DNA from: a virus | Taxonomy: Duplodnaviria > Caudoviricetes | IMG/VR virus record: IMGVR_UViG_2920580016_000003 | Coordinates: 12,918-76,917 of that record | Strand: one strand, 5' to 3' | DNA length: 64,000 nt | The notes under the pieces: generated by a model | The model's database searches: none | The model's input: only the letters and a program-made list of their open reading frames with translations | Told to the model about the DNA's origin: nothing | Translations under genes and position numbers: made by a program | Part shown: positions 1-64,000 of the stretch, one piece after another | Position numbering within the stretch: the first letter of the stretch is position 1 | How the letters are laid out: each line of letters opens with the position of its first letter

Positions 1-180
1 TGGCACCCCACCGGCAGCCACGGCCAACGGATGCTCGCCCGCTACCAGCAGCTCACCAGCCTCCGGCCGCCGCTCAGCATCGCCCGCATCGCGTTCGAAC
101 TCGGCGTGTCCGAACGGCAAGTCCAACGCTACGCATCCGCGACACGAGCCACCGGCGCCATCTCGGAGGTGGCGGCTTGA
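1..180 (+). CDS. HTH DNA-binding protein, 5' partial
   Basis: Frame 1 open from base 1 to TGA at 178-180; ...LSIARIAFELGVSERQVQRY is HTH-like. Confidence 0.6.
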   Translation, partial: WHPTGSHGQRMLARYQQLTSLRPPLSIARIAFELGVSERQVQRYASATRATGAISEVAA

Positions 181-644
181 GCGGACGACCCCGGCCCATC
201 ATCTGCCTCGACTGCGAACAGCGCGGCTTCCACGGCGGCCGCGGCCTATGCAACGCCTGCTACAGCCACCACACCCGGATGGGCACGCTGCACAAGTGGC
301 CGACCGTGCGCGGCAACACCGCCTGGCAAAACAGCCACCTCCTCGAACCACTACCGCCGCCCCACCCAGAAGAGCCGGAGCCGGCTCACCACAGCGGCGA
401 CACCACCTGGGAGGCGCGCAGCGCATGCCGAGGCGCCGACGGCGAAATCTGGTTCCCCATTTCCGAGACCGGCGACAATCCGCAGGTCAAAGTCGCCAGA
501 CGCATCTGCCGCGGCTGCCCCGTCCGCGAAGCCTGCCTCAACTACGCGCTCACCACCCGGCAGGCGCACGGCATCTGGGGCGGCCTCACCTCGCCAGAGC
601 GGCGCCAACTCGAACTCCGCCAAGCCGAAAGGGCAACGGCATGA
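177..644 (+). CDS. whiB: WhiB-family transcription factor with extra N-terminal Cys-rich domain
   Basis: WEARSAC...ICRGCPVREAC...GIWGGLTSPERR; N-terminal CLDC...GLCNACY. Confidence 0.9.
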   Translation: MSGRPRPIICLDCEQRGFHGGRGLCNACYSHHTRMGTLHKWPTVRGNTAWQNSHLLEPLPPPHPEEPEPAHHSGDTTWEARSACRGADGEIWFPISETGDNPQVKVARRICRGCPVREACLNYALTTRQAHGIWGGLTSPERRQLELRQAERATA

Positions 645-997
645 CCACCACCACGACCTACGACCTGTGGCAGCACGTCACCACCGCACTCGACTGGCTG
701 GACGCCGCCAACGGCCGCAGCGAGCACGCGACCACCATGCAAATCCTGAAGATCACAGAGGAGGCTGGTGAGGTGGCCGCCGCCTACATCGGCATGACCG
801 GCCAGAACCCGCGCAAGGGCGTCACCCACACCCGCGAGGACGTCGCGGGGGAGTTGTGCGACGTCGTCATCACCGCACTCGTCGCACTCGCCGCCATCAC
901 CGGCAGCACCGCCGACGCCCAGGCGGCACTCGACCGGCACCTCGCCCGCCGCAGACCCCGATTGGCCGCCCTCCTCGCCGAAGGAGTCACCGCGTGA
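641..997 (+). CDS. MazG-like nucleotide pyrophosphohydrolase
   Basis: ATG at 641 overlapping whiB stop; KITEEAGEVAAAYIG...GELCDVVITALVAL (EExxE...ExxD pattern). Confidence 0.85.
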   Translation: MTTTTTYDLWQHVTTALDWLDAANGRSEHATTMQILKITEEAGEVAAAYIGMTGQNPRKGVTHTREDVAGELCDVVITALVALAAITGSTADAQAALDRHLARRRPRLAALLAEGVTA

Positions 998-1245
998 ACA
1001 CCGCGACCACCGATATCGCCGCGACCCGCACCGGGTGGCGGGCATGGATGAGCTGGATCCGCCCCTGGTACATCGGCGCCGTCATCGGCGGCGACATCGA
1101 GGGCCACATCTACCCCGACTGCGAACGCCTCCTGCGCATCGAATCCGAGCCGCGGGAAGGCGCCGGCTGGCTCGACCCCGCACAGGGCCCTGTCTGCGAC
1201 CCGTGCAAGGCGCGCCACAACGTCGGAGAGGAGCGGCCCGCATGA
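994..1245 (+). CDS. Hypothetical phage protein
   Basis: GTG overlapping upstream TGA; coupled to the next gene. Confidence 0.6.
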   Translation: MNTATTDIAATRTGWRAWMSWIRPWYIGAVIGGDIEGHIYPDCERLLRIESEPREGAGWLDPAQGPVCDPCKARHNVGEERPA

Positions 1246-2339
1246 AAATCTCTGTGGAACCCAGCCTGTTCGCCGACCTCGTAGCCCGCGCCGGGCACCA
1301 CACATCCGGCCCCATCGAACCCGTTCTCGCCGGGCTGCTCCTCGAAGCCGACGGCGCCACCATGACGGTGTCGGCGTTCAACCGCGAATCCTCGTTCCGC
1401 GCCACCATGCCGGCCGAAGTCGCCGAACCTGGGAAGACACTGCTGCCCGGCCGCCTCCTAGCCGACGCCGCCAAAGGGTTGGCGAAGCGCCACGACTTCC
1501 TGCAGATGGCGTCCACCACAGCCGAGACGACGATCACCTGCGGCAGCGCGGTGATGACGATCCGGGCGCTACCCGCCGACGACTTCCCAGCACTGCCCCA
1601 GCCAGCCGCCGCCGTCGGCACGGTGGACGCCGCGGATCTGCGCGACGCCGTTTCCCAGGTGGCGCCCGCCTGCAAACCGGAAAAACCGGTGAAGCCGGAG
1701 CACGCCGTCGTGCGGATGGACATCGACGGCGACGAGATCACGTGGGTGGGTGCAGACAACTATCGGATGGCCACCCGTATCACGCCGTGGAACCCCGGCA
1801 CCCCGGACGCCCGGCTGGCGGCGCATGTGCCAGTGCGCGCCTTCCGCGACATGGTGAAGGACTTCGGCAAAGGCTCGGTGACGCTCGGCGTGAGCGACAC
1901 CCTCGTCTCTCTCGCCAGCGCTGAGCAGACGGTGACGATCGGCCAGTATCAGATCGACGAATACACCGACTACAAGCCGCGCCTCGCCAAACCCCTCCCC
2001 ACCACCGTCACAGTGGAGACGGAGGCGCTGCTCGAGGCCGTGAAACGCGTCGTGCTGTTCGCGGAAAACCAGGACGTCACCCTCGACATCGGGCCAGACG
2101 AAATCAGCGTCCACGCCGGCGACATCGCAGGCGTCGGCCGCGGCGCCGACACCGTGCCATGCGAAGTGGGCGGCGACACGATGACGCTCCGCTTCCAGCC
2201 GCCATTCCTCATCGACGGACTCGAAGGCGTCCACACGGAAAAGACCGTGATCGGCATGACGGCGCCCGGCCGCTACATCCTCATCTCATCCACCGACCAA
2301 GCGTTCAAGTATCTAGCCGTGCCGTTGAGAGCGCGATGA
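1242..2339 (+). CDS. dnaN: DNA polymerase III beta sliding clamp
   Basis: MKISVEP..., PVLAGLLLEA, VAEPGKTLLPGRLLAD, DDFPALP, ADNYRMA, RFQPPFLIDGL, YLAVPLR; ~365 aa. Confidence 0.9.
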   Translation: MKISVEPSLFADLVARAGHHTSGPIEPVLAGLLLEADGATMTVSAFNRESSFRATMPAEVAEPGKTLLPGRLLADAAKGLAKRHDFLQMASTTAETTITCGSAVMTIRALPADDFPALPQPAAAVGTVDAADLRDAVSQVAPACKPEKPVKPEHAVVRMDIDGDEITWVGADNYRMATRITPWNPGTPDARLAAHVPVRAFRDMVKDFGKGSVTLGVSDTLVSLASAEQTVTIGQYQIDEYTDYKPRLAKPLPTTVTVETEALLEAVKRVVLFAENQDVTLDIGPDEISVHAGDIAGVGRGADTVPCEVGGDTMTLRFQPPFLIDGLEGVHTEKTVIGMTAPGRYILISSTDQAFKYLAVPLRAR

Positions 2340-2833
2340 ACAGGATCACCCTCGAAGAACTCGAGCGACCGTGCACCCGGTGTGGACACCTGCGGGCCGT
2401 CCACACCGGCGGCGCCAACGCGTGGGGTCGACTCGATCGACAAGTTGCTGCCAACCCCGACGACGCGCAATGGAGCGGGCAACAAGGTGAACAACCACGG
2501 GGACCTGCTCCTGCCAGGAGTGGCGGAGGCCATATCGACTGGGGCCCTTACGGGCTCGCGATCCGCCGCTGGGAAGCGGCGTCCGGCCGGCGAGCACCCC
2601 GACCAACCCAGCCTGGACGATCTGGACGCGATCAGCTAGCGCCCGCCTTCTCCGAATGGATGATGGGCCTCCCTGAAGGCCATGTCACCGGCATCCCCCG
2701 TCCTGACGGGATGAGCCTGGCCGGCTACCGCAACGCCCAACTGAAGGTGATCGGCGGAGGCGTGGTGCCGGCCCAGGCGGCGTACGCGCTGCGTATCCTC
2801 CTCGCCCGCGCAAGCCTGGAGGTGACGGAGTGA
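2336..2833 (+). CDS. Stand-alone C-terminal (motif IX-X) fragment of a C5 DNA methyltransferase
   Basis: DWGPYGLAIRRWE...LAPAFSEWMMGLPEGHVT...RNAQLKVIGGGVVPAQA; no motifs I-VIII. Confidence 0.7.
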   Translation: MNRITLEELERPCTRCGHLRAVHTGGANAWGRLDRQVAANPDDAQWSGQQGEQPRGPAPARSGGGHIDWGPYGLAIRRWEAASGRRAPRPTQPGRSGRDQLAPAFSEWMMGLPEGHVTGIPRPDGMSLAGYRNAQLKVIGGGVVPAQAAYALRILLARASLEVTE

Positions 2834-3882
2834 TCATTGACCTGTTCGCGGGCCCTGGCGGCTGGGACATCGGGGCGACCCGGCTCGGATTCGAAGTGAC
2901 CGGCATCGAACGCGACCACTCAGCATGCGAGACCCGCCGAGCCGTCGGCCTGGCAACCGTCGAAGGCGACGTCCGCCACTACGGGCCGGCCGACTTCCCC
3001 GAAGCGTCCGACCTCATCGGCTCCCCGCCATGCCAGCCGTACTCGGTCGGCGGCAAGGGGCGAGGCCGGGCCGCCCTCGACACCGTCCTCGCCCTAGCCG
3101 CCCATCTCGCCTCCCGGCAGAACATCACCCAGGCCCTCGCCGGCTTCGACGACGATCGGACCGGCCTGGTACTCGAACCGCTGCGATGGGCCCTGGAGGC
3201 GATCGACGCCGGGCGCCCCTACAAGACGGTGCTGCTGGAGCAGGTATCAACCGTGCTCCCCGTATGGGAAGCATTCGCCCGCATCCTGCGGGCGGAAGGC
3301 TACAGCGTCGCAACCGGGCGGCTGTCCGCCGAAGAGTACGGCGTACCGCAGACCCGCGTCCGGGCGTTCCTAGCCGCATCCCTGTCCGGGAAGGCGCGAC
3401 TGCCGGAGCCGACCCACCACCGCTACCGCAAGGACGCCGTCCAAGGCCAAGAAGCTCTCTGGCTCCGCCCGTGGATATCCATGGCCGACGCGATCGGCTG
3501 GGGCATGACCGCCCGCCCCGCGTTGACCATCGCCGTCGGCACCGCCGCAGGAGGACCCGACCCGTCATGCGTCGGCGGATCCGGCGCCCGCGCCACCCTC
3601 TACGGCGAGCGCGACGCAGGCCGCTGGATCGACTGCACCCGCATCGTCGACGCCGACGATCTGCCCGCCTACCGGGGCGGGCGCCGCGACACCATCCGCC
3701 TCTCCGTCCAGGACGCCGCGATCCTCCAAACCTTTCCCGCCGACCACCCCTGGCAGGGGAGCCGGACCAAGCAGCTCGAACAGATCGGCAACGCGGTTCC
3801 GCCGCTGCTGGCCATGCATGTCGTCGCCGCGGCGACAGGACTCGATCTGCCCGCCCACATGCGTCAGGAGGCTGCGGCATGA
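2830..3882 (+). CDS. DNA (cytosine-5) methyltransferase
   Basis: Motif I DLFAGPGGW, IV GSPPCQPYS, VI LEQV, VIII YGVPQTRVR, IX LSVQDAAILQTFP, X QIGNAVPP. Confidence 0.93.
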   Translation: MIIDLFAGPGGWDIGATRLGFEVTGIERDHSACETRRAVGLATVEGDVRHYGPADFPEASDLIGSPPCQPYSVGGKGRGRAALDTVLALAAHLASRQNITQALAGFDDDRTGLVLEPLRWALEAIDAGRPYKTVLLEQVSTVLPVWEAFARILRAEGYSVATGRLSAEEYGVPQTRVRAFLAASLSGKARLPEPTHHRYRKDAVQGQEALWLRPWISMADAIGWGMTARPALTIAVGTAAGGPDPSCVGGSGARATLYGERDAGRWIDCTRIVDADDLPAYRGGRRDTIRLSVQDAAILQTFPADHPWQGSRTKQLEQIGNAVPPLLAMHVVAAATGLDLPAHMRQEAAA

Positions 3883-4175
3883 GCAAGAACCTCACCTTGC
3901 AGGACCTGCTCGACCGCGGTGTTTCTTACCGCCGAATAGATCACTGGACGCGTAAGGGCTGGTTGCAGCCCGCCCATCAGGGCGGCACCGGTCACAACCG
4001 CGAATGGCCCCAGCACGAGTTGCAGGTCGCCGACCTGATGGGCCGCCTCGTCGACGCCGGCATCGCCGTCGACGTCGCCGCGCTCGCCGCCCGCGCCCAC
4101 ATCAACGGACGAAAGCGGATCCGACTCGCGTACGGGATCACCCTCACCATCGACACCGCGGAGGCATCGAGGTGA
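3879..4175 (+). CDS. MerR-like HTH protein
   Basis: GVSYRRIDHWTRKGWLQP...GTGHNREW; ATG at 3879 overlapping upstream stop. Confidence 0.7.
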   Translation: MSKNLTLQDLLDRGVSYRRIDHWTRKGWLQPAHQGGTGHNREWPQHELQVADLMGRLVDAGIAVDVAALAARAHINGRKRIRLAYGITLTIDTAEASR

Positions 4176-5410
4176 CCGTCACCATCATCCGCGGCGACGC
4201 CCGCGCGCTCCCGCTCCCCGACAACTCCGTGGATTTGATCTGCACGTCGCCGCCGTACTGGGGGCTACGGGACTACCGCGACGGCGACCAGTCCCTGCCT
4301 GGCCAGATTGGCAACGAGCCCACTCCGTGGGAGTACCTCGAAGCACTGTGGGAGTGCACCCGCGAGTGGATGCGGGTCCTCAAGCCGGAGGGCAGCCTCT
4401 TTGTGGTGCTCGGCGACAAGTACGCCACCCGCTGGTCCTCCCGCTCCGAAGGCGCAGGACTGCACCACAGCCGAGGCCGCGACGCCCGCGGCGGCCGAAA
4501 CACCACCGGCGTCCCCGGCAAGAGCCTCATCGGGCTGCCTTGGCGATACGCGCTCGGCTGTGTCGACCAGCTCGAGCTGATCCTGCGCGCCGAAATCGTG
4601 TGGGAGAAAGTCTCTGCGTTGCCGGAGAGCGTGACCGACCGAGTACGACGCGCCCACGAGCAGATCTTCCACTTCACCTCGAGGCCTCGCTACTACTCCG
4701 CCGTGGACGAAATCCGAGAGCCGCATCGTATGAAGCCGCAGCGACGACCGAACGGCCACAAGCAGCGCCAGCAGCTCGGCGTACTGCCCGCGCAGACATA
4801 CTCCACCAGCCAGCGCGACGAGGTCGGCGTCGATGGGCACCCGCTCGGCGCACTTCCCGGCAGCGTGTGGAATGTCGCCGCCCAACCCCTCAAGGTGCCC
4901 GAACACCTCGGCGTCGACCACTACGCGGCGTTCCCGATGGAGTTCCCGCGGCGCATCATCCGCGGCTGGTCCCCGCCCGGCATCTGCACCGCCTGCGGCG
5001 AAGGGCGACGCCCTGTTGCCGATCGCAAGCCGATGATCTGGCGCGAATCGCCCACCATCGCCGGCCGCACCAACGGCAGGTCATATAAGCCTGCGTCCGG
5101 CACCATGCTCGCGCCCGCGGAAACCCGGATCACCGGCTACGCCTGCGCATGCCCCACACCCGACGCACCCACCCGACCCGCGGTCATCGTTGATCCGTTT
5201 GGCGGGACCGGCACCACAGCTTTGATCGCCGACCTGTACGGCCGGCACGGCATCAGCGTCGACCGCTCGCTCGACTACTGCCGCATCGCCCAATGGCGCA
5301 CCCAGGATCCGGGCGAACGTGCTCGAGGCCTCAAGCAGCCCAAGCCGAAGCCCGATCCCAGACAGCACGAGGATCAGCCAGCGCTGTGGGATGACGAGGC
5401 GATCGCATGA
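4172..5410 (+). CDS. DNA N4-cytosine/N6-adenine methyltransferase (beta class)
   Basis: Motif IV TSPPY near N-terminus, HYAAFP, motif I DPFGGTGTT near C-terminus; CTAC...CAC insert. Confidence 0.92.
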   Translation: MTVTIIRGDARALPLPDNSVDLICTSPPYWGLRDYRDGDQSLPGQIGNEPTPWEYLEALWECTREWMRVLKPEGSLFVVLGDKYATRWSSRSEGAGLHHSRGRDARGGRNTTGVPGKSLIGLPWRYALGCVDQLELILRAEIVWEKVSALPESVTDRVRRAHEQIFHFTSRPRYYSAVDEIREPHRMKPQRRPNGHKQRQQLGVLPAQTYSTSQRDEVGVDGHPLGALPGSVWNVAAQPLKVPEHLGVDHYAAFPMEFPRRIIRGWSPPGICTACGEGRRPVADRKPMIWRESPTIAGRTNGRSYKPASGTMLAPAETRITGYACACPTPDAPTRPAVIVDPFGGTGTTALIADLYGRHGISVDRSLDYCRIAQWRTQDPGERARGLKQPKPKPDPRQHEDQPALWDDEAIA

Positions 5411-5422
5411 GCGGGGACACCG

Positions 5423-5617
5423 ATGCCCTGGATCAGCCGCTGCTCGACCTGCCGGCGGCCCGCCACCCGCACCATCACCGGCCGAGTCCGCGGCAAAAGC
5501 CTCTACAGCGCTCTCTCCTGCGACGACTGCGCACCCAAACACCGCGCCCTCGCACAGAAAGCAGGGCCCGTCGTAGAGGAGCCGCTCAAGGGGCGAGCCC
5601 AAGACCCCCTGTTCTGA
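5423..5617 (+). CDS. Small Zn-finger-like hypothetical protein
   Basis: CSTC...CDDC; an alternative frame 5407-5625 also exists. Confidence 0.45.
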   Translation: MPWISRCSTCRRPATRTITGRVRGKSLYSALSCDDCAPKHRALAQKAGPVVEEPLKGRAQDPLF

Positions 5618-5779
5618 GGCGCTGAACCCTCGCGCACCACCCAAGACCTCCCGCCCGCAGCTCCACCCGAGAACGATCCAGGGGGACCGGTTGAACGCCT
5701 CCCAGCAGGACCCAGAACCACCAGCGGCACGCCGCCGCGCCGCCGGGGCCCCACACGCCACCAAACCGCCGGAGGCGCC

Positions 5780-8329
5780 GTGAGCGCCCTCCGCGAATCC
5801 GCGCGCGCAGCCCTCACCGCAGGGCTGTGCATCATCCCCGCCGCGGCCAACGGCACCAAACAGCCCTGGCCCGACGGTCCCCGCTGGAAGACCTACGAAA
5901 CCCAGCAGCCCACCAGCGAACAGATCGAGCGCTGGTTCGCCAACGGCCGCTACGACGGGTTCGGCATCGTCTGCGGACGCATCTCCGGCAACCTCGAAAT
6001 GCTCGAATTCGAAGGGCGCGCCGTCACCGAAGGGCTCGTCGCCGAAGCCGCCGAAATCGCCGAAGCATCAGGGCTCGGCGACCTCTGGCGGACCGTGTTC
6101 AACGGCTACCGCGAAACCACACCGTCCGGCGGCATCCACCTGCTCTACCGGGTCGCCGGACCGGTCGCCGGCAACGTCAAACTCGCCGAACGCCCCTCCA
6201 CACCCGACGAATTCACCGCCTACAAGCAGCGCGAACAAGCCAAAATCGACGCCATCAAGGACCCTGCCGCCCGGGCGCGGCGGCAGCGCGGCCTCGACAA
6301 CATCACCCGCTGCGAGCAGGTGCCGCAAACACTCATCGAAACCCGCGGCGAAGGCGGATTCGTCATCATCGCCCCCTCCGCGGGCCGCACCCACCCCAGC
6401 GGGCGAGGCTGGACGCTCGAGGCCGGCGGGTACATGAGCATCCCGCTCATCTCCCCTGAAGACCGCGACGCCCTCCACCACCTGACCGGCGCACTCAACC
6501 AGATGCCGCCCGAAGAGGAGGAGATCAGCCAGCAGGTTGCGCCCCGCCGCCCCGCAACCGACCGGGTCAACGGATCAGATGGGCTACGGCCCGGCGACGA
6601 CTACAACCAGCGCGCCACCTGGGATGACACCCTTATCGACCGGCTCGGCTGGACGAAGGTCTACTGGCGGGGCGGCACCACCTACTGGCGGCGGGCCGGC
6701 AAAGACCGCGGCGTCTCCGCGACCACCGGCCGCACCGGCGCCGACAACTTGTACGTTTTCTCCACGAGCACGATCTTCGAGCCGCGCAAGCCGTACAGCA
6801 AGTTCGCCGCGTACACGCTCGTCACCGAAGGCGCTACCAGCCAGGCCAGCTTCAGCGCCGCGGCGAAATCGCTACGCGCCGAAGGCTACGGCAGCCCTCT
6901 CACCGACCGGGCACCCCGGCCCGCCCCCGCCGCCGTCGAGATGAGCGTCGACGACCTGCCGCCGCATCCCGCCGACGACCCCGCAACCGAGCCCCACGAC
7001 GATGGATGGGAGGCGCCGCCAGCGCGCCGCCGCGGACTCCTCCCCGACGACTTCTGGGACGCACGCCCCACCCTCCGCCACATCCGGCAAGCAGCCCACG
7101 CCCGCGCCCGCTCCGGCGACATCGTCCTCGGCGGCATGCTCGCCCGCCTCTCCAGCCTCCTGCCGCCCGAACTCCGCGCAGACACCGGCGTCGGCTCACC
7201 CGCCAGCATGAACATGTTCGTCATCCTGCTCGGCGCCTCCGGCTCCGGAAAGAGCTCCGCTGCGTGGATCCCCCGCAAACTCCTGCCCTGCCCGCCCCGC
7301 ATCGACTTCCTCGACGAACTCCCGCTCGGATCCGGCGAAGGCATCGCCGAGGCATACATGGGCGAGCAGCAGGTCGAAACCGACGAGGTGTACCGGAGCG
7401 GCCCCCGCAAAGGCGAACGCAAAACCGAGACCGTGCGTATGCAGGTGCGGCACAACGCCCTCTTCTACGCCGACGAAGGCGAATCCCTCACCAAGCAGCT
7501 GTTCGGCAGGCTGGGCGCCACCGTCGGCGAATCACTGCGCCGCGCGTGGACCGGCGGCACCATCGGCCAGTTCAACGGTCACAAGGTCAACACCCGGGTC
7601 ATCGAATCCGGCACCTACTCGCTGGGCATGGTCGTCGGTTTTCAGCCCGAGACCGCGCTGCCCCTCCTCGAGGACGCGCCCGCCGGTACGCCGCAACGGT
7701 TTCTGTGGTGTTCCTCCACCGACCCGTCCATACCCGAGGACGTCGTCGAAGAGCCCGGCCCACTCGACCTCGAGCTGATCCGGCGCGGCTTCGGCATCGA
7801 CCCCAAGATTTCGTTCGCGACGCCGCTGCTGCGGCAGATCAGGGCCGAGGACCGCGCCCGGGCGACCGGCGAACTCACGCTGCCGCCGCTCGACTCGCAC
7901 AAGCCGCTCATGCTCGTCAAGCTCAGCGTGCTGCTCGCCATCCTCGACAACCGGCTCGACGTCACAGCCGAGGACTGGCAGCTCGCCGAGCAAATGTGGG
8001 CGACGTCGTGCGAACTGCGGGACGCGCTGCTCGAGCATGCCGCGCGGCAGGCGGCCGAGGAGCACGAGAAGCGCACCAAGCTGCACATCGACCGGGAGCT
8101 TCGGGCGCACACGGCGAAGGCGAACTCTGACCGCAACGTCGAGCGGGTCGCCCGGCGTGCCGCCAAGAGGGTACACGAGGCCGAAGGCATGACGCGGGGC
8201 GCGCTCGCGAAGGCGATCGCCTACCGCGACCGTGATCTGTTGCCTGCGGCGCTGAATCTTGCTGAGGCGCTGGGGTGGATTTCCTGCGACGGCGACCAGG
8301 TGTCGCCGGGAGATGCGAGGCCGTCATGA
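5780..8329 (+). CDS. Bifunctional primase-polymerase fused to P-loop helicase-like domain
   Basis: Prim-Pol motifs GFGIVCGRISGNLEMLEFE, TPSGGIHLLYR, IETRGEGGFVIIAPS; Walker A GASGSGKS, Walker B FYADEGE. Confidence 0.88.
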   Translation: MSALRESARAALTAGLCIIPAAANGTKQPWPDGPRWKTYETQQPTSEQIERWFANGRYDGFGIVCGRISGNLEMLEFEGRAVTEGLVAEAAEIAEASGLGDLWRTVFNGYRETTPSGGIHLLYRVAGPVAGNVKLAERPSTPDEFTAYKQREQAKIDAIKDPAARARRQRGLDNITRCEQVPQTLIETRGEGGFVIIAPSAGRTHPSGRGWTLEAGGYMSIPLISPEDRDALHHLTGALNQMPPEEEEISQQVAPRRPATDRVNGSDGLRPGDDYNQRATWDDTLIDRLGWTKVYWRGGTTYWRRAGKDRGVSATTGRTGADNLYVFSTSTIFEPRKPYSKFAAYTLVTEGATSQASFSAAAKSLRAEGYGSPLTDRAPRPAPAAVEMSVDDLPPHPADDPATEPHDDGWEAPPARRRGLLPDDFWDARPTLRHIRQAAHARARSGDIVLGGMLARLSSLLPPELRADTGVGSPASMNMFVILLGASGSGKSSAAWIPRKLLPCPPRIDFLDELPLGSGEGIAEAYMGEQQVETDEVYRSGPRKGERKTETVRMQVRHNALFYADEGESLTKQLFGRLGATVGESLRRAWTGGTIGQFNGHKVNTRVIESGTYSLGMVVGFQPETALPLLEDAPAGTPQRFLWCSSTDPSIPEDVVEEPGPLDLELIRRGFGIDPKISFATPLLRQIRAEDRARATGELTLPPLDSHKPLMLVKLSVLLAILDNRLDVTAEDWQLAEQMWATSCELRDALLEHAARQAAEEHEKRTKLHIDRELRAHTAKANSDRNVERVARRAAKRVHEAEGMTRGALAKAIAYRDRDLLPAALNLAEALGWISCDGDQVSPGDARPS

Positions 8330-8343
8330 TGTCCGTTTTGTCG

Positions 8344-8528
8344 GTGTACACGGGGCGGCGTACACCCCCGAAATCGGGTGTACACGTGTACATGTACACG
8401 GGGTCTGGCATACCCCAAACGCGCGAAGCACATTTTGAAACTCATAATTGCAGGTCAGGGGTTTTAGTAGGTTTGCAGCGAGTCTTTTTTTCGCGCCGAA
8501 CCCGATGTACACCTACACCTTGTACACC
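8344..8528. repeat. Candidate replication origin: TACAC iterons flanking an AT-rich core
   Basis: Seven exact TACAC copies (8347, 8361, 8381, 8395, 8508, 8514, 8523), palindromic GTGTACAC at 8344 and 8378, AT-rich 8431-8491, directly after the Prim-Pol gene. Confidence 0.6.
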
Positions 8529-8549
8529 TTCGCGTAGGCGGCCCGTCTG

Positions 8550-8999
8550 ATGGGCCGCCGACGCACCGCACTCCTCGACGCGCAGCCGTCCCTCTGGGGT
8601 GACGAGCCGACACCGTTCGCGGACGTGGCACCTCCCTCAAAGCCGGCCGCAAAGTCGGCACCACGACGGCGCCGCAACCACATGCTCGGCCTGCCCCGAC
8701 CATGGCCCCAGCACATCCCCTGCGCCATGACCTGCCTCACCTGCGGTCAGATCGAAGGCGCCGGCATCTGCCCCGACGGATGCGCCATCGTCTGCGGCCG
8801 CCCACCCCGCACCGGCCCCGTCGAAGTCTGCCTGCTCACCCTCGTGCTGCCAGCCCGGGTCATCGGCGGCCGCGCCGTCGTTCTGTGTCCGCACTGCGAC
8901 GGCACGCACTGGCACCAACCGTCGCCTGGCCGCCGGTATCGGGTCGGCCAGTGCCGCCAGCCCTACATCGTCCACCTCAACGAAGAGAGCACCCCGTGA
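8550..8999 (+). CDS. Cys-rich hypothetical protein
   Basis: CLTC, CPDGC, CPHC motifs; coupled to the next gene. Confidence 0.55.
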   Translation: MGRRRTALLDAQPSLWGDEPTPFADVAPPSKPAAKSAPRRRRNHMLGLPRPWPQHIPCAMTCLTCGQIEGAGICPDGCAIVCGRPPRTGPVEVCLLTLVLPARVIGGRAVVLCPHCDGTHWHQPSPGRRYRVGQCRQPYIVHLNEESTP

Positions 9000-9388
9000 T
9001 CCGAGACAACCGCTTCCTCGTCTCGCGGCGGCCGTACGCCGTCGACCTGTCCAGCCTGCGAGGCACGCTGGAGCCCCGCCACGACGGAACCACCTACTAC
9101 CGCGGCCGGATCGACGCCGTCTGGTACCGCCGACGCCGCGGCGTCACCGTCGCCTGCATCGGCACCCTGTGGGACTCCCAAGACGAGCAACCCGCCGACG
9201 CCGTGCAGTTCCTCGAACGGCACACCGACGGCCGGTACGGCGGCGACTGCGACGGACGCTGGGACGGCACCTCCTACTGGGGCAACAGCACACTCGAGCA
9301 GCAACACCAGCACCTCGCCGTCCTGCGGCCGATGCTCGCCAACTACCCGGAACTCCCGCCCGGCTGGGACGGGTGGTGGCGGTTCTGA
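8996..9388 (+). CDS. Hypothetical phage protein
   Basis: GTG at 8996 overlapping upstream TGA; GC3-biased codons. Confidence 0.65.
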   Translation: MIRDNRFLVSRRPYAVDLSSLRGTLEPRHDGTTYYRGRIDAVWYRRRRGVTVACIGTLWDSQDEQPADAVQFLERHTDGRYGGDCDGRWDGTSYWGNSTLEQQHQHLAVLRPMLANYPELPPGWDGWWRF

Positions 9389-9558
9389 TGCTCCGCATCT
9401 TCTGGCCGCGGCTACTCCGCCTCCTCACCCGCAACCGCCACGTCCCCCTCGACGCCGAACTCCGCGCCCGCTACGGCACCTGGGGCTGGCTCACAGGCGA
9501 AGGCATGTGGAAGCCCACCACCCCGAAAGGACAGTTCGATGACGACTCCCACCGATGA
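9388..9558 (+). CDS. Small hypothetical protein
   Basis: TGATG coupling at 9386-9390. Confidence 0.45.
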   Translation: MLRIFWPRLLRLLTRNRHVPLDAELRARYGTWGWLTGEGMWKPTTPKGQFDDDSHR

Positions 9559-18483: not shown

Positions 18484-18728
18484 GTAGCGTGAATGACTTG
18501 CCAAGTTGGGGCCATGTGATTGCCAGAACGGTCGTCTTTCTCGCGTTGGTGGCTGGAAGTCAGATCGTGGTGGTGTACCTGCTGACGGGCGAATGGTTCG
18601 GCAACCCGGATGATCACCCGTTGTGGGTGGGCCCGGTCTCGGGTGCGCTCGCGGTTGTGAACGCGGTGGGAACAGTCGTCGCCGGGCTCATGCTCTCCGA
18701 GTCGCAAAAGGAGATCGAGCGTGGATGA
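18480..18728 (+). CDS. Two-TM membrane protein
   Basis: Hydrophobic VVFLALVAGSQIVVVYLL and VSGALAVVNAVGTVVAGLML. Confidence 0.6.
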   Translation: MSSVNDLPSWGHVIARTVVFLALVAGSQIVVVYLLTGEWFGNPDDHPLWVGPVSGALAVVNAVGTVVAGLMLSESQKEIERG

Positions 18729-18759
18729 CCTGGTCGCTTTCCTGCGGGCGCGGCCGTGA
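18721..18759 (+). pseudogene. 12-codon remnant resembling the start of DUF6221-type proteins
   Basis: GTG-DDLVAFLRARP-TGA with GGAG upstream. Confidence 0.4.
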
Positions 18760-18998
18760 GCGACTGGCTGACCGACCTCAAGTTCAGGACCCAGATGAAC
18801 GGCGGCACACCGCTTGAGGTGGCATGCAACCCGGACGATGCCGACCGGGTCCGCGCGTCCGCCGAGCAGGCTGGTATCGCCGATCTCATAGAGGTCGTGC
18901 CTACCTACATCGTCCCGCCCGGCTACGCGTACGTGCCGAACGAGCGGAACCTGTCCGAAAACTTCTACGAGGCGCTCCAGATCGAGCGATGGTTCTGA
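18756..18998 (+). CDS. Hypothetical protein
   Basis: GTGA coupling. Confidence 0.55.
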   Translation: MSDWLTDLKFRTQMNGGTPLEVACNPDDADRVRASAEQAGIADLIEVVPTYIVPPGYAYVPNERNLSENFYEALQIERWF

Positions 18999-19001
18999 TC
19001 G

Positions 19002-19397
19002 TCAGGGCTGAGCGCCTTCGACATCGGCTCTGCGCAGCGCCTGCAACATGTAGATCAGCGCCAGTCGATGCTGCTCTGCGACGCCGGGCGTCTGCCAGAT
19101 GTGCTGCGCAGCCGGATCCTTGAATCGGTGCGGCCCGGTCTCCTGATTGTTGTTGCCAGATGTGGACATGTCGCCCTTGAGGAGGCCGTCGATGGTGCCT
19201 GCCTCCCATTCGAGCGCGCGTTCCAGCTTTGCTTTGATGAGATCGCTCAGCGGGGATTGCTGGGTACGGATACGCCGGAGATGAGATGTTGAGATGCCTG
19301 CACGTGTCGCGACTTTCTCCCACGGGAGATGAAGCGTGGCCCGCCGCTTGTCGATCTCGGAGATGAGTCGGCGTACGAGGTGGCTGTCGATGCTCAT
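19002..19397 (-). CDS. XRE-like HTH regulator
   Basis: RRATLHLPWEKVATRAGISTSHLRRIR...LERALEWEAGTIDGLL; antisense to the operon, lower GC. Confidence 0.75.
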   Translation of the reverse strand: MSIDSHLVRRLISEIDKRRATLHLPWEKVATRAGISTSHLRRIRTQQSPLSDLIKAKLERALEWEAGTIDGLLKGDMSTSGNNNQETGPHRFKDPAAQHIWQTPGVAEQHRLALIYMLQALRRADVEGAQP

Positions 19398-19540
19398 GCG
19401 GGAAGTCTCGGCGTACTGCTGATTGTCTGCAACTGCTCGCTTATGGGCGACCGCATGAGCGACGAGATGACCGCGACTCCGCTGATAGCGGCTCTCACAG
19501 ATTCGCCGCTTTCTGTAGTCGGCTGGTATCTATGTGTGCC

Positions 19541-19684
19541 ATGTCTGAGATCGAGCGTCTGCCGTGCGACCTGTTTCCGGTCGCCGACGGCGTGCTCGTC
19601 GTGCCGTACACCCTCCCGTTCCTGGTGCCCGACAAGGCGCTGCCGTTGACCGTCGCAGAATGGTTGGGCGTGACGCCGGGTTGA
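19541..19684 (+). CDS. 47-aa hypothetical protein divergent from the XRE gene (not in track)
   Basis: MSEIERLPCDLFPVADGVLVVPYTLPFLVPDKALPLTVAEWLGVTPG; TATCTA element shortly upstream. Confidence 0.45.
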   Translation: MSEIERLPCDLFPVADGVLVVPYTLPFLVPDKALPLTVAEWLGVTPG

Positions 19685-19779
19685 ACGCGGTCAGGACCTT
19701 GTGTAACACTTCCTGCAGTCACGACACCTATGCCCTCACGCCCAGGCGCGGGGGCTTCGCGCATTTCCGGGGGTGCACC

Positions 19780-20031
19780 ATCGACCCCGAGCCCGTCACC
19801 GCCACCACCGCCGCGAAACGCCTCCGCCGGAAGCCGGTCACGATCCGGCAGTGGGCGCGCCGATACGCCGCCCGCCAGCTCGGCACGATCGACCGGGCCG
19901 TCTACTACGACTGGGACGATCTCGCCACGATCGACGGGTGCATGGCGCGCGGCGAGGACGTCCCGGCGACACCGGAGGGACGTGACCGGCTGCGGGCCGA
20001 ACTCCGCGCACGCTGGCGGAACGCCGCCTAG
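19780..20031 (+). CDS. Small HTH protein at the head of the late region (start uncertain)
   Basis: VTATTAAKRLRRKPVTIRQWARRY...VYYDWDDLATI; no canonical in-frame start next to the GGGGGTG RBS-like motif. Confidence 0.6.
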   Translation: MDPEPVTATTAAKRLRRKPVTIRQWARRYAARQLGTIDRAVYYDWDDLATIDGCMARGEDVPATPEGRDRLRAELRARWRNAA

Positions 20032-20312
20032 TTCTCGTCGACCAGCCGGATCGCGGCGGGACTGTACCGGAACCAGCCCATGTACCGGCGGTACGGGGTG
20101 GCGCTCCACTCGATGTGGCAGTCGAGCCCGGCACGGCCTTGATGCCAGCAGTCGAGGACGCCAGGATGCCACTGGCCGTCATCGCACAGCACGTCGACGA
20201 CTTTGCGCGGGTGGACGCTGCTCTGCGGGCCGGCGTCGTCGAGCGTGGCCTGCCGCAGCATGGGGCGCGGGTCTTGATGCCACTCCGCGCACGTTCCGGG
20301 AACGATCACCAT
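20028..20312 (-). CDS. Small hypothetical protein, probably SOS-regulated and leaderless
   Basis: ATG at 20312, 6 nt after GAGAAT -10; VDVLCDDGQWHPGVLDCW. Confidence 0.6.
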   Translation of the reverse strand: MVIVPGTCAEWHQDPRPMLRQATLDDAGPQSSVHPRKVVDVLCDDGQWHPGVLDCWHQGRAGLDCHIEWSATPYRRYMGWFRYSPAAIRLVDEN

Positions 20313-20322
20313 CCCGCCATTC

Positions 20323-20338
20323 TCGTACACCCGTTCGA
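20323..20338. promoter_or_regulatory. LexA SOS box (actinobacterial type)
   Basis: TCGTAC-ACCC-GTTCGA versus consensus TCGAAC-N4-GTTCGA (one mismatch), overlapping the promoter of 20028-20312. Confidence 0.65.
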
Positions 20339-20362
20339 TGCTCGGCTAGGCGGGGGTGGATC

Positions 20363-20872
20363 GTGGCCACCGTCCGCCAATACCTCGCACCCGAAGAGGC
20401 CGTGTTCGGGCCGTCCGCATTCCCGCAGTACGTCCGCAACTACGGGTCGCAGTTCACCGTGTCGGGGCTCGCCTACGATGCCTCGGCGAGCGAGGTCGCC
20501 TACTGGAAATTCGCCACCTTCGGCTACGGCTCCGGCAACATCACCTGCGACGTGATCTGGTACGCCGACACCTCCACCACGGCGTCAGACGGGGTGACCT
20601 GGCAGGTGGCGATCGCCGCCATCACACCCGGCGTCGACACCCAGAACGTCGAAACAAAGGCGCTCGCCGCCAACCAGCAGGCCAGCACCGACCTCGGCGG
20701 CACCAGCCCACAGAAGCTGATGAAAACCACGGTCACGATCACCAACCTCGACTCGGTCGCCGCCGACGACGAAGTGTGGATCAAAGTCACCCGGCTCGTC
20801 TCCGACGCAGGCGACGATCTGACCGGCGACGCCATCCTCACCTCGGTCCGGCTCTCCTACAGCGACACGTAG
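20363..20872 (+). CDS. Putative virion structural protein (beta-rich)
   Basis: GGGGGTGG RBS; Gly/Thr/Ala/Val-rich; ends DAILTSVRLSY. Confidence 0.65.
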   Translation: MATVRQYLAPEEAVFGPSAFPQYVRNYGSQFTVSGLAYDASASEVAYWKFATFGYGSGNITCDVIWYADTSTTASDGVTWQVAIAAITPGVDTQNVETKALAANQQASTDLGGTSPQKLMKTTVTITNLDSVAADDEVWIKVTRLVSDAGDDLTGDAILTSVRLSYSDT

Positions 20873-20883
20873 GAGGCTCCCCG

Positions 20884-21939
20884 GTGGCTGTCCGTTTCGA
20901 CGCCGACGGCGAGTCCTACACCAGGTCAACCGGCCTCGGCACAGTCACAAACTGGAGCGTCGCCTGCTGGGCGAAACTCGCCGTAGACCGGGCCGCGACC
21001 ACCGTCGTCTGGCAGATCGACGACGGCGCCGGCGCCACCTATCTCCGCGTCAACGCATGGAACGGCACCGCCCTAACCTTCCAGACCAGCGGCAACAGCT
21101 GGTTCGGGCTCGCCGGCCACACCCTGGTCATCGACGAGTGGACGTTCATCGGCCTGTCATCGACCGCGAACCCCGGCCAAGCCCGCGTCCGCATCCGCAC
21201 CGCCAGTTCCTCCACGTTCGTCGGCGGCTCTCCGACCCAGGCCAACGTCACCATCTCCGCCGCCACCCTGCGCATCGGCGACGGGCAGGGAGCGTCCGAG
21301 TGGCTCAACGGCAGCATCGCGGCGGTCAAAGCCTGGGATGCCGCGTTGACCATGGACGAGCTCGAGCTGGAGTCCTGGCAATACCTGCCGCAACGCACCG
21401 CGAACCTGCGCGCCTGGTATCCGTTCGTCCGGGTCGAAGGCACGGACCTCAGCGGCAACAGCCAGACGCTCAGCGGCGGCACCGGTGCGGCCCTCGACGA
21501 CGGGCCGCCGATCTCGTGGTCGACCGGCCGGCACCGCACCGGCGTCCGCGTCCTCGACACGGTGACGGGCAGCCTGGCCGGAACCCTCCCGACAGCCACC
21601 GCCTCCAGCGCGGGCACGGTAACCGTCTCAGGGACGCTCACCGCCCTCGCCCCGGCCGCGACAGCGGACCTGACCGGAAACCTCAACACGAACCATCTCG
21701 CCGGTGTCCTGCCCGCGGCGACCGCATCCATGGCCGCCACAGTGGAAGTGTCCGGCAGCGCGGCCTCGACCATTCCCGCCGCGGCGGGAGCGTTCGCGGG
21801 CGAGGTGGAGATCCCCGCCAACGACATCACCGTCACCCCCGGACCCCTGGCCCGCGGCTGGCAGTCGACGCCCCCCGACCGCTCGTGGAAGTCCGGAACG
21901 GCTGGCCGCGGCTGGAAGACGGGCACGCCCACCACCTGA
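20884..21939 (+). CDS. LamG/concanavalin-like domain protein with Ala/Thr stalk
   Basis: WSVACWAK, WTFIGL, LNGSIAAVKAWDAALT..EL; stalk repeats; C-terminal RGW/RSW/RGW motifs. Confidence 0.8.
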   Translation: MAVRFDADGESYTRSTGLGTVTNWSVACWAKLAVDRAATTVVWQIDDGAGATYLRVNAWNGTALTFQTSGNSWFGLAGHTLVIDEWTFIGLSSTANPGQARVRIRTASSSTFVGGSPTQANVTISAATLRIGDGQGASEWLNGSIAAVKAWDAALTMDELELESWQYLPQRTANLRAWYPFVRVEGTDLSGNSQTLSGGTGAALDDGPPISWSTGRHRTGVRVLDTVTGSLAGTLPTATASSAGTVTVSGTLTALAPAATADLTGNLNTNHLAGVLPAATASMAATVEVSGSAASTIPAAAGAFAGEVEIPANDITVTPGPLARGWQSTPPDRSWKSGTAGRGWKTGTPTT

Positions 21940-21946
21940 CCGGGAG

Positions 21947-22243
21947 GTGCCGCGGTTGCTCACCATTCCCAGCCTGTCGACCGAGTACGTGAAGGTCCCG
22001 ATCGTGGACGGCCCGGCGAATCTGACCTCGTTGACGGTGCAGATGGCGATCGTCGCGCAAGGTCAGGACCCGGTGTCCGGCGACTGGAAGTCAGCGTCCT
22101 GGGTTGGCACGTCCGCCGCTGTGTTGATCGGCCCGGCGACCGCGCTGCCGCTCGTCAAGGGGACGACGTACGGCGTCTGGGTGAAAATCACGTCCAGCCC
22201 CGAAATCCCGGTGCTCGGCCCGTTCGACCTCCACATCTCCTGA
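21947..22243 (+). CDS. Small Ig-like adaptor (copy 1)
   Basis: STEYVKVP...DWKSASW...LIGP...TYGVWVKITSSPEIPV; paralog of 28561. Confidence 0.7.
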   Translation: MPRLLTIPSLSTEYVKVPIVDGPANLTSLTVQMAIVAQGQDPVSGDWKSASWVGTSAAVLIGPATALPLVKGTTYGVWVKITSSPEIPVLGPFDLHIS

Positions 22244-22258
22244 AGGGCGAGGTGAACG

Positions 22259-22666
22259 ATGGCCTTCCGGATCCCCACCGCGGTCCGCAACGCGGCCTGT
22301 GACGCGATCGTTGACGCGCTCGACGCCGGCGCGGGCGCGGCCACGATCGAAGTCCGGTCGGGCAGCCAGCCCGCGTCGGCGAACGACGCCGCTGGCGGCA
22401 CCGTGCTCGCCACCTTCACCCTCGCTGACCCTGCCTTCGGCGCAGCGGCCAACGGCGTCGCGAACCTGGCCAGCACGCCCCGCTCGACCACGGGCAGCGC
22501 CGCAGGTACGGCCGGCTGGTTCCGCGCTAAAGACAGCTCGGGCAACACCGTGTTCGACGGCAGCGTCGGCACGTCGGGCGCCGACATGAACCTGAACACG
22601 CTCACGATCAGCGTCGGCGTGACGGTCGAGTTGACCAGCGGCACCGTCACCATGCCCGCGGGCTGA
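22259..22666 (+). CDS. Putative phage fibre/decoration protein
   Basis: RNAACDAIV...IEVRSGSQPASAN...LATFTL...GTAGWFR...FDGSVG; type of protein common in virion gene blocks. Confidence 0.65.
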   Translation: MAFRIPTAVRNAACDAIVDALDAGAGAATIEVRSGSQPASANDAAGGTVLATFTLADPAFGAAANGVANLASTPRSTTGSAAGTAGWFRAKDSSGNTVFDGSVGTSGADMNLNTLTISVGVTVELTSGTVTMPAG

Positions 22667-22667
22667 C

Positions 22668-22880
22668 GTGGCCGATCAGCACCAGCAGGCACGCTGGTGG
22701 CCGCGCCTCCATCTCGCCCTGACCTTCGTCTGGATCGCGTTGATTCCGCCGACCTTGCTGTGGTGGCGGGACAGCGTCACATGGGTCGCCCTGATGAGCC
22801 TGTGGGCGAACATCGCCTCGCATTTCGCCGCCTGGCAAGCCGCCCGCACCGAGCGCCGGCTTGACCACGACAACCCGTAA
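22668..22880 (+). CDS. Small membrane protein
   Basis: Two TM segments: LHLALTFVWIALIPPTLLWW, VTWVALMSLWANIA. Confidence 0.7.
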   Translation: MADQHQQARWWPRLHLALTFVWIALIPPTLLWWRDSVTWVALMSLWANIASHFAAWQAARTERRLDHDNP

Positions 22881-22916
22881 CGCCCGCTCGCCGAGCTCCG
22901 CATCGGAGGAACTGTC

Positions 22917-23570
22917 ATGCCGTTCAACGACCTCGGCAAGAATTCGTCCCTGAAGTCGGGCACGGGCGGCGGCGTCGCCAACATCATCACCCATGTCGGC
23001 GTTCACACGTTGACAGATCCCGGCACCGGGACGAACGCGAACGCCGGGGAAGCCACCGGCGGCTCACCGGCCTACGCGCGGCAGGCTGTCACGTTCGGCA
23101 CCCCGTCCGGCGGCCAAGTCTCCAACACCGGCGCGCTTACGTTCGACGTACCCAGCGGCACCTACGGGTTTCTGACCTTCTGGAACGCGAGCACGGGCAA
23201 CACGAACAACTTCCTGGGGTATGCGCCGATCAACGGCACGGTTAAAGGTTTCGGCACCGTCGACACGGCTGGGGTGACGGCGGACGCGATCCAGTCCGCA
23301 GGGCACGGGCTTGTAGACGGCGACCGGGTGATGGTCTACAACGTGTTCGCCGAGTCGCTCCCGGCCGGGTTGACCGAGGGCACGATCTACTTCGTGGTGA
23401 GCAGCGCGACGGACACGTTTGAGGTGTCGCTGACCAGCGGCGGCGCGTCGGTGAACATCACCGGCTCGGGAGAGCTGTACTTCCAGAAGGTGATCCCCGA
23501 GACGTTCGGGTCGCAAGGCCAGATCACGGTCGCGGTCGGCGCGCTCACCCTCGACGCCACCGGCATCTAG
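22917..23570 (+). CDS. Phage tail-fibre-like protein
   Basis: EATGGSPAYARQAVTF...SNTGALTF...FWNASTG; inserted AGHGLVDGDRV domain. Confidence 0.7.
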   Translation: MPFNDLGKNSSLKSGTGGGVANIITHVGVHTLTDPGTGTNANAGEATGGSPAYARQAVTFGTPSGGQVSNTGALTFDVPSGTYGFLTFWNASTGNTNNFLGYAPINGTVKGFGTVDTAGVTADAIQSAGHGLVDGDRVMVYNVFAESLPAGLTEGTIYFVVSSATDTFEVSLTSGGASVNITGSGELYFQKVIPETFGSQGQITVAVGALTLDATGI

Positions 23571-23584
23571 CGTCCCGCACGGCG

Positions 23585-24280
23585 ATGGCCGCTCCAGCGT
23601 TCGAAGCGGCGGGCGCCGCCGTGGTCGACATTCTCGCGTCGGCCGACATCGCGGCCCCAGAGGGGACGGCGGCAGGCAAGCTCGTCTTGGTCACCATGTT
23701 TTTGGACGGCGACGCCCTCACCGTCACCCCAGCGGCCGGTTTTACGGCAGCGGAAGGCATCCCGTCCCAGATCACCGGCGTCAGTGGCTCCCACAGCCTG
23801 TACGTGTGGTGGAAGAGGCTCACGGGCGCTGACCTGGGGCCTTACACGTTTTCGTGGGGTACGGACCGCTATGTGGAGACGTTCTCCACCCTCTACAACA
23901 ACGTCGTCGCCAGCGGGACACCTTTCGACAGCCCCACCGATACGGCCCAGGACACTGCCAACGACACCGTCACACCCGCCGTGGATGTCACCTCGCTGGG
24001 CCCGGACAGATTGCTCGTTTGGGGTGGCACGAACTGGGCGGGCGGCGCGTGGACGCAACCCACAAGCTTCGCCAGCCGCTACAACACTGCCGGGGTCGTC
24101 TCGCTGGCTGACCGTTCCTGGCCGACCGCGGGCAACTCCGGCCCGGTCACCGGCACGTGCACCGGCAGCGACAAGAGAACCGCTTGGCTCGGCGCCATGA
24201 TCGGCACCACCGGCGGCGCCGCAGCGGCCGCTTCTCCGCCCTCGCGCCGTCCAGGCATGGGCGCGCTACTCCAGCTCTAA
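23585..24280 (+). CDS. Putative virion structural protein
   Basis: Beta-rich, GDLVLV-like and LYVWWK motifs. Confidence 0.6.
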   Translation: MAAPAFEAAGAAVVDILASADIAAPEGTAAGKLVLVTMFLDGDALTVTPAAGFTAAEGIPSQITGVSGSHSLYVWWKRLTGADLGPYTFSWGTDRYVETFSTLYNNVVASGTPFDSPTDTAQDTANDTVTPAVDVTSLGPDRLLVWGGTNWAGGAWTQPTSFASRYNTAGVVSLADRSWPTAGNSGPVTGTCTGSDKRTAWLGAMIGTTGGAAAAASPPSRRPGMGALLQL

Positions 24281-24298
24281 CCTCGGACGGAGGCAGCC

Positions 24299-24778
24299 GT
24301 GGCAGCCCAAAGAGGCGTCTACACCGTCGTGTTTCAGGCGCAGACGATCGCCGCCGCGTCCGGCGACTACGACCTGTTCGAGCTGGACGCCGCCGCAGGG
24401 AAACCCGTCGAGATCGTGGCGGTGAAGCTCGGCAACAAGAGCGAGACGGGCGATGCCGGCGAAGAGATGCTCGAGTACGCGATTGTCCGCGGCAACACCA
24501 CGACCGGCAACGGCACCGCCACGACTCCGCGCCCCCTGGACCCTAGCGACGGGGCGGCCAGTTTCACCGCCAAGACGGTGTCGTCGACCCCGGCGAGCGC
24601 CGGGACGGCCGTCACTCTCGTCGCCGACACGTTCAACATTCGCGCAGGCCTGCCGGAGATTTATCCGGAACTGATGAGGCCGAAGACGGCGGAAGCTGAC
24701 CTGCTATGCGTCCGACTGATCACCGCGGTCGCCGACGATGTCACGTTGAGCGGCACGCTCTGGGTGCGGGAACTGTGA
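24299..24778 (+). CDS. Putative virion structural protein
   Basis: GGAGG RBS; ends VTLSGTLWVREL. Confidence 0.6.
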   Translation: MAAQRGVYTVVFQAQTIAAASGDYDLFELDAAAGKPVEIVAVKLGNKSETGDAGEEMLEYAIVRGNTTTGNGTATTPRPLDPSDGAASFTAKTVSSTPASAGTAVTLVADTFNIRAGLPEIYPELMRPKTAEADLLCVRLITAVADDVTLSGTLWVREL

Positions 24779-24781
24779 CAC

Positions 24782-25237
24782 ATGCCGCTGTTCGGGCCCG
24801 CGGCCTTGCCGCCGCGCCGGCCACGCCGACTCGTTTTCACGCTGGGGGGTGTCGTGGCCGATAGCGCAGTGCCGATCACCCCCGGCAGCGGTGCGAACAT
24901 CGACACGTACCAGATCGCGGGCGGCGACCACCAGCAGATCGTCCGCGAAGCGCGCGCCACCGCCATCACCACCAACACCTGGACGGTCAGCACGACAGCG
25001 TCCGCCTCGCAGATCGCCGCCGACGCAGGCCGCCTCACCGTCGTCATGGTTTCGTTGGCGAGCGCCCGCGTCTACCTGCGGTTCGACGCGACCGCGCCGA
25101 CCGCGGCCGCCCACCACTGGTATCTCGATCCGGGCGACCGGTACGAGGTGCCGCCCGAACTCGCCACCCTGGCCATCAGCATGCTGGGCCAGTCCGCTGG
25201 CGGCACCATCCTGACCACGCTGGCGACGGCGAGCTGA
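24782..25237 (+). CDS. Putative virion structural protein
   Basis: In late operon, Ala/Thr-rich. Confidence 0.55.
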   Translation: MPLFGPAALPPRRPRRLVFTLGGVVADSAVPITPGSGANIDTYQIAGGDHQQIVREARATAITTNTWTVSTTASASQIAADAGRLTVVMVSLASARVYLRFDATAPTAAAHHWYLDPGDRYEVPPELATLAISMLGQSAGGTILTTLATAS

Positions 25238-25240
25238 ACG

Positions 25241-26977
25241 ATGCCGATCTCCCCGCGCGCCGTCTACTCCAACCCGGACATGTGGAACACGTTCGGCCAC
25301 TCCTACCTGCAGTTCACCGGCGGCAGCGTGGATCAGACCGGCCGGTTTGATGCGATCTTCCGGGCGATGTTGGACATCGAATACACCAACTGGCGCAACC
25401 GGGCCGTGTCCGGCGCCCAGTTGATCCTGGAGGGCCGCAAGCTGGGCGGGTTCGGGCGCGTGTTCCAGGAGTGCGGCAAGAACACCGGACGGGGCGCCCC
25501 GTACACGGCGGACGGCGGCGCGCTGCTGATGTGCTACGGCATCAACGACCTCGGCGGCAACGGCACCGGGCCGTCCACGTTTACGGCGTTGCGGACCAAC
25601 TTCATCCACACGATGCGGGCCTGCATCAGCTTGTGGCGGGCCGCCCGCGTCTGGGACAACACGTCAGCGTCCGGCATCGCCTACGGTGCCGGGTTCACGC
25701 AGGTGAACGGCACCTCCAACTGGTCGTTCGGCAGCAGCACACATGCGGCGACCGCGTTGACGAACGCCAACTTCACGATCACCCTGCCGAGCGATTACGC
25801 CGGCGAACCGGTCGTGATCTGCTTCGACAGTCAGTCCACGAACGGCGGCACCGTCACGTTCGGCGGCACAGCCGGGGTGACCGGCACTTTCTCCGTGTCG
25901 AACATCAACAACGTGCTGTTCAACCACAGCAAAGCGGTCAAGCGGATCACGAACCTGACCGCCGCCAACGCCGGACAGACGATCACCGTGACGGTCACCC
26001 AGTTGGACTCGGGCGGCACCGTCGCTTTCGACTGCTGGTGGCTGGAAGCCAAAGCCGCGCCTCCGATCATCGTGTGCAACGTCGCCCGGTTGCCCGCCAA
26101 CGGGTACGCCATCTACACCAACTGGACCGGCACCGAAGCCGCCAAGGACGCCGAAGTCGTCGCACTCAACGGCGACATCAACGCGCTGGTCGCCGAGTTC
26201 GACGCGATGGTGCAGGTCGCCGACATCGACAGCGCGTTGAACAAGACCTCCGCCTATTTCTGGGATGGGTTGCATCCCAACGAGCTGGGGTCGGCGAAGT
26301 GCGCGGACGCCTGCATGACGGCGTTGCGCCGGATGAGTCCGACGACGGAGCACGGCATCGCCGTCAATTTCAACGTTCCCTCGCCACGGCAGGGAGCGGT
26401 GATCCGCAACCGGATCACCGGTATCTGGTACGCGCCCGAGCACACCTCGCAGGGCACAGCAGGTGTGATGACCGTCCAGACGCAGTATTGGCTGCCGTGG
26501 ATCGTGTCCCAGGGCCGGGAACGCTACATCCAGATCGGCATCCCGGTCACCACCGGCGGCACCACCGGCGACACCATCCGGTGGGGCATCTACGACGACG
26601 TCGGCTGGCTCGGCTACCCGCAAAACCTGGTGACCGAGGTCACCAGCGCGGGCGTGTTCACGATCCCGCCAACCGCCGGCGTGATCGCCGCGTCACCCAC
26701 CTCCGGCACCGGCTCGCTGAATATCACGCTGGATCCCGGCCTGTACTGGCTGTCGATCAAGTGCATCACGCATCCCGGAACCCAGGCCGTCGCCAAACTC
26801 AACGGCCCCTCGGCGTTCCAGCTCCCCAACGTCAACCAGACCACAGGTCTCGTGCTGCTGGGCTGCGGCTACCAGCTCGCGTCCCAAGGCACCGGTGCGC
26901 TCGCTGACGTCGCCCCTGCTCTGACTCCTGCGAACGTCGCTAACAACATGCCTGCCCTCATGTTGAAGCTGTTCTAG
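25241..26977 (+). CDS. SGNH/GDSL hydrolase-domain protein
   Basis: Block I FGHSY, block II SGAQ, block III YGINDL, block V WDGLHPN; extra C-terminal beta domain. Confidence 0.82.
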   Translation: MPISPRAVYSNPDMWNTFGHSYLQFTGGSVDQTGRFDAIFRAMLDIEYTNWRNRAVSGAQLILEGRKLGGFGRVFQECGKNTGRGAPYTADGGALLMCYGINDLGGNGTGPSTFTALRTNFIHTMRACISLWRAARVWDNTSASGIAYGAGFTQVNGTSNWSFGSSTHAATALTNANFTITLPSDYAGEPVVICFDSQSTNGGTVTFGGTAGVTGTFSVSNINNVLFNHSKAVKRITNLTAANAGQTITVTVTQLDSGGTVAFDCWWLEAKAAPPIIVCNVARLPANGYAIYTNWTGTEAAKDAEVVALNGDINALVAEFDAMVQVADIDSALNKTSAYFWDGLHPNELGSAKCADACMTALRRMSPTTEHGIAVNFNVPSPRQGAVIRNRITGIWYAPEHTSQGTAGVMTVQTQYWLPWIVSQGRERYIQIGIPVTTGGTTGDTIRWGIYDDVGWLGYPQNLVTEVTSAGVFTIPPTAGVIAASPTSGTGSLNITLDPGLYWLSIKCITHPGTQAVAKLNGPSAFQLPNVNQTTGLVLLGCGYQLASQGTGALADVAPALTPANVANNMPALMLKLF

Positions 26978-26992
26978 CCGGGGAGGCCGCCG

Positions 26993-28561
26993 GTGCCGAT
27001 CCTGCTGCTGCCCCGCTCGAGCGCTACCGGCTCCACAGCGGCCGTCACCGGCGCCGCCTCTCAGGCGTTGGCGGCCCGGGCCGGCGTGGTGAAGGTGGCG
27101 CGCGTATCAGCCACCGCGTCGACCGCGCTGGCCGCCACGGGCGGTGCGCGGAAGACCGCTCCGGCGGTTGGCCGGGCAACGACCGCAGAGGCAGCTACCG
27201 TCACGGCGCGGAAGGTGGCCACGCCGACCGCCCGCGCGGCCACCGCATCGACATCGTCCGCGGCGGCACGGAAGGTCGGCCTGACGGGCGGGCGCAACCT
27301 GCTGGCCACCACAGCGACGGCGGCCGCCCGCAAGACGATGCCCGCCGCGCTGCGCGGTGTCCTCGCCTGCGCCGCCGCCGGCACGACCGCCAAGACCGCG
27401 ATCTCGGCGGGCCGGGCAACGGTCGCCGCCGCCGCGTATGGCGTGGCCGTACACCGGGCGTCCGCGGTCGGTCGAGCGGACGCCGCCGTATCCTCGACCG
27501 CTGCGGCACGGAAGGCCGCACCGGGTTCCGCGGCCTCGCACTCGGCCCTGTCCGGGGTCGCGGCCCAAACAGCTCGTAAACCGGCATCTGCGACCGGCAC
27601 AGCCGCTTTCGCGTCGCCGCTGACTGCCCGCAAGAGCGCGCCCGCGGCCGGTTCGAGCACCCTTGGGGTGGCGGTTCCTGTCTCGGCTGCGAAGACGCTA
27701 CCGGCCAACGCCACCTCGGCGTACGCGACGGCGTCGTCGGCGACCGCCCGTCATCTCGCCGCGGCGGCAGCCCACAGCAGGCTCGCTCTTGCCCAGCAGG
27801 CCGCCGCAGCGAAACTCGCCGCAGCGGGGGGCCGTTCGCCGCTCGCGCTCCGCTCGACGGCCACGGCGGGCGGCGTCGACACGATCTCGGTCACCGCCCA
27901 CGCCGGACTCGCGCTGACCGGCCGCGCCGTCACAGCCAAGACCGTTCAGGCTGCGGCCGCCGGGCTGCTGGCCTCGGCCGCGACCTCAATGCCCGTGAAG
28001 CGCGCCCCAGCGGTCGGGTCGGCGCCGCTCGCCTTGTCGGCGCGCCGGTCGCAACTCATCGTCCGCGCAGTCACCGCCGCCGGGTTCCTCTCCGTGGCAG
28101 GCCGAGGCGCCGCAGCCAAACGCGCCGTACCGGTCGGCCTGGCCGGGCTGCTGGTCGCCGGCACCGCGACGGCTCGCCGGGGCGCCGCCGCGCAGGCCGC
28201 GGCCACGCTCGCCGTCACCGGCCGGGCGTCCACCGCGCGCTGGGCGAGCAGCAACACCACCTGCTGTGCCGCATTCGTCGGCCGTGGGACGGTTGCCCGG
28301 ATCGCGTCCGTGGCGGGCCGAACCCCGGTAGGGCTGGCAGCCGCGGTGGCCAGCACCCGCCGCATCGCCGTCGCAGGCCGCGCCGACCTGGCGTTGGCGT
28401 CGCACCTGGTGCTCGTCGTCGACAGCGGCCCGGTCACGGTTCCGCCCACGTCGGCTCCGCGGCTGGGCTTCTCGCCTGCCACGGTCCGGGTGACGCGGAG
28501 AGGGGTGCGTCCGCCCGCGACCGGTTGGACTGCGGGGCCGCCACGGTTGGGGAGGCATTGA
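26993..28561 (+). CDS. Ala-rich fibrous protein with ~20-aa periodic repeats
   Basis: About 12 consecutive ARK/AAK-initiated ~20-aa units; ends GWTAGPP. Confidence 0.7.
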   Translation: MPILLLPRSSATGSTAAVTGAASQALAARAGVVKVARVSATASTALAATGGARKTAPAVGRATTAEAATVTARKVATPTARAATASTSSAAARKVGLTGGRNLLATTATAAARKTMPAALRGVLACAAAGTTAKTAISAGRATVAAAAYGVAVHRASAVGRADAAVSSTAAARKAAPGSAASHSALSGVAAQTARKPASATGTAAFASPLTARKSAPAAGSSTLGVAVPVSAAKTLPANATSAYATASSATARHLAAAAAHSRLALAQQAAAAKLAAAGGRSPLALRSTATAGGVDTISVTAHAGLALTGRAVTAKTVQAAAAGLLASAATSMPVKRAPAVGSAPLALSARRSQLIVRAVTAAGFLSVAGRGAAAKRAVPVGLAGLLVAGTATARRGAAAQAAATLAVTGRASTARWASSNTTCCAAFVGRGTVARIASVAGRTPVGLAAAVASTRRIAVAGRADLALASHLVLVVDSGPVTVPPTSAPRLGFSPATVRVTRRGVRPPATGWTAGPPRLGRH

Positions 28562-28845
28562 TGGCGTACATGCCCGCCACCAGCAAAGAGGACGTGTACG
28601 TGCGGTGGGGTGCGGACGCGGTCGGCCAGCCGGTGCAGATCGCGATCGTCCCGCCGTCGGCCGGGGAGCCTGGCGACGCTGATTACCGCAATGCGACGTG
28701 GGTGGATGATGAGGCGTCGCTGCTGGTCGGAGCCGGAACGGATGTGCCGCTCGCTCCCGGCGTGTATGTGATCTGGTCGCGGGTCACGATCGGCAGCCGC
28801 CGCCCGGTCCGACGGTCCGGGCTGCTGACGGTCGGCACGCCATGA
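28561..28845 (+). CDS. Small Ig-like adaptor (copy 2)
   Basis: SKEDVYVR...DYRNATW...LLVG...GVYVIWSRVT; paralog of 21947. Confidence 0.7.
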   Translation: MAYMPATSKEDVYVRWGADAVGQPVQIAIVPPSAGEPGDADYRNATWVDDEASLLVGAGTDVPLAPGVYVIWSRVTIGSRRPVRRSGLLTVGTP

Positions 28846-30374
28846 CGGTCCTGTCGCCGTGGGAGGTGGCCGCCCGCCACTTCCAGCCGAGACCGCGCCG
28901 CTGGCCCACGCCCGGGGCGCTCGCCCGCGCACTCGACCCAACCACCGTGCAAACCCCGGCGCTGGACGTCATCGATCGCGAACTCGTCGCCCTGGCCGAC
29001 GGCGCCATCGACCGGCTCATGGTGTTCATGAGCCCACAGGAGGGCAAGTCGGTGCGGGTTTCGCACCGGTTCGTCGAATGGCTGCTCGTCGAAAACCCGG
29101 ACCTGCGGGTCGCCATCGTGTCGTACGCGGACGAGATGGCCCGCCGGTGGGGCGCCGACATCAAACTCGACGCCCAATCCTTCGACGGCGCCGACGGCAG
29201 CGTCGACCTCGGCATCCGGTTGCGCGCCGACTCGCGGGCGGCGGGCCGCTGGCAGATCGACGGGCACCGGGGCGGCGTCTACTGTGTCGGTGTCGCCGGC
29301 GCGTTGACCGGCAAACCGGTCGACGTCATGGTCATCGACGACCCGATCAAGGACTTGGAGCAGGCACAGTCGGCGGCGTACAGGGATCGGGCGTGGCGGT
29401 TCTGGCAGGCCGTCGCTGTCCCCAGGTTGGGGCCGGGCTCCAAGGTGGTGCTTATCCAAACCCGCTGGCATGAACAGGACCTTGCCGGTCGGCTGCTCGC
29501 CCAGGACGCGGGCAGGTGGCGGGTCGTATCGATTCCGGCGATCGCCGAATCCGACGACGATCCGCTCGGCCGCCGCCCGGGTCAGGCTATGGAGTCGGCG
29601 CGCGGTCACCGCGACTGGGCGAAGATCCGAGCTGACGTCGGCGAGTACGTGTGGGCCGCGCTGTATCAGCAGCGGCCGGCCCCCGCGGATGGTGGTCTGT
29701 TCAAGCGTCACAGTCTGCGCCACTGGTCGAAGGGTGCGGAGGAGCGGCTGCTGCTCGACGGCCGGGTCGTCGATCTGCGGGACTGTTGGCGGTTCCTCAC
29801 TGTCGACCTCGCCGCCAGCACCAGGACGAGCGCCGACTACACGGTGGCGGCGGTGTGGGCGATCGCTCCGGACGGCGACCTGATCATGTTGGACGGGGTC
29901 CGCGAGCGCATGGACCCGGCCGGGCATTGGCCCGCGGTGCGGGCGCTGCGTGAGCGGTGGGCCGCCGATGTCGTGTTCGTCGAGTCGCGCATGTTCGGCA
30001 CCACCCTCGTGTATGAGGCGGGCACGGCTGGTGTTCCCGTGCAGGAGTTGCACGCCGACACCGACAAGGTGACCAGGGCGCTGCCGGCCACTGCGCGGGC
30101 GGATTCGGGGCGGCTGTGGTTTCCGCCCGAGGACCGGTTCCCGGACTGGGCCGATTGGCGGGACGAGCTCTTGTCCTTCCCGAACGGTGCGCACGACGAC
30201 GTCGTGGACGTGGTCGCGTATGCGGCGCGGGTGGCGGGCGCCCACTGGCTGCCCATGGAGAGGCAGCGGCGCCCGAGCGCAAGTTCCGGCTACGGCAACG
30301 GCGTGATCGAGCAGGCGTACACGGCCGCGACCGGCAGCAGCGCGGGCCTCGATCTGATGGCGATCGACTATTAG
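28842..30374 (+). CDS. terL: Terminase large subunit
   Basis: Walker A FMSPQEGKS, Walker B VIDDPIK, IQTRWHEQDLAG, ALYQQRP, TVDLAAS, FPNGAHDDVVD. Confidence 0.95.
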   Translation: MTVLSPWEVAARHFQPRPRRWPTPGALARALDPTTVQTPALDVIDRELVALADGAIDRLMVFMSPQEGKSVRVSHRFVEWLLVENPDLRVAIVSYADEMARRWGADIKLDAQSFDGADGSVDLGIRLRADSRAAGRWQIDGHRGGVYCVGVAGALTGKPVDVMVIDDPIKDLEQAQSAAYRDRAWRFWQAVAVPRLGPGSKVVLIQTRWHEQDLAGRLLAQDAGRWRVVSIPAIAESDDDPLGRRPGQAMESARGHRDWAKIRADVGEYVWAALYQQRPAPADGGLFKRHSLRHWSKGAEERLLLDGRVVDLRDCWRFLTVDLAASTRTSADYTVAAVWAIAPDGDLIMLDGVRERMDPAGHWPAVRALRERWAADVVFVESRMFGTTLVYEAGTAGVPVQELHADTDKVTRALPATARADSGRLWFPPEDRFPDWADWRDELLSFPNGAHDDVVDVVAYAARVAGAHWLPMERQRRPSASSGYGNGVIEQAYTAATGSSAGLDLMAIDY

Positions 30375-30387
30375 GCGGGGTGAGTCG

Positions 30388-32445
30388 ATGCCGGTCAACG
30401 CCCCCACCCGCGACATTGGCTACCTCGACCAGGTGTACGGCTACTGGCTTGGCGACCTGCTCGAGCAGATCCCCGACCTCATCTGGCCCCAGTCGGTGCA
30501 GACCTACGCCAGGATGCGGCACGACCCGCAACTCAAGGCCGTCCTATCGGCGTACACGCTGCCGATCCGGCGTGCCGCCTGGTCGGTTGACCCGGCTGGC
30601 TGCCGCGACGAGGTTGTCCAGCTCGTCGCCGACGATCTCGGGCTGCCGATCCTCGGCGCCGACAACAGGCCCGGCCCGGCGCGCCGGCGCGGAGTGCGCT
30701 GGGCCGACCACCTGCGACTCGCGTTGCAGTCGCTGGTGTACGGGTTCATGCCGTTCGAACGCCGCTACGAGATCGTCAACGGGCAGGCGCGTCTCATCAA
30801 CCTCGGCGAACGGCTTCCCCACACGATCGGCGCCATCAACCTGCGCAAAGACGGCACGATCGACACCGTCCAGCAGGACGTCGGCACAACGCAGAAGATC
30901 CCGGCCGACCGGCTCGTCTGGTACGTCAACGAACGCGAAGGAGCTAACTGGGCAGGCCTCAGCATCTTGCGGCCCGCCTACGGCCCCTGGCTGATCAAGC
31001 ATGAGATGTGGAGGGTGAACGCCACATCCATCCGCAGATTCGGGATGGGCGTCCCCTCGGTGGAAGCCCCAACCTCTGCGACTCCCGCCCAGGTATTGGA
31101 GGCGCAGCGGCTGGCGTCCGCGATCCGCGTCGGGGACCAGTCCGGAGTCGGGTTGCCGCCCGGCTTCAAACTGTCCCTCACCGGGCTCACCGGTTCGGTG
31201 CCGGACGTGATGGCGTTCGTCAGCTACTTGGACCAGCAGATGGCCAAGCAAGCCCTCGCCGGTCTCCTCGACCTGGGGCAAACCCCGAACGGCTCCCGCG
31301 CGCTGGGCGACTCGCTGAAGGACATGTTCCTTCTGTCGTTGCAGGCGGTCGCGGAGGAGATCGCCGAGACCGCCACCTCTGGCCAGCCGGGCATGGACGG
31401 GATCGTCACCCAGCTCGTCGACTACAACTGGGGCGAGGACGAGCCTGCGCCCAGGATCGTTGTCGCCGACGTCGGCTCCCGCCAAGAGGTCACCGCTGAG
31501 GCGTTGGACATGCTGATCCGCGCCGGCGCGATCACCCCGGACGCCGAGTTGGAGGCGTTCGTCCGCAACACGTGGAAACTGCCGCAGAAGGAGCAGCGTG
31601 CGCCGATAGCGGCGCCAACTCCTGCCTCGCCGGTGCACGCCGCGCCGCGCCGCCGCCCCCGCCAAAAGCGCGCCCAGGCCGCATCGGAGGGCGGGCAGCG
31701 ACGCCAACTCACCCTGCTCGAGGCGCAGGCCGGGATCGACCCGGACGCCATCCACGCCGTCTGGGAGAACTCGCTCGACAGGCTTCTCAGCGACTGGCAG
31801 GAGATCAGCGCAGACTGGCGTTCCACGCTCGCTGAGCGGATAGCCGCGCTCGTCAACGCCGGGGATCTGACCGCGCTCGCCGGGATTGTGCTCGACACGA
31901 CGGCCGCGGCGGTTCTCCTGGCCGAGGCCATGGTGGATGTCGCCAGGGAAGCGATCCGGCAGCTCGTTGCGGAAGCCGCATCGCAGGGCGTCGACGTCGA
32001 CCCGCCGGAGCCGGACGAGGTCGGCCTGACCGCCATCGCGCGAGCCATCGCCGCGCTGCTGGCCGGGTGGTTGTCCGGCGCGGCCGGGCGCGAAGCGCTC
32101 CGCCTGGCGGTGCCGGGCGCGGATGGCGAGCAGGTCGCCGACGGTGTCACCGCCCACCTGGAAAGCCTCAGCGACGTGTTCCTGCGGGATCAGTTGGGTG
32201 CAGCCCTGTCGCAGGCGCAGGCGTCCGGCCGGTTCGCCGTGCTCGACGTCGCACCGGAAGCCCAATATCTGGCGAGCGAAGTTCTCGACTCCGGCACCTG
32301 TCCGAGCTGCCTGGAGATCGACGGGACCGCGTTCGACAGCCTCGACGAGGCCAAGGCCGCGTACGCGAACGGCGGCTACATCAGCTGCCAGGGACGCCTT
32401 CGCTGTCGCGGCATAGTGGCAGCTCTTTGGCCGGAGGGAGTGTAG
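30388..32445 (+). CDS. Portal protein (Mu gp29/DUF935-like) fused to MuF-like head morphogenesis domain
   Basis: Follows TerL; YARMRHDPQLKAVL, GLSILRPAYGPW; C-terminal LDSGTCPSC...CQGRLRCRG. Confidence 0.88.
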   Translation: MPVNAPTRDIGYLDQVYGYWLGDLLEQIPDLIWPQSVQTYARMRHDPQLKAVLSAYTLPIRRAAWSVDPAGCRDEVVQLVADDLGLPILGADNRPGPARRRGVRWADHLRLALQSLVYGFMPFERRYEIVNGQARLINLGERLPHTIGAINLRKDGTIDTVQQDVGTTQKIPADRLVWYVNEREGANWAGLSILRPAYGPWLIKHEMWRVNATSIRRFGMGVPSVEAPTSATPAQVLEAQRLASAIRVGDQSGVGLPPGFKLSLTGLTGSVPDVMAFVSYLDQQMAKQALAGLLDLGQTPNGSRALGDSLKDMFLLSLQAVAEEIAETATSGQPGMDGIVTQLVDYNWGEDEPAPRIVVADVGSRQEVTAEALDMLIRAGAITPDAELEAFVRNTWKLPQKEQRAPIAAPTPASPVHAAPRRRPRQKRAQAASEGGQRRQLTLLEAQAGIDPDAIHAVWENSLDRLLSDWQEISADWRSTLAERIAALVNAGDLTALAGIVLDTTAAAVLLAEAMVDVAREAIRQLVAEAASQGVDVDPPEPDEVGLTAIARAIAALLAGWLSGAAGREALRLAVPGADGEQVADGVTAHLESLSDVFLRDQLGAALSQAQASGRFAVLDVAPEAQYLASEVLDSGTCPSCLEIDGTAFDSLDEAKAAYANGGYISCQGRLRCRGIVAALWPEGV

Positions 32446-32448
32446 ATC

Positions 32449-32532
32449 GTGACTCCAGAGCGTGCCCTCGGGATCGTCATCCTGATCCTGGCGATCGCCA
32501 TCATGGTGTTCCTACTGCTGAAGGTCATCTGA
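32449..32532 (+). CDS. 27-aa single-TM peptide (not in track)
   Basis: GGAGGGAG RBS; VTPERALGIVILILAIAIMVFLLLKVI. Confidence 0.5.
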   Translation: MTPERALGIVILILAIAIMVFLLLKVI

Positions 32533-32533
32533 C

Positions 32534-34330
32534 GTGGCCGATCTGGTTGTGCCGCAGGCGCCGCCGCTCGCGTCGCTGCCAGGCGTCGAACTTGTGCAGG
32601 CCGGCCAATGGGATCTGTCGACTGGCCGGGTGACGTTCAGCCGCGACGACCTCGCCTCCGCGGTCGCCGCCGTCGACTGCCCGGCTGTGCGCCGACCCGT
32701 TCTGAAGCTCGGCCATGCGGAGCCGGATCCGGACGAGCACGGCATGCGGTGGGACGGCGAGCCCGCGGTCGGCTGGATCGACAACATGATGCTCGCCGAC
32801 TCCGGTAACACGGTGGTGGGCGACTACGTGGGCATGCCGGGTTGGCTGCGCGACATTCTGCCGTCCGCCTACCCGGACCGGTCGATTGAGGCCGTGTTCG
32901 ACCACAAATGCCAGCTGGGCCACACCCACCCGTTTGTGATCACAGCGGTGTCGCTGCTCGGTGTTGTACCGCCCGGCGTCGGCACCCTCCGGTCGCTTCA
33001 AGACGTCGCCGCCTTGTACGGCGTAACCGCCGCCTCCACCACCGCAGCCGACGACGTGCCGGGCCGCGTCACGGTCACCGTCCACGCCAGCAAGGGAGCA
33101 GCCTCCATGCCCAATCCGCGACCAGCCGAGGTGGCCGCCGGCATCTCCAGCGAGGACGTGCGGCGCGCCTACTACGAGAAGGCGCCCTGGCAGGAGTGGA
33201 TCTGCGAGATGCAACTGTCCCCGCTGCAGTTGATCGTGGTGGATGACACGACCGGCAAGTACCACCGGGTGCCTGTCCAGGTGGACGGCGAGGATGAGTT
33301 CAGCTTCGGCGACAAGGTCGAGGTGAAGATCCGGTACGAGGATGTGCCCGCCGACGTCACTGCGGCGGCGGCGACACAGACGATCGTGTACGCGTCCCGC
33401 GCCGAATCCCGCCCCGACCCCGCCCAGCAGACGCGGGCGGCCTCGGTTTCCGACACCGCCTGGTCCGACTTCTCGCAGGCCGACTACGACGTCGACCAGT
33501 GGCATCGCGCCTGCCTTATCCACACCCACGACGGCGACCCCGACGCCAAGTCCGCCTGCAAGCTCCCGGTGCGGGAGCCGGACGGCACCCTCAACCGGAA
33601 CGCCGTGCACGCCGCCGCGGCCCGGATCGGCCAGCTCAAGGGCGTGACCGCAGACCAGAAGCAGGCCGCCGCGCGAAAGCTGGCCAGCCTCTACCGCAAC
33701 GAGCTGGACGAGGACCCGCCCGACAGCCTCCTCGATCTCGCCGGCGAAACCGCCAACGCCTCCGCCCCACAGGCGGAGGCATCTTTGTCTCCCCCGGTCG
33801 AGCCGGCCGCGGGGCCCACCCCACCAACCGAAGGAGCGACTATGGCTCTGGACGAGGGCCTGCGTGAGCGGCTCGGCCTCGAGGCCGAGGCCGGCGACGA
33901 GGCCATCCTCGCGGCCATCGACGACCTGCTCGACAAGGCGACCGCGCCGCCGCCCGAGCCCACCCCGCAGCCGGAACCGGTAGCCGCCGCTGCGGCACTG
34001 CCGCCCGGCACCGTCGCCATCGACGAGGCCACCCTCGCCGACCTGCGGGAGAAGGCTGAGCAGGGCGTCGCCGCCCGCGCCCGCCAGCTCACCGAGGACC
34101 GCGACCGTACCATCGACGACGCCATCCGAGCCGGGAAGACGCCGCCCGCCCGCCGCGAACACTGGCAGAAGGCATGGGCCGCCGACCCCGAAGGCACCCG
34201 CGAGCTTCTCGCCTCGCTGGCGCCCGGGCTGGTGCCGCTCGAGGACGTCGGTGAGCCGGGCGGCGAGCCGACCGACCAGGCAGACGACGGCTCCCAGTAC
34301 GACGGCATCTTCTCCCGGAAGGCGGTCTAA
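32534..34330 (+). CDS. Prohead protease/scaffold polyprotein
   Basis: PVLKLGH, YPDRSIE, VSLLG motifs; acidic coiled-coil C-terminus; internal RBS+ATG at 33107 and 33842. Confidence 0.85.
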   Translation: MADLVVPQAPPLASLPGVELVQAGQWDLSTGRVTFSRDDLASAVAAVDCPAVRRPVLKLGHAEPDPDEHGMRWDGEPAVGWIDNMMLADSGNTVVGDYVGMPGWLRDILPSAYPDRSIEAVFDHKCQLGHTHPFVITAVSLLGVVPPGVGTLRSLQDVAALYGVTAASTTAADDVPGRVTVTVHASKGAASMPNPRPAEVAAGISSEDVRRAYYEKAPWQEWICEMQLSPLQLIVVDDTTGKYHRVPVQVDGEDEFSFGDKVEVKIRYEDVPADVTAAAATQTIVYASRAESRPDPAQQTRAASVSDTAWSDFSQADYDVDQWHRACLIHTHDGDPDAKSACKLPVREPDGTLNRNAVHAAAARIGQLKGVTADQKQAAARKLASLYRNELDEDPPDSLLDLAGETANASAPQAEASLSPPVEPAAGPTPPTEGATMALDEGLRERLGLEAEAGDEAILAAIDDLLDKATAPPPEPTPQPEPVAAAAALPPGTVAIDEATLADLREKAEQGVAARARQLTEDRDRTIDDAIRAGKTPPARREHWQKAWAADPEGTRELLASLAPGLVPLEDVGEPGGEPTDQADDGSQYDGIFSRKAV

Positions 34331-34333
34331 GCC

Positions 34334-34714
34334 ATGGCTGACTACACGCCCGTGTACTACGGCGGCGCCGAGCCGTTCGCCATGACCGCCTCTGCCGCGA
34401 TCACCGGCGGCCAGGTGGTGCACGCCTCCGGCGTCGGCACCGTCGCGCCCACCGCTGGTGCCTCTGGTTCCGTCGTCGGCGTGGCAGCCTTCGACGCCGC
34501 CTCCGGCACCCGGGTCACCGTGTGGCCCATCTCCGGAGTCATGCACGAAACCACCACCCCGGCCGGTGTCACCGCTGGTGCCGCGCTCGCCTCCGCCGCC
34601 TCAGGCGGGGTCGACTCCGGCACGCTCGGCACGCTGGCCGCGGCCGGCCATCTCATCGGCACCGCCGTGTCCACCGCCACCGCCGGCAACAAGTGCCGCT
34701 GGATCGGCCGCTAA
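34334..34714 (+). CDS. Capsid cement/decoration protein (DUF2190-like)
   Basis: TASAAITGGQVV...VVGVAAFDAASG...IGTAVS; immediately before the capsid gene. Confidence 0.8.
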   Translation: MADYTPVYYGGAEPFAMTASAAITGGQVVHASGVGTVAPTAGASGSVVGVAAFDAASGTRVTVWPISGVMHETTTPAGVTAGAALASAASGGVDSGTLGTLAAAGHLIGTAVSTATAGNKCRWIGR

Positions 34715-34736
34715 CACCCGGAAGGACAGATAAGGA

Positions 34737-35663
34737 ATGCCTGGGACATACCCTCCGGCGCCGCCCACCCTTTCGGGCGACCTGCTCACCATCAGCCGCT
34801 TCCTGCAGCAGCCGACCGCCATCCGCAGGCGGCTGCGCACCTTCACGGACCTGCGGTTCGTGTCCGACCAGATCCTCACCCAGCGCTTCCGCTCCAGCGG
34901 CGGCGCTGTCATGTACGAGGTCAGCGAACCGATCGTCAACGCCCGCCCGGTCGAATCCGTGCCGCCTGGCAGCACCTATCCGAAGGACGTGCCCGGCACC
35001 GGCACCGCCGCCGTGGCCGCCGTGCAGAAGTGGGGGCAGGCGGTCGACCTGACCGATGAGGAGATCAAGCGGTCGGTGTATGCGGGCGACGCGGTCGACC
35101 GCGCCCTCCGCAAGGTCATCAACAGCATCATCAAGCAGGTCGACTCCGTGACCATCTCCGCGGTCGGGTCGGCGATCACCGCGTCCGGGGCGGCGACCGC
35201 CGCCTGGAACAACGCGACCACGGCGGCGATCCTGCGCGACATCGAACTCGCCAAGGCGGCGATCATCGACCTGAACCAGGGCTACATGCCCGACACCATC
35301 CTGCTGTCGTCCACCAAGTACGCCTACATGGCGTCCGACCCGAACATCGCCAACCTGCGCAGGCGGGAGTCCACCGACAACCCCGTCTACACCGGCAAGA
35401 TCGACGTTATTGACGATCTGGCCGTCGTGGTGGCCCCCCTCTCCGCGCTGCCGTCCGACGACGTGTGGATCCTCGACTCCAAGCAGCTCGGCGGCATGGC
35501 CGACGAAGCCGAGGTCGACCCCGGCTACACGGTCGGAGACATGGCCGTCCAAGTCGGCACCACCCGGCTCGACAGCCGCGACGCGTGGGAGTTGCGCGGC
35601 CGTCGGCTGACCGTCCCGGTCGTGCAGGAGCCAGGCGCCGGACGCAAGATCACCGGCACGTGA
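34737..35663 (+). CDS. Major capsid protein
   Basis: 308 aa after protease and decoration genes; VPPGSTYP, VQKWGQAVDLTDE, PDTILLS, PVVQEPGA. Confidence 0.88.
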   Translation: MPGTYPPAPPTLSGDLLTISRFLQQPTAIRRRLRTFTDLRFVSDQILTQRFRSSGGAVMYEVSEPIVNARPVESVPPGSTYPKDVPGTGTAAVAAVQKWGQAVDLTDEEIKRSVYAGDAVDRALRKVINSIIKQVDSVTISAVGSAITASGAATAAWNNATTAAILRDIELAKAAIIDLNQGYMPDTILLSSTKYAYMASDPNIANLRRRESTDNPVYTGKIDVIDDLAVVVAPLSALPSDDVWILDSKQLGGMADEAEVDPGYTVGDMAVQVGTTRLDSRDAWELRGRRLTVPVVQEPGAGRKITGT

Positions 35664-35664
35664 G

Positions 35665-36054
35665 GTGGGTGACGTGGCGAAATACCAGGTGACGGCGCCG
35701 TGCGTCGTCCACATCCCCATCAACACCGTGGCCGGGCCCGCGCTCGGCACCTTCTACAAGGACGCGTTCCTGCCCGACGACGTCCCCCAAGAGAAGATCG
35801 ACCATCTCCTCGCCAACAAGATGATCGTCGAGGTGGAGGAGGGCGGCGACAACGAGCCGTCCTCGCAGACCCCCGAAGACGTCGAGCAGGCCAGCACGGT
35901 CCAGATGGCCGAGCCTGCGGCGGTCAACTCGCGCTCCTCGAAGTCCGACCTGGTCGCCTACGGGGTGTCCCGCGGCGCCAGCCAGGCCGAGCTCGACGAC
36001 ATGACACGGGAGCAGTTGCTGGACCGGTACGTCCGCGGCCAGCAGCCGCAGTAG
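35665..36054 (+). CDS. Head-associated hypothetical protein
   Basis: Position after the capsid gene; C-terminal SKSDLVAY HeH/LEM-like helices. Confidence 0.6.
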   Translation: MGDVAKYQVTAPCVVHIPINTVAGPALGTFYKDAFLPDDVPQEKIDHLLANKMIVEVEEGGDNEPSSQTPEDVEQASTVQMAEPAAVNSRSSKSDLVAYGVSRGASQAELDDMTREQLLDRYVRGQQPQ

Positions 36055-36125
36055 GTCGTGGTCCGGTCGGATGGTTTCCCCCGTAGCCGCCGGCCGGGCC
36101 GCCCGCAACCGTGTGAGGAGGGGTT

Positions 36126-36572
36126 GTGGCTGAGTCGTGGGCTCCACTGCTGGAGCAGGTCGCCGACCACATCCCCACCCGCACCCGATCGGCTGACACC
36201 CCCAGCGACGACACGCTGCTGGGCACGTTCAACGCGTCCACGACGCCGACTGGCGAGCAGGCGATGCGGCACATTAACCGTGCTGTGCGTGAGGTGCTTG
36301 CCGCGATCGGCGGGACGCTGCCCGCCACGCCGGCGTTCCTGACCGGGATGGCGACGGACACTGCCGCGCTCCTGGCCGCCGCCTCGATCGAGCTCGCCTA
36401 CCCGGACCGGCAGGCCGACGTCAGCGTCTACGAACATCTCCGTCAGCAGGCCAACGACGCCCTGCAGCGGCTCATCAACGCGGTCAACGACGCCGGTTCC
36501 GGCACAGACGGATCCTTGCTGCCGGTGTGGGCCATGCCGGACCCGACCTGGCCCGGCGACTACCCCCTCTAA
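36126..36572 (+). CDS. Head-to-tail adaptor
   Basis: Synteny; GAGGAGGG RBS. Confidence 0.7.
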   Translation: MAESWAPLLEQVADHIPTRTRSADTPSDDTLLGTFNASTTPTGEQAMRHINRAVREVLAAIGGTLPATPAFLTGMATDTAALLAAASIELAYPDRQADVSVYEHLRQQANDALQRLINAVNDAGSGTDGSLLPVWAMPDPTWPGDYPL

Positions 36573-36582
36573 GGAGGTTGAT

Positions 36583-37044
36583 GTGGCGGTTGGAGCAGGT
36601 GGCCGGGGTTTCCGCATCGACTTCAACGAGGCTGAACTCGACCGCATCTTCAAGAGTCCCCAGGGGCCGGTCGGCCGGCAGATGGCCCGCTACGGCGAAA
36701 TCGTCACCCAGGGCGCCAAGCGGCGCTGCCCGGTCTCCCCGCGCGGCTCCGGCGGCCGCCCATCCGGCTATACCCGCTCCAAAATCGGTTGGGAACTCCA
36801 CCGGGACGCGATCGGCCTCTACACCGACATCGCATCACCAGCCAAAACACCACAAGGCGAGCCGCTAGGCCTTTTTCTCGAGGTAGGCACGCGACCGCAT
36901 GTGATCAGGCCGAAGAACCCTCGCGGCTGGCTGCGATGGGTCGGCGCCGACGGGCGTGTGCACTTCGCCAAGAAGGTCAACCACCCCGGCACCAGCGCTC
37001 AGCCGTACCTGCGGCCAGCGCTCGAAGACCTTCGCGGAGCCTGA
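36583..37044 (+). CDS. HK97 gp10-like neck protein
   Basis: AKRRCPV, FLEVGTRPHVI, HPGTSAQPYLRPAL. Confidence 0.85.
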   Translation: MAVGAGGRGFRIDFNEAELDRIFKSPQGPVGRQMARYGEIVTQGAKRRCPVSPRGSGGRPSGYTRSKIGWELHRDAIGLYTDIASPAKTPQGEPLGLFLEVGTRPHVIRPKNPRGWLRWVGADGRVHFAKKVNHPGTSAQPYLRPALEDLRGA

Positions 37045-37046
37045 CC

Positions 37047-37466
37047 GTGCCCGGCTACGTCGCCGCCGTGACCCTCGTCCGCGCCTGGATCACCGCCCAA
37101 CCCGACCTCGTCGGCCCTGGTCGGCCGATCGCGTTGGGCGCGTTCCGGCAGCATCCGCGTTCCCCCGGCCAAGGCGCCTACGTGCTCCTGTCGCGGATCG
37201 GCCGCGCCGCCGATCTGGTCGCCGAGGACGTGCTCGACAGCCCCCGCATCTCAGCGTCGATCTATGCCGGTACCGACGAGGCCGCCGAACTCGCCGCGAC
37301 CGCTTACGCGAACGCGGTCGCAGCGCTGAAGGGCGCCCCGGCCGCGGTCGACGGCCACGCGTTCCTGGTTGCCGACGACATCGTCGGCCCGCTGCTCGTG
37401 GATAACCACGACTCCGACCGCGAGCAATGGCAGTTCCTCGTCGACGCCTCGTTCTACTGCCTCTGA
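37047..37466 (+). CDS. Tail terminator
   Basis: Synteny before tail genes; GTG 37047. Confidence 0.7.
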   Translation: MPGYVAAVTLVRAWITAQPDLVGPGRPIALGAFRQHPRSPGQGAYVLLSRIGRAADLVAEDVLDSPRISASIYAGTDEAAELAATAYANAVAALKGAPAAVDGHAFLVADDIVGPLLVDNHDSDREQWQFLVDASFYCL

Positions 37467-37522
37467 CCTGCGGTCTCTTCTCCGCTCGAATGATCCCCGC
37501 CTGACCTGACCTGGAGGACGAT

Positions 37523-37846
37523 ATGGCGGCTCTACCCCTGCAGGTGCTGGTCCCCGGCGGATCAGCATCGGTTCTCACCGCGGCCGCTGGCGGCGGCGAC
37601 ACGTGCGCCGCCGGTGACGGCGTGTTTTTGGAGGTGAACAACGGCGGCGGTTCGTCCGTGACCGTCACTCTCGTCACTCCAGGCCTGTTCGACGGTCTGA
37701 CGATCGGCGATCGGGCTGTGGCGATCCCGGCCGGGGAACGGTGGAAGATTCCCGTCCCGCGGGTGTTCGCGAAGGCGGACGGCCAGTGTGACATCACCTA
37801 CTCGGGCGTCACGTCGGTGACGGTCGGCTGCTTCAAGGTGTCCTGA
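37523..37846 (+). CDS. Putative minor virion protein
   Basis: GGAGG RBS; GDTC...LEVNNGGGSSVTVT. Confidence 0.65.
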   Translation: MAALPLQVLVPGGSASVLTAAAGGGDTCAAGDGVFLEVNNGGGSSVTVTLVTPGLFDGLTIGDRAVAIPAGERWKIPVPRVFAKADGQCDITYSGVTSVTVGCFKVS

Positions 37847-38124
37847 TGGCTACCTCCCGCCAGTCCAAGCAGGCTGACAAGAATGTCGAGCAGGCTCCGG
37901 CGACGCCGCCGTACTACATCGCCGAGCAGCCGCTGTTCATCGGCGACCAGTTCTCCCGCGCCTTCAACCCCGGCGACCACGTGCCGCCCGGCCACGTCGA
38001 GCAGTACGGCTGGCACGACCTGGTGCGCGCACCCGACGGCTACGACGCCCCGGAGAAGCCCAGCAATGACGAGCCTGAGACCGCCGATGGCCAGGCCACC
38101 AGCAGCAAGGAAGGTGAGTCCTGA
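37846..38124 (+). CDS. Hypothetical protein
   Basis: TGATG coupling on both sides. Confidence 0.6.
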   Translation: MATSRQSKQADKNVEQAPATPPYYIAEQPLFIGDQFSRAFNPGDHVPPGHVEQYGWHDLVRAPDGYDAPEKPSNDEPETADGQATSSKEGES

Positions 38125-38678
38125 TGCCTCGTGGAAACCCGGCCAACCTCGCGCTCGGGCCCGGCACGCTATACATCGCCGTGCTCGGCACGCCTGAGCC
38201 GGCCGACCTGACCACGCCGTGGGCCAGCGTCTCGGCGAACTGGATCCAGCTCGGCTACACGGACGAAGGCTCTACGTTCAATTACAGCGTCGACTCGGAA
38301 AACGTCGAGGTTGCCGAAGAGCTTGACCCGGTCGCGGTCGCCCTCACCTCGCGTGAGCTGTCGCTGAGCTTCAGCCTGGCCGAGATGACGGCGGCCAACC
38401 TCAAGCGCGCCCTCAACGGCGGCACCATCACATCCGGTACTGGCATCGTCACCTTCGAACCCCCGGATCTGGGCGAAGAAGTCAGAACCATGCTCGGCTG
38501 GGAAAGCGAAGATCACACCGAAAGGTGGGTGTACCGCAAGGCGTTGCAGGTCGGCAACATGGAGGTCTCCCGCGCGAAGGGCGCCGCCAAGGCCACCATC
38601 AGATGCGAATTCAAGCTGGAACGTCCGGCCGCGGCTAAGGCGTTCAAGGCGATTATGGCGACAGCGAGGGCCGCGTGA
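38124..38678 (+). CDS. Major tail (tube) protein
   Basis: LGPGTLYIA...WIQLGYTDEGSTF...VEVAEELDPV. Confidence 0.85.
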   Translation: MPRGNPANLALGPGTLYIAVLGTPEPADLTTPWASVSANWIQLGYTDEGSTFNYSVDSENVEVAEELDPVAVALTSRELSLSFSLAEMTAANLKRALNGGTITSGTGIVTFEPPDLGEEVRTMLGWESEDHTERWVYRKALQVGNMEVSRAKGAAKATIRCEFKLERPAAAKAFKAIMATARAA

Positions 38679-39148
38679 TGGCGAAGCGTTCCTACACCTC
38701 CAAGCCGCCCGCCGCGGCAAGCCAGAACGCGGTACCCGCGGTCTCGTTCGAGCTCGACGGCGTCGAATTCGAAGGCGAGGGTGCCATCAGCACGATGGAC
38801 TTCGCCGAGTACGCACGGCTCGCCGCCGCAGGTATCGACTCGCAGGACCCATCCGGGGTGGCGATCATCGCTGATGTGTTCCTCGGCCTGCTCGGCGAAC
38901 GCACCTACCAGCGGTTCCGGGCGCACTGCCGCCGCCACCGCACCGACGACGCAACCTTGGTCGAAATCCTCAAAGGGATCATGCAGGACGCGACAGAGGC
39001 GGCCACGAACCGCCCTACACAGAGGCCCTCGAGCTTGCCCGATGGGCCGCCGAACGACCCGGCTACTGCGAAGGTCGTTTCCTTCTCGCGGGCCACCGTC
39101 GAGGAGAAACCGGTCGAGGAGACACCTCCAGTGGTCTCCTACGGCTGA
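38675..39148 (+). CDS. Tail assembly chaperone
   Basis: Between the tail tube and tape measure genes. Confidence 0.8.
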   Translation: MMAKRSYTSKPPAAASQNAVPAVSFELDGVEFEGEGAISTMDFAEYARLAAAGIDSQDPSGVAIIADVFLGLLGERTYQRFRAHCRRHRTDDATLVEILKGIMQDATEAATNRPTQRPSSLPDGPPNDPATAKVVSFSRATVEEKPVEETPPVVSYG

Positions 39149-39375
39149 CCGACCTGCCCCTCGCCGACTACCTCGATGTGATCCACGCGCTGTGGATCGA
39201 GTGGCGGACCGACTTCCTCCAAACCGCCGCACTGCTCGCGTTCGCCGGCGCAAAGGGGATCGAGGCGGACCCGCACGCCGAGTTCGACGACCTGTACGGC
39301 CCGCCTCGCCCTGTCCGCCGCACCCAGCAGGACCGTGAGGAGCGGATGCGGATCGTAGCAGCCCTCGCCAAGTAG
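39013..39375 (+). CDS. Tail assembly chaperone -1 frameshift extension
   Basis: -1 frame open: PYTEALELARWAAERPGYCEGRFLLAG...LTDLPLADYLDVIHALW...; slip site inferred. Confidence 0.6.
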   Translation, partial: PYTEALELARWAAERPGYCEGRFLLAGHRRGETGRGDTSSGLLRLTDLPLADYLDVIHALWIEWRTDFLQTAALLAFAGAKGIEADPHAEFDDLYGPPRPVRRTQQDREERMRIVAALAK

Positions 39376-39396
39376 ATCGCGGAAAGTCGGCGGGGG

Positions 39397-42300
39397 GTGT
39401 CGATGCCTGGCACCCCTCTCGCCGAAGCGTTCGTGCGGGTCAGAGCCGACACCGACCGCGTCCGCGACGATGTCCGCTCCGAGTTCGGCCGGGCCGGCTC
39501 CGACGCGGGCGACGAGTTCGGCGCCCGCTTCTCCCAGGATGCGCTCGGCCGCTGGCACGACGACCGCGGCCGATTCGTGTCCGCCGCCGAAGCGCACGGC
39601 CGAGCCGCCGGCGACGGCTTCAACGACGAATTCGGTGACCAGCTCGGCGGCTCCGCTGACCGGTTGCGCGGAGAACGCCCACGCTTCCACGCCGAGGGCC
39701 GCCGGCTCGGCGAGGCCGCCGGCGACGGCGCCAACGACGGGTTCGGCGACCGGCTGCGCGGCATCGGCGACACCGCCGCCCGCGTGTTCGACGCCATCAC
39801 GCCCCGCGTGTCCGGGCTGGCCGGCGGGTTCGGCAACGCCACGGTCGCCGCTGGCGGCCTCCTCGCCGAACTCGGCAAGCTCGGTGTGGCCGCGGGTGCC
39901 ATGGCCACCCTCGCCGCCAGCGCCGCATCCGCCGCGGTCAGCGTCGGCGCGCTCGCTGCGGCGCTCGCCCCCGCTGCCGGGGCGTTGGCCGCCCTACCGG
40001 GGGCCGCGCTGCTCGGCGCGAGCGCCATGGGGACGCTCAAGCTGGCGCTTCACGGTGTCGCAGACGGGTTCGCCGCGGCGATCAGCGGCAACTACCTGAA
40101 GTTCATCGGGGCCACCAAGGACCTCAGCCGGGCGGCGCAGCTCGTCAGCTACGAGCTGTTCCAGATGGCACCGGCGTTCCAAGACCTCAAGAGCAGCGTC
40201 CAGGATGCCCTGTTCGAGCCGCTGATCGGCCAGATGTGGTCGCTGCTGCCCGCGATCCACGCAGTGGACGACGGCATGACCGGGGTGGCCCAGGCGTTCG
40301 GGCAGGCCGCGCTCGAGGTCGTCGAGTTCATCCGCGAGAGCGCGACCATCCACGCGATCACCGCGATTTTCAACGCCACCAAGCGGTCGGTAGAGGACCT
40401 GACACCGGCGATCCAGCCGCTGCTGGACGGGTTCCGCGCCCTGTCCATATCGGGCGCGTTGTTCGTCGCCGACCTGGCGCCCGGCATCGCCGCGGTGGCG
40501 GCCCGGTTCGGCGAGTTCATGGAGGAGGCCGCCCTGTCAGGGCGGGCCTTCCAGTGGATGCAAGGCGCGGTCGACGTCTTCAAACAACTCGGCGCGATCA
40601 TCGCAGACGTCGGCGGCATCATCCGCGGCGTCTTCTCCGCGCTCGATGACGCTGGCGCTGGTGCGCTCGGTGTGCTCGGCCAACTCGTCGACGCCGCCCA
40701 CGCCTGGGTGGAGTCGGCGCAGGGCCAGCAGGTGCTGGTCAGCATCTTCCGGGCGTTGGCGCAGGTCGGCCAAGCCTTGGTGCCGGTCATCACGGCTGTC
40801 GCGGCCGGGATCGGTCAGCTCGCGCCGCTCGTGGCTGATTTGGCGACGGCGTTCGGGCCGGTGCTGGTCGGCGCGGTGCAGGCGCTCGTGCCCGCCCTCC
40901 AGGCGGTCGCGCCCGGGATCATCGCCGTCATTCACGGGCTCGGCGCCGCTGTCGCCGCGATCGGGCCGGCGTTGACGCCGCTCGGCACCGCCCTGGCCGG
41001 GCTCTTGCAGTTGGCGGCCGGGGTGTTCCTGCAGATCGGCGTCGCCGCCGCGGAACTCCTGCCCGGACTTATTGCGGTGGTCGACGGCGTCGGCCAGGCG
41101 GTCGCCTCCCTCGGGGCTGCGCTGTCGCCGATCGCCCGGAACCTCTCCACCGCGTTCCAATCGGTCGGCCCAGTGGTGGCCGAGCTGGGGCAGGTGCTCG
41201 GCAGCGTTCTGGCCGCGGTGGCTCCCCTGCTGCCCATCCTCGGGGATCTGGTCGCGGTGGTCGGCGGCACCCTGCTACAGGCTGTATCGGCGCTCACCCC
41301 GCTGCTCGGCCCGCTCATCGCCGCGATCGGCCAAGTGGCGGCGATCGTGTCGCCGCTGATCGTCCAGCTCGGGCAGCTCGCCGCCGTCCTGCTGTCCCAG
41401 TTGCTGGCCACGTTGACGCCGCTGCTGCCGGTCATCGCAGAGATCGCCGCCGCGCTGGGCGGAGCCCTCCTGAATGCGGTCGCCCAGATCGGTGGCGCGC
41501 TGATCCCGCTGCTGCCGGTGCTCGTCCAGGTAGCCGACACCCTGGCGACCGCCCTGGTCGGCGCCATCAACACGCTCGCGCCGCTCCTCACGCCGATCAT
41601 CTCGGGGTTCGGCGAGTTGCTGGCCGCGCTGGCGCCGCTCGCCGCCCAGGCCATTCAGCTTGGCGCCGCGCTGCTGGCGAGCCTGCTGCCCGCTCTCACC
41701 CCGCTGATCGACACCGCGACCGCGCTCGTGCCCGTCCTCGGCGGCGCATTGGTGCAGGCATTCACCACCCTGGTCGCCGCTGTCCAGCCGCTGCTGCCGC
41801 TCATCTCCCAGGTCATCAGCCAGTTCGTCGGCCAGCTCATCCCCGCGCTGGCCCCGCTCATCCCGATCGTCGCCCAGATCGCGGCCGTGCTCGGCGGCGC
41901 ACTGGTCCAGGCGTGGGCCGCCATCGCGCAGGCGGTCACCCCGCTGCTTCCGGTCCTCGGCCAGGTCCTGCAGGTGCTGGGCGGCGCGCTGCTGGCCGCG
42001 GTGCAGGCGATCGTCCCCTATATCGGCCAGTTCGCGCAGGCAGCCGCATCCCTCGCCCCCGTCCTGGGCAGCCTGGCGACGGCCGCGCTGCCGATCCTGA
42101 CCCAGCTGCTGCAGACCGCGGCACCGATCGTCGGCCAGCTCGTCGCTGCGTTCGGCCAACTGCTCGCGGCGGTGGCGCCGCTGCTGCCGATCGTCGTGCA
42201 GATCGCCGGAGTGATCGGCCAAACCCTCCTCACGGTGATCAGCTCGCTGTTGCGGGCGGTGACACCGCTACTTGCCCCGCTCGGCCAACTGGCTGCCGCG

Positions 42301-44142
42301 CTTGGCAACGCCCTCGCGCAGGCGGTGCGGGCCGTCGCGCCGGCGCTCGTGCTCATCGCCGACGCGATCGCCGCGCTGCTCCCCGCCCTGACCCCGCTGA
42401 TCGAACTGGTCGCGCAGGTCGCCGCCCAGCTCGGCGGAATCCTCGCCCAGGCGGTCACGATGCTGGTGCAGGCGCTCACGCCGGTGCTGCCGGTCATCGT
42501 CCAGTTGGTGCAGCAGATCGGCGGCGCGCTCATCACCGCCCTGCAGGCCGCGGCGCCGGCGCTGCTGGCGATCGTCCAGGCGGTCCTCAGCCTCCTACCG
42601 GCGATCACCCCGCTGATCGGCTTGGTGGCGCAACTGCTGCAGGCGATCGTCCCACTGGCGGTCCAGTTCCTGCCGCTGTTCTCCCAGCTGATGGGCGCGC
42701 TGACACCGGTCATCACCGCCCTCGCCGGAGTCGTCACCCAACTGCTGGCCGCGTTGATGCCGGTCCTGAAGGTGCTGGTCGACGTCGCGATCCAGGCGTT
42801 GACGCCGCTCATCGGCCTCGTATTGCAGGTCGTGCAGGCGCTGATGCCGCTGGTGCAGGCCGTGCTGCCCGTGCTCGTCAGCCTCGTGCAGGCGGTCACC
42901 CCGATCCTGGCGCTGGTCGCGAACGTGTTCGGCCAGATCCTGCAAGCGTTGATGCCGCTGCTCGACGCGCTCATGCAGCTGGTGATGGCGATCCTGCAGC
43001 CGCTGCTGCCATTGATCGACGCGCTCGCCCCGCTCCTCACGACGATCATCGGGTTGTTCGCGCAGCTCGTGACCGCCGTGATGCCGCTCATCGAGGTGCT
43101 GCTCAACCTGATCACGTCGGTGTTGACGCCGCTGATCGGCATCATCGCCGACGTCATCTCGTGGCTGGCAGACCGGCTCGCCCCGGTCTTCGAGTGGCTG
43201 GCCGGGATCATCAAGGTCGCGATCGACGCGATCGTGCAGGTCTTCCAATGGCTGTACGACACCCTGATCGGCAATTCGATCATCCCCGACCTGATCAACG
43301 GATTCCGGGAGTGGTTCCAGCGCGGCGTCGACTGGGTGCGCGGCATCATCGCCTGGTTCGGCGAACTCCCCGGCATGATCGGCGGCTGGCTCGGCAGCGT
43401 CCTCGACCGGGTGTCCGAGGCGTGGAACAACATCCGAGCCGCCATCAGCCAGCGGATCAACGAGATCCGAGACACGATCGCCAACATCCTCGGCCAAATC
43501 GGCGACCGCTGGCGGCAGGCGTGGGACAGCGTCCGCGAGTTCGTCTCGGGCGCCTGGAACAACATCCGCAACGCGGTATCCGACGGCATCAACAACCTGC
43601 TCAACTGGTTCCGCGACCTCCCCGGGCAGATCGCCGGGGCGCTCGGAAACTTGGGCGGCACCCTGTTCAACGCCGGTCGCGACCTGCTCATAGGGCTGTG
43701 GAACGGAATCCAGTCGCTGTGGCAGTGGTTCCGCGACGCCATCTACAACTTCTTCGCCGGAATCATGCCGCAATGGGTCAAGGACGCCCTCGGCATCGCC
43801 TCCCCGTCGAAGCTGTTCGCCGCGATCGGCCGCGAGTTGCCGCCCGGCCTGGTGATGGGTATCGAGCACAGCCTGCCCATGCTCGAAGCCGCGTCGCAGA
43901 CGATGGCGGACACCGTCGCCGGCGCCTTCACCGACGTCGCTTCGCCGGCGCCTACCTTCACCGGCACGTTTGCACCCGCTGTCGCGGCGGGCGGCGCGGG
44001 TGGCGGAGTCGTGATCCACGGCGACCTGGTGATGCCGATCCAGGGCGTCATCGACCCGTCGCGGCCGGACGCGTGGCGGCAGGTCCTCGTGCAGGTGCGG
44101 GACGGGCTGCGCGACATCGAGCGGGAGGCCTACGCAGGATGA
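39397..44142 (+). CDS. Tape measure protein
   Basis: 1581 aa, Ala/Leu-rich amphipathic repeats; LAEAFVRVRAD start; LGIASPSK near end. Confidence 0.95.
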   Translation: MSMPGTPLAEAFVRVRADTDRVRDDVRSEFGRAGSDAGDEFGARFSQDALGRWHDDRGRFVSAAEAHGRAAGDGFNDEFGDQLGGSADRLRGERPRFHAEGRRLGEAAGDGANDGFGDRLRGIGDTAARVFDAITPRVSGLAGGFGNATVAAGGLLAELGKLGVAAGAMATLAASAASAAVSVGALAAALAPAAGALAALPGAALLGASAMGTLKLALHGVADGFAAAISGNYLKFIGATKDLSRAAQLVSYELFQMAPAFQDLKSSVQDALFEPLIGQMWSLLPAIHAVDDGMTGVAQAFGQAALEVVEFIRESATIHAITAIFNATKRSVEDLTPAIQPLLDGFRALSISGALFVADLAPGIAAVAARFGEFMEEAALSGRAFQWMQGAVDVFKQLGAIIADVGGIIRGVFSALDDAGAGALGVLGQLVDAAHAWVESAQGQQVLVSIFRALAQVGQALVPVITAVAAGIGQLAPLVADLATAFGPVLVGAVQALVPALQAVAPGIIAVIHGLGAAVAAIGPALTPLGTALAGLLQLAAGVFLQIGVAAAELLPGLIAVVDGVGQAVASLGAALSPIARNLSTAFQSVGPVVAELGQVLGSVLAAVAPLLPILGDLVAVVGGTLLQAVSALTPLLGPLIAAIGQVAAIVSPLIVQLGQLAAVLLSQLLATLTPLLPVIAEIAAALGGALLNAVAQIGGALIPLLPVLVQVADTLATALVGAINTLAPLLTPIISGFGELLAALAPLAAQAIQLGAALLASLLPALTPLIDTATALVPVLGGALVQAFTTLVAAVQPLLPLISQVISQFVGQLIPALAPLIPIVAQIAAVLGGALVQAWAAIAQAVTPLLPVLGQVLQVLGGALLAAVQAIVPYIGQFAQAAASLAPVLGSLATAALPILTQLLQTAAPIVGQLVAAFGQLLAAVAPLLPIVVQIAGVIGQTLLTVISSLLRAVTPLLAPLGQLAAALGNALAQAVRAVAPALVLIADAIAALLPALTPLIELVAQVAAQLGGILAQAVTMLVQALTPVLPVIVQLVQQIGGALITALQAAAPALLAIVQAVLSLLPAITPLIGLVAQLLQAIVPLAVQFLPLFSQLMGALTPVITALAGVVTQLLAALMPVLKVLVDVAIQALTPLIGLVLQVVQALMPLVQAVLPVLVSLVQAVTPILALVANVFGQILQALMPLLDALMQLVMAILQPLLPLIDALAPLLTTIIGLFAQLVTAVMPLIEVLLNLITSVLTPLIGIIADVISWLADRLAPVFEWLAGIIKVAIDAIVQVFQWLYDTLIGNSIIPDLINGFREWFQRGVDWVRGIIAWFGELPGMIGGWLGSVLDRVSEAWNNIRAAISQRINEIRDTIANILGQIGDRWRQAWDSVREFVSGAWNNIRNAVSDGINNLLNWFRDLPGQIAGALGNLGGTLFNAGRDLLIGLWNGIQSLWQWFRDAIYNFFAGIMPQWVKDALGIASPSKLFAAIGRELPPGLVMGIEHSLPMLEAASQTMADTVAGAFTDVASPAPTFTGTFAPAVAAGGAGGGVVIHGDLVMPIQGVIDPSRPDAWRQVLVQVRDGLRDIEREAYAG

Positions 44143-45326
44143 GCACCCTCCAGCTCGGCCGCCTCACCCTGCGGGAGACCATGACGGTATCCGAGACTGT
44201 CCGGGACGCTGGCCGCACCCTCACCGTCCACGGCAAAGAAGTCACCCCGCTGATCAGCCGCACCGAACTGCTCGAGCGGCTGGAGGGCGTGCTCGGGCTG
44301 CGCGGCTCGCTCGTCCCCGCCATCTGGGAGGAGAAGTCCGAGCGGAACGGCTACTACACGATCACGGACGCGTCCGCGGACTACACAGACCGGTTCAGGC
44401 AGTCCATCGCGTGGGTTACCTGGAAGCTCACACTGGCCAGGCACGGCGGCGACACCGACGTCGACCTGGAGAGCAGACTCAGTGGCGCTGTGCGCGCCAA
44501 CGATTTCAGCCTCGCGGGGGAGCGGTGGCATGCGCCGCCGGTCGGCGCCTACGGCTACTACACCGGCTCCACGTCGCCGTCCACGATGACGCGGGCGACG
44601 ACGGACGGCGCCATCACCGTCTACCGGGCGCTCCCGGCCAACACCTCGCCACGGTGGGGGTGCGCGGTGGAGGACTATCTGCGAGGCCGCGCCCGAATCC
44701 TGTCCTCCGGGTTCGAGCGGGTCGGCACCGGGAGCACGCTGGCCACCGACAACTGGGAGCTCTCCAACGGCCTGGTGCGGGTGCGGCCCCTCACCGTCGG
44801 CGGATCGTTGGAGGTGGCCGCGTTCACCGGGTCGGCGTGGCGGCCGAAAACCTGGTGGGCGGACGTGGGCGGCACCCAAATCAGCCGCTGGGAGTCGGCC
44901 ACGGTGCTGCGGAACGACCCGGAGCAGGTGATCGTGCGCTTGGTGGAGTCGCGGTCGCCGGTCGGCCGAGCCGTCCTCGACCTAACCCTGCGGCGCGGCT
45001 CGAGATTCGTCGAAGGGTATTTCCAGCGCGGCGACTCCGGGACGCTCAGCGTGTATCTGGCCACTGCTGAGACGATGACCGACTCGACCTCGTACGTGGT
45101 GCGGTCGACGGACGACGCCAACGGCAACAGGGCGATCGCCGGGTCGGCGAGGAACTTCGACCCGCACGCATCTGGAGGCCTGACCCGGACGGCGGCCACG
45201 GCGATGGACTTCTTTGTCGGCGTCGTCGCCGGCGGCGGCTCCGCAGTGTCCGGCGACCAAGCCACCAACCTGCGCGACCAGTACCTCGCGGCGCTGCCCG
45301 AGACGACTGCCGCGATTCGGAGGTGA
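44139..45326 (+). CDS. Minor tail protein (distal tail-like)
   Basis: ATG 44139 overlapping tape measure stop; synteny. Confidence 0.75.
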   Translation: MSTLQLGRLTLRETMTVSETVRDAGRTLTVHGKEVTPLISRTELLERLEGVLGLRGSLVPAIWEEKSERNGYYTITDASADYTDRFRQSIAWVTWKLTLARHGGDTDVDLESRLSGAVRANDFSLAGERWHAPPVGAYGYYTGSTSPSTMTRATTDGAITVYRALPANTSPRWGCAVEDYLRGRARILSSGFERVGTGSTLATDNWELSNGLVRVRPLTVGGSLEVAAFTGSAWRPKTWWADVGGTQISRWESATVLRNDPEQVIVRLVESRSPVGRAVLDLTLRRGSRFVEGYFQRGDSGTLSVYLATAETMTDSTSYVVRSTDDANGNRAIAGSARNFDPHASGGLTRTAATAMDFFVGVVAGGGSAVSGDQATNLRDQYLAALPETTAAIRR

Positions 45327-45330
45327 GCAG

Positions 45331-48246
45331 GTGCCGGTCACGGAGACGCTGATGGGGCTCGGCTCCTGGTCCATCACCCTCGTCGAGGAAACCCCGAAAG
45401 ACCTCTTGGACCGCCTGGCGTTCTTCGGCCACATCGCCGTACAGGCCGGCCGCCTCGACCCGGCCCAGTACGGCGACAACCTGCTCACCACCGGCCGGTA
45501 TGTCGGCGTGCTCACCGGGCGGGACTTTGACACCACGAAGAAGATCAACGGCCAGGGGATGGCGTTGTGGTTGGGCGACTCCGACGACAAGGGCGAGATC
45601 TTCGAGACGCCGCTCAACATCACCGGCAAGACGTTCCCCAACGCCATCAGGGACATCCTCGGCTCCGGCACCGCGGTCATCGAGGGCGCCCTGTACAGCG
45701 CGGCCGGCACGTATACCGGCACGCACGTGTGGCAGAGCAAACGCAAGGCTGTCGACTACGTGTGCCAGCTGTTCAACTGCGAATGGCGGGTCAACGGCAA
45801 CGCCACCCTCGACGCCGGCCCAGCCGCCAACCTGTTCGCCACCACCCCAAAGTGTGTGATCGTCCGAAACGGCGCCGACGGCCACGACCTCGCCCTCACC
45901 GGGCTGCCCGGCGACATGTCCCTGGCCCGGGACGTACAGGACTGGACCACCCGCGTCGTCCTCCTCGCCGAAGGCCAGGGGGAGGCGACCGCCACCGGCT
46001 CGGCGAACATCGCGTCGAACCCGTACGTTGATCTGCGCGGCCAGGCGGTCAAGCGGACCCGTCTCGTCTCCGAGTCGGGCACGTCGACCGGCAACGCCCA
46101 AGCGAGGGCGCAACTCCAGCTCAACCGCTTCTCGGGCACCCGCAACGCGCTACGGCTGTCCACCCACGACTACGAGGTGCGCGGCTCCTTCGCGGTCGGG
46201 GATTGGGTGTGGGTGTGGGATCCCGACTCAGGCATCGTCGACCCCAGCGTGGAGGTCACGTTTCGCGGACAGCGGTTCAACCCCTTGAAGTTGCGGGTGG
46301 CGGAGTGTTCGTGGCCGGTCACGGAGGAGATGACGGTCGCCTACCGGCACCAGGACGGCACCTGGCACGATCTCACCCCCTTTGTGCGGTTCGAGTCGGG
46401 TGCGACGAGCATTACGGTGGGCGAGCTCGGCCGCAGCCTCACGAACGCGGGCAGCGAACCTGTCGGGCCCAGGCCGATCCCCGACTCGACCATTCCCGGC
46501 GTCGTCACCTGGGTGACGCCGTTCCAAACGTCGGTCTACCTGGACGGGCTCGGCAACACCCGCGCCCGGATCATCGCCTTCTGGCAGCTGCCGCTCAACA
46601 CTGACGGCTCGACGATCCTCGACGGCCACCACTACGAGATCGGCTACGGCATCTCCCCGGCCACCTCGTGGGAGATCGCCTATGCGCCGTGGGGCGACCT
46701 GCAGGGCGTCGTCAACGACCTGAGCCCTGGGGTCACGTACGACTTCCGGATCCGCGCCGTCGACCTGGCCGGCAACGCGGGCGCCTGGTCGGCGACCGTG
46801 AGCGCCACAGCCAACCCCGACACGATCCCGCCGTCGACGCCAGCCGCGCCGACCGTCGCCGGCTCCCGGCTCGCCCTCCAAATCAGCCACAACCTGGGCA
46901 AATCCACGGGCGGCACCTTCAACCTGGAAAAGGATCTCCAACACCTGGAGATCCACGTCGGTGCTACCAGCGGATTCACCGCCGACTCGACCACGTTGAA
47001 GGGCAAAACGCCGGCGACGGCCGCGATGATGCAGGCGCTGATCCCGGCGATCGCGACGGTCGAGGTTGAGGAGACGACGGCGCGGTGGGTGCGGGTCATC
47101 GCGGTGGACGAGGCGGGGAACCGGTCGGCGGCGTCTGCGTCGGCCAGCGCGACGGCGCTGCTGATCGACGACGCCCACATCTCGGACCTGACCGTGACCA
47201 AGGTGACGGCGGGCACGATCTCGTCGAACTGGTTGATCGGCGCCGAGATCCGCACCGCGTCTGCTGGTCAGCGCGTGGTGTTGAACGCCACCGGGTTGCA
47301 CGGCTTCGACTCCGGGAACAACGAACTGGTCAGTCTGCTCAACACCGGGTCATTCACGTTGCGCAGCGCACCGTCGGGGTCACGTGTGCAGCTCGACACC
47401 TCCGGCCTGAAGGTCTTCAGCGGCACCACCGAGGTGGTGTCGCTGCTGGCGTCCGGCAGTTTCACGCTCAGGTCGGCCGCGAGCGGTGCCCGGGTCGAGT
47501 TGGACACGGCCGGGCTGCGGATCATCAATTCGGGCGGCACACAACTCGTCAACTTGGCCAGTTCCGGCTCTTTCACGCTGCGGTCCGCAGGGTCGGGGAG
47601 CAGGGTCGAACTCGACATGAACGGCCTGCGGCTGTACGACGGCGGCGGCAGCCAGACCCTGAACCTGGACGCCACCAACGGCAACGTCGACATGGTCGGC
47701 CGACTCACAAGCACGGTATCCGGCTCTTCGGCACGGCTTGTGATCAACCCGAACTTCGGCGCTGATCCGGAAATCCGGTTCTACGAGAACACGTTTGATT
47801 ACCACTACATTACGTCTCATGTTGGAGCAGGTGTAGATGCTGTTCAGATGGGGTCGGTGACAGTCGGCGACAGAAAGGGGCTTCTGCAGCTGGCACCTGG
47901 AATAGTTGAGCTGATTCGCACGACCGGAGGGGCCACCTTTACGCATACCGGACTGAGAGTGAACGACACATGGTTTGATATGCATGGAATGCTGGGACAG
48001 CCGGGCAACAACAGCGTATGGGTCCGGGGCAGTTCTCAAATCGGCGGTTTCGCCACCGGATACACGATCTTCTTCGGTGGAACGATGGACTCGGCGATTT
48101 ACCCAGTGATCTCGTTCTTTGACATCGGAAGTAACGTCTATGCGGCGATCAAGAACGGGGGCGGGGCATCGTCGTTCGGATTCCTGCAGTCGCAACCTTC
48201 TTCTGTTGATCCCCACGAGGTGACATATCTGGGATGGAGGATGTAA
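45331..48246 (+). CDS. Tail tip/central fibre protein with FnIII domain and ~37-aa repeats
   Basis: LSPGVTYDFRIRAVDLAGNAGAWS (FnIII), ISDLTVTKVTAGTI, four SGxRVxLDxxGL repeats. Confidence 0.8.
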   Translation: MPVTETLMGLGSWSITLVEETPKDLLDRLAFFGHIAVQAGRLDPAQYGDNLLTTGRYVGVLTGRDFDTTKKINGQGMALWLGDSDDKGEIFETPLNITGKTFPNAIRDILGSGTAVIEGALYSAAGTYTGTHVWQSKRKAVDYVCQLFNCEWRVNGNATLDAGPAANLFATTPKCVIVRNGADGHDLALTGLPGDMSLARDVQDWTTRVVLLAEGQGEATATGSANIASNPYVDLRGQAVKRTRLVSESGTSTGNAQARAQLQLNRFSGTRNALRLSTHDYEVRGSFAVGDWVWVWDPDSGIVDPSVEVTFRGQRFNPLKLRVAECSWPVTEEMTVAYRHQDGTWHDLTPFVRFESGATSITVGELGRSLTNAGSEPVGPRPIPDSTIPGVVTWVTPFQTSVYLDGLGNTRARIIAFWQLPLNTDGSTILDGHHYEIGYGISPATSWEIAYAPWGDLQGVVNDLSPGVTYDFRIRAVDLAGNAGAWSATVSATANPDTIPPSTPAAPTVAGSRLALQISHNLGKSTGGTFNLEKDLQHLEIHVGATSGFTADSTTLKGKTPATAAMMQALIPAIATVEVEETTARWVRVIAVDEAGNRSAASASASATALLIDDAHISDLTVTKVTAGTISSNWLIGAEIRTASAGQRVVLNATGLHGFDSGNNELVSLLNTGSFTLRSAPSGSRVQLDTSGLKVFSGTTEVVSLLASGSFTLRSAASGARVELDTAGLRIINSGGTQLVNLASSGSFTLRSAGSGSRVELDMNGLRLYDGGGSQTLNLDATNGNVDMVGRLTSTVSGSSARLVINPNFGADPEIRFYENTFDYHYITSHVGAGVDAVQMGSVTVGDRKGLLQLAPGIVELIRTTGGATFTHTGLRVNDTWFDMHGMLGQPGNNSVWVRGSSQIGGFATGYTIFFGGTMDSAIYPVISFFDIGSNVYAAIKNGGGASSFGFLQSQPSSVDPHEVTYLGWRM

Positions 48247-48839
48247 TGGCGGCGATCGTTGATGTCCGTGAACACTATGATCGTGATGGCGTGGACCGAT
48301 GGCAGTTTGATGTGCTGCAGGACGACGGCACTCTTCACGGCTATGTGATGCCGATTCACTGGCTGCCCCAGGTTGCTGCCGAGTACGGCCTGCCGATGGA
48401 CGACTTCGAGCAGCTGCTCGACGTTGCGATCCACACCGCGCACGTCGACCAGGACCTCACCCGCGGCACCGATCCAGTCGCGCGCGCCCGCGCCGGGCGT
48501 CCGGTCACCCTGCACAATGCGGCCAGCCTGGACGAGGTGCGGGAGGCGCACCTCGCCAGGATCGCCGCCGTCAAGGCATCCGGGCGGCGGATCGACATGC
48601 CGAAGCCGGGTGCCAAGGCGCGGATCCCGGTCGCCGCCGCCGCGGACGGCCGGCTGGAGTACGGCGAGGTCGACGCGCACGCCAAGCTCGCGGCGCTCAA
48701 ATCACGGTTCGGGCCGGACATGGAGATCAGGACAGGTCGCGGCACGACGACCGTCGGCGAGTGGCATCGCCAGGCGAACAAGGACCTCGACGAGCGGCTC
48801 CCCTACCGGAAGAGGACACGTGGAACCGATCAGCGTTGA
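48246..48839 (+). CDS. Hypothetical tail-associated protein
   Basis: TAATG coupling. Confidence 0.6.
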   Translation: MAAIVDVREHYDRDGVDRWQFDVLQDDGTLHGYVMPIHWLPQVAAEYGLPMDDFEQLLDVAIHTAHVDQDLTRGTDPVARARAGRPVTLHNAASLDEVREAHLARIAAVKASGRRIDMPKPGAKARIPVAAAADGRLEYGEVDAHAKLAALKSRFGPDMEIRTGRGTTTVGEWHRQANKDLDERLPYRKRTRGTDQR

Positions 48840-49023
48840 CATTCATGCCGTATTCGGCGAGGTCGAACGGCAACGTAACGACGCGCTGACCGAGTCGGCG
48901 ACACTGCGCGCCCACGTCGCCGCACTGACCGGCGAACGCGACGAACTCCGCGCCGAACTGGAGCGGCTCCGCCGCGGCGAACAGCCCGACCGGCCGGTGG
49001 TGGCAGGCTCTGTTGAAGACTGA
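48820..49023 (+). CDS. Small coiled-coil protein
   Basis: AGAGGA RBS, GTG 48820. Confidence 0.6.
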   Translation: MEPISVDIHAVFGEVERQRNDALTESATLRAHVAALTGERDELRAELERLRRGEQPDRPVVAGSVED

Positions 49024-49188
49024 CTAACGATGCTTGGTGATCGTCGTCCTCTTGCGGCGGCGCGCCCAAATCCACGGATACGCCATCCCCATCGTGCAGC
49101 ACATCCACACGATCTCGCCGACCGTCCACGCCGGCTTCGACACCGACCTGCCGACGTTGCGTACTTCGATCGGCTTGTCCTTACCCAT
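49024..49188 (-). CDS. 54-aa antisense membrane-anchored protein
   Basis: AGGAGG RBS before ATG 49188; IVWMCCTMGMAYPWIW then RRRKR. Confidence 0.6.
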   Translation of the reverse strand: MGKDKPIEVRNVGRSVSKPAWTVGEIVWMCCTMGMAYPWIWARRRKRTTITKHR

Positions 49189-49282
49189 CCACGCCTCCTG
49201 ATCCACGGCCGATAAGGGGACGCTCCGATCGTCCCTCACGTTGGCCCGAATCCGCGTGGCCGGATGCGGACACCCCAGAGAC

Positions 49283-49322
49283 GTGCCGCCCTGCGTTTGA
49301 GGGTGCTCCGGCAGGGCGGCAC
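49283..49322. terminator. 12-bp perfect inverted repeat
   Basis: GTGCCGCCCTGC ... GCAGGGCGGCAC between tail and lysis genes. Confidence 0.5.
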
Positions 49323-49374
49323 ACCTACTTCCATTCACGGCCTTCCGCCGGATCGTCCACGAGGGAGGACGTGA

Positions 49375-49692
49375 GTGCCCGATGAGCCGACACCGTGGGA
49401 ACTCCACCGTTCGATGGAGGCCCTGCGCCGCAGTCTCGAATCCGGGTTCGCGTCCCTCAACTCACGGCTTGATCGCGTTGTGTCCAGCGAACTCTTCGCC
49501 GCATACCAGCAGGCTGTTCAACGCCAGTTCGACGATCACGAACGCAAAATCACGGCGATCGAAGCCGACCGCGAAGCCGACAAGAAGGAACGGGACAACT
49601 ACAAGCGGCTGATCGGCCTCGCCGTTTTCACGTCGATCATCGCACCGCTGGTCATCCTGCTCTTCCAGCTCTGGCTGAACAAGGGGACATGA
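49375..49692 (+). CDS. Lysis-cassette membrane protein (C-terminal TM)
   Basis: Coiled coil plus LIGLAVFTSIIAPLVILLFQLWL. Confidence 0.7.
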   Translation: MPDEPTPWELHRSMEALRRSLESGFASLNSRLDRVVSSELFAAYQQAVQRQFDDHERKITAIEADREADKKERDNYKRLIGLAVFTSIIAPLVILLFQLWLNKGT

Positions 49693-50408
49693 TGGGCCGG
49701 CACAACGACGACGGGCTGTTTCGCGACCACGCCGATGACACCACCGTCAACGAGCCAGCCGAGAAGGAAGAGGGATCGCGGCAGCCGCGCTGGTGGCCGC
49801 TGCCGCTCGTCGCCGCTGTCATCTTCGCCGCTGTCATCTTCGCGATCATGCTGCAAATGCACGACTTGCGCGAGCGGGCGGACGTAGCGGAACGCAACAG
49901 CGAGGTACTCGCCGAGCAGGTGCGGGAGATGGGCGGCAAACCGAAGGTGACCCCGGATCCCGGGCCGCCCGGCGAACGCGGGGACCAGGGCGAGCCTGGC
50001 CGCCCGCCGACCTCGGCCGAAATCAGCGCAGCCGTCGCCGCCTATCTGCGCCAGAACCCGCCGTCGTCTGGCCGGGCGCCGAGCAAGGCGGAGATTGCTG
50101 CGGCGGTGTCGGCGTATCTACGCGAGAACCCGCCACCTGCTGGCCCGCGCGGCGAAAAAGGCGAGCCCGGAGAGACAGTGACAGGCCCGCCCGGGCCAGC
50201 AGGTGAACCCGGGAAAGACGGCGTGGACGGCAAGGACTCCACCGTCCCTGGCCCAAAGGGCGACCCGGGGCCGCCTCCGTCCGCCGAGCAGATCTCTGCA
50301 GCTGTCGAGGCATGGCTGCAGGCCAACCCGATCTACTGTTATCCGCCCGATCCGCCTGGCCAGGTCACCGGAAAACCATGGCGATGCACCGCCACCCCGC
50401 CCTCCTGA
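49689..50408 (+). CDS. Membrane-anchored collagen-like protein
   Basis: TM segment, G-X-Y runs (GPRGEKGEPG), three xEIxAAVxAYLxxNP repeats. Confidence 0.85.
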   Translation: MMGRHNDDGLFRDHADDTTVNEPAEKEEGSRQPRWWPLPLVAAVIFAAVIFAIMLQMHDLRERADVAERNSEVLAEQVREMGGKPKVTPDPGPPGERGDQGEPGRPPTSAEISAAVAAYLRQNPPSSGRAPSKAEIAAAVSAYLRENPPPAGPRGEKGEPGETVTGPPGPAGEPGKDGVDGKDSTVPGPKGDPGPPPSAEQISAAVEAWLQANPIYCYPPDPPGQVTGKPWRCTATPPS

Positions 50409-50450
50409 ACCAACCACCTACGCCTGCAACCCGGAAGGAGCACCCTCACC

Positions 50451-50594
50451 GTGAGGCAGAACGAAGCCGAGCTCACCGCCACCAAAGTTGATCGGCAGCC
50501 GTGGGAAGCCACGGAAGACGACGAAGAGACCGTGCTCAAGGAGCGGTTCGGGCCGCCCGACGATGACGGCATCTACCGCGGCGAGGGGGCGTGA
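50451..50594 (+). CDS. 47-aa acidic peptide (not in track)
   Basis: AAGGAG RBS; ...DDEETVLKERFGPPDDDGIYRGEGA. Confidence 0.55.
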   Translation: MRQNEAELTATKVDRQPWEATEDDEETVLKERFGPPDDDGIYRGEGA

Positions 50595-50866
50595 TGCTGA
50601 CCATCACACGCACCCGGACCCACACTTTTATCGAGTTCGCGAACCCGTTCCTGGTGTGCGAAGGATGCGGCCAGCCAGTCACCCGGATGCACCGCCACGA
50701 GCGGTGCGGCTGCAACGACCCAGAGGTGGATCGCAACCCGTGCTGCGGATCGTACGGCGAGCGCAGCACATGCCCATCGTGGGGACCTGTGGACGGTTGT
50801 ACATGCGTGGCATCCCTCGGCTACATCCCCCACGGGCCTGCGGGAACCTCGGCGGTGAAGAAATGA
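50591..50866 (+). CDS. Cys-rich hypothetical protein
   Basis: CEGC, CGC, CCG, CTC; coupled on both sides. Confidence 0.55.
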   Translation: MMLTITRTRTHTFIEFANPFLVCEGCGQPVTRMHRHERCGCNDPEVDRNPCCGSYGERSTCPSWGPVDGCTCVASLGYIPHGPAGTSAVKK

Positions 50867-51636
50867 CGGCGGCGAAGATGCTGGCCGCGGGCCGCGCCGA
50901 CCTCGGCCTGTCCGGCAGGCCGAACCACATCACCCGCGACTACGCTGCCCGGCACGGCAAAGCGTTTCTTGAGGCGCCGTGGTGCAACATGGCGATCACG
51001 TATTGGGCGCGCAAGTCCGGCAACGCCGCCGCCGTCCTTCCGGCCGGAGACCGGGCGTATACGCCGTGGCACGCCGACGACGGACGCGACCGCGGCCTGT
51101 GGTACGCCGGCACCGTCGAGAACCTGAAGAAGCATGCCCGTCCGGGCGCGATCGTGTTCTTCGACTGGGCCGGCACCAACACGATCGCCGCGATCGACCA
51201 CGTGGGCGTCATTGAAGACGTCCTTGACGACGGCCGGGTTATCACGATCGAAGGCAACACCGGCGACGCGTGCAAGCGCCGCGTCAGGTCAGCAACGCAC
51301 ATCGCCGGGTTCTGGAACCCGCCCTACAAGCCCAGCACCAAGCCGCCTGCCGCGCCGGCAGCGTCGACCGTGGAGGACCTCGTGAAGAAGCTGCCCATGC
51401 TGGCGAAGGGCGCCAACAACTACGACGTAAAAACGGTCCGCGCCTGCTTGTTTGCCCGCGGCGGCCTCGACCCGGCCCACTACGGCGGCACGGACGGGCT
51501 GCAGGAGTGGCTCGAGCGGACCGACTTCGACGCCGCCCTCGACTCGGACGTGAAGGCGTTTCAACGGTCGAAGAAGCTTGAGGTTGACGGGATCGTCGGG
51601 CCTCGCACGTGGGCTGCGCTGCTGCGCGTGAAGTAG
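50863..51636 (+). CDS. Endolysin: CHAP domain plus peptidoglycan-binding domain
   Basis: APWCNMAITY, PGAIVFFDW, IDHVGVIE, TIEGNT; C-terminal VKAFQRSKKLEVDGIVGPRTW. Confidence 0.92.
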   Translation: MTAAKMLAAGRADLGLSGRPNHITRDYAARHGKAFLEAPWCNMAITYWARKSGNAAAVLPAGDRAYTPWHADDGRDRGLWYAGTVENLKKHARPGAIVFFDWAGTNTIAAIDHVGVIEDVLDDGRVITIEGNTGDACKRRVRSATHIAGFWNPPYKPSTKPPAAPAASTVEDLVKKLPMLAKGANNYDVKTVRACLFARGGLDPAHYGGTDGLQEWLERTDFDAALDSDVKAFQRSKKLEVDGIVGPRTWAALLRVK

Positions 51637-51638
51637 CC

Positions 51639-51749
51639 ATGGACGGCCTGTTCGCCCGCTGGTGGCATCTCCGCCCGTACCCGCCCCTGGACGCCGCTCT
51701 GGAGCGGCCTGAACGCGTCGACGAGCCCGAGCCGGGCGTCGGCGACTGA
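51639..51749 (+). CDS. 36-aa hypothetical peptide
   Basis: ATG 2 nt after the endolysin stop. Confidence 0.35.
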   Translation: MDGLFARWWHLRPYPPLDAALERPERVDEPEPGVGD

Positions 51750-51836
51750 CCGGCCAGCAACGGCGCTGGCCTACCTGGAGGCGGACCCGTGACGGCCGCC
51801 TTTCTTCATGTCATCCATCAAAGGAGCGCCCTCACT

Positions 51837-52391
51837 ATGCGCACCAGATTCGTGGCCGCCCTGGCGGCCCTCCTCATCGGCGCAGGCCTCGCCACGCCAT
51901 CCTCCGCCGCCGCTGATGTGCCCGGCCTGGAGATCGTCCAGATCGGCTACAACGCCTACGGCGCCGACCAGCCGTGGAACCGCAACCAGGAATTCATCGA
52001 CATCAAGAACACCTCCACCGAGCCCGTCGACGTCAAGGGCCTGCGCGTGGAGGACGCGTGGGCGCACGGCCGCGGCTCGGGCGCCGGCCAGTGCAACAAC
52101 TACACGCTCACCTCGCTGCCGGGCGTCGTCGAGGCCGACGGCAAACTGCTGCTGTCCGCCGGCCACACGATCCGCGTCTACGTCGGCTCCGGAACCGCCG
52201 CGGTGTTCGGCGACGGCCAGATGCACGCCGTCTACATGAACCACAACGTGGCATGCGGGTATCGCGGACACTTCCTCAACAACGGCGCACAGCGCGACAA
52301 GGGCGCGCCGTGGGACACCGTCTGGATCACCCTCGGCTCGGCATCCGAGTCCAAGAGCTACAACTTCTCCCGCGGCTACACCGCCCACTAG
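51837..52391 (+). CDS. Secreted lamin-tail-domain protein
   Basis: Signal peptide (MRTRFVAALAALL...AAA); NQEFIDIKNTS, LSAGHTIRVYVGSG, NNGAQRD; AAAGGAG RBS. Confidence 0.75.
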   Translation: MRTRFVAALAALLIGAGLATPSSAAADVPGLEIVQIGYNAYGADQPWNRNQEFIDIKNTSTEPVDVKGLRVEDAWAHGRGSGAGQCNNYTLTSLPGVVEADGKLLLSAGHTIRVYVGSGTAAVFGDGQMHAVYMNHNVACGYRGHFLNNGAQRDKGAPWDTVWITLGSASESKSYNFSRGYTAH

Positions 52392-52400
52392 GAGGACGTC

Positions 52401-52787
52401 ATGCAGGTACGAATCTTCGGGTACGAGCCCGCGGTCTGGTTGTACGTCATCAACGCCCTGGTGGCGTTCCTGGCCACGCTGCCCGCGGTCGGCCTCACCG
52501 CTGAAACGTCCGGGTATGTGATGACGATCGCCAACGGCGTGGTCGCGCTCATCGTCGCGTTCCTCACCCGGCCGTGGGTCGTCTCCGCGCTCACCGGCGC
52601 CCTGTCCACGATCCTGACCGGGCTCGCCTCGTTCGGGCTGCCGCTCACCGAGCAGCAGACGGGCGCGTTCGTCGTGCTCACCTCCGCCGTGCTCGGCCTA
52701 ATCCTGCGGGCGAACGTGTCGCCGGCGCCGGTCACGTCGGATTATCCGCCGGGCGCGCATTCGGACAAGAACGTGACGTCGCTGTAG
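52401..52787 (+). CDS. Holin
   Basis: IFGYEPAVWL... multi-TM, ends ILRANVSP; actinophage holin type. Confidence 0.85.
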   Translation: MQVRIFGYEPAVWLYVINALVAFLATLPAVGLTAETSGYVMTIANGVVALIVAFLTRPWVVSALTGALSTILTGLASFGLPLTEQQTGAFVVLTSAVLGLILRANVSPAPVTSDYPPGAHSDKNVTSL

Positions 52788-52877
52788 ACGTCCCGCGCTG
52801 GGGCAGCCCACACCCTGGCGTTGGGATGGTCCGCCGTCGGCCGGGGATGGGACTCACGGCCACGGCGGACACGGAAC

Positions 52878-52925
52878 GCCCCGCTCGTCTCCCTCAAGGG
52901 AGGCGGGCGGGGCTTCTTCGCGTTT
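52878..52925 (+). terminator. Intrinsic terminator after the lysis cassette
   Basis: GCCCCGC..CTCCC-TCAA-GGGAG..GCGGGGC followed by TTCTTCGCGTTT. Confidence 0.75.
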
Positions 52926-52926
52926 G

Positions 52927-53223
52927 TCAGCTGCCGTACGCGCCGGCGGGCGCCCGTACGGGCTCCCTCTCCCTTTCAGGGATCTGCCGCTGCTCCATGA
53001 GTTCTTGGCGGAGTTCCTCGACGTGGAGGCCGGAGCCGAGCGCGAAGAATGTGGGAGCCCACTGACCGACGAAGATCCCCCAACGGTCGGCCCTGTCGAT
53101 GCCCTTAGTGGTTTCGAGCGCGAGTGAGGATGCCCAGGCCGCGAACGACAGCCCGATCGAGGCGATCCCGCACGTGTACAGGAACGAGGACCGGATGCCC
53201 ATCTTGTGAAGTGTCTTGATCAT
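52927..53223 (-). CDS. Conserved actinobacterial small membrane protein
   Basis: GGAGGA RBS, ATG 53223; RADRWGIFVGQWAPTFFALG. Confidence 0.75.
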   Translation of the reverse strand: MIKTLHKMGIRSSFLYTCGIASIGLSFAAWASSLALETTKGIDRADRWGIFVGQWAPTFFALGSGLHVEELRQELMEQRQIPEREREPVRAPAGAYGS

Positions 53224-53372
53224 GGCTTTCCTCCGTGAAGCTGCTGCCAATCTCCGTGCTGCCCCTGGGGGATATGCCGATGCGATGACGGTGGAAGATT
53301 CACTGTCCACTGGAGGGCAACGAATGGCAGGTGGCGGCGTGGAACGGAGCCGGGCGGGAAGGTCGGAGTTGC

Positions 53373-53421
53373 GGCGTGGGTGTCTGAGCCTCTGACCAGG
53401 GTGCAGCCAGACGCCCACGCC
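53373..53421. terminator. 14-bp hairpin
   Basis: GGCGTGGGTGTCTG ... CAGACGCCCACGCC (one mismatch) downstream of the - strand LTD gene. Confidence 0.5.
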
Positions 53422-53504
53422 CCTCCACAGGAGGGCTACCGTCCGAGGTCGTAGAGCCGGAGGACCGCTTCACGCACCTCGGGCGGTGGCCGCTCTGCGC
53501 TGCG

Positions 53505-53960
53505 CTACTGGCAGTTGGTCCAGTCGCCGGCGCTGCCCCACGAGCAGGTATCGATCTTCTTCAGGTCTGAGCCTCGGTGGATGCTGGCCGTGTCGCCGTC
53601 GTTGTTCCACACGTACTGCCTGCGGTTCCAGTACACCGTCGACGTGCCGTCCTCTCCGCTGCCGCTGCGGACCGTGACCGTTTTGCCCGGCTTGAGTGTG
53701 AACGGGCCGAACCGGTACTTGTAACCGGTCTCGTCCCGCAACACCCAGCGCTCCAACTGGATCGTCTTCCTCGTTGTGTTCTTCAGCACCACGTACTCGG
53801 CGTTGAGGGAGGAGTTGGAGCGCCGGTCCGCGCCGGGGCTGTCGTAGTACACCTTCACGATCTGAACCGCCGGCGCGGCGGCCTGAGCGGGTGCGGCGGC
53901 CAGTGTGGACGCGAGCAGGGCCGTCCCGGCGGCAGCGGCGGGAGCGAGACGTCTGAACAC
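53505..53960 (-). CDS. Secreted lamin-tail-domain protein (second copy)
   Basis: AGGAG RBS, GTG 53960; signal peptide; LNAEYVVLKN, LKPGKTVTVRSGSG, VWNNDGDTA. Confidence 0.88.
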   Translation of the reverse strand: MFRRLAPAAAAGTALLASTLAAAPAQAAAPAVQIVKVYYDSPGADRRSNSSLNAEYVVLKNTTRKTIQLERWVLRDETGYKYRFGPFTLKPGKTVTVRSGSGEDGTSTVYWNRRQYVWNNDGDTASIHRGSDLKKIDTCSWGSAGDWTNCQ

Positions 53961-54135
53961 GGGCGAACTCCTGAGAGTAGGGGGATGGAACGTGACAACA
54001 GTGTGACGGCGGGGATTGCAGCGGGGTTGCCGAACGGTTGTGTCCGCATCCGGCCAACCACAGCGGGCCGGCCGCTGGCCCGCACGGGTGTTCGGTCTAG
54101 GATCCTCTCGAACCACACGCACCACGGGGGAGACC

Positions 54136-54435
54136 ATGGCCGACTACGACATCCCGCCAGATGCGATCAAAGCGCAGCAGGCTTACGACGCCGCGGATGC
54201 CGAGGTGCAGCGGCTTATCTCCCTCATGCCGTCCGGTGTCGCTGTAGCGGCCGGAGAGGCGACCATCCCGCCAGGGCTGGCCGACGAGCTACAGAGGGCG
54301 CGCCTGGCGCGGCTGGCGCGAATGGAAGAGCTGCGGGACCTGGACTGGTGGCAGACGGTGGACGACCCGATCAAGGCGGAGATGGCGCTCAGGAAGGCCG
54401 CGAGGCCAGGCGATGCCCCTGAGGGAACGGGATGA
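54136..54435 (+). CDS. Hypothetical helical protein
   Basis: GGGGGAG RBS, TAGGAT -10 at 54098; MADYDIPPDAIKAQQAY. Confidence 0.65.
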   Translation: MADYDIPPDAIKAQQAYDAADAEVQRLISLMPSGVAVAAGEATIPPGLADELQRARLARLARMEELRDLDWWQTVDDPIKAEMALRKAARPGDAPEGTG

Positions 54436-54604
54436 CTTCGACCAGGTCGGCGAGGTCGACGTACACCGCGACCTCTCGGGGGTGCCGGCAGTAGCCGAGG
54501 GTGTAGGTTCGCCCGTTGATCTGCTGGGTGATTTTGAGGACGGCACGCTGGTCGAGGGTGATCGCGTCGATTTGGATGCCGTCAGGGCCGTGCCAGGTCA
54601 CCAC
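54389..54604 (-). CDS. Small hypothetical protein
   Basis: WHGPDGIQIDAI...YTLGYC...VDLADLVEVI; no DDE or other transposase motif. Confidence 0.6.
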   Translation of the reverse strand: MVTWHGPDGIQIDAITLDQRAVLKITQQINGRTYTLGYCRHPREVAVYVDLADLVEVIPFPQGHRLASRPS

Positions 54605-54646
54605 ACCTGAAAACTGTACAAAACGGACACAGTGGGGTGTGAAGAA

Positions 54647-54672
54647 GCCCCGGCCTCACCAGAGACCGGGGC
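54647..54672 (-). terminator. Intrinsic terminator (- strand)
   Basis: GCCCCGG/CCGGGGC stem followed on the - strand by TTCTTC. Confidence 0.55.
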
Positions 54673-54689
54673 CGCAACAGCGGGCGACG

Positions 54690-54875
54690 TCACACGTCAC
54701 GGCGTGCACCTCGCCTGCCTGTCTTCTCGGCGCGCAACGCCGCGGCCGCAGCGGCGCCCGCGATCAGGGTGGTGGTGGCGAGCGCGCCGGCGAGACCGAG
54801 CAGCACCTCGCTCAGCGACGGCGCCAGACGCCGACGGCGGACGACCGGGGTAGGTGATGACATGACATTCTCCAT
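54690..54875 (-). CDS. Small membrane protein
   Basis: LLGLAGALATTTLIAGAAAAAAL. Confidence 0.5.
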   Translation of the reverse strand: MENVMSSPTPVVRRRRLAPSLSEVLLGLAGALATTTLIAGAAAAAALRAEKTGRRGARRDV

Positions 54876-55072
54876 GGTGATCTAGATGGTGGGTTTGATA
54901 GCGCATACTGCAGGCACTCTGCCTGCACTTCGCAGGATCGGCACACCCGCTTGGCCACCTTCGGCGAGGCGCCCTTCTCCGGGAAGAACACCTCCGGGTC
55001 CGTCTGGGAGCAAAGGCCAGCGTCCAGCCACGACAGCGGGCGGTGGTCAGTGGCCAGGTCGACGTCCGCCAC
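54812..55072 (-). pseudogene. WhiB-like gene with degenerate C-terminus
   Basis: WLDAGLCSQTDPEVFFPEKGAS...VCRSCEVQAEC intact; GxWGG motif replaced by GVWRRR-stop after an insertion. Confidence 0.7.
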
Positions 55073-55331
55073 GGCCGACCTCGTCTCTGCGGATGAACTG
55101 AGCGGGCCGGGCGCCGGCCAAGCGCACCACGCCGACGATCACAAGGATCGCGAGAGCCGTGACCATGACGCCGACCGCGATCAGGAGCACGGTCAGGAGC
55201 GGGTTTGCGTCGGCGCCGGTTCTTCCGACGAGCGCCGTGAGGATCACACCGCCGCAATAGCCAGCGGGGATCCGATACAGGCTGTTCACTGTGATCTCCC
55301 TTCCTGGGGGTGCCGTGGTGGTGGACGTCAA
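55047..55331 (-). CDS. Membrane protein
   Basis: Two hydrophobic segments. Confidence 0.6.
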   Translation of the reverse strand: MTSTTTAPPGREITVNSLYRIPAGYCGGVILTALVGRTGADANPLLTVLLIAVGVMVTALAILVIVGVVRLAGARPAQFIRRDEVGRGGRRPGH

Positions 55332-56782
55332 CGGTTCAGGGCGTACAGGCCATGGCCGACGCGGGCGATCTCCTCGTCGTTGGCGAGCGCGACCAGCGTG
55401 TTACGGACCGAGCCGATCCGAACCTCGCGGCCGCCGTCCTGGTTGACGACGTCGAGGATCTCCTCGGCCGTCAGCGCGTCCTCGGCGGCGGCCAGGGCAG
55501 TCACGACGCGGTCCTCCAGGCGTTTCTTCTTCCTCCCGCCGCGGCTAGCAGAGTCGCCGTCCGCCGACTGCGTCCGCTGCTCCTTCTCGGCGTACTCGTC
55601 GCGCAACGCCTGGCACAGCGCGGCCATGGCGGCAGGGTCGTGGCGGGCGGCGTACGCCTCGCCAGCGGCCTCCCACGACGCTTCCTCCAGCCGGGCGGGC
55701 TCTCCGGGGCCGTACAGGGCGAGAATCTCCGGGTCGAGGCCGGGCAGCGGCTCGATAGAGCCGATCCGCCAATGCCGCATCAGACTGGTCGGGGTCAAGC
55801 TCGTCAGCAGGTAGGCCATGCCCTGCGTGTCGCAGAAGTCGTCATCGTCGTCGTACGCGTCGAACTGGCTGCGCAGCTCAGGCTGCTTGAGCTGCTTGGG
55901 GATCGGCATGAGCTGCGTGCCCGGCTCCAGCAGCCCGTCCTTGGCCAGCTGCTGCATGACGGTGGACGTCCAGCGCAGCAGCGTGACCTCGCCCTCCTTG
56001 AACATGGCGCGCAGCGTGTCGCTGCCGCCGAGCTCTTCCAGGTGGGAGGCTTGGGCGTCCAGCTCAGCGCCGACGCCGAGCGAACCGCCGGCACGGCTCA
56101 ACTCCCGCAGCAGATAGGCCGCTTCGTCCCGGTAAGGAGCGCCCCGCTCCAGCGCACGGTTGGCCTCGTCCAGGCGCACCGACATGAGCGGGTCGGGGTC
56201 GCCGATCAGGAACGTGTTGCGCCCCATCTTCCAGTAGCGGGGCTGCCGGGCGAGCGAGGCGACCGCGACTGCCGACCGCAGCATGAGGATGACCTCCTCC
56301 TGCGTGGTGGCGAACCAGTCGACGTTTCCCTCGGCCTCGGGCGCGGACTGGCCACCTTTCAGGTCGCCGTACCAGGTGACGATGCCGTTGCGCTTCTCGC
56401 ACGCCATCACGTACTGCACGATCCGGGACTTGCCGGCGCCGGTGGTACCGAACACGAGCGCCCGCTGGGCTCTGCCGGTCCGCTTATCGAAAAGCCTGCG
56501 CCGGGCCGGGCGCCCGTTGTGGTGGCGGCCGACCACGATCCGGCCATGCCGGTCCATCAGCATGTCGGCGGGGGAGGGCGGCGGCATGACCGCGAGCGGG
56601 TTGGCCGGGTAGACGGTGACGATGGCGCGGCGCCCGTGCACCTCGACGACGACCCGGCCAGGGTCGTCTTCCACGCCTAGCGCCGAGCACAGCGCCTCGT
56701 GGTCGTACTTGACGACCTGGCCGGGCGGCGCTTCCAGCATCAGCTCGACGATCTCGCCGTCGGGGATAGCGACCGCGCTCAT
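55328..56782 (-). CDS. TraB/FtsK-like DNA translocase ATPase with C-terminal winged helix
   Basis: Walker A VFGTTGAGKS, Walker B VRLDEAN, RAGGSLGVG; C-terminal LTAEEIL...GSVRNTLVAL. Confidence 0.85.
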   Translation of the reverse strand: MSAVAIPDGEIVELMLEAPPGQVVKYDHEALCSALGVEDDPGRVVVEVHGRRAIVTVYPANPLAVMPPPSPADMLMDRHGRIVVGRHHNGRPARRRLFDKRTGRAQRALVFGTTGAGKSRIVQYVMACEKRNGIVTWYGDLKGGQSAPEAEGNVDWFATTQEEVILMLRSAVAVASLARQPRYWKMGRNTFLIGDPDPLMSVRLDEANRALERGAPYRDEAAYLLRELSRAGGSLGVGAELDAQASHLEELGGSDTLRAMFKEGEVTLLRWTSTVMQQLAKDGLLEPGTQLMPIPKQLKQPELRSQFDAYDDDDDFCDTQGMAYLLTSLTPTSLMRHWRIGSIEPLPGLDPEILALYGPGEPARLEEASWEAAGEAYAARHDPAAMAALCQALRDEYAEKEQRTQSADGDSASRGGRKKKRLEDRVVTALAAAEDALTAEEILDVVNQDGGREVRIGSVRNTLVALANDEEIARVGHGLYALNR

Positions 56783-56785
56783 GTT

Positions 56786-57652
56786 TCAGCCCTCCTCGTC
56801 TATGCGGTCGGCGGGCCGGCCGGTGCGCACGCTGGTCAGCACGGTCCCGGGCATGGCGTCCGGGGCGATCCGGTTGGCCCACACCGCGGCCGGTGTGACG
56901 TCCTCGTCCGGCCGGCCGACCTGCAGCAGCCGATAGGCGGAGCCACGGCCGGGCACCGGCCCGATGGCTATCAGGTCTTCGGGGACGTCCATCAGCGCCG
57001 ACAGTCGCATGATCGAGATGTCCGGGACCGGCTGGCCGGGGACGGCGGAGCGGACCACCGCCCGCACGGCTGTCTCGCCGGTCCGCTCGATGTCCTCTAG
57101 CAGTGTGCCGGGGGCGGCACCGCCGTCGATGGCGACCTTCTGCGCCCACCAGCGCGCTGCCGGATGGTCACACACCTCGGCTGGCAGCGGCGCGACAGTG
57201 GTTGACGGGACGCGCGGCGGCGGGGACACCATACGGCGGGCGACGTCGGCCGGGCGCGCCACCCACGTTCCCACCGTCCAGGTGGCCAGCGCCGCTGCCT
57301 CGAGCGGGTGGATACCGGGCACCCACTGTTCGGCGACCAGCAGACAGGCGAGGCTGCCGCCAGGCATCAGGTACAGCACGGTGGCGGTCGCCTTCTGGTG
57401 GCCATCAGGCTTCCACAGCCGCAGCGTGGCCAGCCCGCCCAGAGTGAGCGCCGCGTCGGCCAGCAGGGACACGCCGGTCCAGTGGCCGGTGAACAGACCC
57501 GCCGCAGCGGACGCAGCGCCGGCGAGCGTGGCCACGCGCCCCACAGCGCTGCGGACGACCTGCACGCGGCGTTGCATCTTGGTCAGCGCGTGCCACTGCG
57601 GCACTGTCACCTCCACGGGCGACAGTGCTGGCGGGTTCACAGGCCGGGCCAC
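56786..57652 (-). CDS. Membrane N-terminal half of TraB-like translocase
   Basis: Four TM segments; in frame with the ATPase ORF across TGA-AAC-ATG. Confidence 0.65.
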   Translation of the reverse strand: MARPVNPPALSPVEVTVPQWHALTKMQRRVQVVRSAVGRVATLAGAASAAAGLFTGHWTGVSLLADAALTLGGLATLRLWKPDGHQKATATVLYLMPGGSLACLLVAEQWVPGIHPLEAAALATWTVGTWVARPADVARRMVSPPPRVPSTTVAPLPAEVCDHPAARWWAQKVAIDGGAAPGTLLEDIERTGETAVRAVVRSAVPGQPVPDISIMRLSALMDVPEDLIAIGPVPGRGSAYRLLQVGRPDEDVTPAAVWANRIAPDAMPGTVLTSVRTGRPADRIDEEG

Positions 57653-57667
57653 AATCGTCTCCTTCGG

Positions 57668-58099
57668 TCAGCGGTTGCTGTAGAACTCGGCCTCAGCCAT
57701 CGGCACAGGCATGTGGGTGGCGGCGTCGGCGACCGTCCCGTAGTCGCCCTCGTGGGCGTCGGCGGCCTGCTGGAACAGGGTCGACAGGTCCTCGGCCGCC
57801 TCCGCCATCGCCTCGGCCTCGTTCAGCACGCTCCGCATGACGGCCGCGGCCTGATGGTGCTCACCCACGGTGTCGCGGTCGACGGTCAGCGACGCCATCT
57901 GCTCTGCCAGCCGATCCACCGACGTCGAGCAGCCCTCGACGTAGCGGTAAGTGGAGCGGACCTGCTGGCTCAGCCCGCGCAACTTGATCCCGGCCATGGT
58001 GAGCTGGGCGATGACGATGGTGTAACGCACCGCCGTCTCCAACACGCCGCCGCTCGCCTCCACCGCGGCGCCCGTCTGGCGCCTCTCCAACTCGCTCAT
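57668..58099 (-). CDS. Transfer-region helical protein
   Basis: AGGAG RBS; ends VPMAEAEFYSNR, similar to actinomycete plasmid Tra accessory proteins. Confidence 0.6.
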   Translation of the reverse strand: MSELERRQTGAAVEASGGVLETAVRYTIVIAQLTMAGIKLRGLSQQVRSTYRYVEGCSTSVDRLAEQMASLTVDRDTVGEHHQAAAVMRSVLNEAEAMAEAAEDLSTLFQQAADAHEGDYGTVADAATHMPVPMAEAEFYSNR

Positions 58100-58111
58100 G
58101 AGCTCCTCCTG

Positions 58112-60040
58112 CTACTCGTCGTGGTATTCGCGCTCAGCGGGACGGGTGTGGCCGGCATCGCGGACCGCGTCGGCCAGAGGCTTGTGGCGGGCAGCGGCGT
58201 TCGCGCCGGCGATAGAGATGGCCTCGGAGGCGGCGGGCAATGTGTCGGCGATCGCCATGGCGCGGGCGCGCACGGTGGCGGTCTTGTCCATCAACCTGAC
58301 GACCATGCCTTCCAGCACGCCGGGCACCATCAGCTCGACGACCTTGGCGTGCAGGGATTCCAGCCGGGTGAGCAGCAACTCGCAGCCGTCCGCGGTGTGC
58401 CGGGCCGGGGCCACCCCGTCGAGAATCTCCTCCGCCATGTCGGCGTCGGCGTCGATCACGTCGTAGATGGTCAACTCTGCGTCGCGGTACTGCGTGCTGC
58501 GGACGGGCGCGCTCACGAAACGGGCTCCATTCGGGGTCGCTGCTGGTGTCGGCGAAGGGCCTGCGGGTAGCGCAGGGCGTCCTCCAGCGGGTGCTCCCGC
58601 CAAGACCAAGGGCTCGGGCGCCGGCTCTGGGGGATCGTCGACGCGCTCGCAGGACTCAACCCGCACGCTCCGGTCCGCCCCCGGCGGCGGGCGCATCCCC
58701 TCGAACCCTGGAGGAGGCGGGGGCGGCGTGCCGCCTGCTGTCGAGCTCCACGCGGTCGCGCCGGAGGCCTTGTGACGTCTGGTCCACCAGCGCTGCCGCG
58801 CGCCCCGATGCTTGCCGCGCTTGGGCCAGGTGAACCCGAAACTCATCCTGGAGCGCGGCTCGGGACGGGTTCTACGACGGCTCCAGCGCTTCAACCACCT
58901 GGCGCCGTGCTTCGCCGACTTGCGCACCCAGGACTTCCTGGAACGCCGACGCGGGCGCGCGGCCTCGCGTTCGGGGGCGACCCGGCGGTTCCAGCGTTTC
59001 CGCCCCTCGATCGCCTTGTCGCCACCGGGCCCGGGCCGCCGCTTGCTGGCCTTCCACCGCAGCCGGTCGTGCCGCGGCTTGCCCTTGTTGTCTGCCTTGC
59101 GCTTGCGGCCGCCGCCCGGGCGTCCGGATGTCCAGCCCTTCGGATCCTTGTCGCCGCCCTTGCCTCGGCGTTTGGGAGCCTTCCACCGCAGCTTGCCCGC
59201 AGGCTTCTTAGGAGCCTTCGGAGCCTTCGGGGAGTTCTTGTCGGCACCGCCCTTGGGCGTCTTCGGCGACTTGCCAGTGTCGGCGCCGCGGCGCTTCCGC
59301 CAGCCGAAACCGCCCTTGGCGGCGCCCTTCCGCCGCTTCTGCTTATCGCGCCCCCACGTCGTCTTGCCGCCCGGGCCAGCCTGGGGTGCATTGCCGCCCT
59401 TGCTGTCACGTCCCGGTCCTTTACGCGAACGATCCTGGCCGGCCCCGGGCCGATCGCCCCTGTCGCGCCGCTTACGGCCACCATCAGGGCGCGAACCCCT
59501 GCGGTCGCCGCCACCCGGGGAACGCAGAGACGACCTCTTGCCCCCCGATCCTCCCGAATCGGCGCCATTCGCTCTCCGAGCGCCGCTGGCGGCAGCCTTG
59601 GCCTGCGCCTTGTCGGCGTTGGCTCGAGCCTCATCAGCGAGCGCCTTCCGGCGGCGGGCCTGCTGCCACATGCCCTGCGCTGCCGCCACACCCAAAGCGG
59701 TGACCAGCGCTATCGCGACCGCGAGCGTGTCCCGCACGGTCGGATTGTCGGGATCCTCCGGCGCGGGCGGGACGAACCCGCCATCCTCGCCGCTGTCCTC
59801 GCCGGCGTCGGCCGGGGCCGGGACACCAGGCATCGTCAGGGCGAGCGGTGGCGCCATGTCCGCGACGCCGGGCAGCCGGGGCCAGACACCGGCCGGAGCG
59901 GACGGCGCGGCGCCCTCGGCGGGGCTGTCCGTCACGCCCGGGTCAGGGTCTGGTCTAGGGGCGTCGAAGGAGCCCGGCAGGAACACGCGAGGAAACTGTA
60001 CGACCGAGCCGCCCCCGTCCTTGTCGTCGCTGCCGCTCAC
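58112..60040 (-). CDS. Large transfer-region protein with Lys/Arg/Gly-rich disordered centre
   Basis: GAGGAGG RBS; TM-like segment; helical C-terminus ending RPAEREYHDE. Confidence 0.6.
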   Translation of the reverse strand: MSGSDDKDGGGSVVQFPRVFLPGSFDAPRPDPDPGVTDSPAEGAAPSAPAGVWPRLPGVADMAPPLALTMPGVPAPADAGEDSGEDGGFVPPAPEDPDNPTVRDTLAVAIALVTALGVAAAQGMWQQARRRKALADEARANADKAQAKAAASGARRANGADSGGSGGKRSSLRSPGGGDRRGSRPDGGRKRRDRGDRPGAGQDRSRKGPGRDSKGGNAPQAGPGGKTTWGRDKQKRRKGAAKGGFGWRKRRGADTGKSPKTPKGGADKNSPKAPKAPKKPAGKLRWKAPKRRGKGGDKDPKGWTSGRPGGGRKRKADNKGKPRHDRLRWKASKRRPGPGGDKAIEGRKRWNRRVAPEREAARPRRRSRKSWVRKSAKHGARWLKRWSRRRTRPEPRSRMSFGFTWPKRGKHRGARQRWWTRRHKASGATAWSSTAGGTPPPPPPGFEGMRPPPGADRSVRVESCERVDDPPEPAPEPLVLAGAPAGGRPALPAGPSPTPAATPNGARFVSAPVRSTQYRDAELTIYDVIDADADMAEEILDGVAPARHTADGCELLLTRLESLHAKVVELMVPGVLEGMVVRLMDKTATVRARAMAIADTLPAASEAISIAGANAAARHKPLADAVRDAGHTRPAEREYHDE

Positions 60041-60091
60041 GACCGCCTCCTCTCAAGGGTTGACAGACAGTGACCGAATGAGGGAACCTCT

Positions 60092-60140
60092 CTCGCGCGC
60101 GCGCCGCGCGTACGCGCGCCGCGCATTACGCGCGCGCGAG
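60092..60140. repeat. (CG)n nested palindrome
   Basis: CTCGCGCGCGCG (60092-60103) / CGCGCGCGCGAG (60129-60140) around CGCGCGTACGCGCG (60105-60118). Confidence 0.85.
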
Positions 60141-60173
60141 GCGCACTCGGCGCATGAACATGAAGATGCGCAG

Positions 60174-60440
60174 TCACGATCCGTGACCTCCATGCCAGCG
60201 TGCTTCGGACTCCTCCTGCTGGGCGGCCCACGTCGCGAGCAGCTCCGCCAGCTCATACATCGCCCGCGGGTTGCGCTGGCTGCGCCGCGCCCGCCGCGCG
60301 GCGGCCTTGGCCCGGTCGAAGCACAACTTCGCGAACTGGGCGTCATCCTTGACAGCCTGGGTGCGCTCATTCCAAGTTCTGGCGAGGTTCTGCAGCCGGC
60401 GCAGCGCCTCCGGAGTCAGCTTGTCGACCGTCCCGTTCAC
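60174..60440 (-). CDS. Hypothetical protein
   Basis: GAGGAG RBS; coupled to the upstream gene. Confidence 0.6.
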   Translation of the reverse strand: MNGTVDKLTPEALRRLQNLARTWNERTQAVKDDAQFAKLCFDRAKAAARRARRSQRNPRAMYELAELLATWAAQQEESEARWHGGHGS

Positions 60441-60913
60441 GCCGGCCGCTCCTCACGGATCAGGTCGAGGAACTCCCTGTCCGACTTCGCCGACGCTGGC
60501 CGCGCGCCTGCCCGCCTCGGCTGAGCTGGGCGTTTGGCCGGGTCAGGGCCGGGCGCGAGCGCCTGCTGCTTGTCCTGCGCGGCAGCCTGCCGCTTCGCGG
60601 GGATCTCGTGACGGTTCCTGCGATATCGGGCCTCCAGCCGGAACGTCAGTCTGGCCGCAGCCTCAAGGTGTTCCTGGATCTCGGCGAACGGGGCGGTAAC
60701 CCTCCAATGCCGCCACCACGCCTCAAACGAGCCGTATTCCGACGGCGGGTTCTCCGCCCACATGGCCTCAGCGTCACGCCGCATGTGAGCCACGAAGTCG
60801 GCATACTCCGACAGCGCCCGCCGCAGCTGGGCTGCGAACGCCTGCACCACCTCCGGGCGGTCCAGCATGTCCCCAGACCACTCCGGCCCGGACGAAGAAG
60901 TCCTACTCATCAT
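60437..60913 (-). CDS. TraA-like plasmid transfer protein
   Basis: AAGGAAGG RBS; RVTAPFAEIQEHLEAAARLTFRLEARYRR pattern; name is inference. Confidence 0.5.
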   Translation of the reverse strand: MMSRTSSSGPEWSGDMLDRPEVVQAFAAQLRRALSEYADFVAHMRRDAEAMWAENPPSEYGSFEAWWRHWRVTAPFAEIQEHLEAAARLTFRLEARYRRNRHEIPAKRQAAAQDKQQALAPGPDPAKRPAQPRRAGARPASAKSDREFLDLIREERPA

Positions 60914-61995
60914 CAATCCCTTCCTTCGAGCGCCTTCTTGACCTTGGTGGCGGTGCCGGTGCCGCACCCCAACGCTTTGCCGATCTTCTGGATGCCGGCG
61001 TCGGCGGGCAGCTTCCCGGCGGCGATCAAGGCGCGTGCCCGGTCCGTCAGAGCGTCGATATCGACCCTCGGACGGGGCGGCGGAGGGCTGTACCGGCGGC
61101 CAGCGTTTGCCCTGTACTCAAGGTGAGTACGGCCATCAGTACGGCCTGTACCGGAGGCCGCCGGGACAGGCAGCGCCTGCAGCACCGACCACAGCGCCGG
61201 CAGCACCCACACCGCGGTCACCGCCGCGACCGGACCAAGGCTGTGCACGATCAACGTCAGCAGATCGAAATCGACGTCGGGCGCGAACGCTGGCCAGCAG
61301 TTCAACACCAGCGTCAGAACGAGCAGCAGCGCCTCGGCGCGGAACAACTTCCGGCCGGGGCCGTTCTTGTCCTTGCGGTCGACGACCTGGCCGCGCATCG
61401 CGCTGTAGGCCTGCACCGCCACGGCGGCCAGCAGCGGCAGCGATAGGGCCGGCTCCACGCCGAACGCCGCCCACCAGGCGAACGTGTGCTCCTTCAGTTC
61501 CAGCGCCGTGGCCACCGAAGCCTGCACGCCGATACTCGACACCGCCAGGCCGATCGCGGCCGCCGCCATCACCATCACCGTGACAGTGCGGCGCACCTTG
61601 GCGTCGCGGTAGGCCAACGCGACCGGGTCCTGGGCGAGCTCGTGCAGCCGGGCGGCCTCGCTGACATCGCGGCGACGCTTGCGCACCTTGGGCGTGTCGA
61701 TCAGCAGAGGCGCGTCGTCGTCCTGCAACTCCAGGAGGCGGTGCGCCTCGGCGACCTCGGCGCGCAGCTTGCGGACGCGGCTGGTGTTGCCTTCGTCGTC
61801 GTCGAAGTCGAGCCCATACTCGGGTTCAGGCTCGTCCTCGATGTAGGACTCGTCGTCGACCTCGGAATCCTCGACATCGGGCTCGTGGGCGGCCGGCTCC
61901 GGGAGGCGGGAGGCGACATAGTCCTCGAGCGCGGCCAGGCCGCGCGCGACGTCATCCTCGGGCGGAGGATCGGGCGACGGGGTCGTGGTGTTCAT
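60913..61995 (-). CDS. Spd/DUF2637-like multi-TM spread/transfer protein with C-terminal HTH
   Basis: Four TM segments (WWAAFGVEPAL...), C-terminal IQKIGKALGCGTGTATKVK. Confidence 0.65.
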   Translation of the reverse strand: MNTTTPSPDPPPEDDVARGLAALEDYVASRLPEPAAHEPDVEDSEVDDESYIEDEPEPEYGLDFDDDEGNTSRVRKLRAEVAEAHRLLELQDDDAPLLIDTPKVRKRRRDVSEAARLHELAQDPVALAYRDAKVRRTVTVMVMAAAAIGLAVSSIGVQASVATALELKEHTFAWWAAFGVEPALSLPLLAAVAVQAYSAMRGQVVDRKDKNGPGRKLFRAEALLLVLTLVLNCWPAFAPDVDFDLLTLIVHSLGPVAAVTAVWVLPALWSVLQALPVPAASGTGRTDGRTHLEYRANAGRRYSPPPPRPRVDIDALTDRARALIAAGKLPADAGIQKIGKALGCGTGTATKVKKALEGRD

Positions 61996-62231
61996 CAGAC
62001 GGTCTCCGGGGTTCGGATCAGAGCCTGTAGGTGGGCGGTGGGCAGCGCCTGCGCCAGCAACTGCGCCGGGTGTGCCCCGGGCGCGGGCATCTGGTCGTGG
62101 GCGGTGAGCACGTGCCGCACGTGCACGAGCGGGTCAGGTTCGTCGCGCTCGGCCGCGGCGACGGCGGCGCGCGCGGCGGCCAACAGTTCGGCGTGCTCGG
62201 CGACGAGGAGCGCGGCCTGGGTCTGGTTCAT
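61995..62231 (-). CDS. Hypothetical protein
   Basis: LLAAARAAVAAAERDEPDPL; TGATG coupling. Confidence 0.6.
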   Translation of the reverse strand: MNQTQAALLVAEHAELLAAARAAVAAAERDEPDPLVHVRHVLTAHDQMPAPGAHPAQLLAQALPTAHLQALIRTPETV

Positions 62232-62944
62232 CAGAACCCTCCAGGCGGTGCGTCGAGGACAGTCACACCAGGCAGAAACACGGAGTTGACGTGCCAGAAT
62301 CGGCCTTCACGGTCGCTACGGAAGATCCGGCCGTATACCTGGTTGGGGTCGACCGCTACGCCCGCCTGGGTGCACAGACCCGGCAGCATCTTGAGCGCGA
62401 TGCCGTAGGCCGCCTCATACTCGGCGGTGAACCGGCCACTGGCCAGCGCCTTGTCAACGGTCTGCTCTCCGATGTCCGACTGCCGACGGAGGTCCACTCG
62501 GAACTCGTACACCTCGGCGGTGCTCTCGTCCGGCGTGGACATTGCCATGTGGGGGACGGGGCCCGACGGCGATGCCTTCCTGATGGTGCGGCGGCGCCGC
62601 CACTGCCACCAGCGCGGCCGGGGCTCGGCGAGTCGATCGACGGTGTCGGTGAGTTCGTGCACGGTCTCGGCGACCGAGCCGACCGCGGCAGCGGTGGAGT
62701 CGGCGAACTCGACGCCCTGGTTCACGGTCGCGGTCAGATTGTGGACCTCAGCGCCGAGGTCCTCCAGCCCGTTCTGCAGGGCCTGGCCGGCGGCGGACAC
62801 GTGGCCGGCCAGGTGCTGGATCGCGGCCGGCGTCTTGGCCAGCAGTTCCAGCGCGGTGGCGATCCGGGCGAGATCGGTGCGCATCGCCAGCATGGCCTGC
62901 GCGTCATCCTCGGGGTGGGGTGTGAAGAGTCGGTCGGCGGTCAT
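62231..62944 (-). CDS. Coiled-coil hypothetical protein
   Basis: GGAGGTG RBS, ATG 62944. Confidence 0.6.
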   Translation of the reverse strand: MTADRLFTPHPEDDAQAMLAMRTDLARIATALELLAKTPAAIQHLAGHVSAAGQALQNGLEDLGAEVHNLTATVNQGVEFADSTAAAVGSVAETVHELTDTVDRLAEPRPRWWQWRRRRTIRKASPSGPVPHMAMSTPDESTAEVYEFRVDLRRQSDIGEQTVDKALASGRFTAEYEAAYGIALKMLPGLCTQAGVAVDPNQVYGRIFRSDREGRFWHVNSVFLPGVTVLDAPPGGF

Positions 62945-63345
62945 GCGGTCACCTCCGCCAGCCAGCGGTCCAGTTCGGCGCGGGCGATCGGCCGCTGCCG
63001 GTTGAGCGGCACCATCCGGCACGTCTTCTCCAGGAACGCCTCGACAGCGTCCCGCTCGGCGTACAGTTCGCGCAGCCCGCCCCGGCACGGCACCGTGAGC
63101 GTGATGTAGTCCCGCACGGCGTGCGGCTTGACCAGCGGGAAACCGGACTCGCCGGTCGGCTTCTCCAGGCCGTCGATCAGCAGGTCGCGGTAGAGCACAA
63201 CCTCGTGGACGCCGTCGTGGTCGGGGATGACGATCTCGACCGCGAACGGGTCGTCGCTGCGGTAGACGATGGTCGCCGTGTACGGCTCGTCGCTGTGCCG
63301 GGCCGCGTTCCACAAAAGGATCGGCACGTTAAGGATCTTTCTCAT
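62941..63345 (-). CDS. SsgA-family sporulation/cell-division regulator
   Basis: TIVYRSDDPFAVEI, LYRDLLIDGL, VEAFLEKTCRMVP, ELDRWL. Confidence 0.8.
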   Translation of the reverse strand: MRKILNVPILLWNAARHSDEPYTATIVYRSDDPFAVEIVIPDHDGVHEVVLYRDLLIDGLEKPTGESGFPLVKPHAVRDYITLTVPCRGGLRELYAERDAVEAFLEKTCRMVPLNRQRPIARAELDRWLAEVTA

Positions 63346-63662
63346 GCGGTCACCGTCCCGGTGAGCGCGGTGGCGGGCGGGGTCATGCCGCGGCCCATCA
63401 GCGCGGTGGTGAGCATCGCCAACGCCCGATGCTCCAGGTCGTCCAGGGAGATCTCCTCCACGCGGACGCCGGTAGCGACGCTGGCGTAGACCGGCCGGCC
63501 GGGCTCCCAGCGGAGACCGATCTGCAGGCCAGGCAGCTCGAGATCCGTACCGATGCACATGCCGAAACCGGCGTCGTCGCCGAGGTGATCCGTACACCAC
63601 AGCTGATGCTCCGGCTCCGGCCAGCGCTGCGCGGGGATGCGAATGTCGGGGGTGTCGTGCAT
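63342..63662 (-). CDS. Hypothetical protein (WCxxH motif)
   Basis: GAAGGGA RBS, ATG 63662; HQLWCTDH...MC. Confidence 0.55.
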   Translation of the reverse strand: MHDTPDIRIPAQRWPEPEHQLWCTDHLGDDAGFGMCIGTDLELPGLQIGLRWEPGRPVYASVATGVRVEEISLDDLEHRALAMLTTALMGRGMTPPATALTGTVTA

Positions 63663-63772
63663 GATGATGGTTGTCCCTTCGCTCGTGCTGGTGGTCGGGA
63701 CATGCGGAAGCTGGCGACCTCGGTCTGGGCGGATGGGGGTCGCCTTTCGCATGTCAGGGGAGATCGCGCGCA

Positions 63773-64000
63773 TCAGACCGCGACCTCGTCAGGCTCGGCG
63801 CCCCACTTCGGCGCAGCCAGCAGCGCCTCCACGAACGCGCGAGGAACCTGCTTCTTGCTACGCACAGGAACGTGGGGGAACTCGCCAGCTTCGACAGCGC
63901 GGCGGACAGTGATGGGCGAGACGCCGAGAATCTCGGCAACCTCAGGGATGGGCAACGCCTGACGGCGATCCGGCGTGATCTCAACGCTCTTGCGGCTCAC
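63773..64000 (-). CDS. Excisionase-like HTH protein (start at window edge)
   Basis: ALPIPEVAEILGVSPITVRRAVEAGEFPHVPVRSKKQVP. Confidence 0.85.
   Translation of the reverse strand: MSRKSVEITPDRRQALPIPEVAEILGVSPITVRRAVEAGEFPHVPVRSKKQVPRAFVEALLAAPKWGAEPDEVAV

Follow-up and report, generated by a model that had tools for sequence, protein, structure and literature searches.

[quoted passage not shown] That the phage and the transfer (tra) operon form a single element is well supported: a 49-bp perfect direct repeat, with copies outside the window on either side at w-13152 and w73578 (coordinates prefixed w are relative to the window), encloses the phage, the tra operon and one terminal tyrosine integrase. 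The locus and its relatives suggest that the phage/tra combination is a recurrent, att-bounded design and not a one-off, and we infer that such an element spreads in two ways, as virions and by hyphal transfer.

Boundaries and gene content of the element

The left copy of the repeat, attL (w-13152..-13104; L001:6848-6896), borders on the native hairpin that normally trails tRNA-Val, which was found just beyond it. The right copy, attR (w73578-73626), lies within tRNA-Val(CAC) (L002:9577-9651, minus strand), where it forms the 3' end of the gene, and a host ssgB-like gene of the SsgA family (w74103-74519) is found 450 bp from attR and the tRNA. Over the 87 kb of the region, a repeat search gave no significant direct repeat other than this pair, and no internal att copy was detected in the element. 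The gene order is attL, a cI-like HTH repressor (w-12916..-12491; L001:7084-7509; minus strand), about 41 kb of early and replication genes, the head, tail and lysis genes, the tra operon, accessory genes, the tyrosine integrase (w72113-73354; L002:8113-9354; plus strand) beside tRNA-Val, and attR. The sequence-only reading had placed a complete phage inside the window; this holds for the virion and lysis module, which is whole, while further left come the repressor and early genes over about 13 kb, and further right a GntR regulator, accessory genes over about 8 kb, the integrase and attR. All large genes of the element are intact.

The virion and lysis module (28561-52787, plus strand) is of the siphophage type and starts with a small ORF. 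It encodes TerL (28842-30374), the portal (30388-32445), a protease/scaffold (32630-34330), the major capsid protein (34737-35663), a 1581-aa tape measure (39397-44142), minor tail proteins (one at 45331-48246) and an endolysin (50863-51636), all on the plus strand, as well as a lamin-tail-domain (LTD) protein and a membrane protein. A 578-aa ORF at 25241-26977, first read as TerL, was rejected, having no phage match. The early region encodes, likewise on the plus strand, a DnaN-like sliding clamp (1242-2339), an 849-aa Prim-Pol fusion with an N-terminal Prim-Pol domain (5780-8329), which is the candidate replication protein, and a Xer-like tyrosine recombinase (16910-17809); it also encodes methylases. 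It further holds a tandem array of four 9-bp units (13446-13481) and, 5' of the Xer-like gene, a res/lox-like site (16796-16898) composed of a perfect inverted repeat of 14 bp, interrupted by a 6-bp spacer, and two more box copies. The replication set earlier ascribed to the phage side was thereby borne out in its clamp, Prim-Pol protein, 9-bp array and Xer-like recombinase with its site, and not in its helicase, for which no profile gave support in the 849-aa protein.

In the circularised form, cI and Int would be adjacent across attP. The circle lacks the single, lambda-like PL/PR control region once envisaged for it: cI and the early genes make up one control unit, GntR and the tra operon another, and the two are kept apart by about 8 kb, Int and attP. 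Phage-plasmids in the strict sense, as extrachromosomal prophages, are recognised by plasmid replication and partition in lysogeny; here the assembly shows the element integrated, the Prim-Pol protein and the Xer-like recombinase with its res-like site are present, and neither ParA nor ParB was found among the proteins scanned, a set that took in only some of the small ORFs.

The transfer operon and its TraB-like ATPase

The transfer operon runs on the minus strand from 63662 down to about 54890. Its first part (60913-63662) encodes a 106-aa protein, which is the first of the operon, a SsgA-like protein (62941-63345; PF04686) and proteins of 360, 78 and 237 aa. The gene for the 360-aa protein occupies the slot of the DUF2637/Spd gene of small Streptomyces plasmids; since a profile search returned no DUF2637 match anywhere in the window, it is Spd-like by position alone. 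These genes are followed by five (56786-60868) in the tra/spd order of pFP12 and CP109021, one of them encoding a 642-aa membrane protein with a Lys/Arg/Gly-rich region, by the gene for a 484-aa TraB-like ATPase (55328-56782), and by a WhiB-like gene (54890-55030), the last of the operon. A minus-strand gene for an LTD protein with a signal-peptide-like N-terminus (53505-53960) marks the phage-tra junction and is conserved there in relatives. Outside the window, the Kor-like GntR regulator (w64121-64465; L002:121-465; plus strand) is divergent from the operon. The convergence of plus-strand virion and lysis genes on a minus-strand operon of TraB, Spd, SsgA and Xis, as originally described, was confirmed for the gene modules, and the 'Xis' was matched by no profile.

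The operon ends after the WhiB-like gene with neither a rep gene nor an integrase, and the 52.8-64 kb interval likewise contained no host gene block and no direct repeat flanking the tra genes; no tRNA was found within the window. The claim that nothing of this kind separates the virion and tra modules was therefore sustained by both the window scan and the search of that interval. Scans of the junction and of the GntR-tra intergenic region for promoters, terminators and operators gave nothing beyond chance. The operon presents a kil/kor-type setting with Spd genes and a GntR repressor, by which TraB-class systems are recognised. Its ORFs are intact and TraB lengths are conserved (484 to 490 aa); the block is of plasmid ancestry and looks functional.

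The TraB-like protein and the transfer protein encoded by small Streptomyces plasmids (pFP12, CP109021) share 69% identity. Both its Walker A motif (GTTGAGKS) and the E of a putative Walker B motif (VRLDEA) are invariant across 21 homologues. Its AlphaFold model (pLDDT 75) matched TcpA, EccC and the FtsK motor with a Foldseek probability of 1.0, with E values of about 1e-8 for TcpA and the FtsK motor, and ends in a predicted C-terminal winged helix (residues 422-482; helix-helix-helix-strand-strand). The modelled fold thus places the protein in the FtsK/SpoIIIE-like ASCE ATPase class, while its profile matches are weak and far under curated cut-offs (NF041214, E 1e-3), with none to PF01580. 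The 642-aa ORF (58112-60040) had also been considered as TraB; it was rejected, being a membrane protein with a basic low-complexity region and no family match. The C-terminal winged helix of TraB-type proteins recognises 8-bp clt repeats. A clustered 8-mer search found no clt repeat array; the clustered 8-9-mers CAAGGGCGG, present four times, were rejected as clt, lying inside the 642-aa ORF, where they encode Lys-Gly-Gly repeats. Among isolated phages in 50,697 records, no carrier of the TraB-like protein was found.

Recurrence, mode of spread and competing explanations

The phage-tra linkage recurs in several species, at two different tRNA att sites and with non-orthologous Tra types. In N. 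rhodomycinica (G047), a 51-bp att pair at tRNA-Val bounds 62.2 kb, and in another Nonomuraea species (G026) a 44-bp pair at tRNA-Ala bounds 94.2 kb, with phage and tra genes both inside in each case; relative to the window, TerL is 81-86% and TraB 57-72% identical in these two. The tra operon adjoins homologous tail and lysis genes in two further genomes (G048, G093), and two metagenome contigs (L030, L031), with TraB 85% and 83% identical, show the same phage/tra convergence as the window. Six or more tra genes have stayed intact and collinear in seven loci, with identities of 57-85%. Three related prophages carry Tra proteins of other than pFP12 type in the tra slot, and these types are not orthologous: G028 and G080 have a canonical PF01580 Tra in the corresponding position, with a neighbouring DUF2637 gene in G028, and PhiNon1 of N. 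gerenzanensis (G024) has a Walker-A ATPase with a below-threshold PF01580 match together with a DUF2637 protein. The tra modules appear to have been exchanged with small plasmids. In three other prophages with TerL about 55% identical (G034, G098, G027) no Tra was found nearby, and the module is therefore not universal. A search for related loci returned four distant loci only.

Under the proposed mechanism, Int would excise the whole circle, which the phage replication module would maintain or amplify, with multimers resolved by the Xer-like system. The genome could then leave by being packaged in virions after induction or, under control of the GntR repressor and independently of the lytic cascade, by TraB pumping double-stranded DNA into a neighbouring hypha, where Spd proteins would spread it through the compartments. 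The element, of 86.7 kb, exceeds PhiNon1 and the G047 element by 25-27 kb, and packaging of all of it in one head is therefore not assured. More broadly, it is conceivable, at somewhat less than even confidence, that in one lineage of temperate siphophages of Nonomuraea a conjugation module belongs to the regular gene set, with at least three non-orthologous Tra types in one post-lysis slot, and that these phages routinely spread both as virions and as virion-free double-stranded DNA from hypha to hypha.

The main competing explanation, which we regard as unlikely, is that a temperate phage has captured a plasmid tra/spd block as cargo that does not move the phage between mycelia, and that is either inert or serves otherwise, for instance in carrying phage DNA across hyphal cross-walls after infection, in excluding other elements or in mobilising host DNA. 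The block does sit where cargo is usually carried, with the lysis genes on one side and int/att on the other, no clt was found, some related phages have no Tra, and the Tra type differs among relatives in the fashion of cargo genes. Against this stand the intact and collinear state of the operon over the seven loci and the retention of the Kor-like regulator, while the replacement of Tra by non-orthologous types in one slot argues for selection on the transfer function; pZL12 moreover offers, according to the work that cites it, a precedent of real conjugal transfer. That the prophage is decaying, has become fixed in the chromosome, passes on by vertical descent and is no longer mobile is very unlikely. 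The site beside tRNA-Val is occupied in three genomes (G000, G047, G024) and the host locus around the element is rearranged, but the att repeats are perfect, the large genes are all intact, PhiNon1 is active and the site is empty in G099 and G060; a precise empty site for G047 was not matched, the DNA past the tRNA differing between species. Identities among the element proteins range over 30-85% in mosaic fashion, as opposed to 63-99% for the flanking host genes, and separate acquisitions are therefore indicated.

The least probable explanation, to which we give hardly any credence, is that two independent elements lie adjacent or nested, an AICE or integrated plasmid and a prophage, each with present or former boundaries. 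The plasmid ancestry of the tra block and the position of the integrase on the tra side are in keeping with it, and phage-ICE accretion tandems are known from other phyla (PMC13651849). An integrase of an AICE just beyond 64 kb, with a boundary near 54 kb, had been named as one observation that would separate the two modules. The integrase at w72113-73354 exists, but its att partner lies beyond the phage at w-13152, and the 52.8-64 kb interval contains no att copy, integrase or rep gene. The G026 element has its tRNA end, at a different tRNA, on the early-gene side, and its tra block still adjoins the lysis genes; no integrase was confirmed in that element. The adjacency of cI and Int in the circle also speaks against two elements, and the flank check for a single att pair came out in favour of one.

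Phages and conjugative elements are commonly viewed as separate vehicles of gene flow. If the proposed dual route is real, the host range and spread of these prophages would not be bounded by phage receptors, TraB could also mobilise chromosomal DNA, and such phages would be a missing link among AICEs, conjugative plasmids and phages of mycelial actinomycetes. The family, found in a genus that makes glycopeptide antibiotics, is a tractable one in which to study why conjugation machinery would be retained by a phage.

Comparison with known systems

The closest counterpart, PhiNon1 of N. gerenzanensis ATCC 39727, was reported as both circular, at a copy number of 17, and integrated, and was called a "plasmid-phage" and likened to pZL12 (D'Argenio et al. 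2016, PMC5431353); tra genes go unmentioned in the main text of that paper. PhiNon1 was located in G024 via a published primer, with a 50-bp repeat at the same tRNA. Both elements come from one genus and share one attB, a sequence of 49-50 bp at the tRNA-Val(CAC) 3' end beside ssgB. Identities are 49% for Int, 54% for the cI-like protein, 75% over 477 aa of the Prim-Pol protein and 44% for the ssgA-like product; several early genes and the tail-fibre and lysis genes are homologous, and both elements have a minus-strand operon past the lysis genes, that of PhiNon1 encoding a Walker-A ATPase and a DUF2637 protein. PhiNon1 differs in its size (about 59 kb versus 86.7 kb), in head genes without detectable similarity, and in having its own, weakly FtsK-like Tra candidate of a different type and no pFP12-type TraB. 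Circular multi-copy DNA was demonstrated for PhiNon1, whereas the present element is known from an integrated assembly; the phage-plasmid reading is strengthened by this published relative, while the element as assembled here is integrated as a prophage, with an Int and a tRNA att site of the ordinary kind.

The Streptomyces plasmid-phages pZL12/PhiZL12 and pSLE1 likewise unite, on one replicon, the structural genes of a phage with a tra operon under GntR control and a Tra ATPase, and the tra genes of pZL12 are required for conjugal transfer as cited in PMC3583192. The Tra of pSLE1 is 27% identical to the window TraB over 305 residues, and the N-terminal half of TerL 44%. Otherwise almost no gene content is common. 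Both pZL12 and pSLE1 persist as plasmids, with ParAB, and have the tra operon upstream of and co-directional with the terminase, whereas the window element is tRNA-integrated, shows no par genes, and has a convergent tra operon past the lysis genes. With pFP12 (NC_023068) and CP109021, six consecutive collinear genes are shared at 48-71% identity (TraB at 69% and five neighbours), as is the divergent GntR regulator, but the Prim-Pol, helicase, ParA and serine recombinase of these plasmids have no homologue in the element. AICEs such as pSAM2 resemble it in a tyrosine integrase at a tRNA 3' end, and Prim-Pol is one AICE Rep type (PMC3218068). The element is, however, 4-8 times larger than small plasmids and AICEs and encodes a complete virion; where AICEs have Int, Rep and Tra compactly in about 9-24 kb free of virion genes, its Int, Prim-Pol and Tra lie dispersed through 86.7 kb together with the virion module. 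Phage-ICE tandems (Huang et al. 2026, PMC13651849) and the conjugative prophage Phi1207.3 (PMC4260502) also couple a prophage physically to conjugation machinery in a composite that the phage integrase would excise, but are site-specific accretions explicitly described as non-hybrid. Whereas such tandems consist of two elements at a shared site, each with its own integrase and att, the window element has one att pair, one terminal integrase, no junction att or integrase, and a single-protein FtsK-type double-stranded DNA translocase.

The element is thus of interest yet not new in kind, and its novelty had been overestimated: pZL12 already showed that one Streptomyces replicon can be both phage and conjugative, and PhiNon1 provides an integrating, multi-copy relative in Nonomuraea.

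Phage modules and transfer operon

The window (G000:C1:1197641-1261640) is part of a 1.46-Mb contig from a 12.4-Mb genome, assigned to Nonomuraea by the source names of homologous proteins, and was analysed together with 20 kb on either side (L001, left; L002, right; w coordinates are window-relative and are negative or exceed 64000 in these flanks). Because the DNA is approximately 69% G+C, genes were called using a codon-usage model trained on that same genome. The gene map agrees with the sequence-only reading of a plus-strand virion and lysis module converging on a minus-strand transfer operon. The former runs from TerL (28842-30374) through portal, protease/scaffold and major capsid proteins, a 1581-aa tape measure, minor tail proteins, an endolysin (50863-51636) and a lamin-tail-domain (LTD) protein to a membrane protein ending at 52787, all on the plus strand. 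The early region contains, as had been proposed, a DnaN clamp, a Prim-Pol domain protein of 849 aa and a 299-aa Xer-like tyrosine recombinase with a res-like site, as well as two DNA methylases. Recombinase and site occupy 16796-17809; the site, which precedes the gene and is of lox/res-like type, consists of a 14-bp perfect inverted repeat spaced by 6 bp, and its box recurs twice more, 42 bp and 88 bp downstream. This pair could serve to resolve multimers of a circular replicating form and, with the Prim-Pol protein, is compatible with such a stage. A 9-bp tandem array (TCCGGCCAT x4) at 13446-13481, in the intergenic gap after the gene at 12692-13405, may be the 'iteron' of the earlier reading; an origin role for it is unsupported.

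The transfer operon extends on the minus strand from 63662 down to ~54890 and encodes, in order, a 106-aa protein, an SsgA-like protein (PF04686; 62941-63345), proteins of 237, 78, 360, 143 and 88 aa, a membrane protein of 642 aa (58112-60040), proteins of 143 and 276 aa, a 484-aa TraB-like ATPase (55328-56782; called TraB below), an 80-aa membrane protein and a WhiB-like protein (54890-55030). TraB had no match in 50,697 phage records, and matches were found in 230 actinomycete plasmids, the best being 'transfer proteins' of 22-26-kb Streptomyces plasmids (69% identity). Six consecutive genes (w55337-60910) are collinear with the small conjugative Streptomyces plasmids pFP12 and CP109021, which also have a GntR regulator divergent from the tra genes, whereas the Prim-Pol, helicase, ParA and recombinase of these plasmids have no counterpart in the element. 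Profile searches with TraB gave no PF01580 match and, since those to TraB/FtsK families were weak (NF041214, E 1e-3; PHROG FtsK family, 4e-4), its structure was modelled from 21 homologues (pLDDT 75). Foldseek matched the model to the TcpA coupling protein, EccC and the FtsK motor (E ~1e-8, probability 1.0), and a winged helix is predicted at the C-terminus.

Several other features of these regions were observed. The 642-aa membrane protein has a Lys/Arg/Gly-rich low-complexity stretch of ~300 residues between conserved ends and a low coding score given its length, and might act as a DNA-binding protein of the Spd type. The SsgA-like cell-division/sporulation gene is a conserved member of the operon, also occurring in the published N. 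gerenzanensis plasmid-phage PhiNon1, a metagenome contig (L030) and four Nonomuraea genomes (G048, G093, G109 and G089). Two LTD proteins lie either side of the phage-tra junction (51837-52391, plus; 53505-53960, minus), one with a signal-peptide-like N-terminus, and both are kept in relatives (48-77% identity). Directly upstream of the small ORF preceding TerL, 25241-28561 holds two large ORFs without a phage-family match, one of 578 aa with a weak GDSL-lipase match and one of 522 aa that lies in a 75.6% G+C stretch and has a poor coding score.

Boundaries of the element

To the right of the window, the first gene is the GntR regulator divergent from the tra operon (w64121-64465). It is followed successively by an HTH-TPR regulator, another small GntR-like gene, a methyltransferase, the tyrosine integrase (413 aa; w72113-73354) and tRNA-Val(CAC) (w73577-73651, minus strand), beyond which is a host SsgA-family gene. 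The 3' 49 bp of this tRNA recur as a perfect match at w-13152..-13104, with a host MreB paralogue on one side and, on the other, a cI-like repressor divergent from the early operon. This is the only significant direct repeat in 87 kb, where none flanks the tra block, and the hairpin that follows tRNA-Val in element-free genomes is found just outside attL. The modules had been suspected of forming one element, the alternative being a separate integrative element with its own integrase beyond 64 kb and a boundary near 54 kb. The integrase proved to be there, but its att partner lies at w-13152, and gene, tRNA and repeat analysis revealed no att site, tRNA, integrase or host block between the lysis module and the tra operon, as first noted. 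Phage and tra operon thus lie within a single att pair, with a single terminal integrase, over 86.7 kb, and there is good support for their being one element. Circularisation would bring Int and cI next to each other across attP, and the tra block lies in the usual cargo slot between the lysis genes and int.

The element is inserted beside host ssgB while carrying its own SsgA-like gene. An additional att copy, the third, is degenerate and inverted (40 bp, 95% identity) and lies ~18 kb right of attR at w91399-91438 (G000:C1:1289039-1289078). Compared with G099, G060, G024 and G047, the block made up of 17 kb of host DNA (w74103-90625), tRNA-Val and the prophage has the opposite orientation with respect to the MreB side and the far side, which may reflect inversion between att sites. 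In the accessory region between the tra operon and Int, w64704-67832 (L002:704-3832) encodes the HTH-TPR regulator, which belongs to phrog_10886, and a protein whose two-helix transmembrane domain is of the TRADD-N-associated type; the two could be defence or abortive-infection cargo.

Recurrence and probable selection

The TerL-TraB linkage, the recurrence of which had been raised as a check, was sought in 110 Nonomuraea species genomes and recurs, att-bounded, in two. N. rhodomycinica (G047) has TerL and TraB 86% and 72% identical, with the same spacing and orientation, in a 62.2-kb element that occupies the same tRNA-Val and has a 51-bp repeat at its ends, with Int 72% identical and gene order alike end to end. 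G026 (TerL 81%, TraB 57%) has a 94.2-kb element with a 44-bp repeat at tRNA-Ala(TGC); here the tRNA is on the early-gene side, and the tra operon nonetheless follows the lysis genes. In this genome, a 566-aa ORF adjoining the tRNA had no family match, and an imperfect third att copy (39 bp, 95% identical; L011:6045-6083), 2.1 kb outside attL, is probably a remnant of an earlier tRNA-Ala occupant.

In G048 and G093, the tail, lysis and LTD genes beside the tra operon are homologous, and the head module is of another kind. The two nearest TraB relatives found (85% and 83% identical) come from 62-kb and 34-kb metagenome contigs, in which the complete tra operon faces homologous lysis and tail-fibre genes in convergent orientation. 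A canonical PF01580 Tra fills the tra slot in G028 (TerL 84%; a DUF2637 gene beside it) and G080 (TerL 55%), and no Tra was seen near the phage genes of three other prophages with TerL ~55% identical. In a FastTree phylogeny without support values, most phage-borne TraB copies form one Nonomuraea clade, sister to Streptomyces plasmid copies, and the G026 copy falls elsewhere, thus indicating more than one capture. Maintenance of the tra module by selection is supported by comparative evidence, since intact genes are collinear in seven loci with 57-85% identity, non-orthologous Tra genes substitute in the same slot, and the Kor-like regulator is retained.

Relation to known plasmid-phages

PhiNon1 was reported as a 59,257-bp 'self-replicating' element of copy number 17, 'reminiscent of pZL12', found both circular and integrated into a 50-bp attB at the tRNA-Val(CAC) 3' end near ssgB; an ssgA-like gene is part of it, and tra genes are not discussed in the main text (PMC5431353). 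PhiNon1 was located in G024 by one published primer, and its att pair there measures 50 bp, again at this tRNA-Val(CAC). It shares with the element cI (54%), Int (49%), the Prim-Pol protein (477-aa stretch, 75%), early genes, tail and lysis genes, the ssgA-like operon head and the methyltransferase, whereas its head genes are unrelated. Its tra slot holds a DUF2637 protein together with a Walker-A protein of 642 aa that matches PF01580 below threshold. Size calls for caution: at 86.7 kb the element far exceeds PhiNon1 and the G047 element, yet that of G026 reaches 94 kb, with a major capsid protein 87% identical; the protease/scaffold is 566 and 522 aa in the two large elements versus 403 aa in G047, a mere hint, from three elements, that capsid size may track genome size.

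The tra genes of pZL12 are cited as necessary for its conjugal transfer (PMC3583192). The pZL12 relative pSLE1 has a GntR-controlled tra operon, with Tra adjoining terminase, and ParAB; its Tra is 27% identical to TraB. Analogous coupling in other phyla, namely phage-ICE tandems, has been described as accretion and not as hybrid elements (PMC13651849); Phi1207.3, also from another phylum, is described likewise. From its relatives, we infer that the element may conjugate, replicate as a plasmid or form particles. The att-bounded recurrent architecture and the swapping of Tra type seem undescribed in the literature searched. The element is a new, larger actinomycete plasmid-phage of the PhiNon1/pZL12 type, a kind already known, carrying a pFP12-type TraB module.
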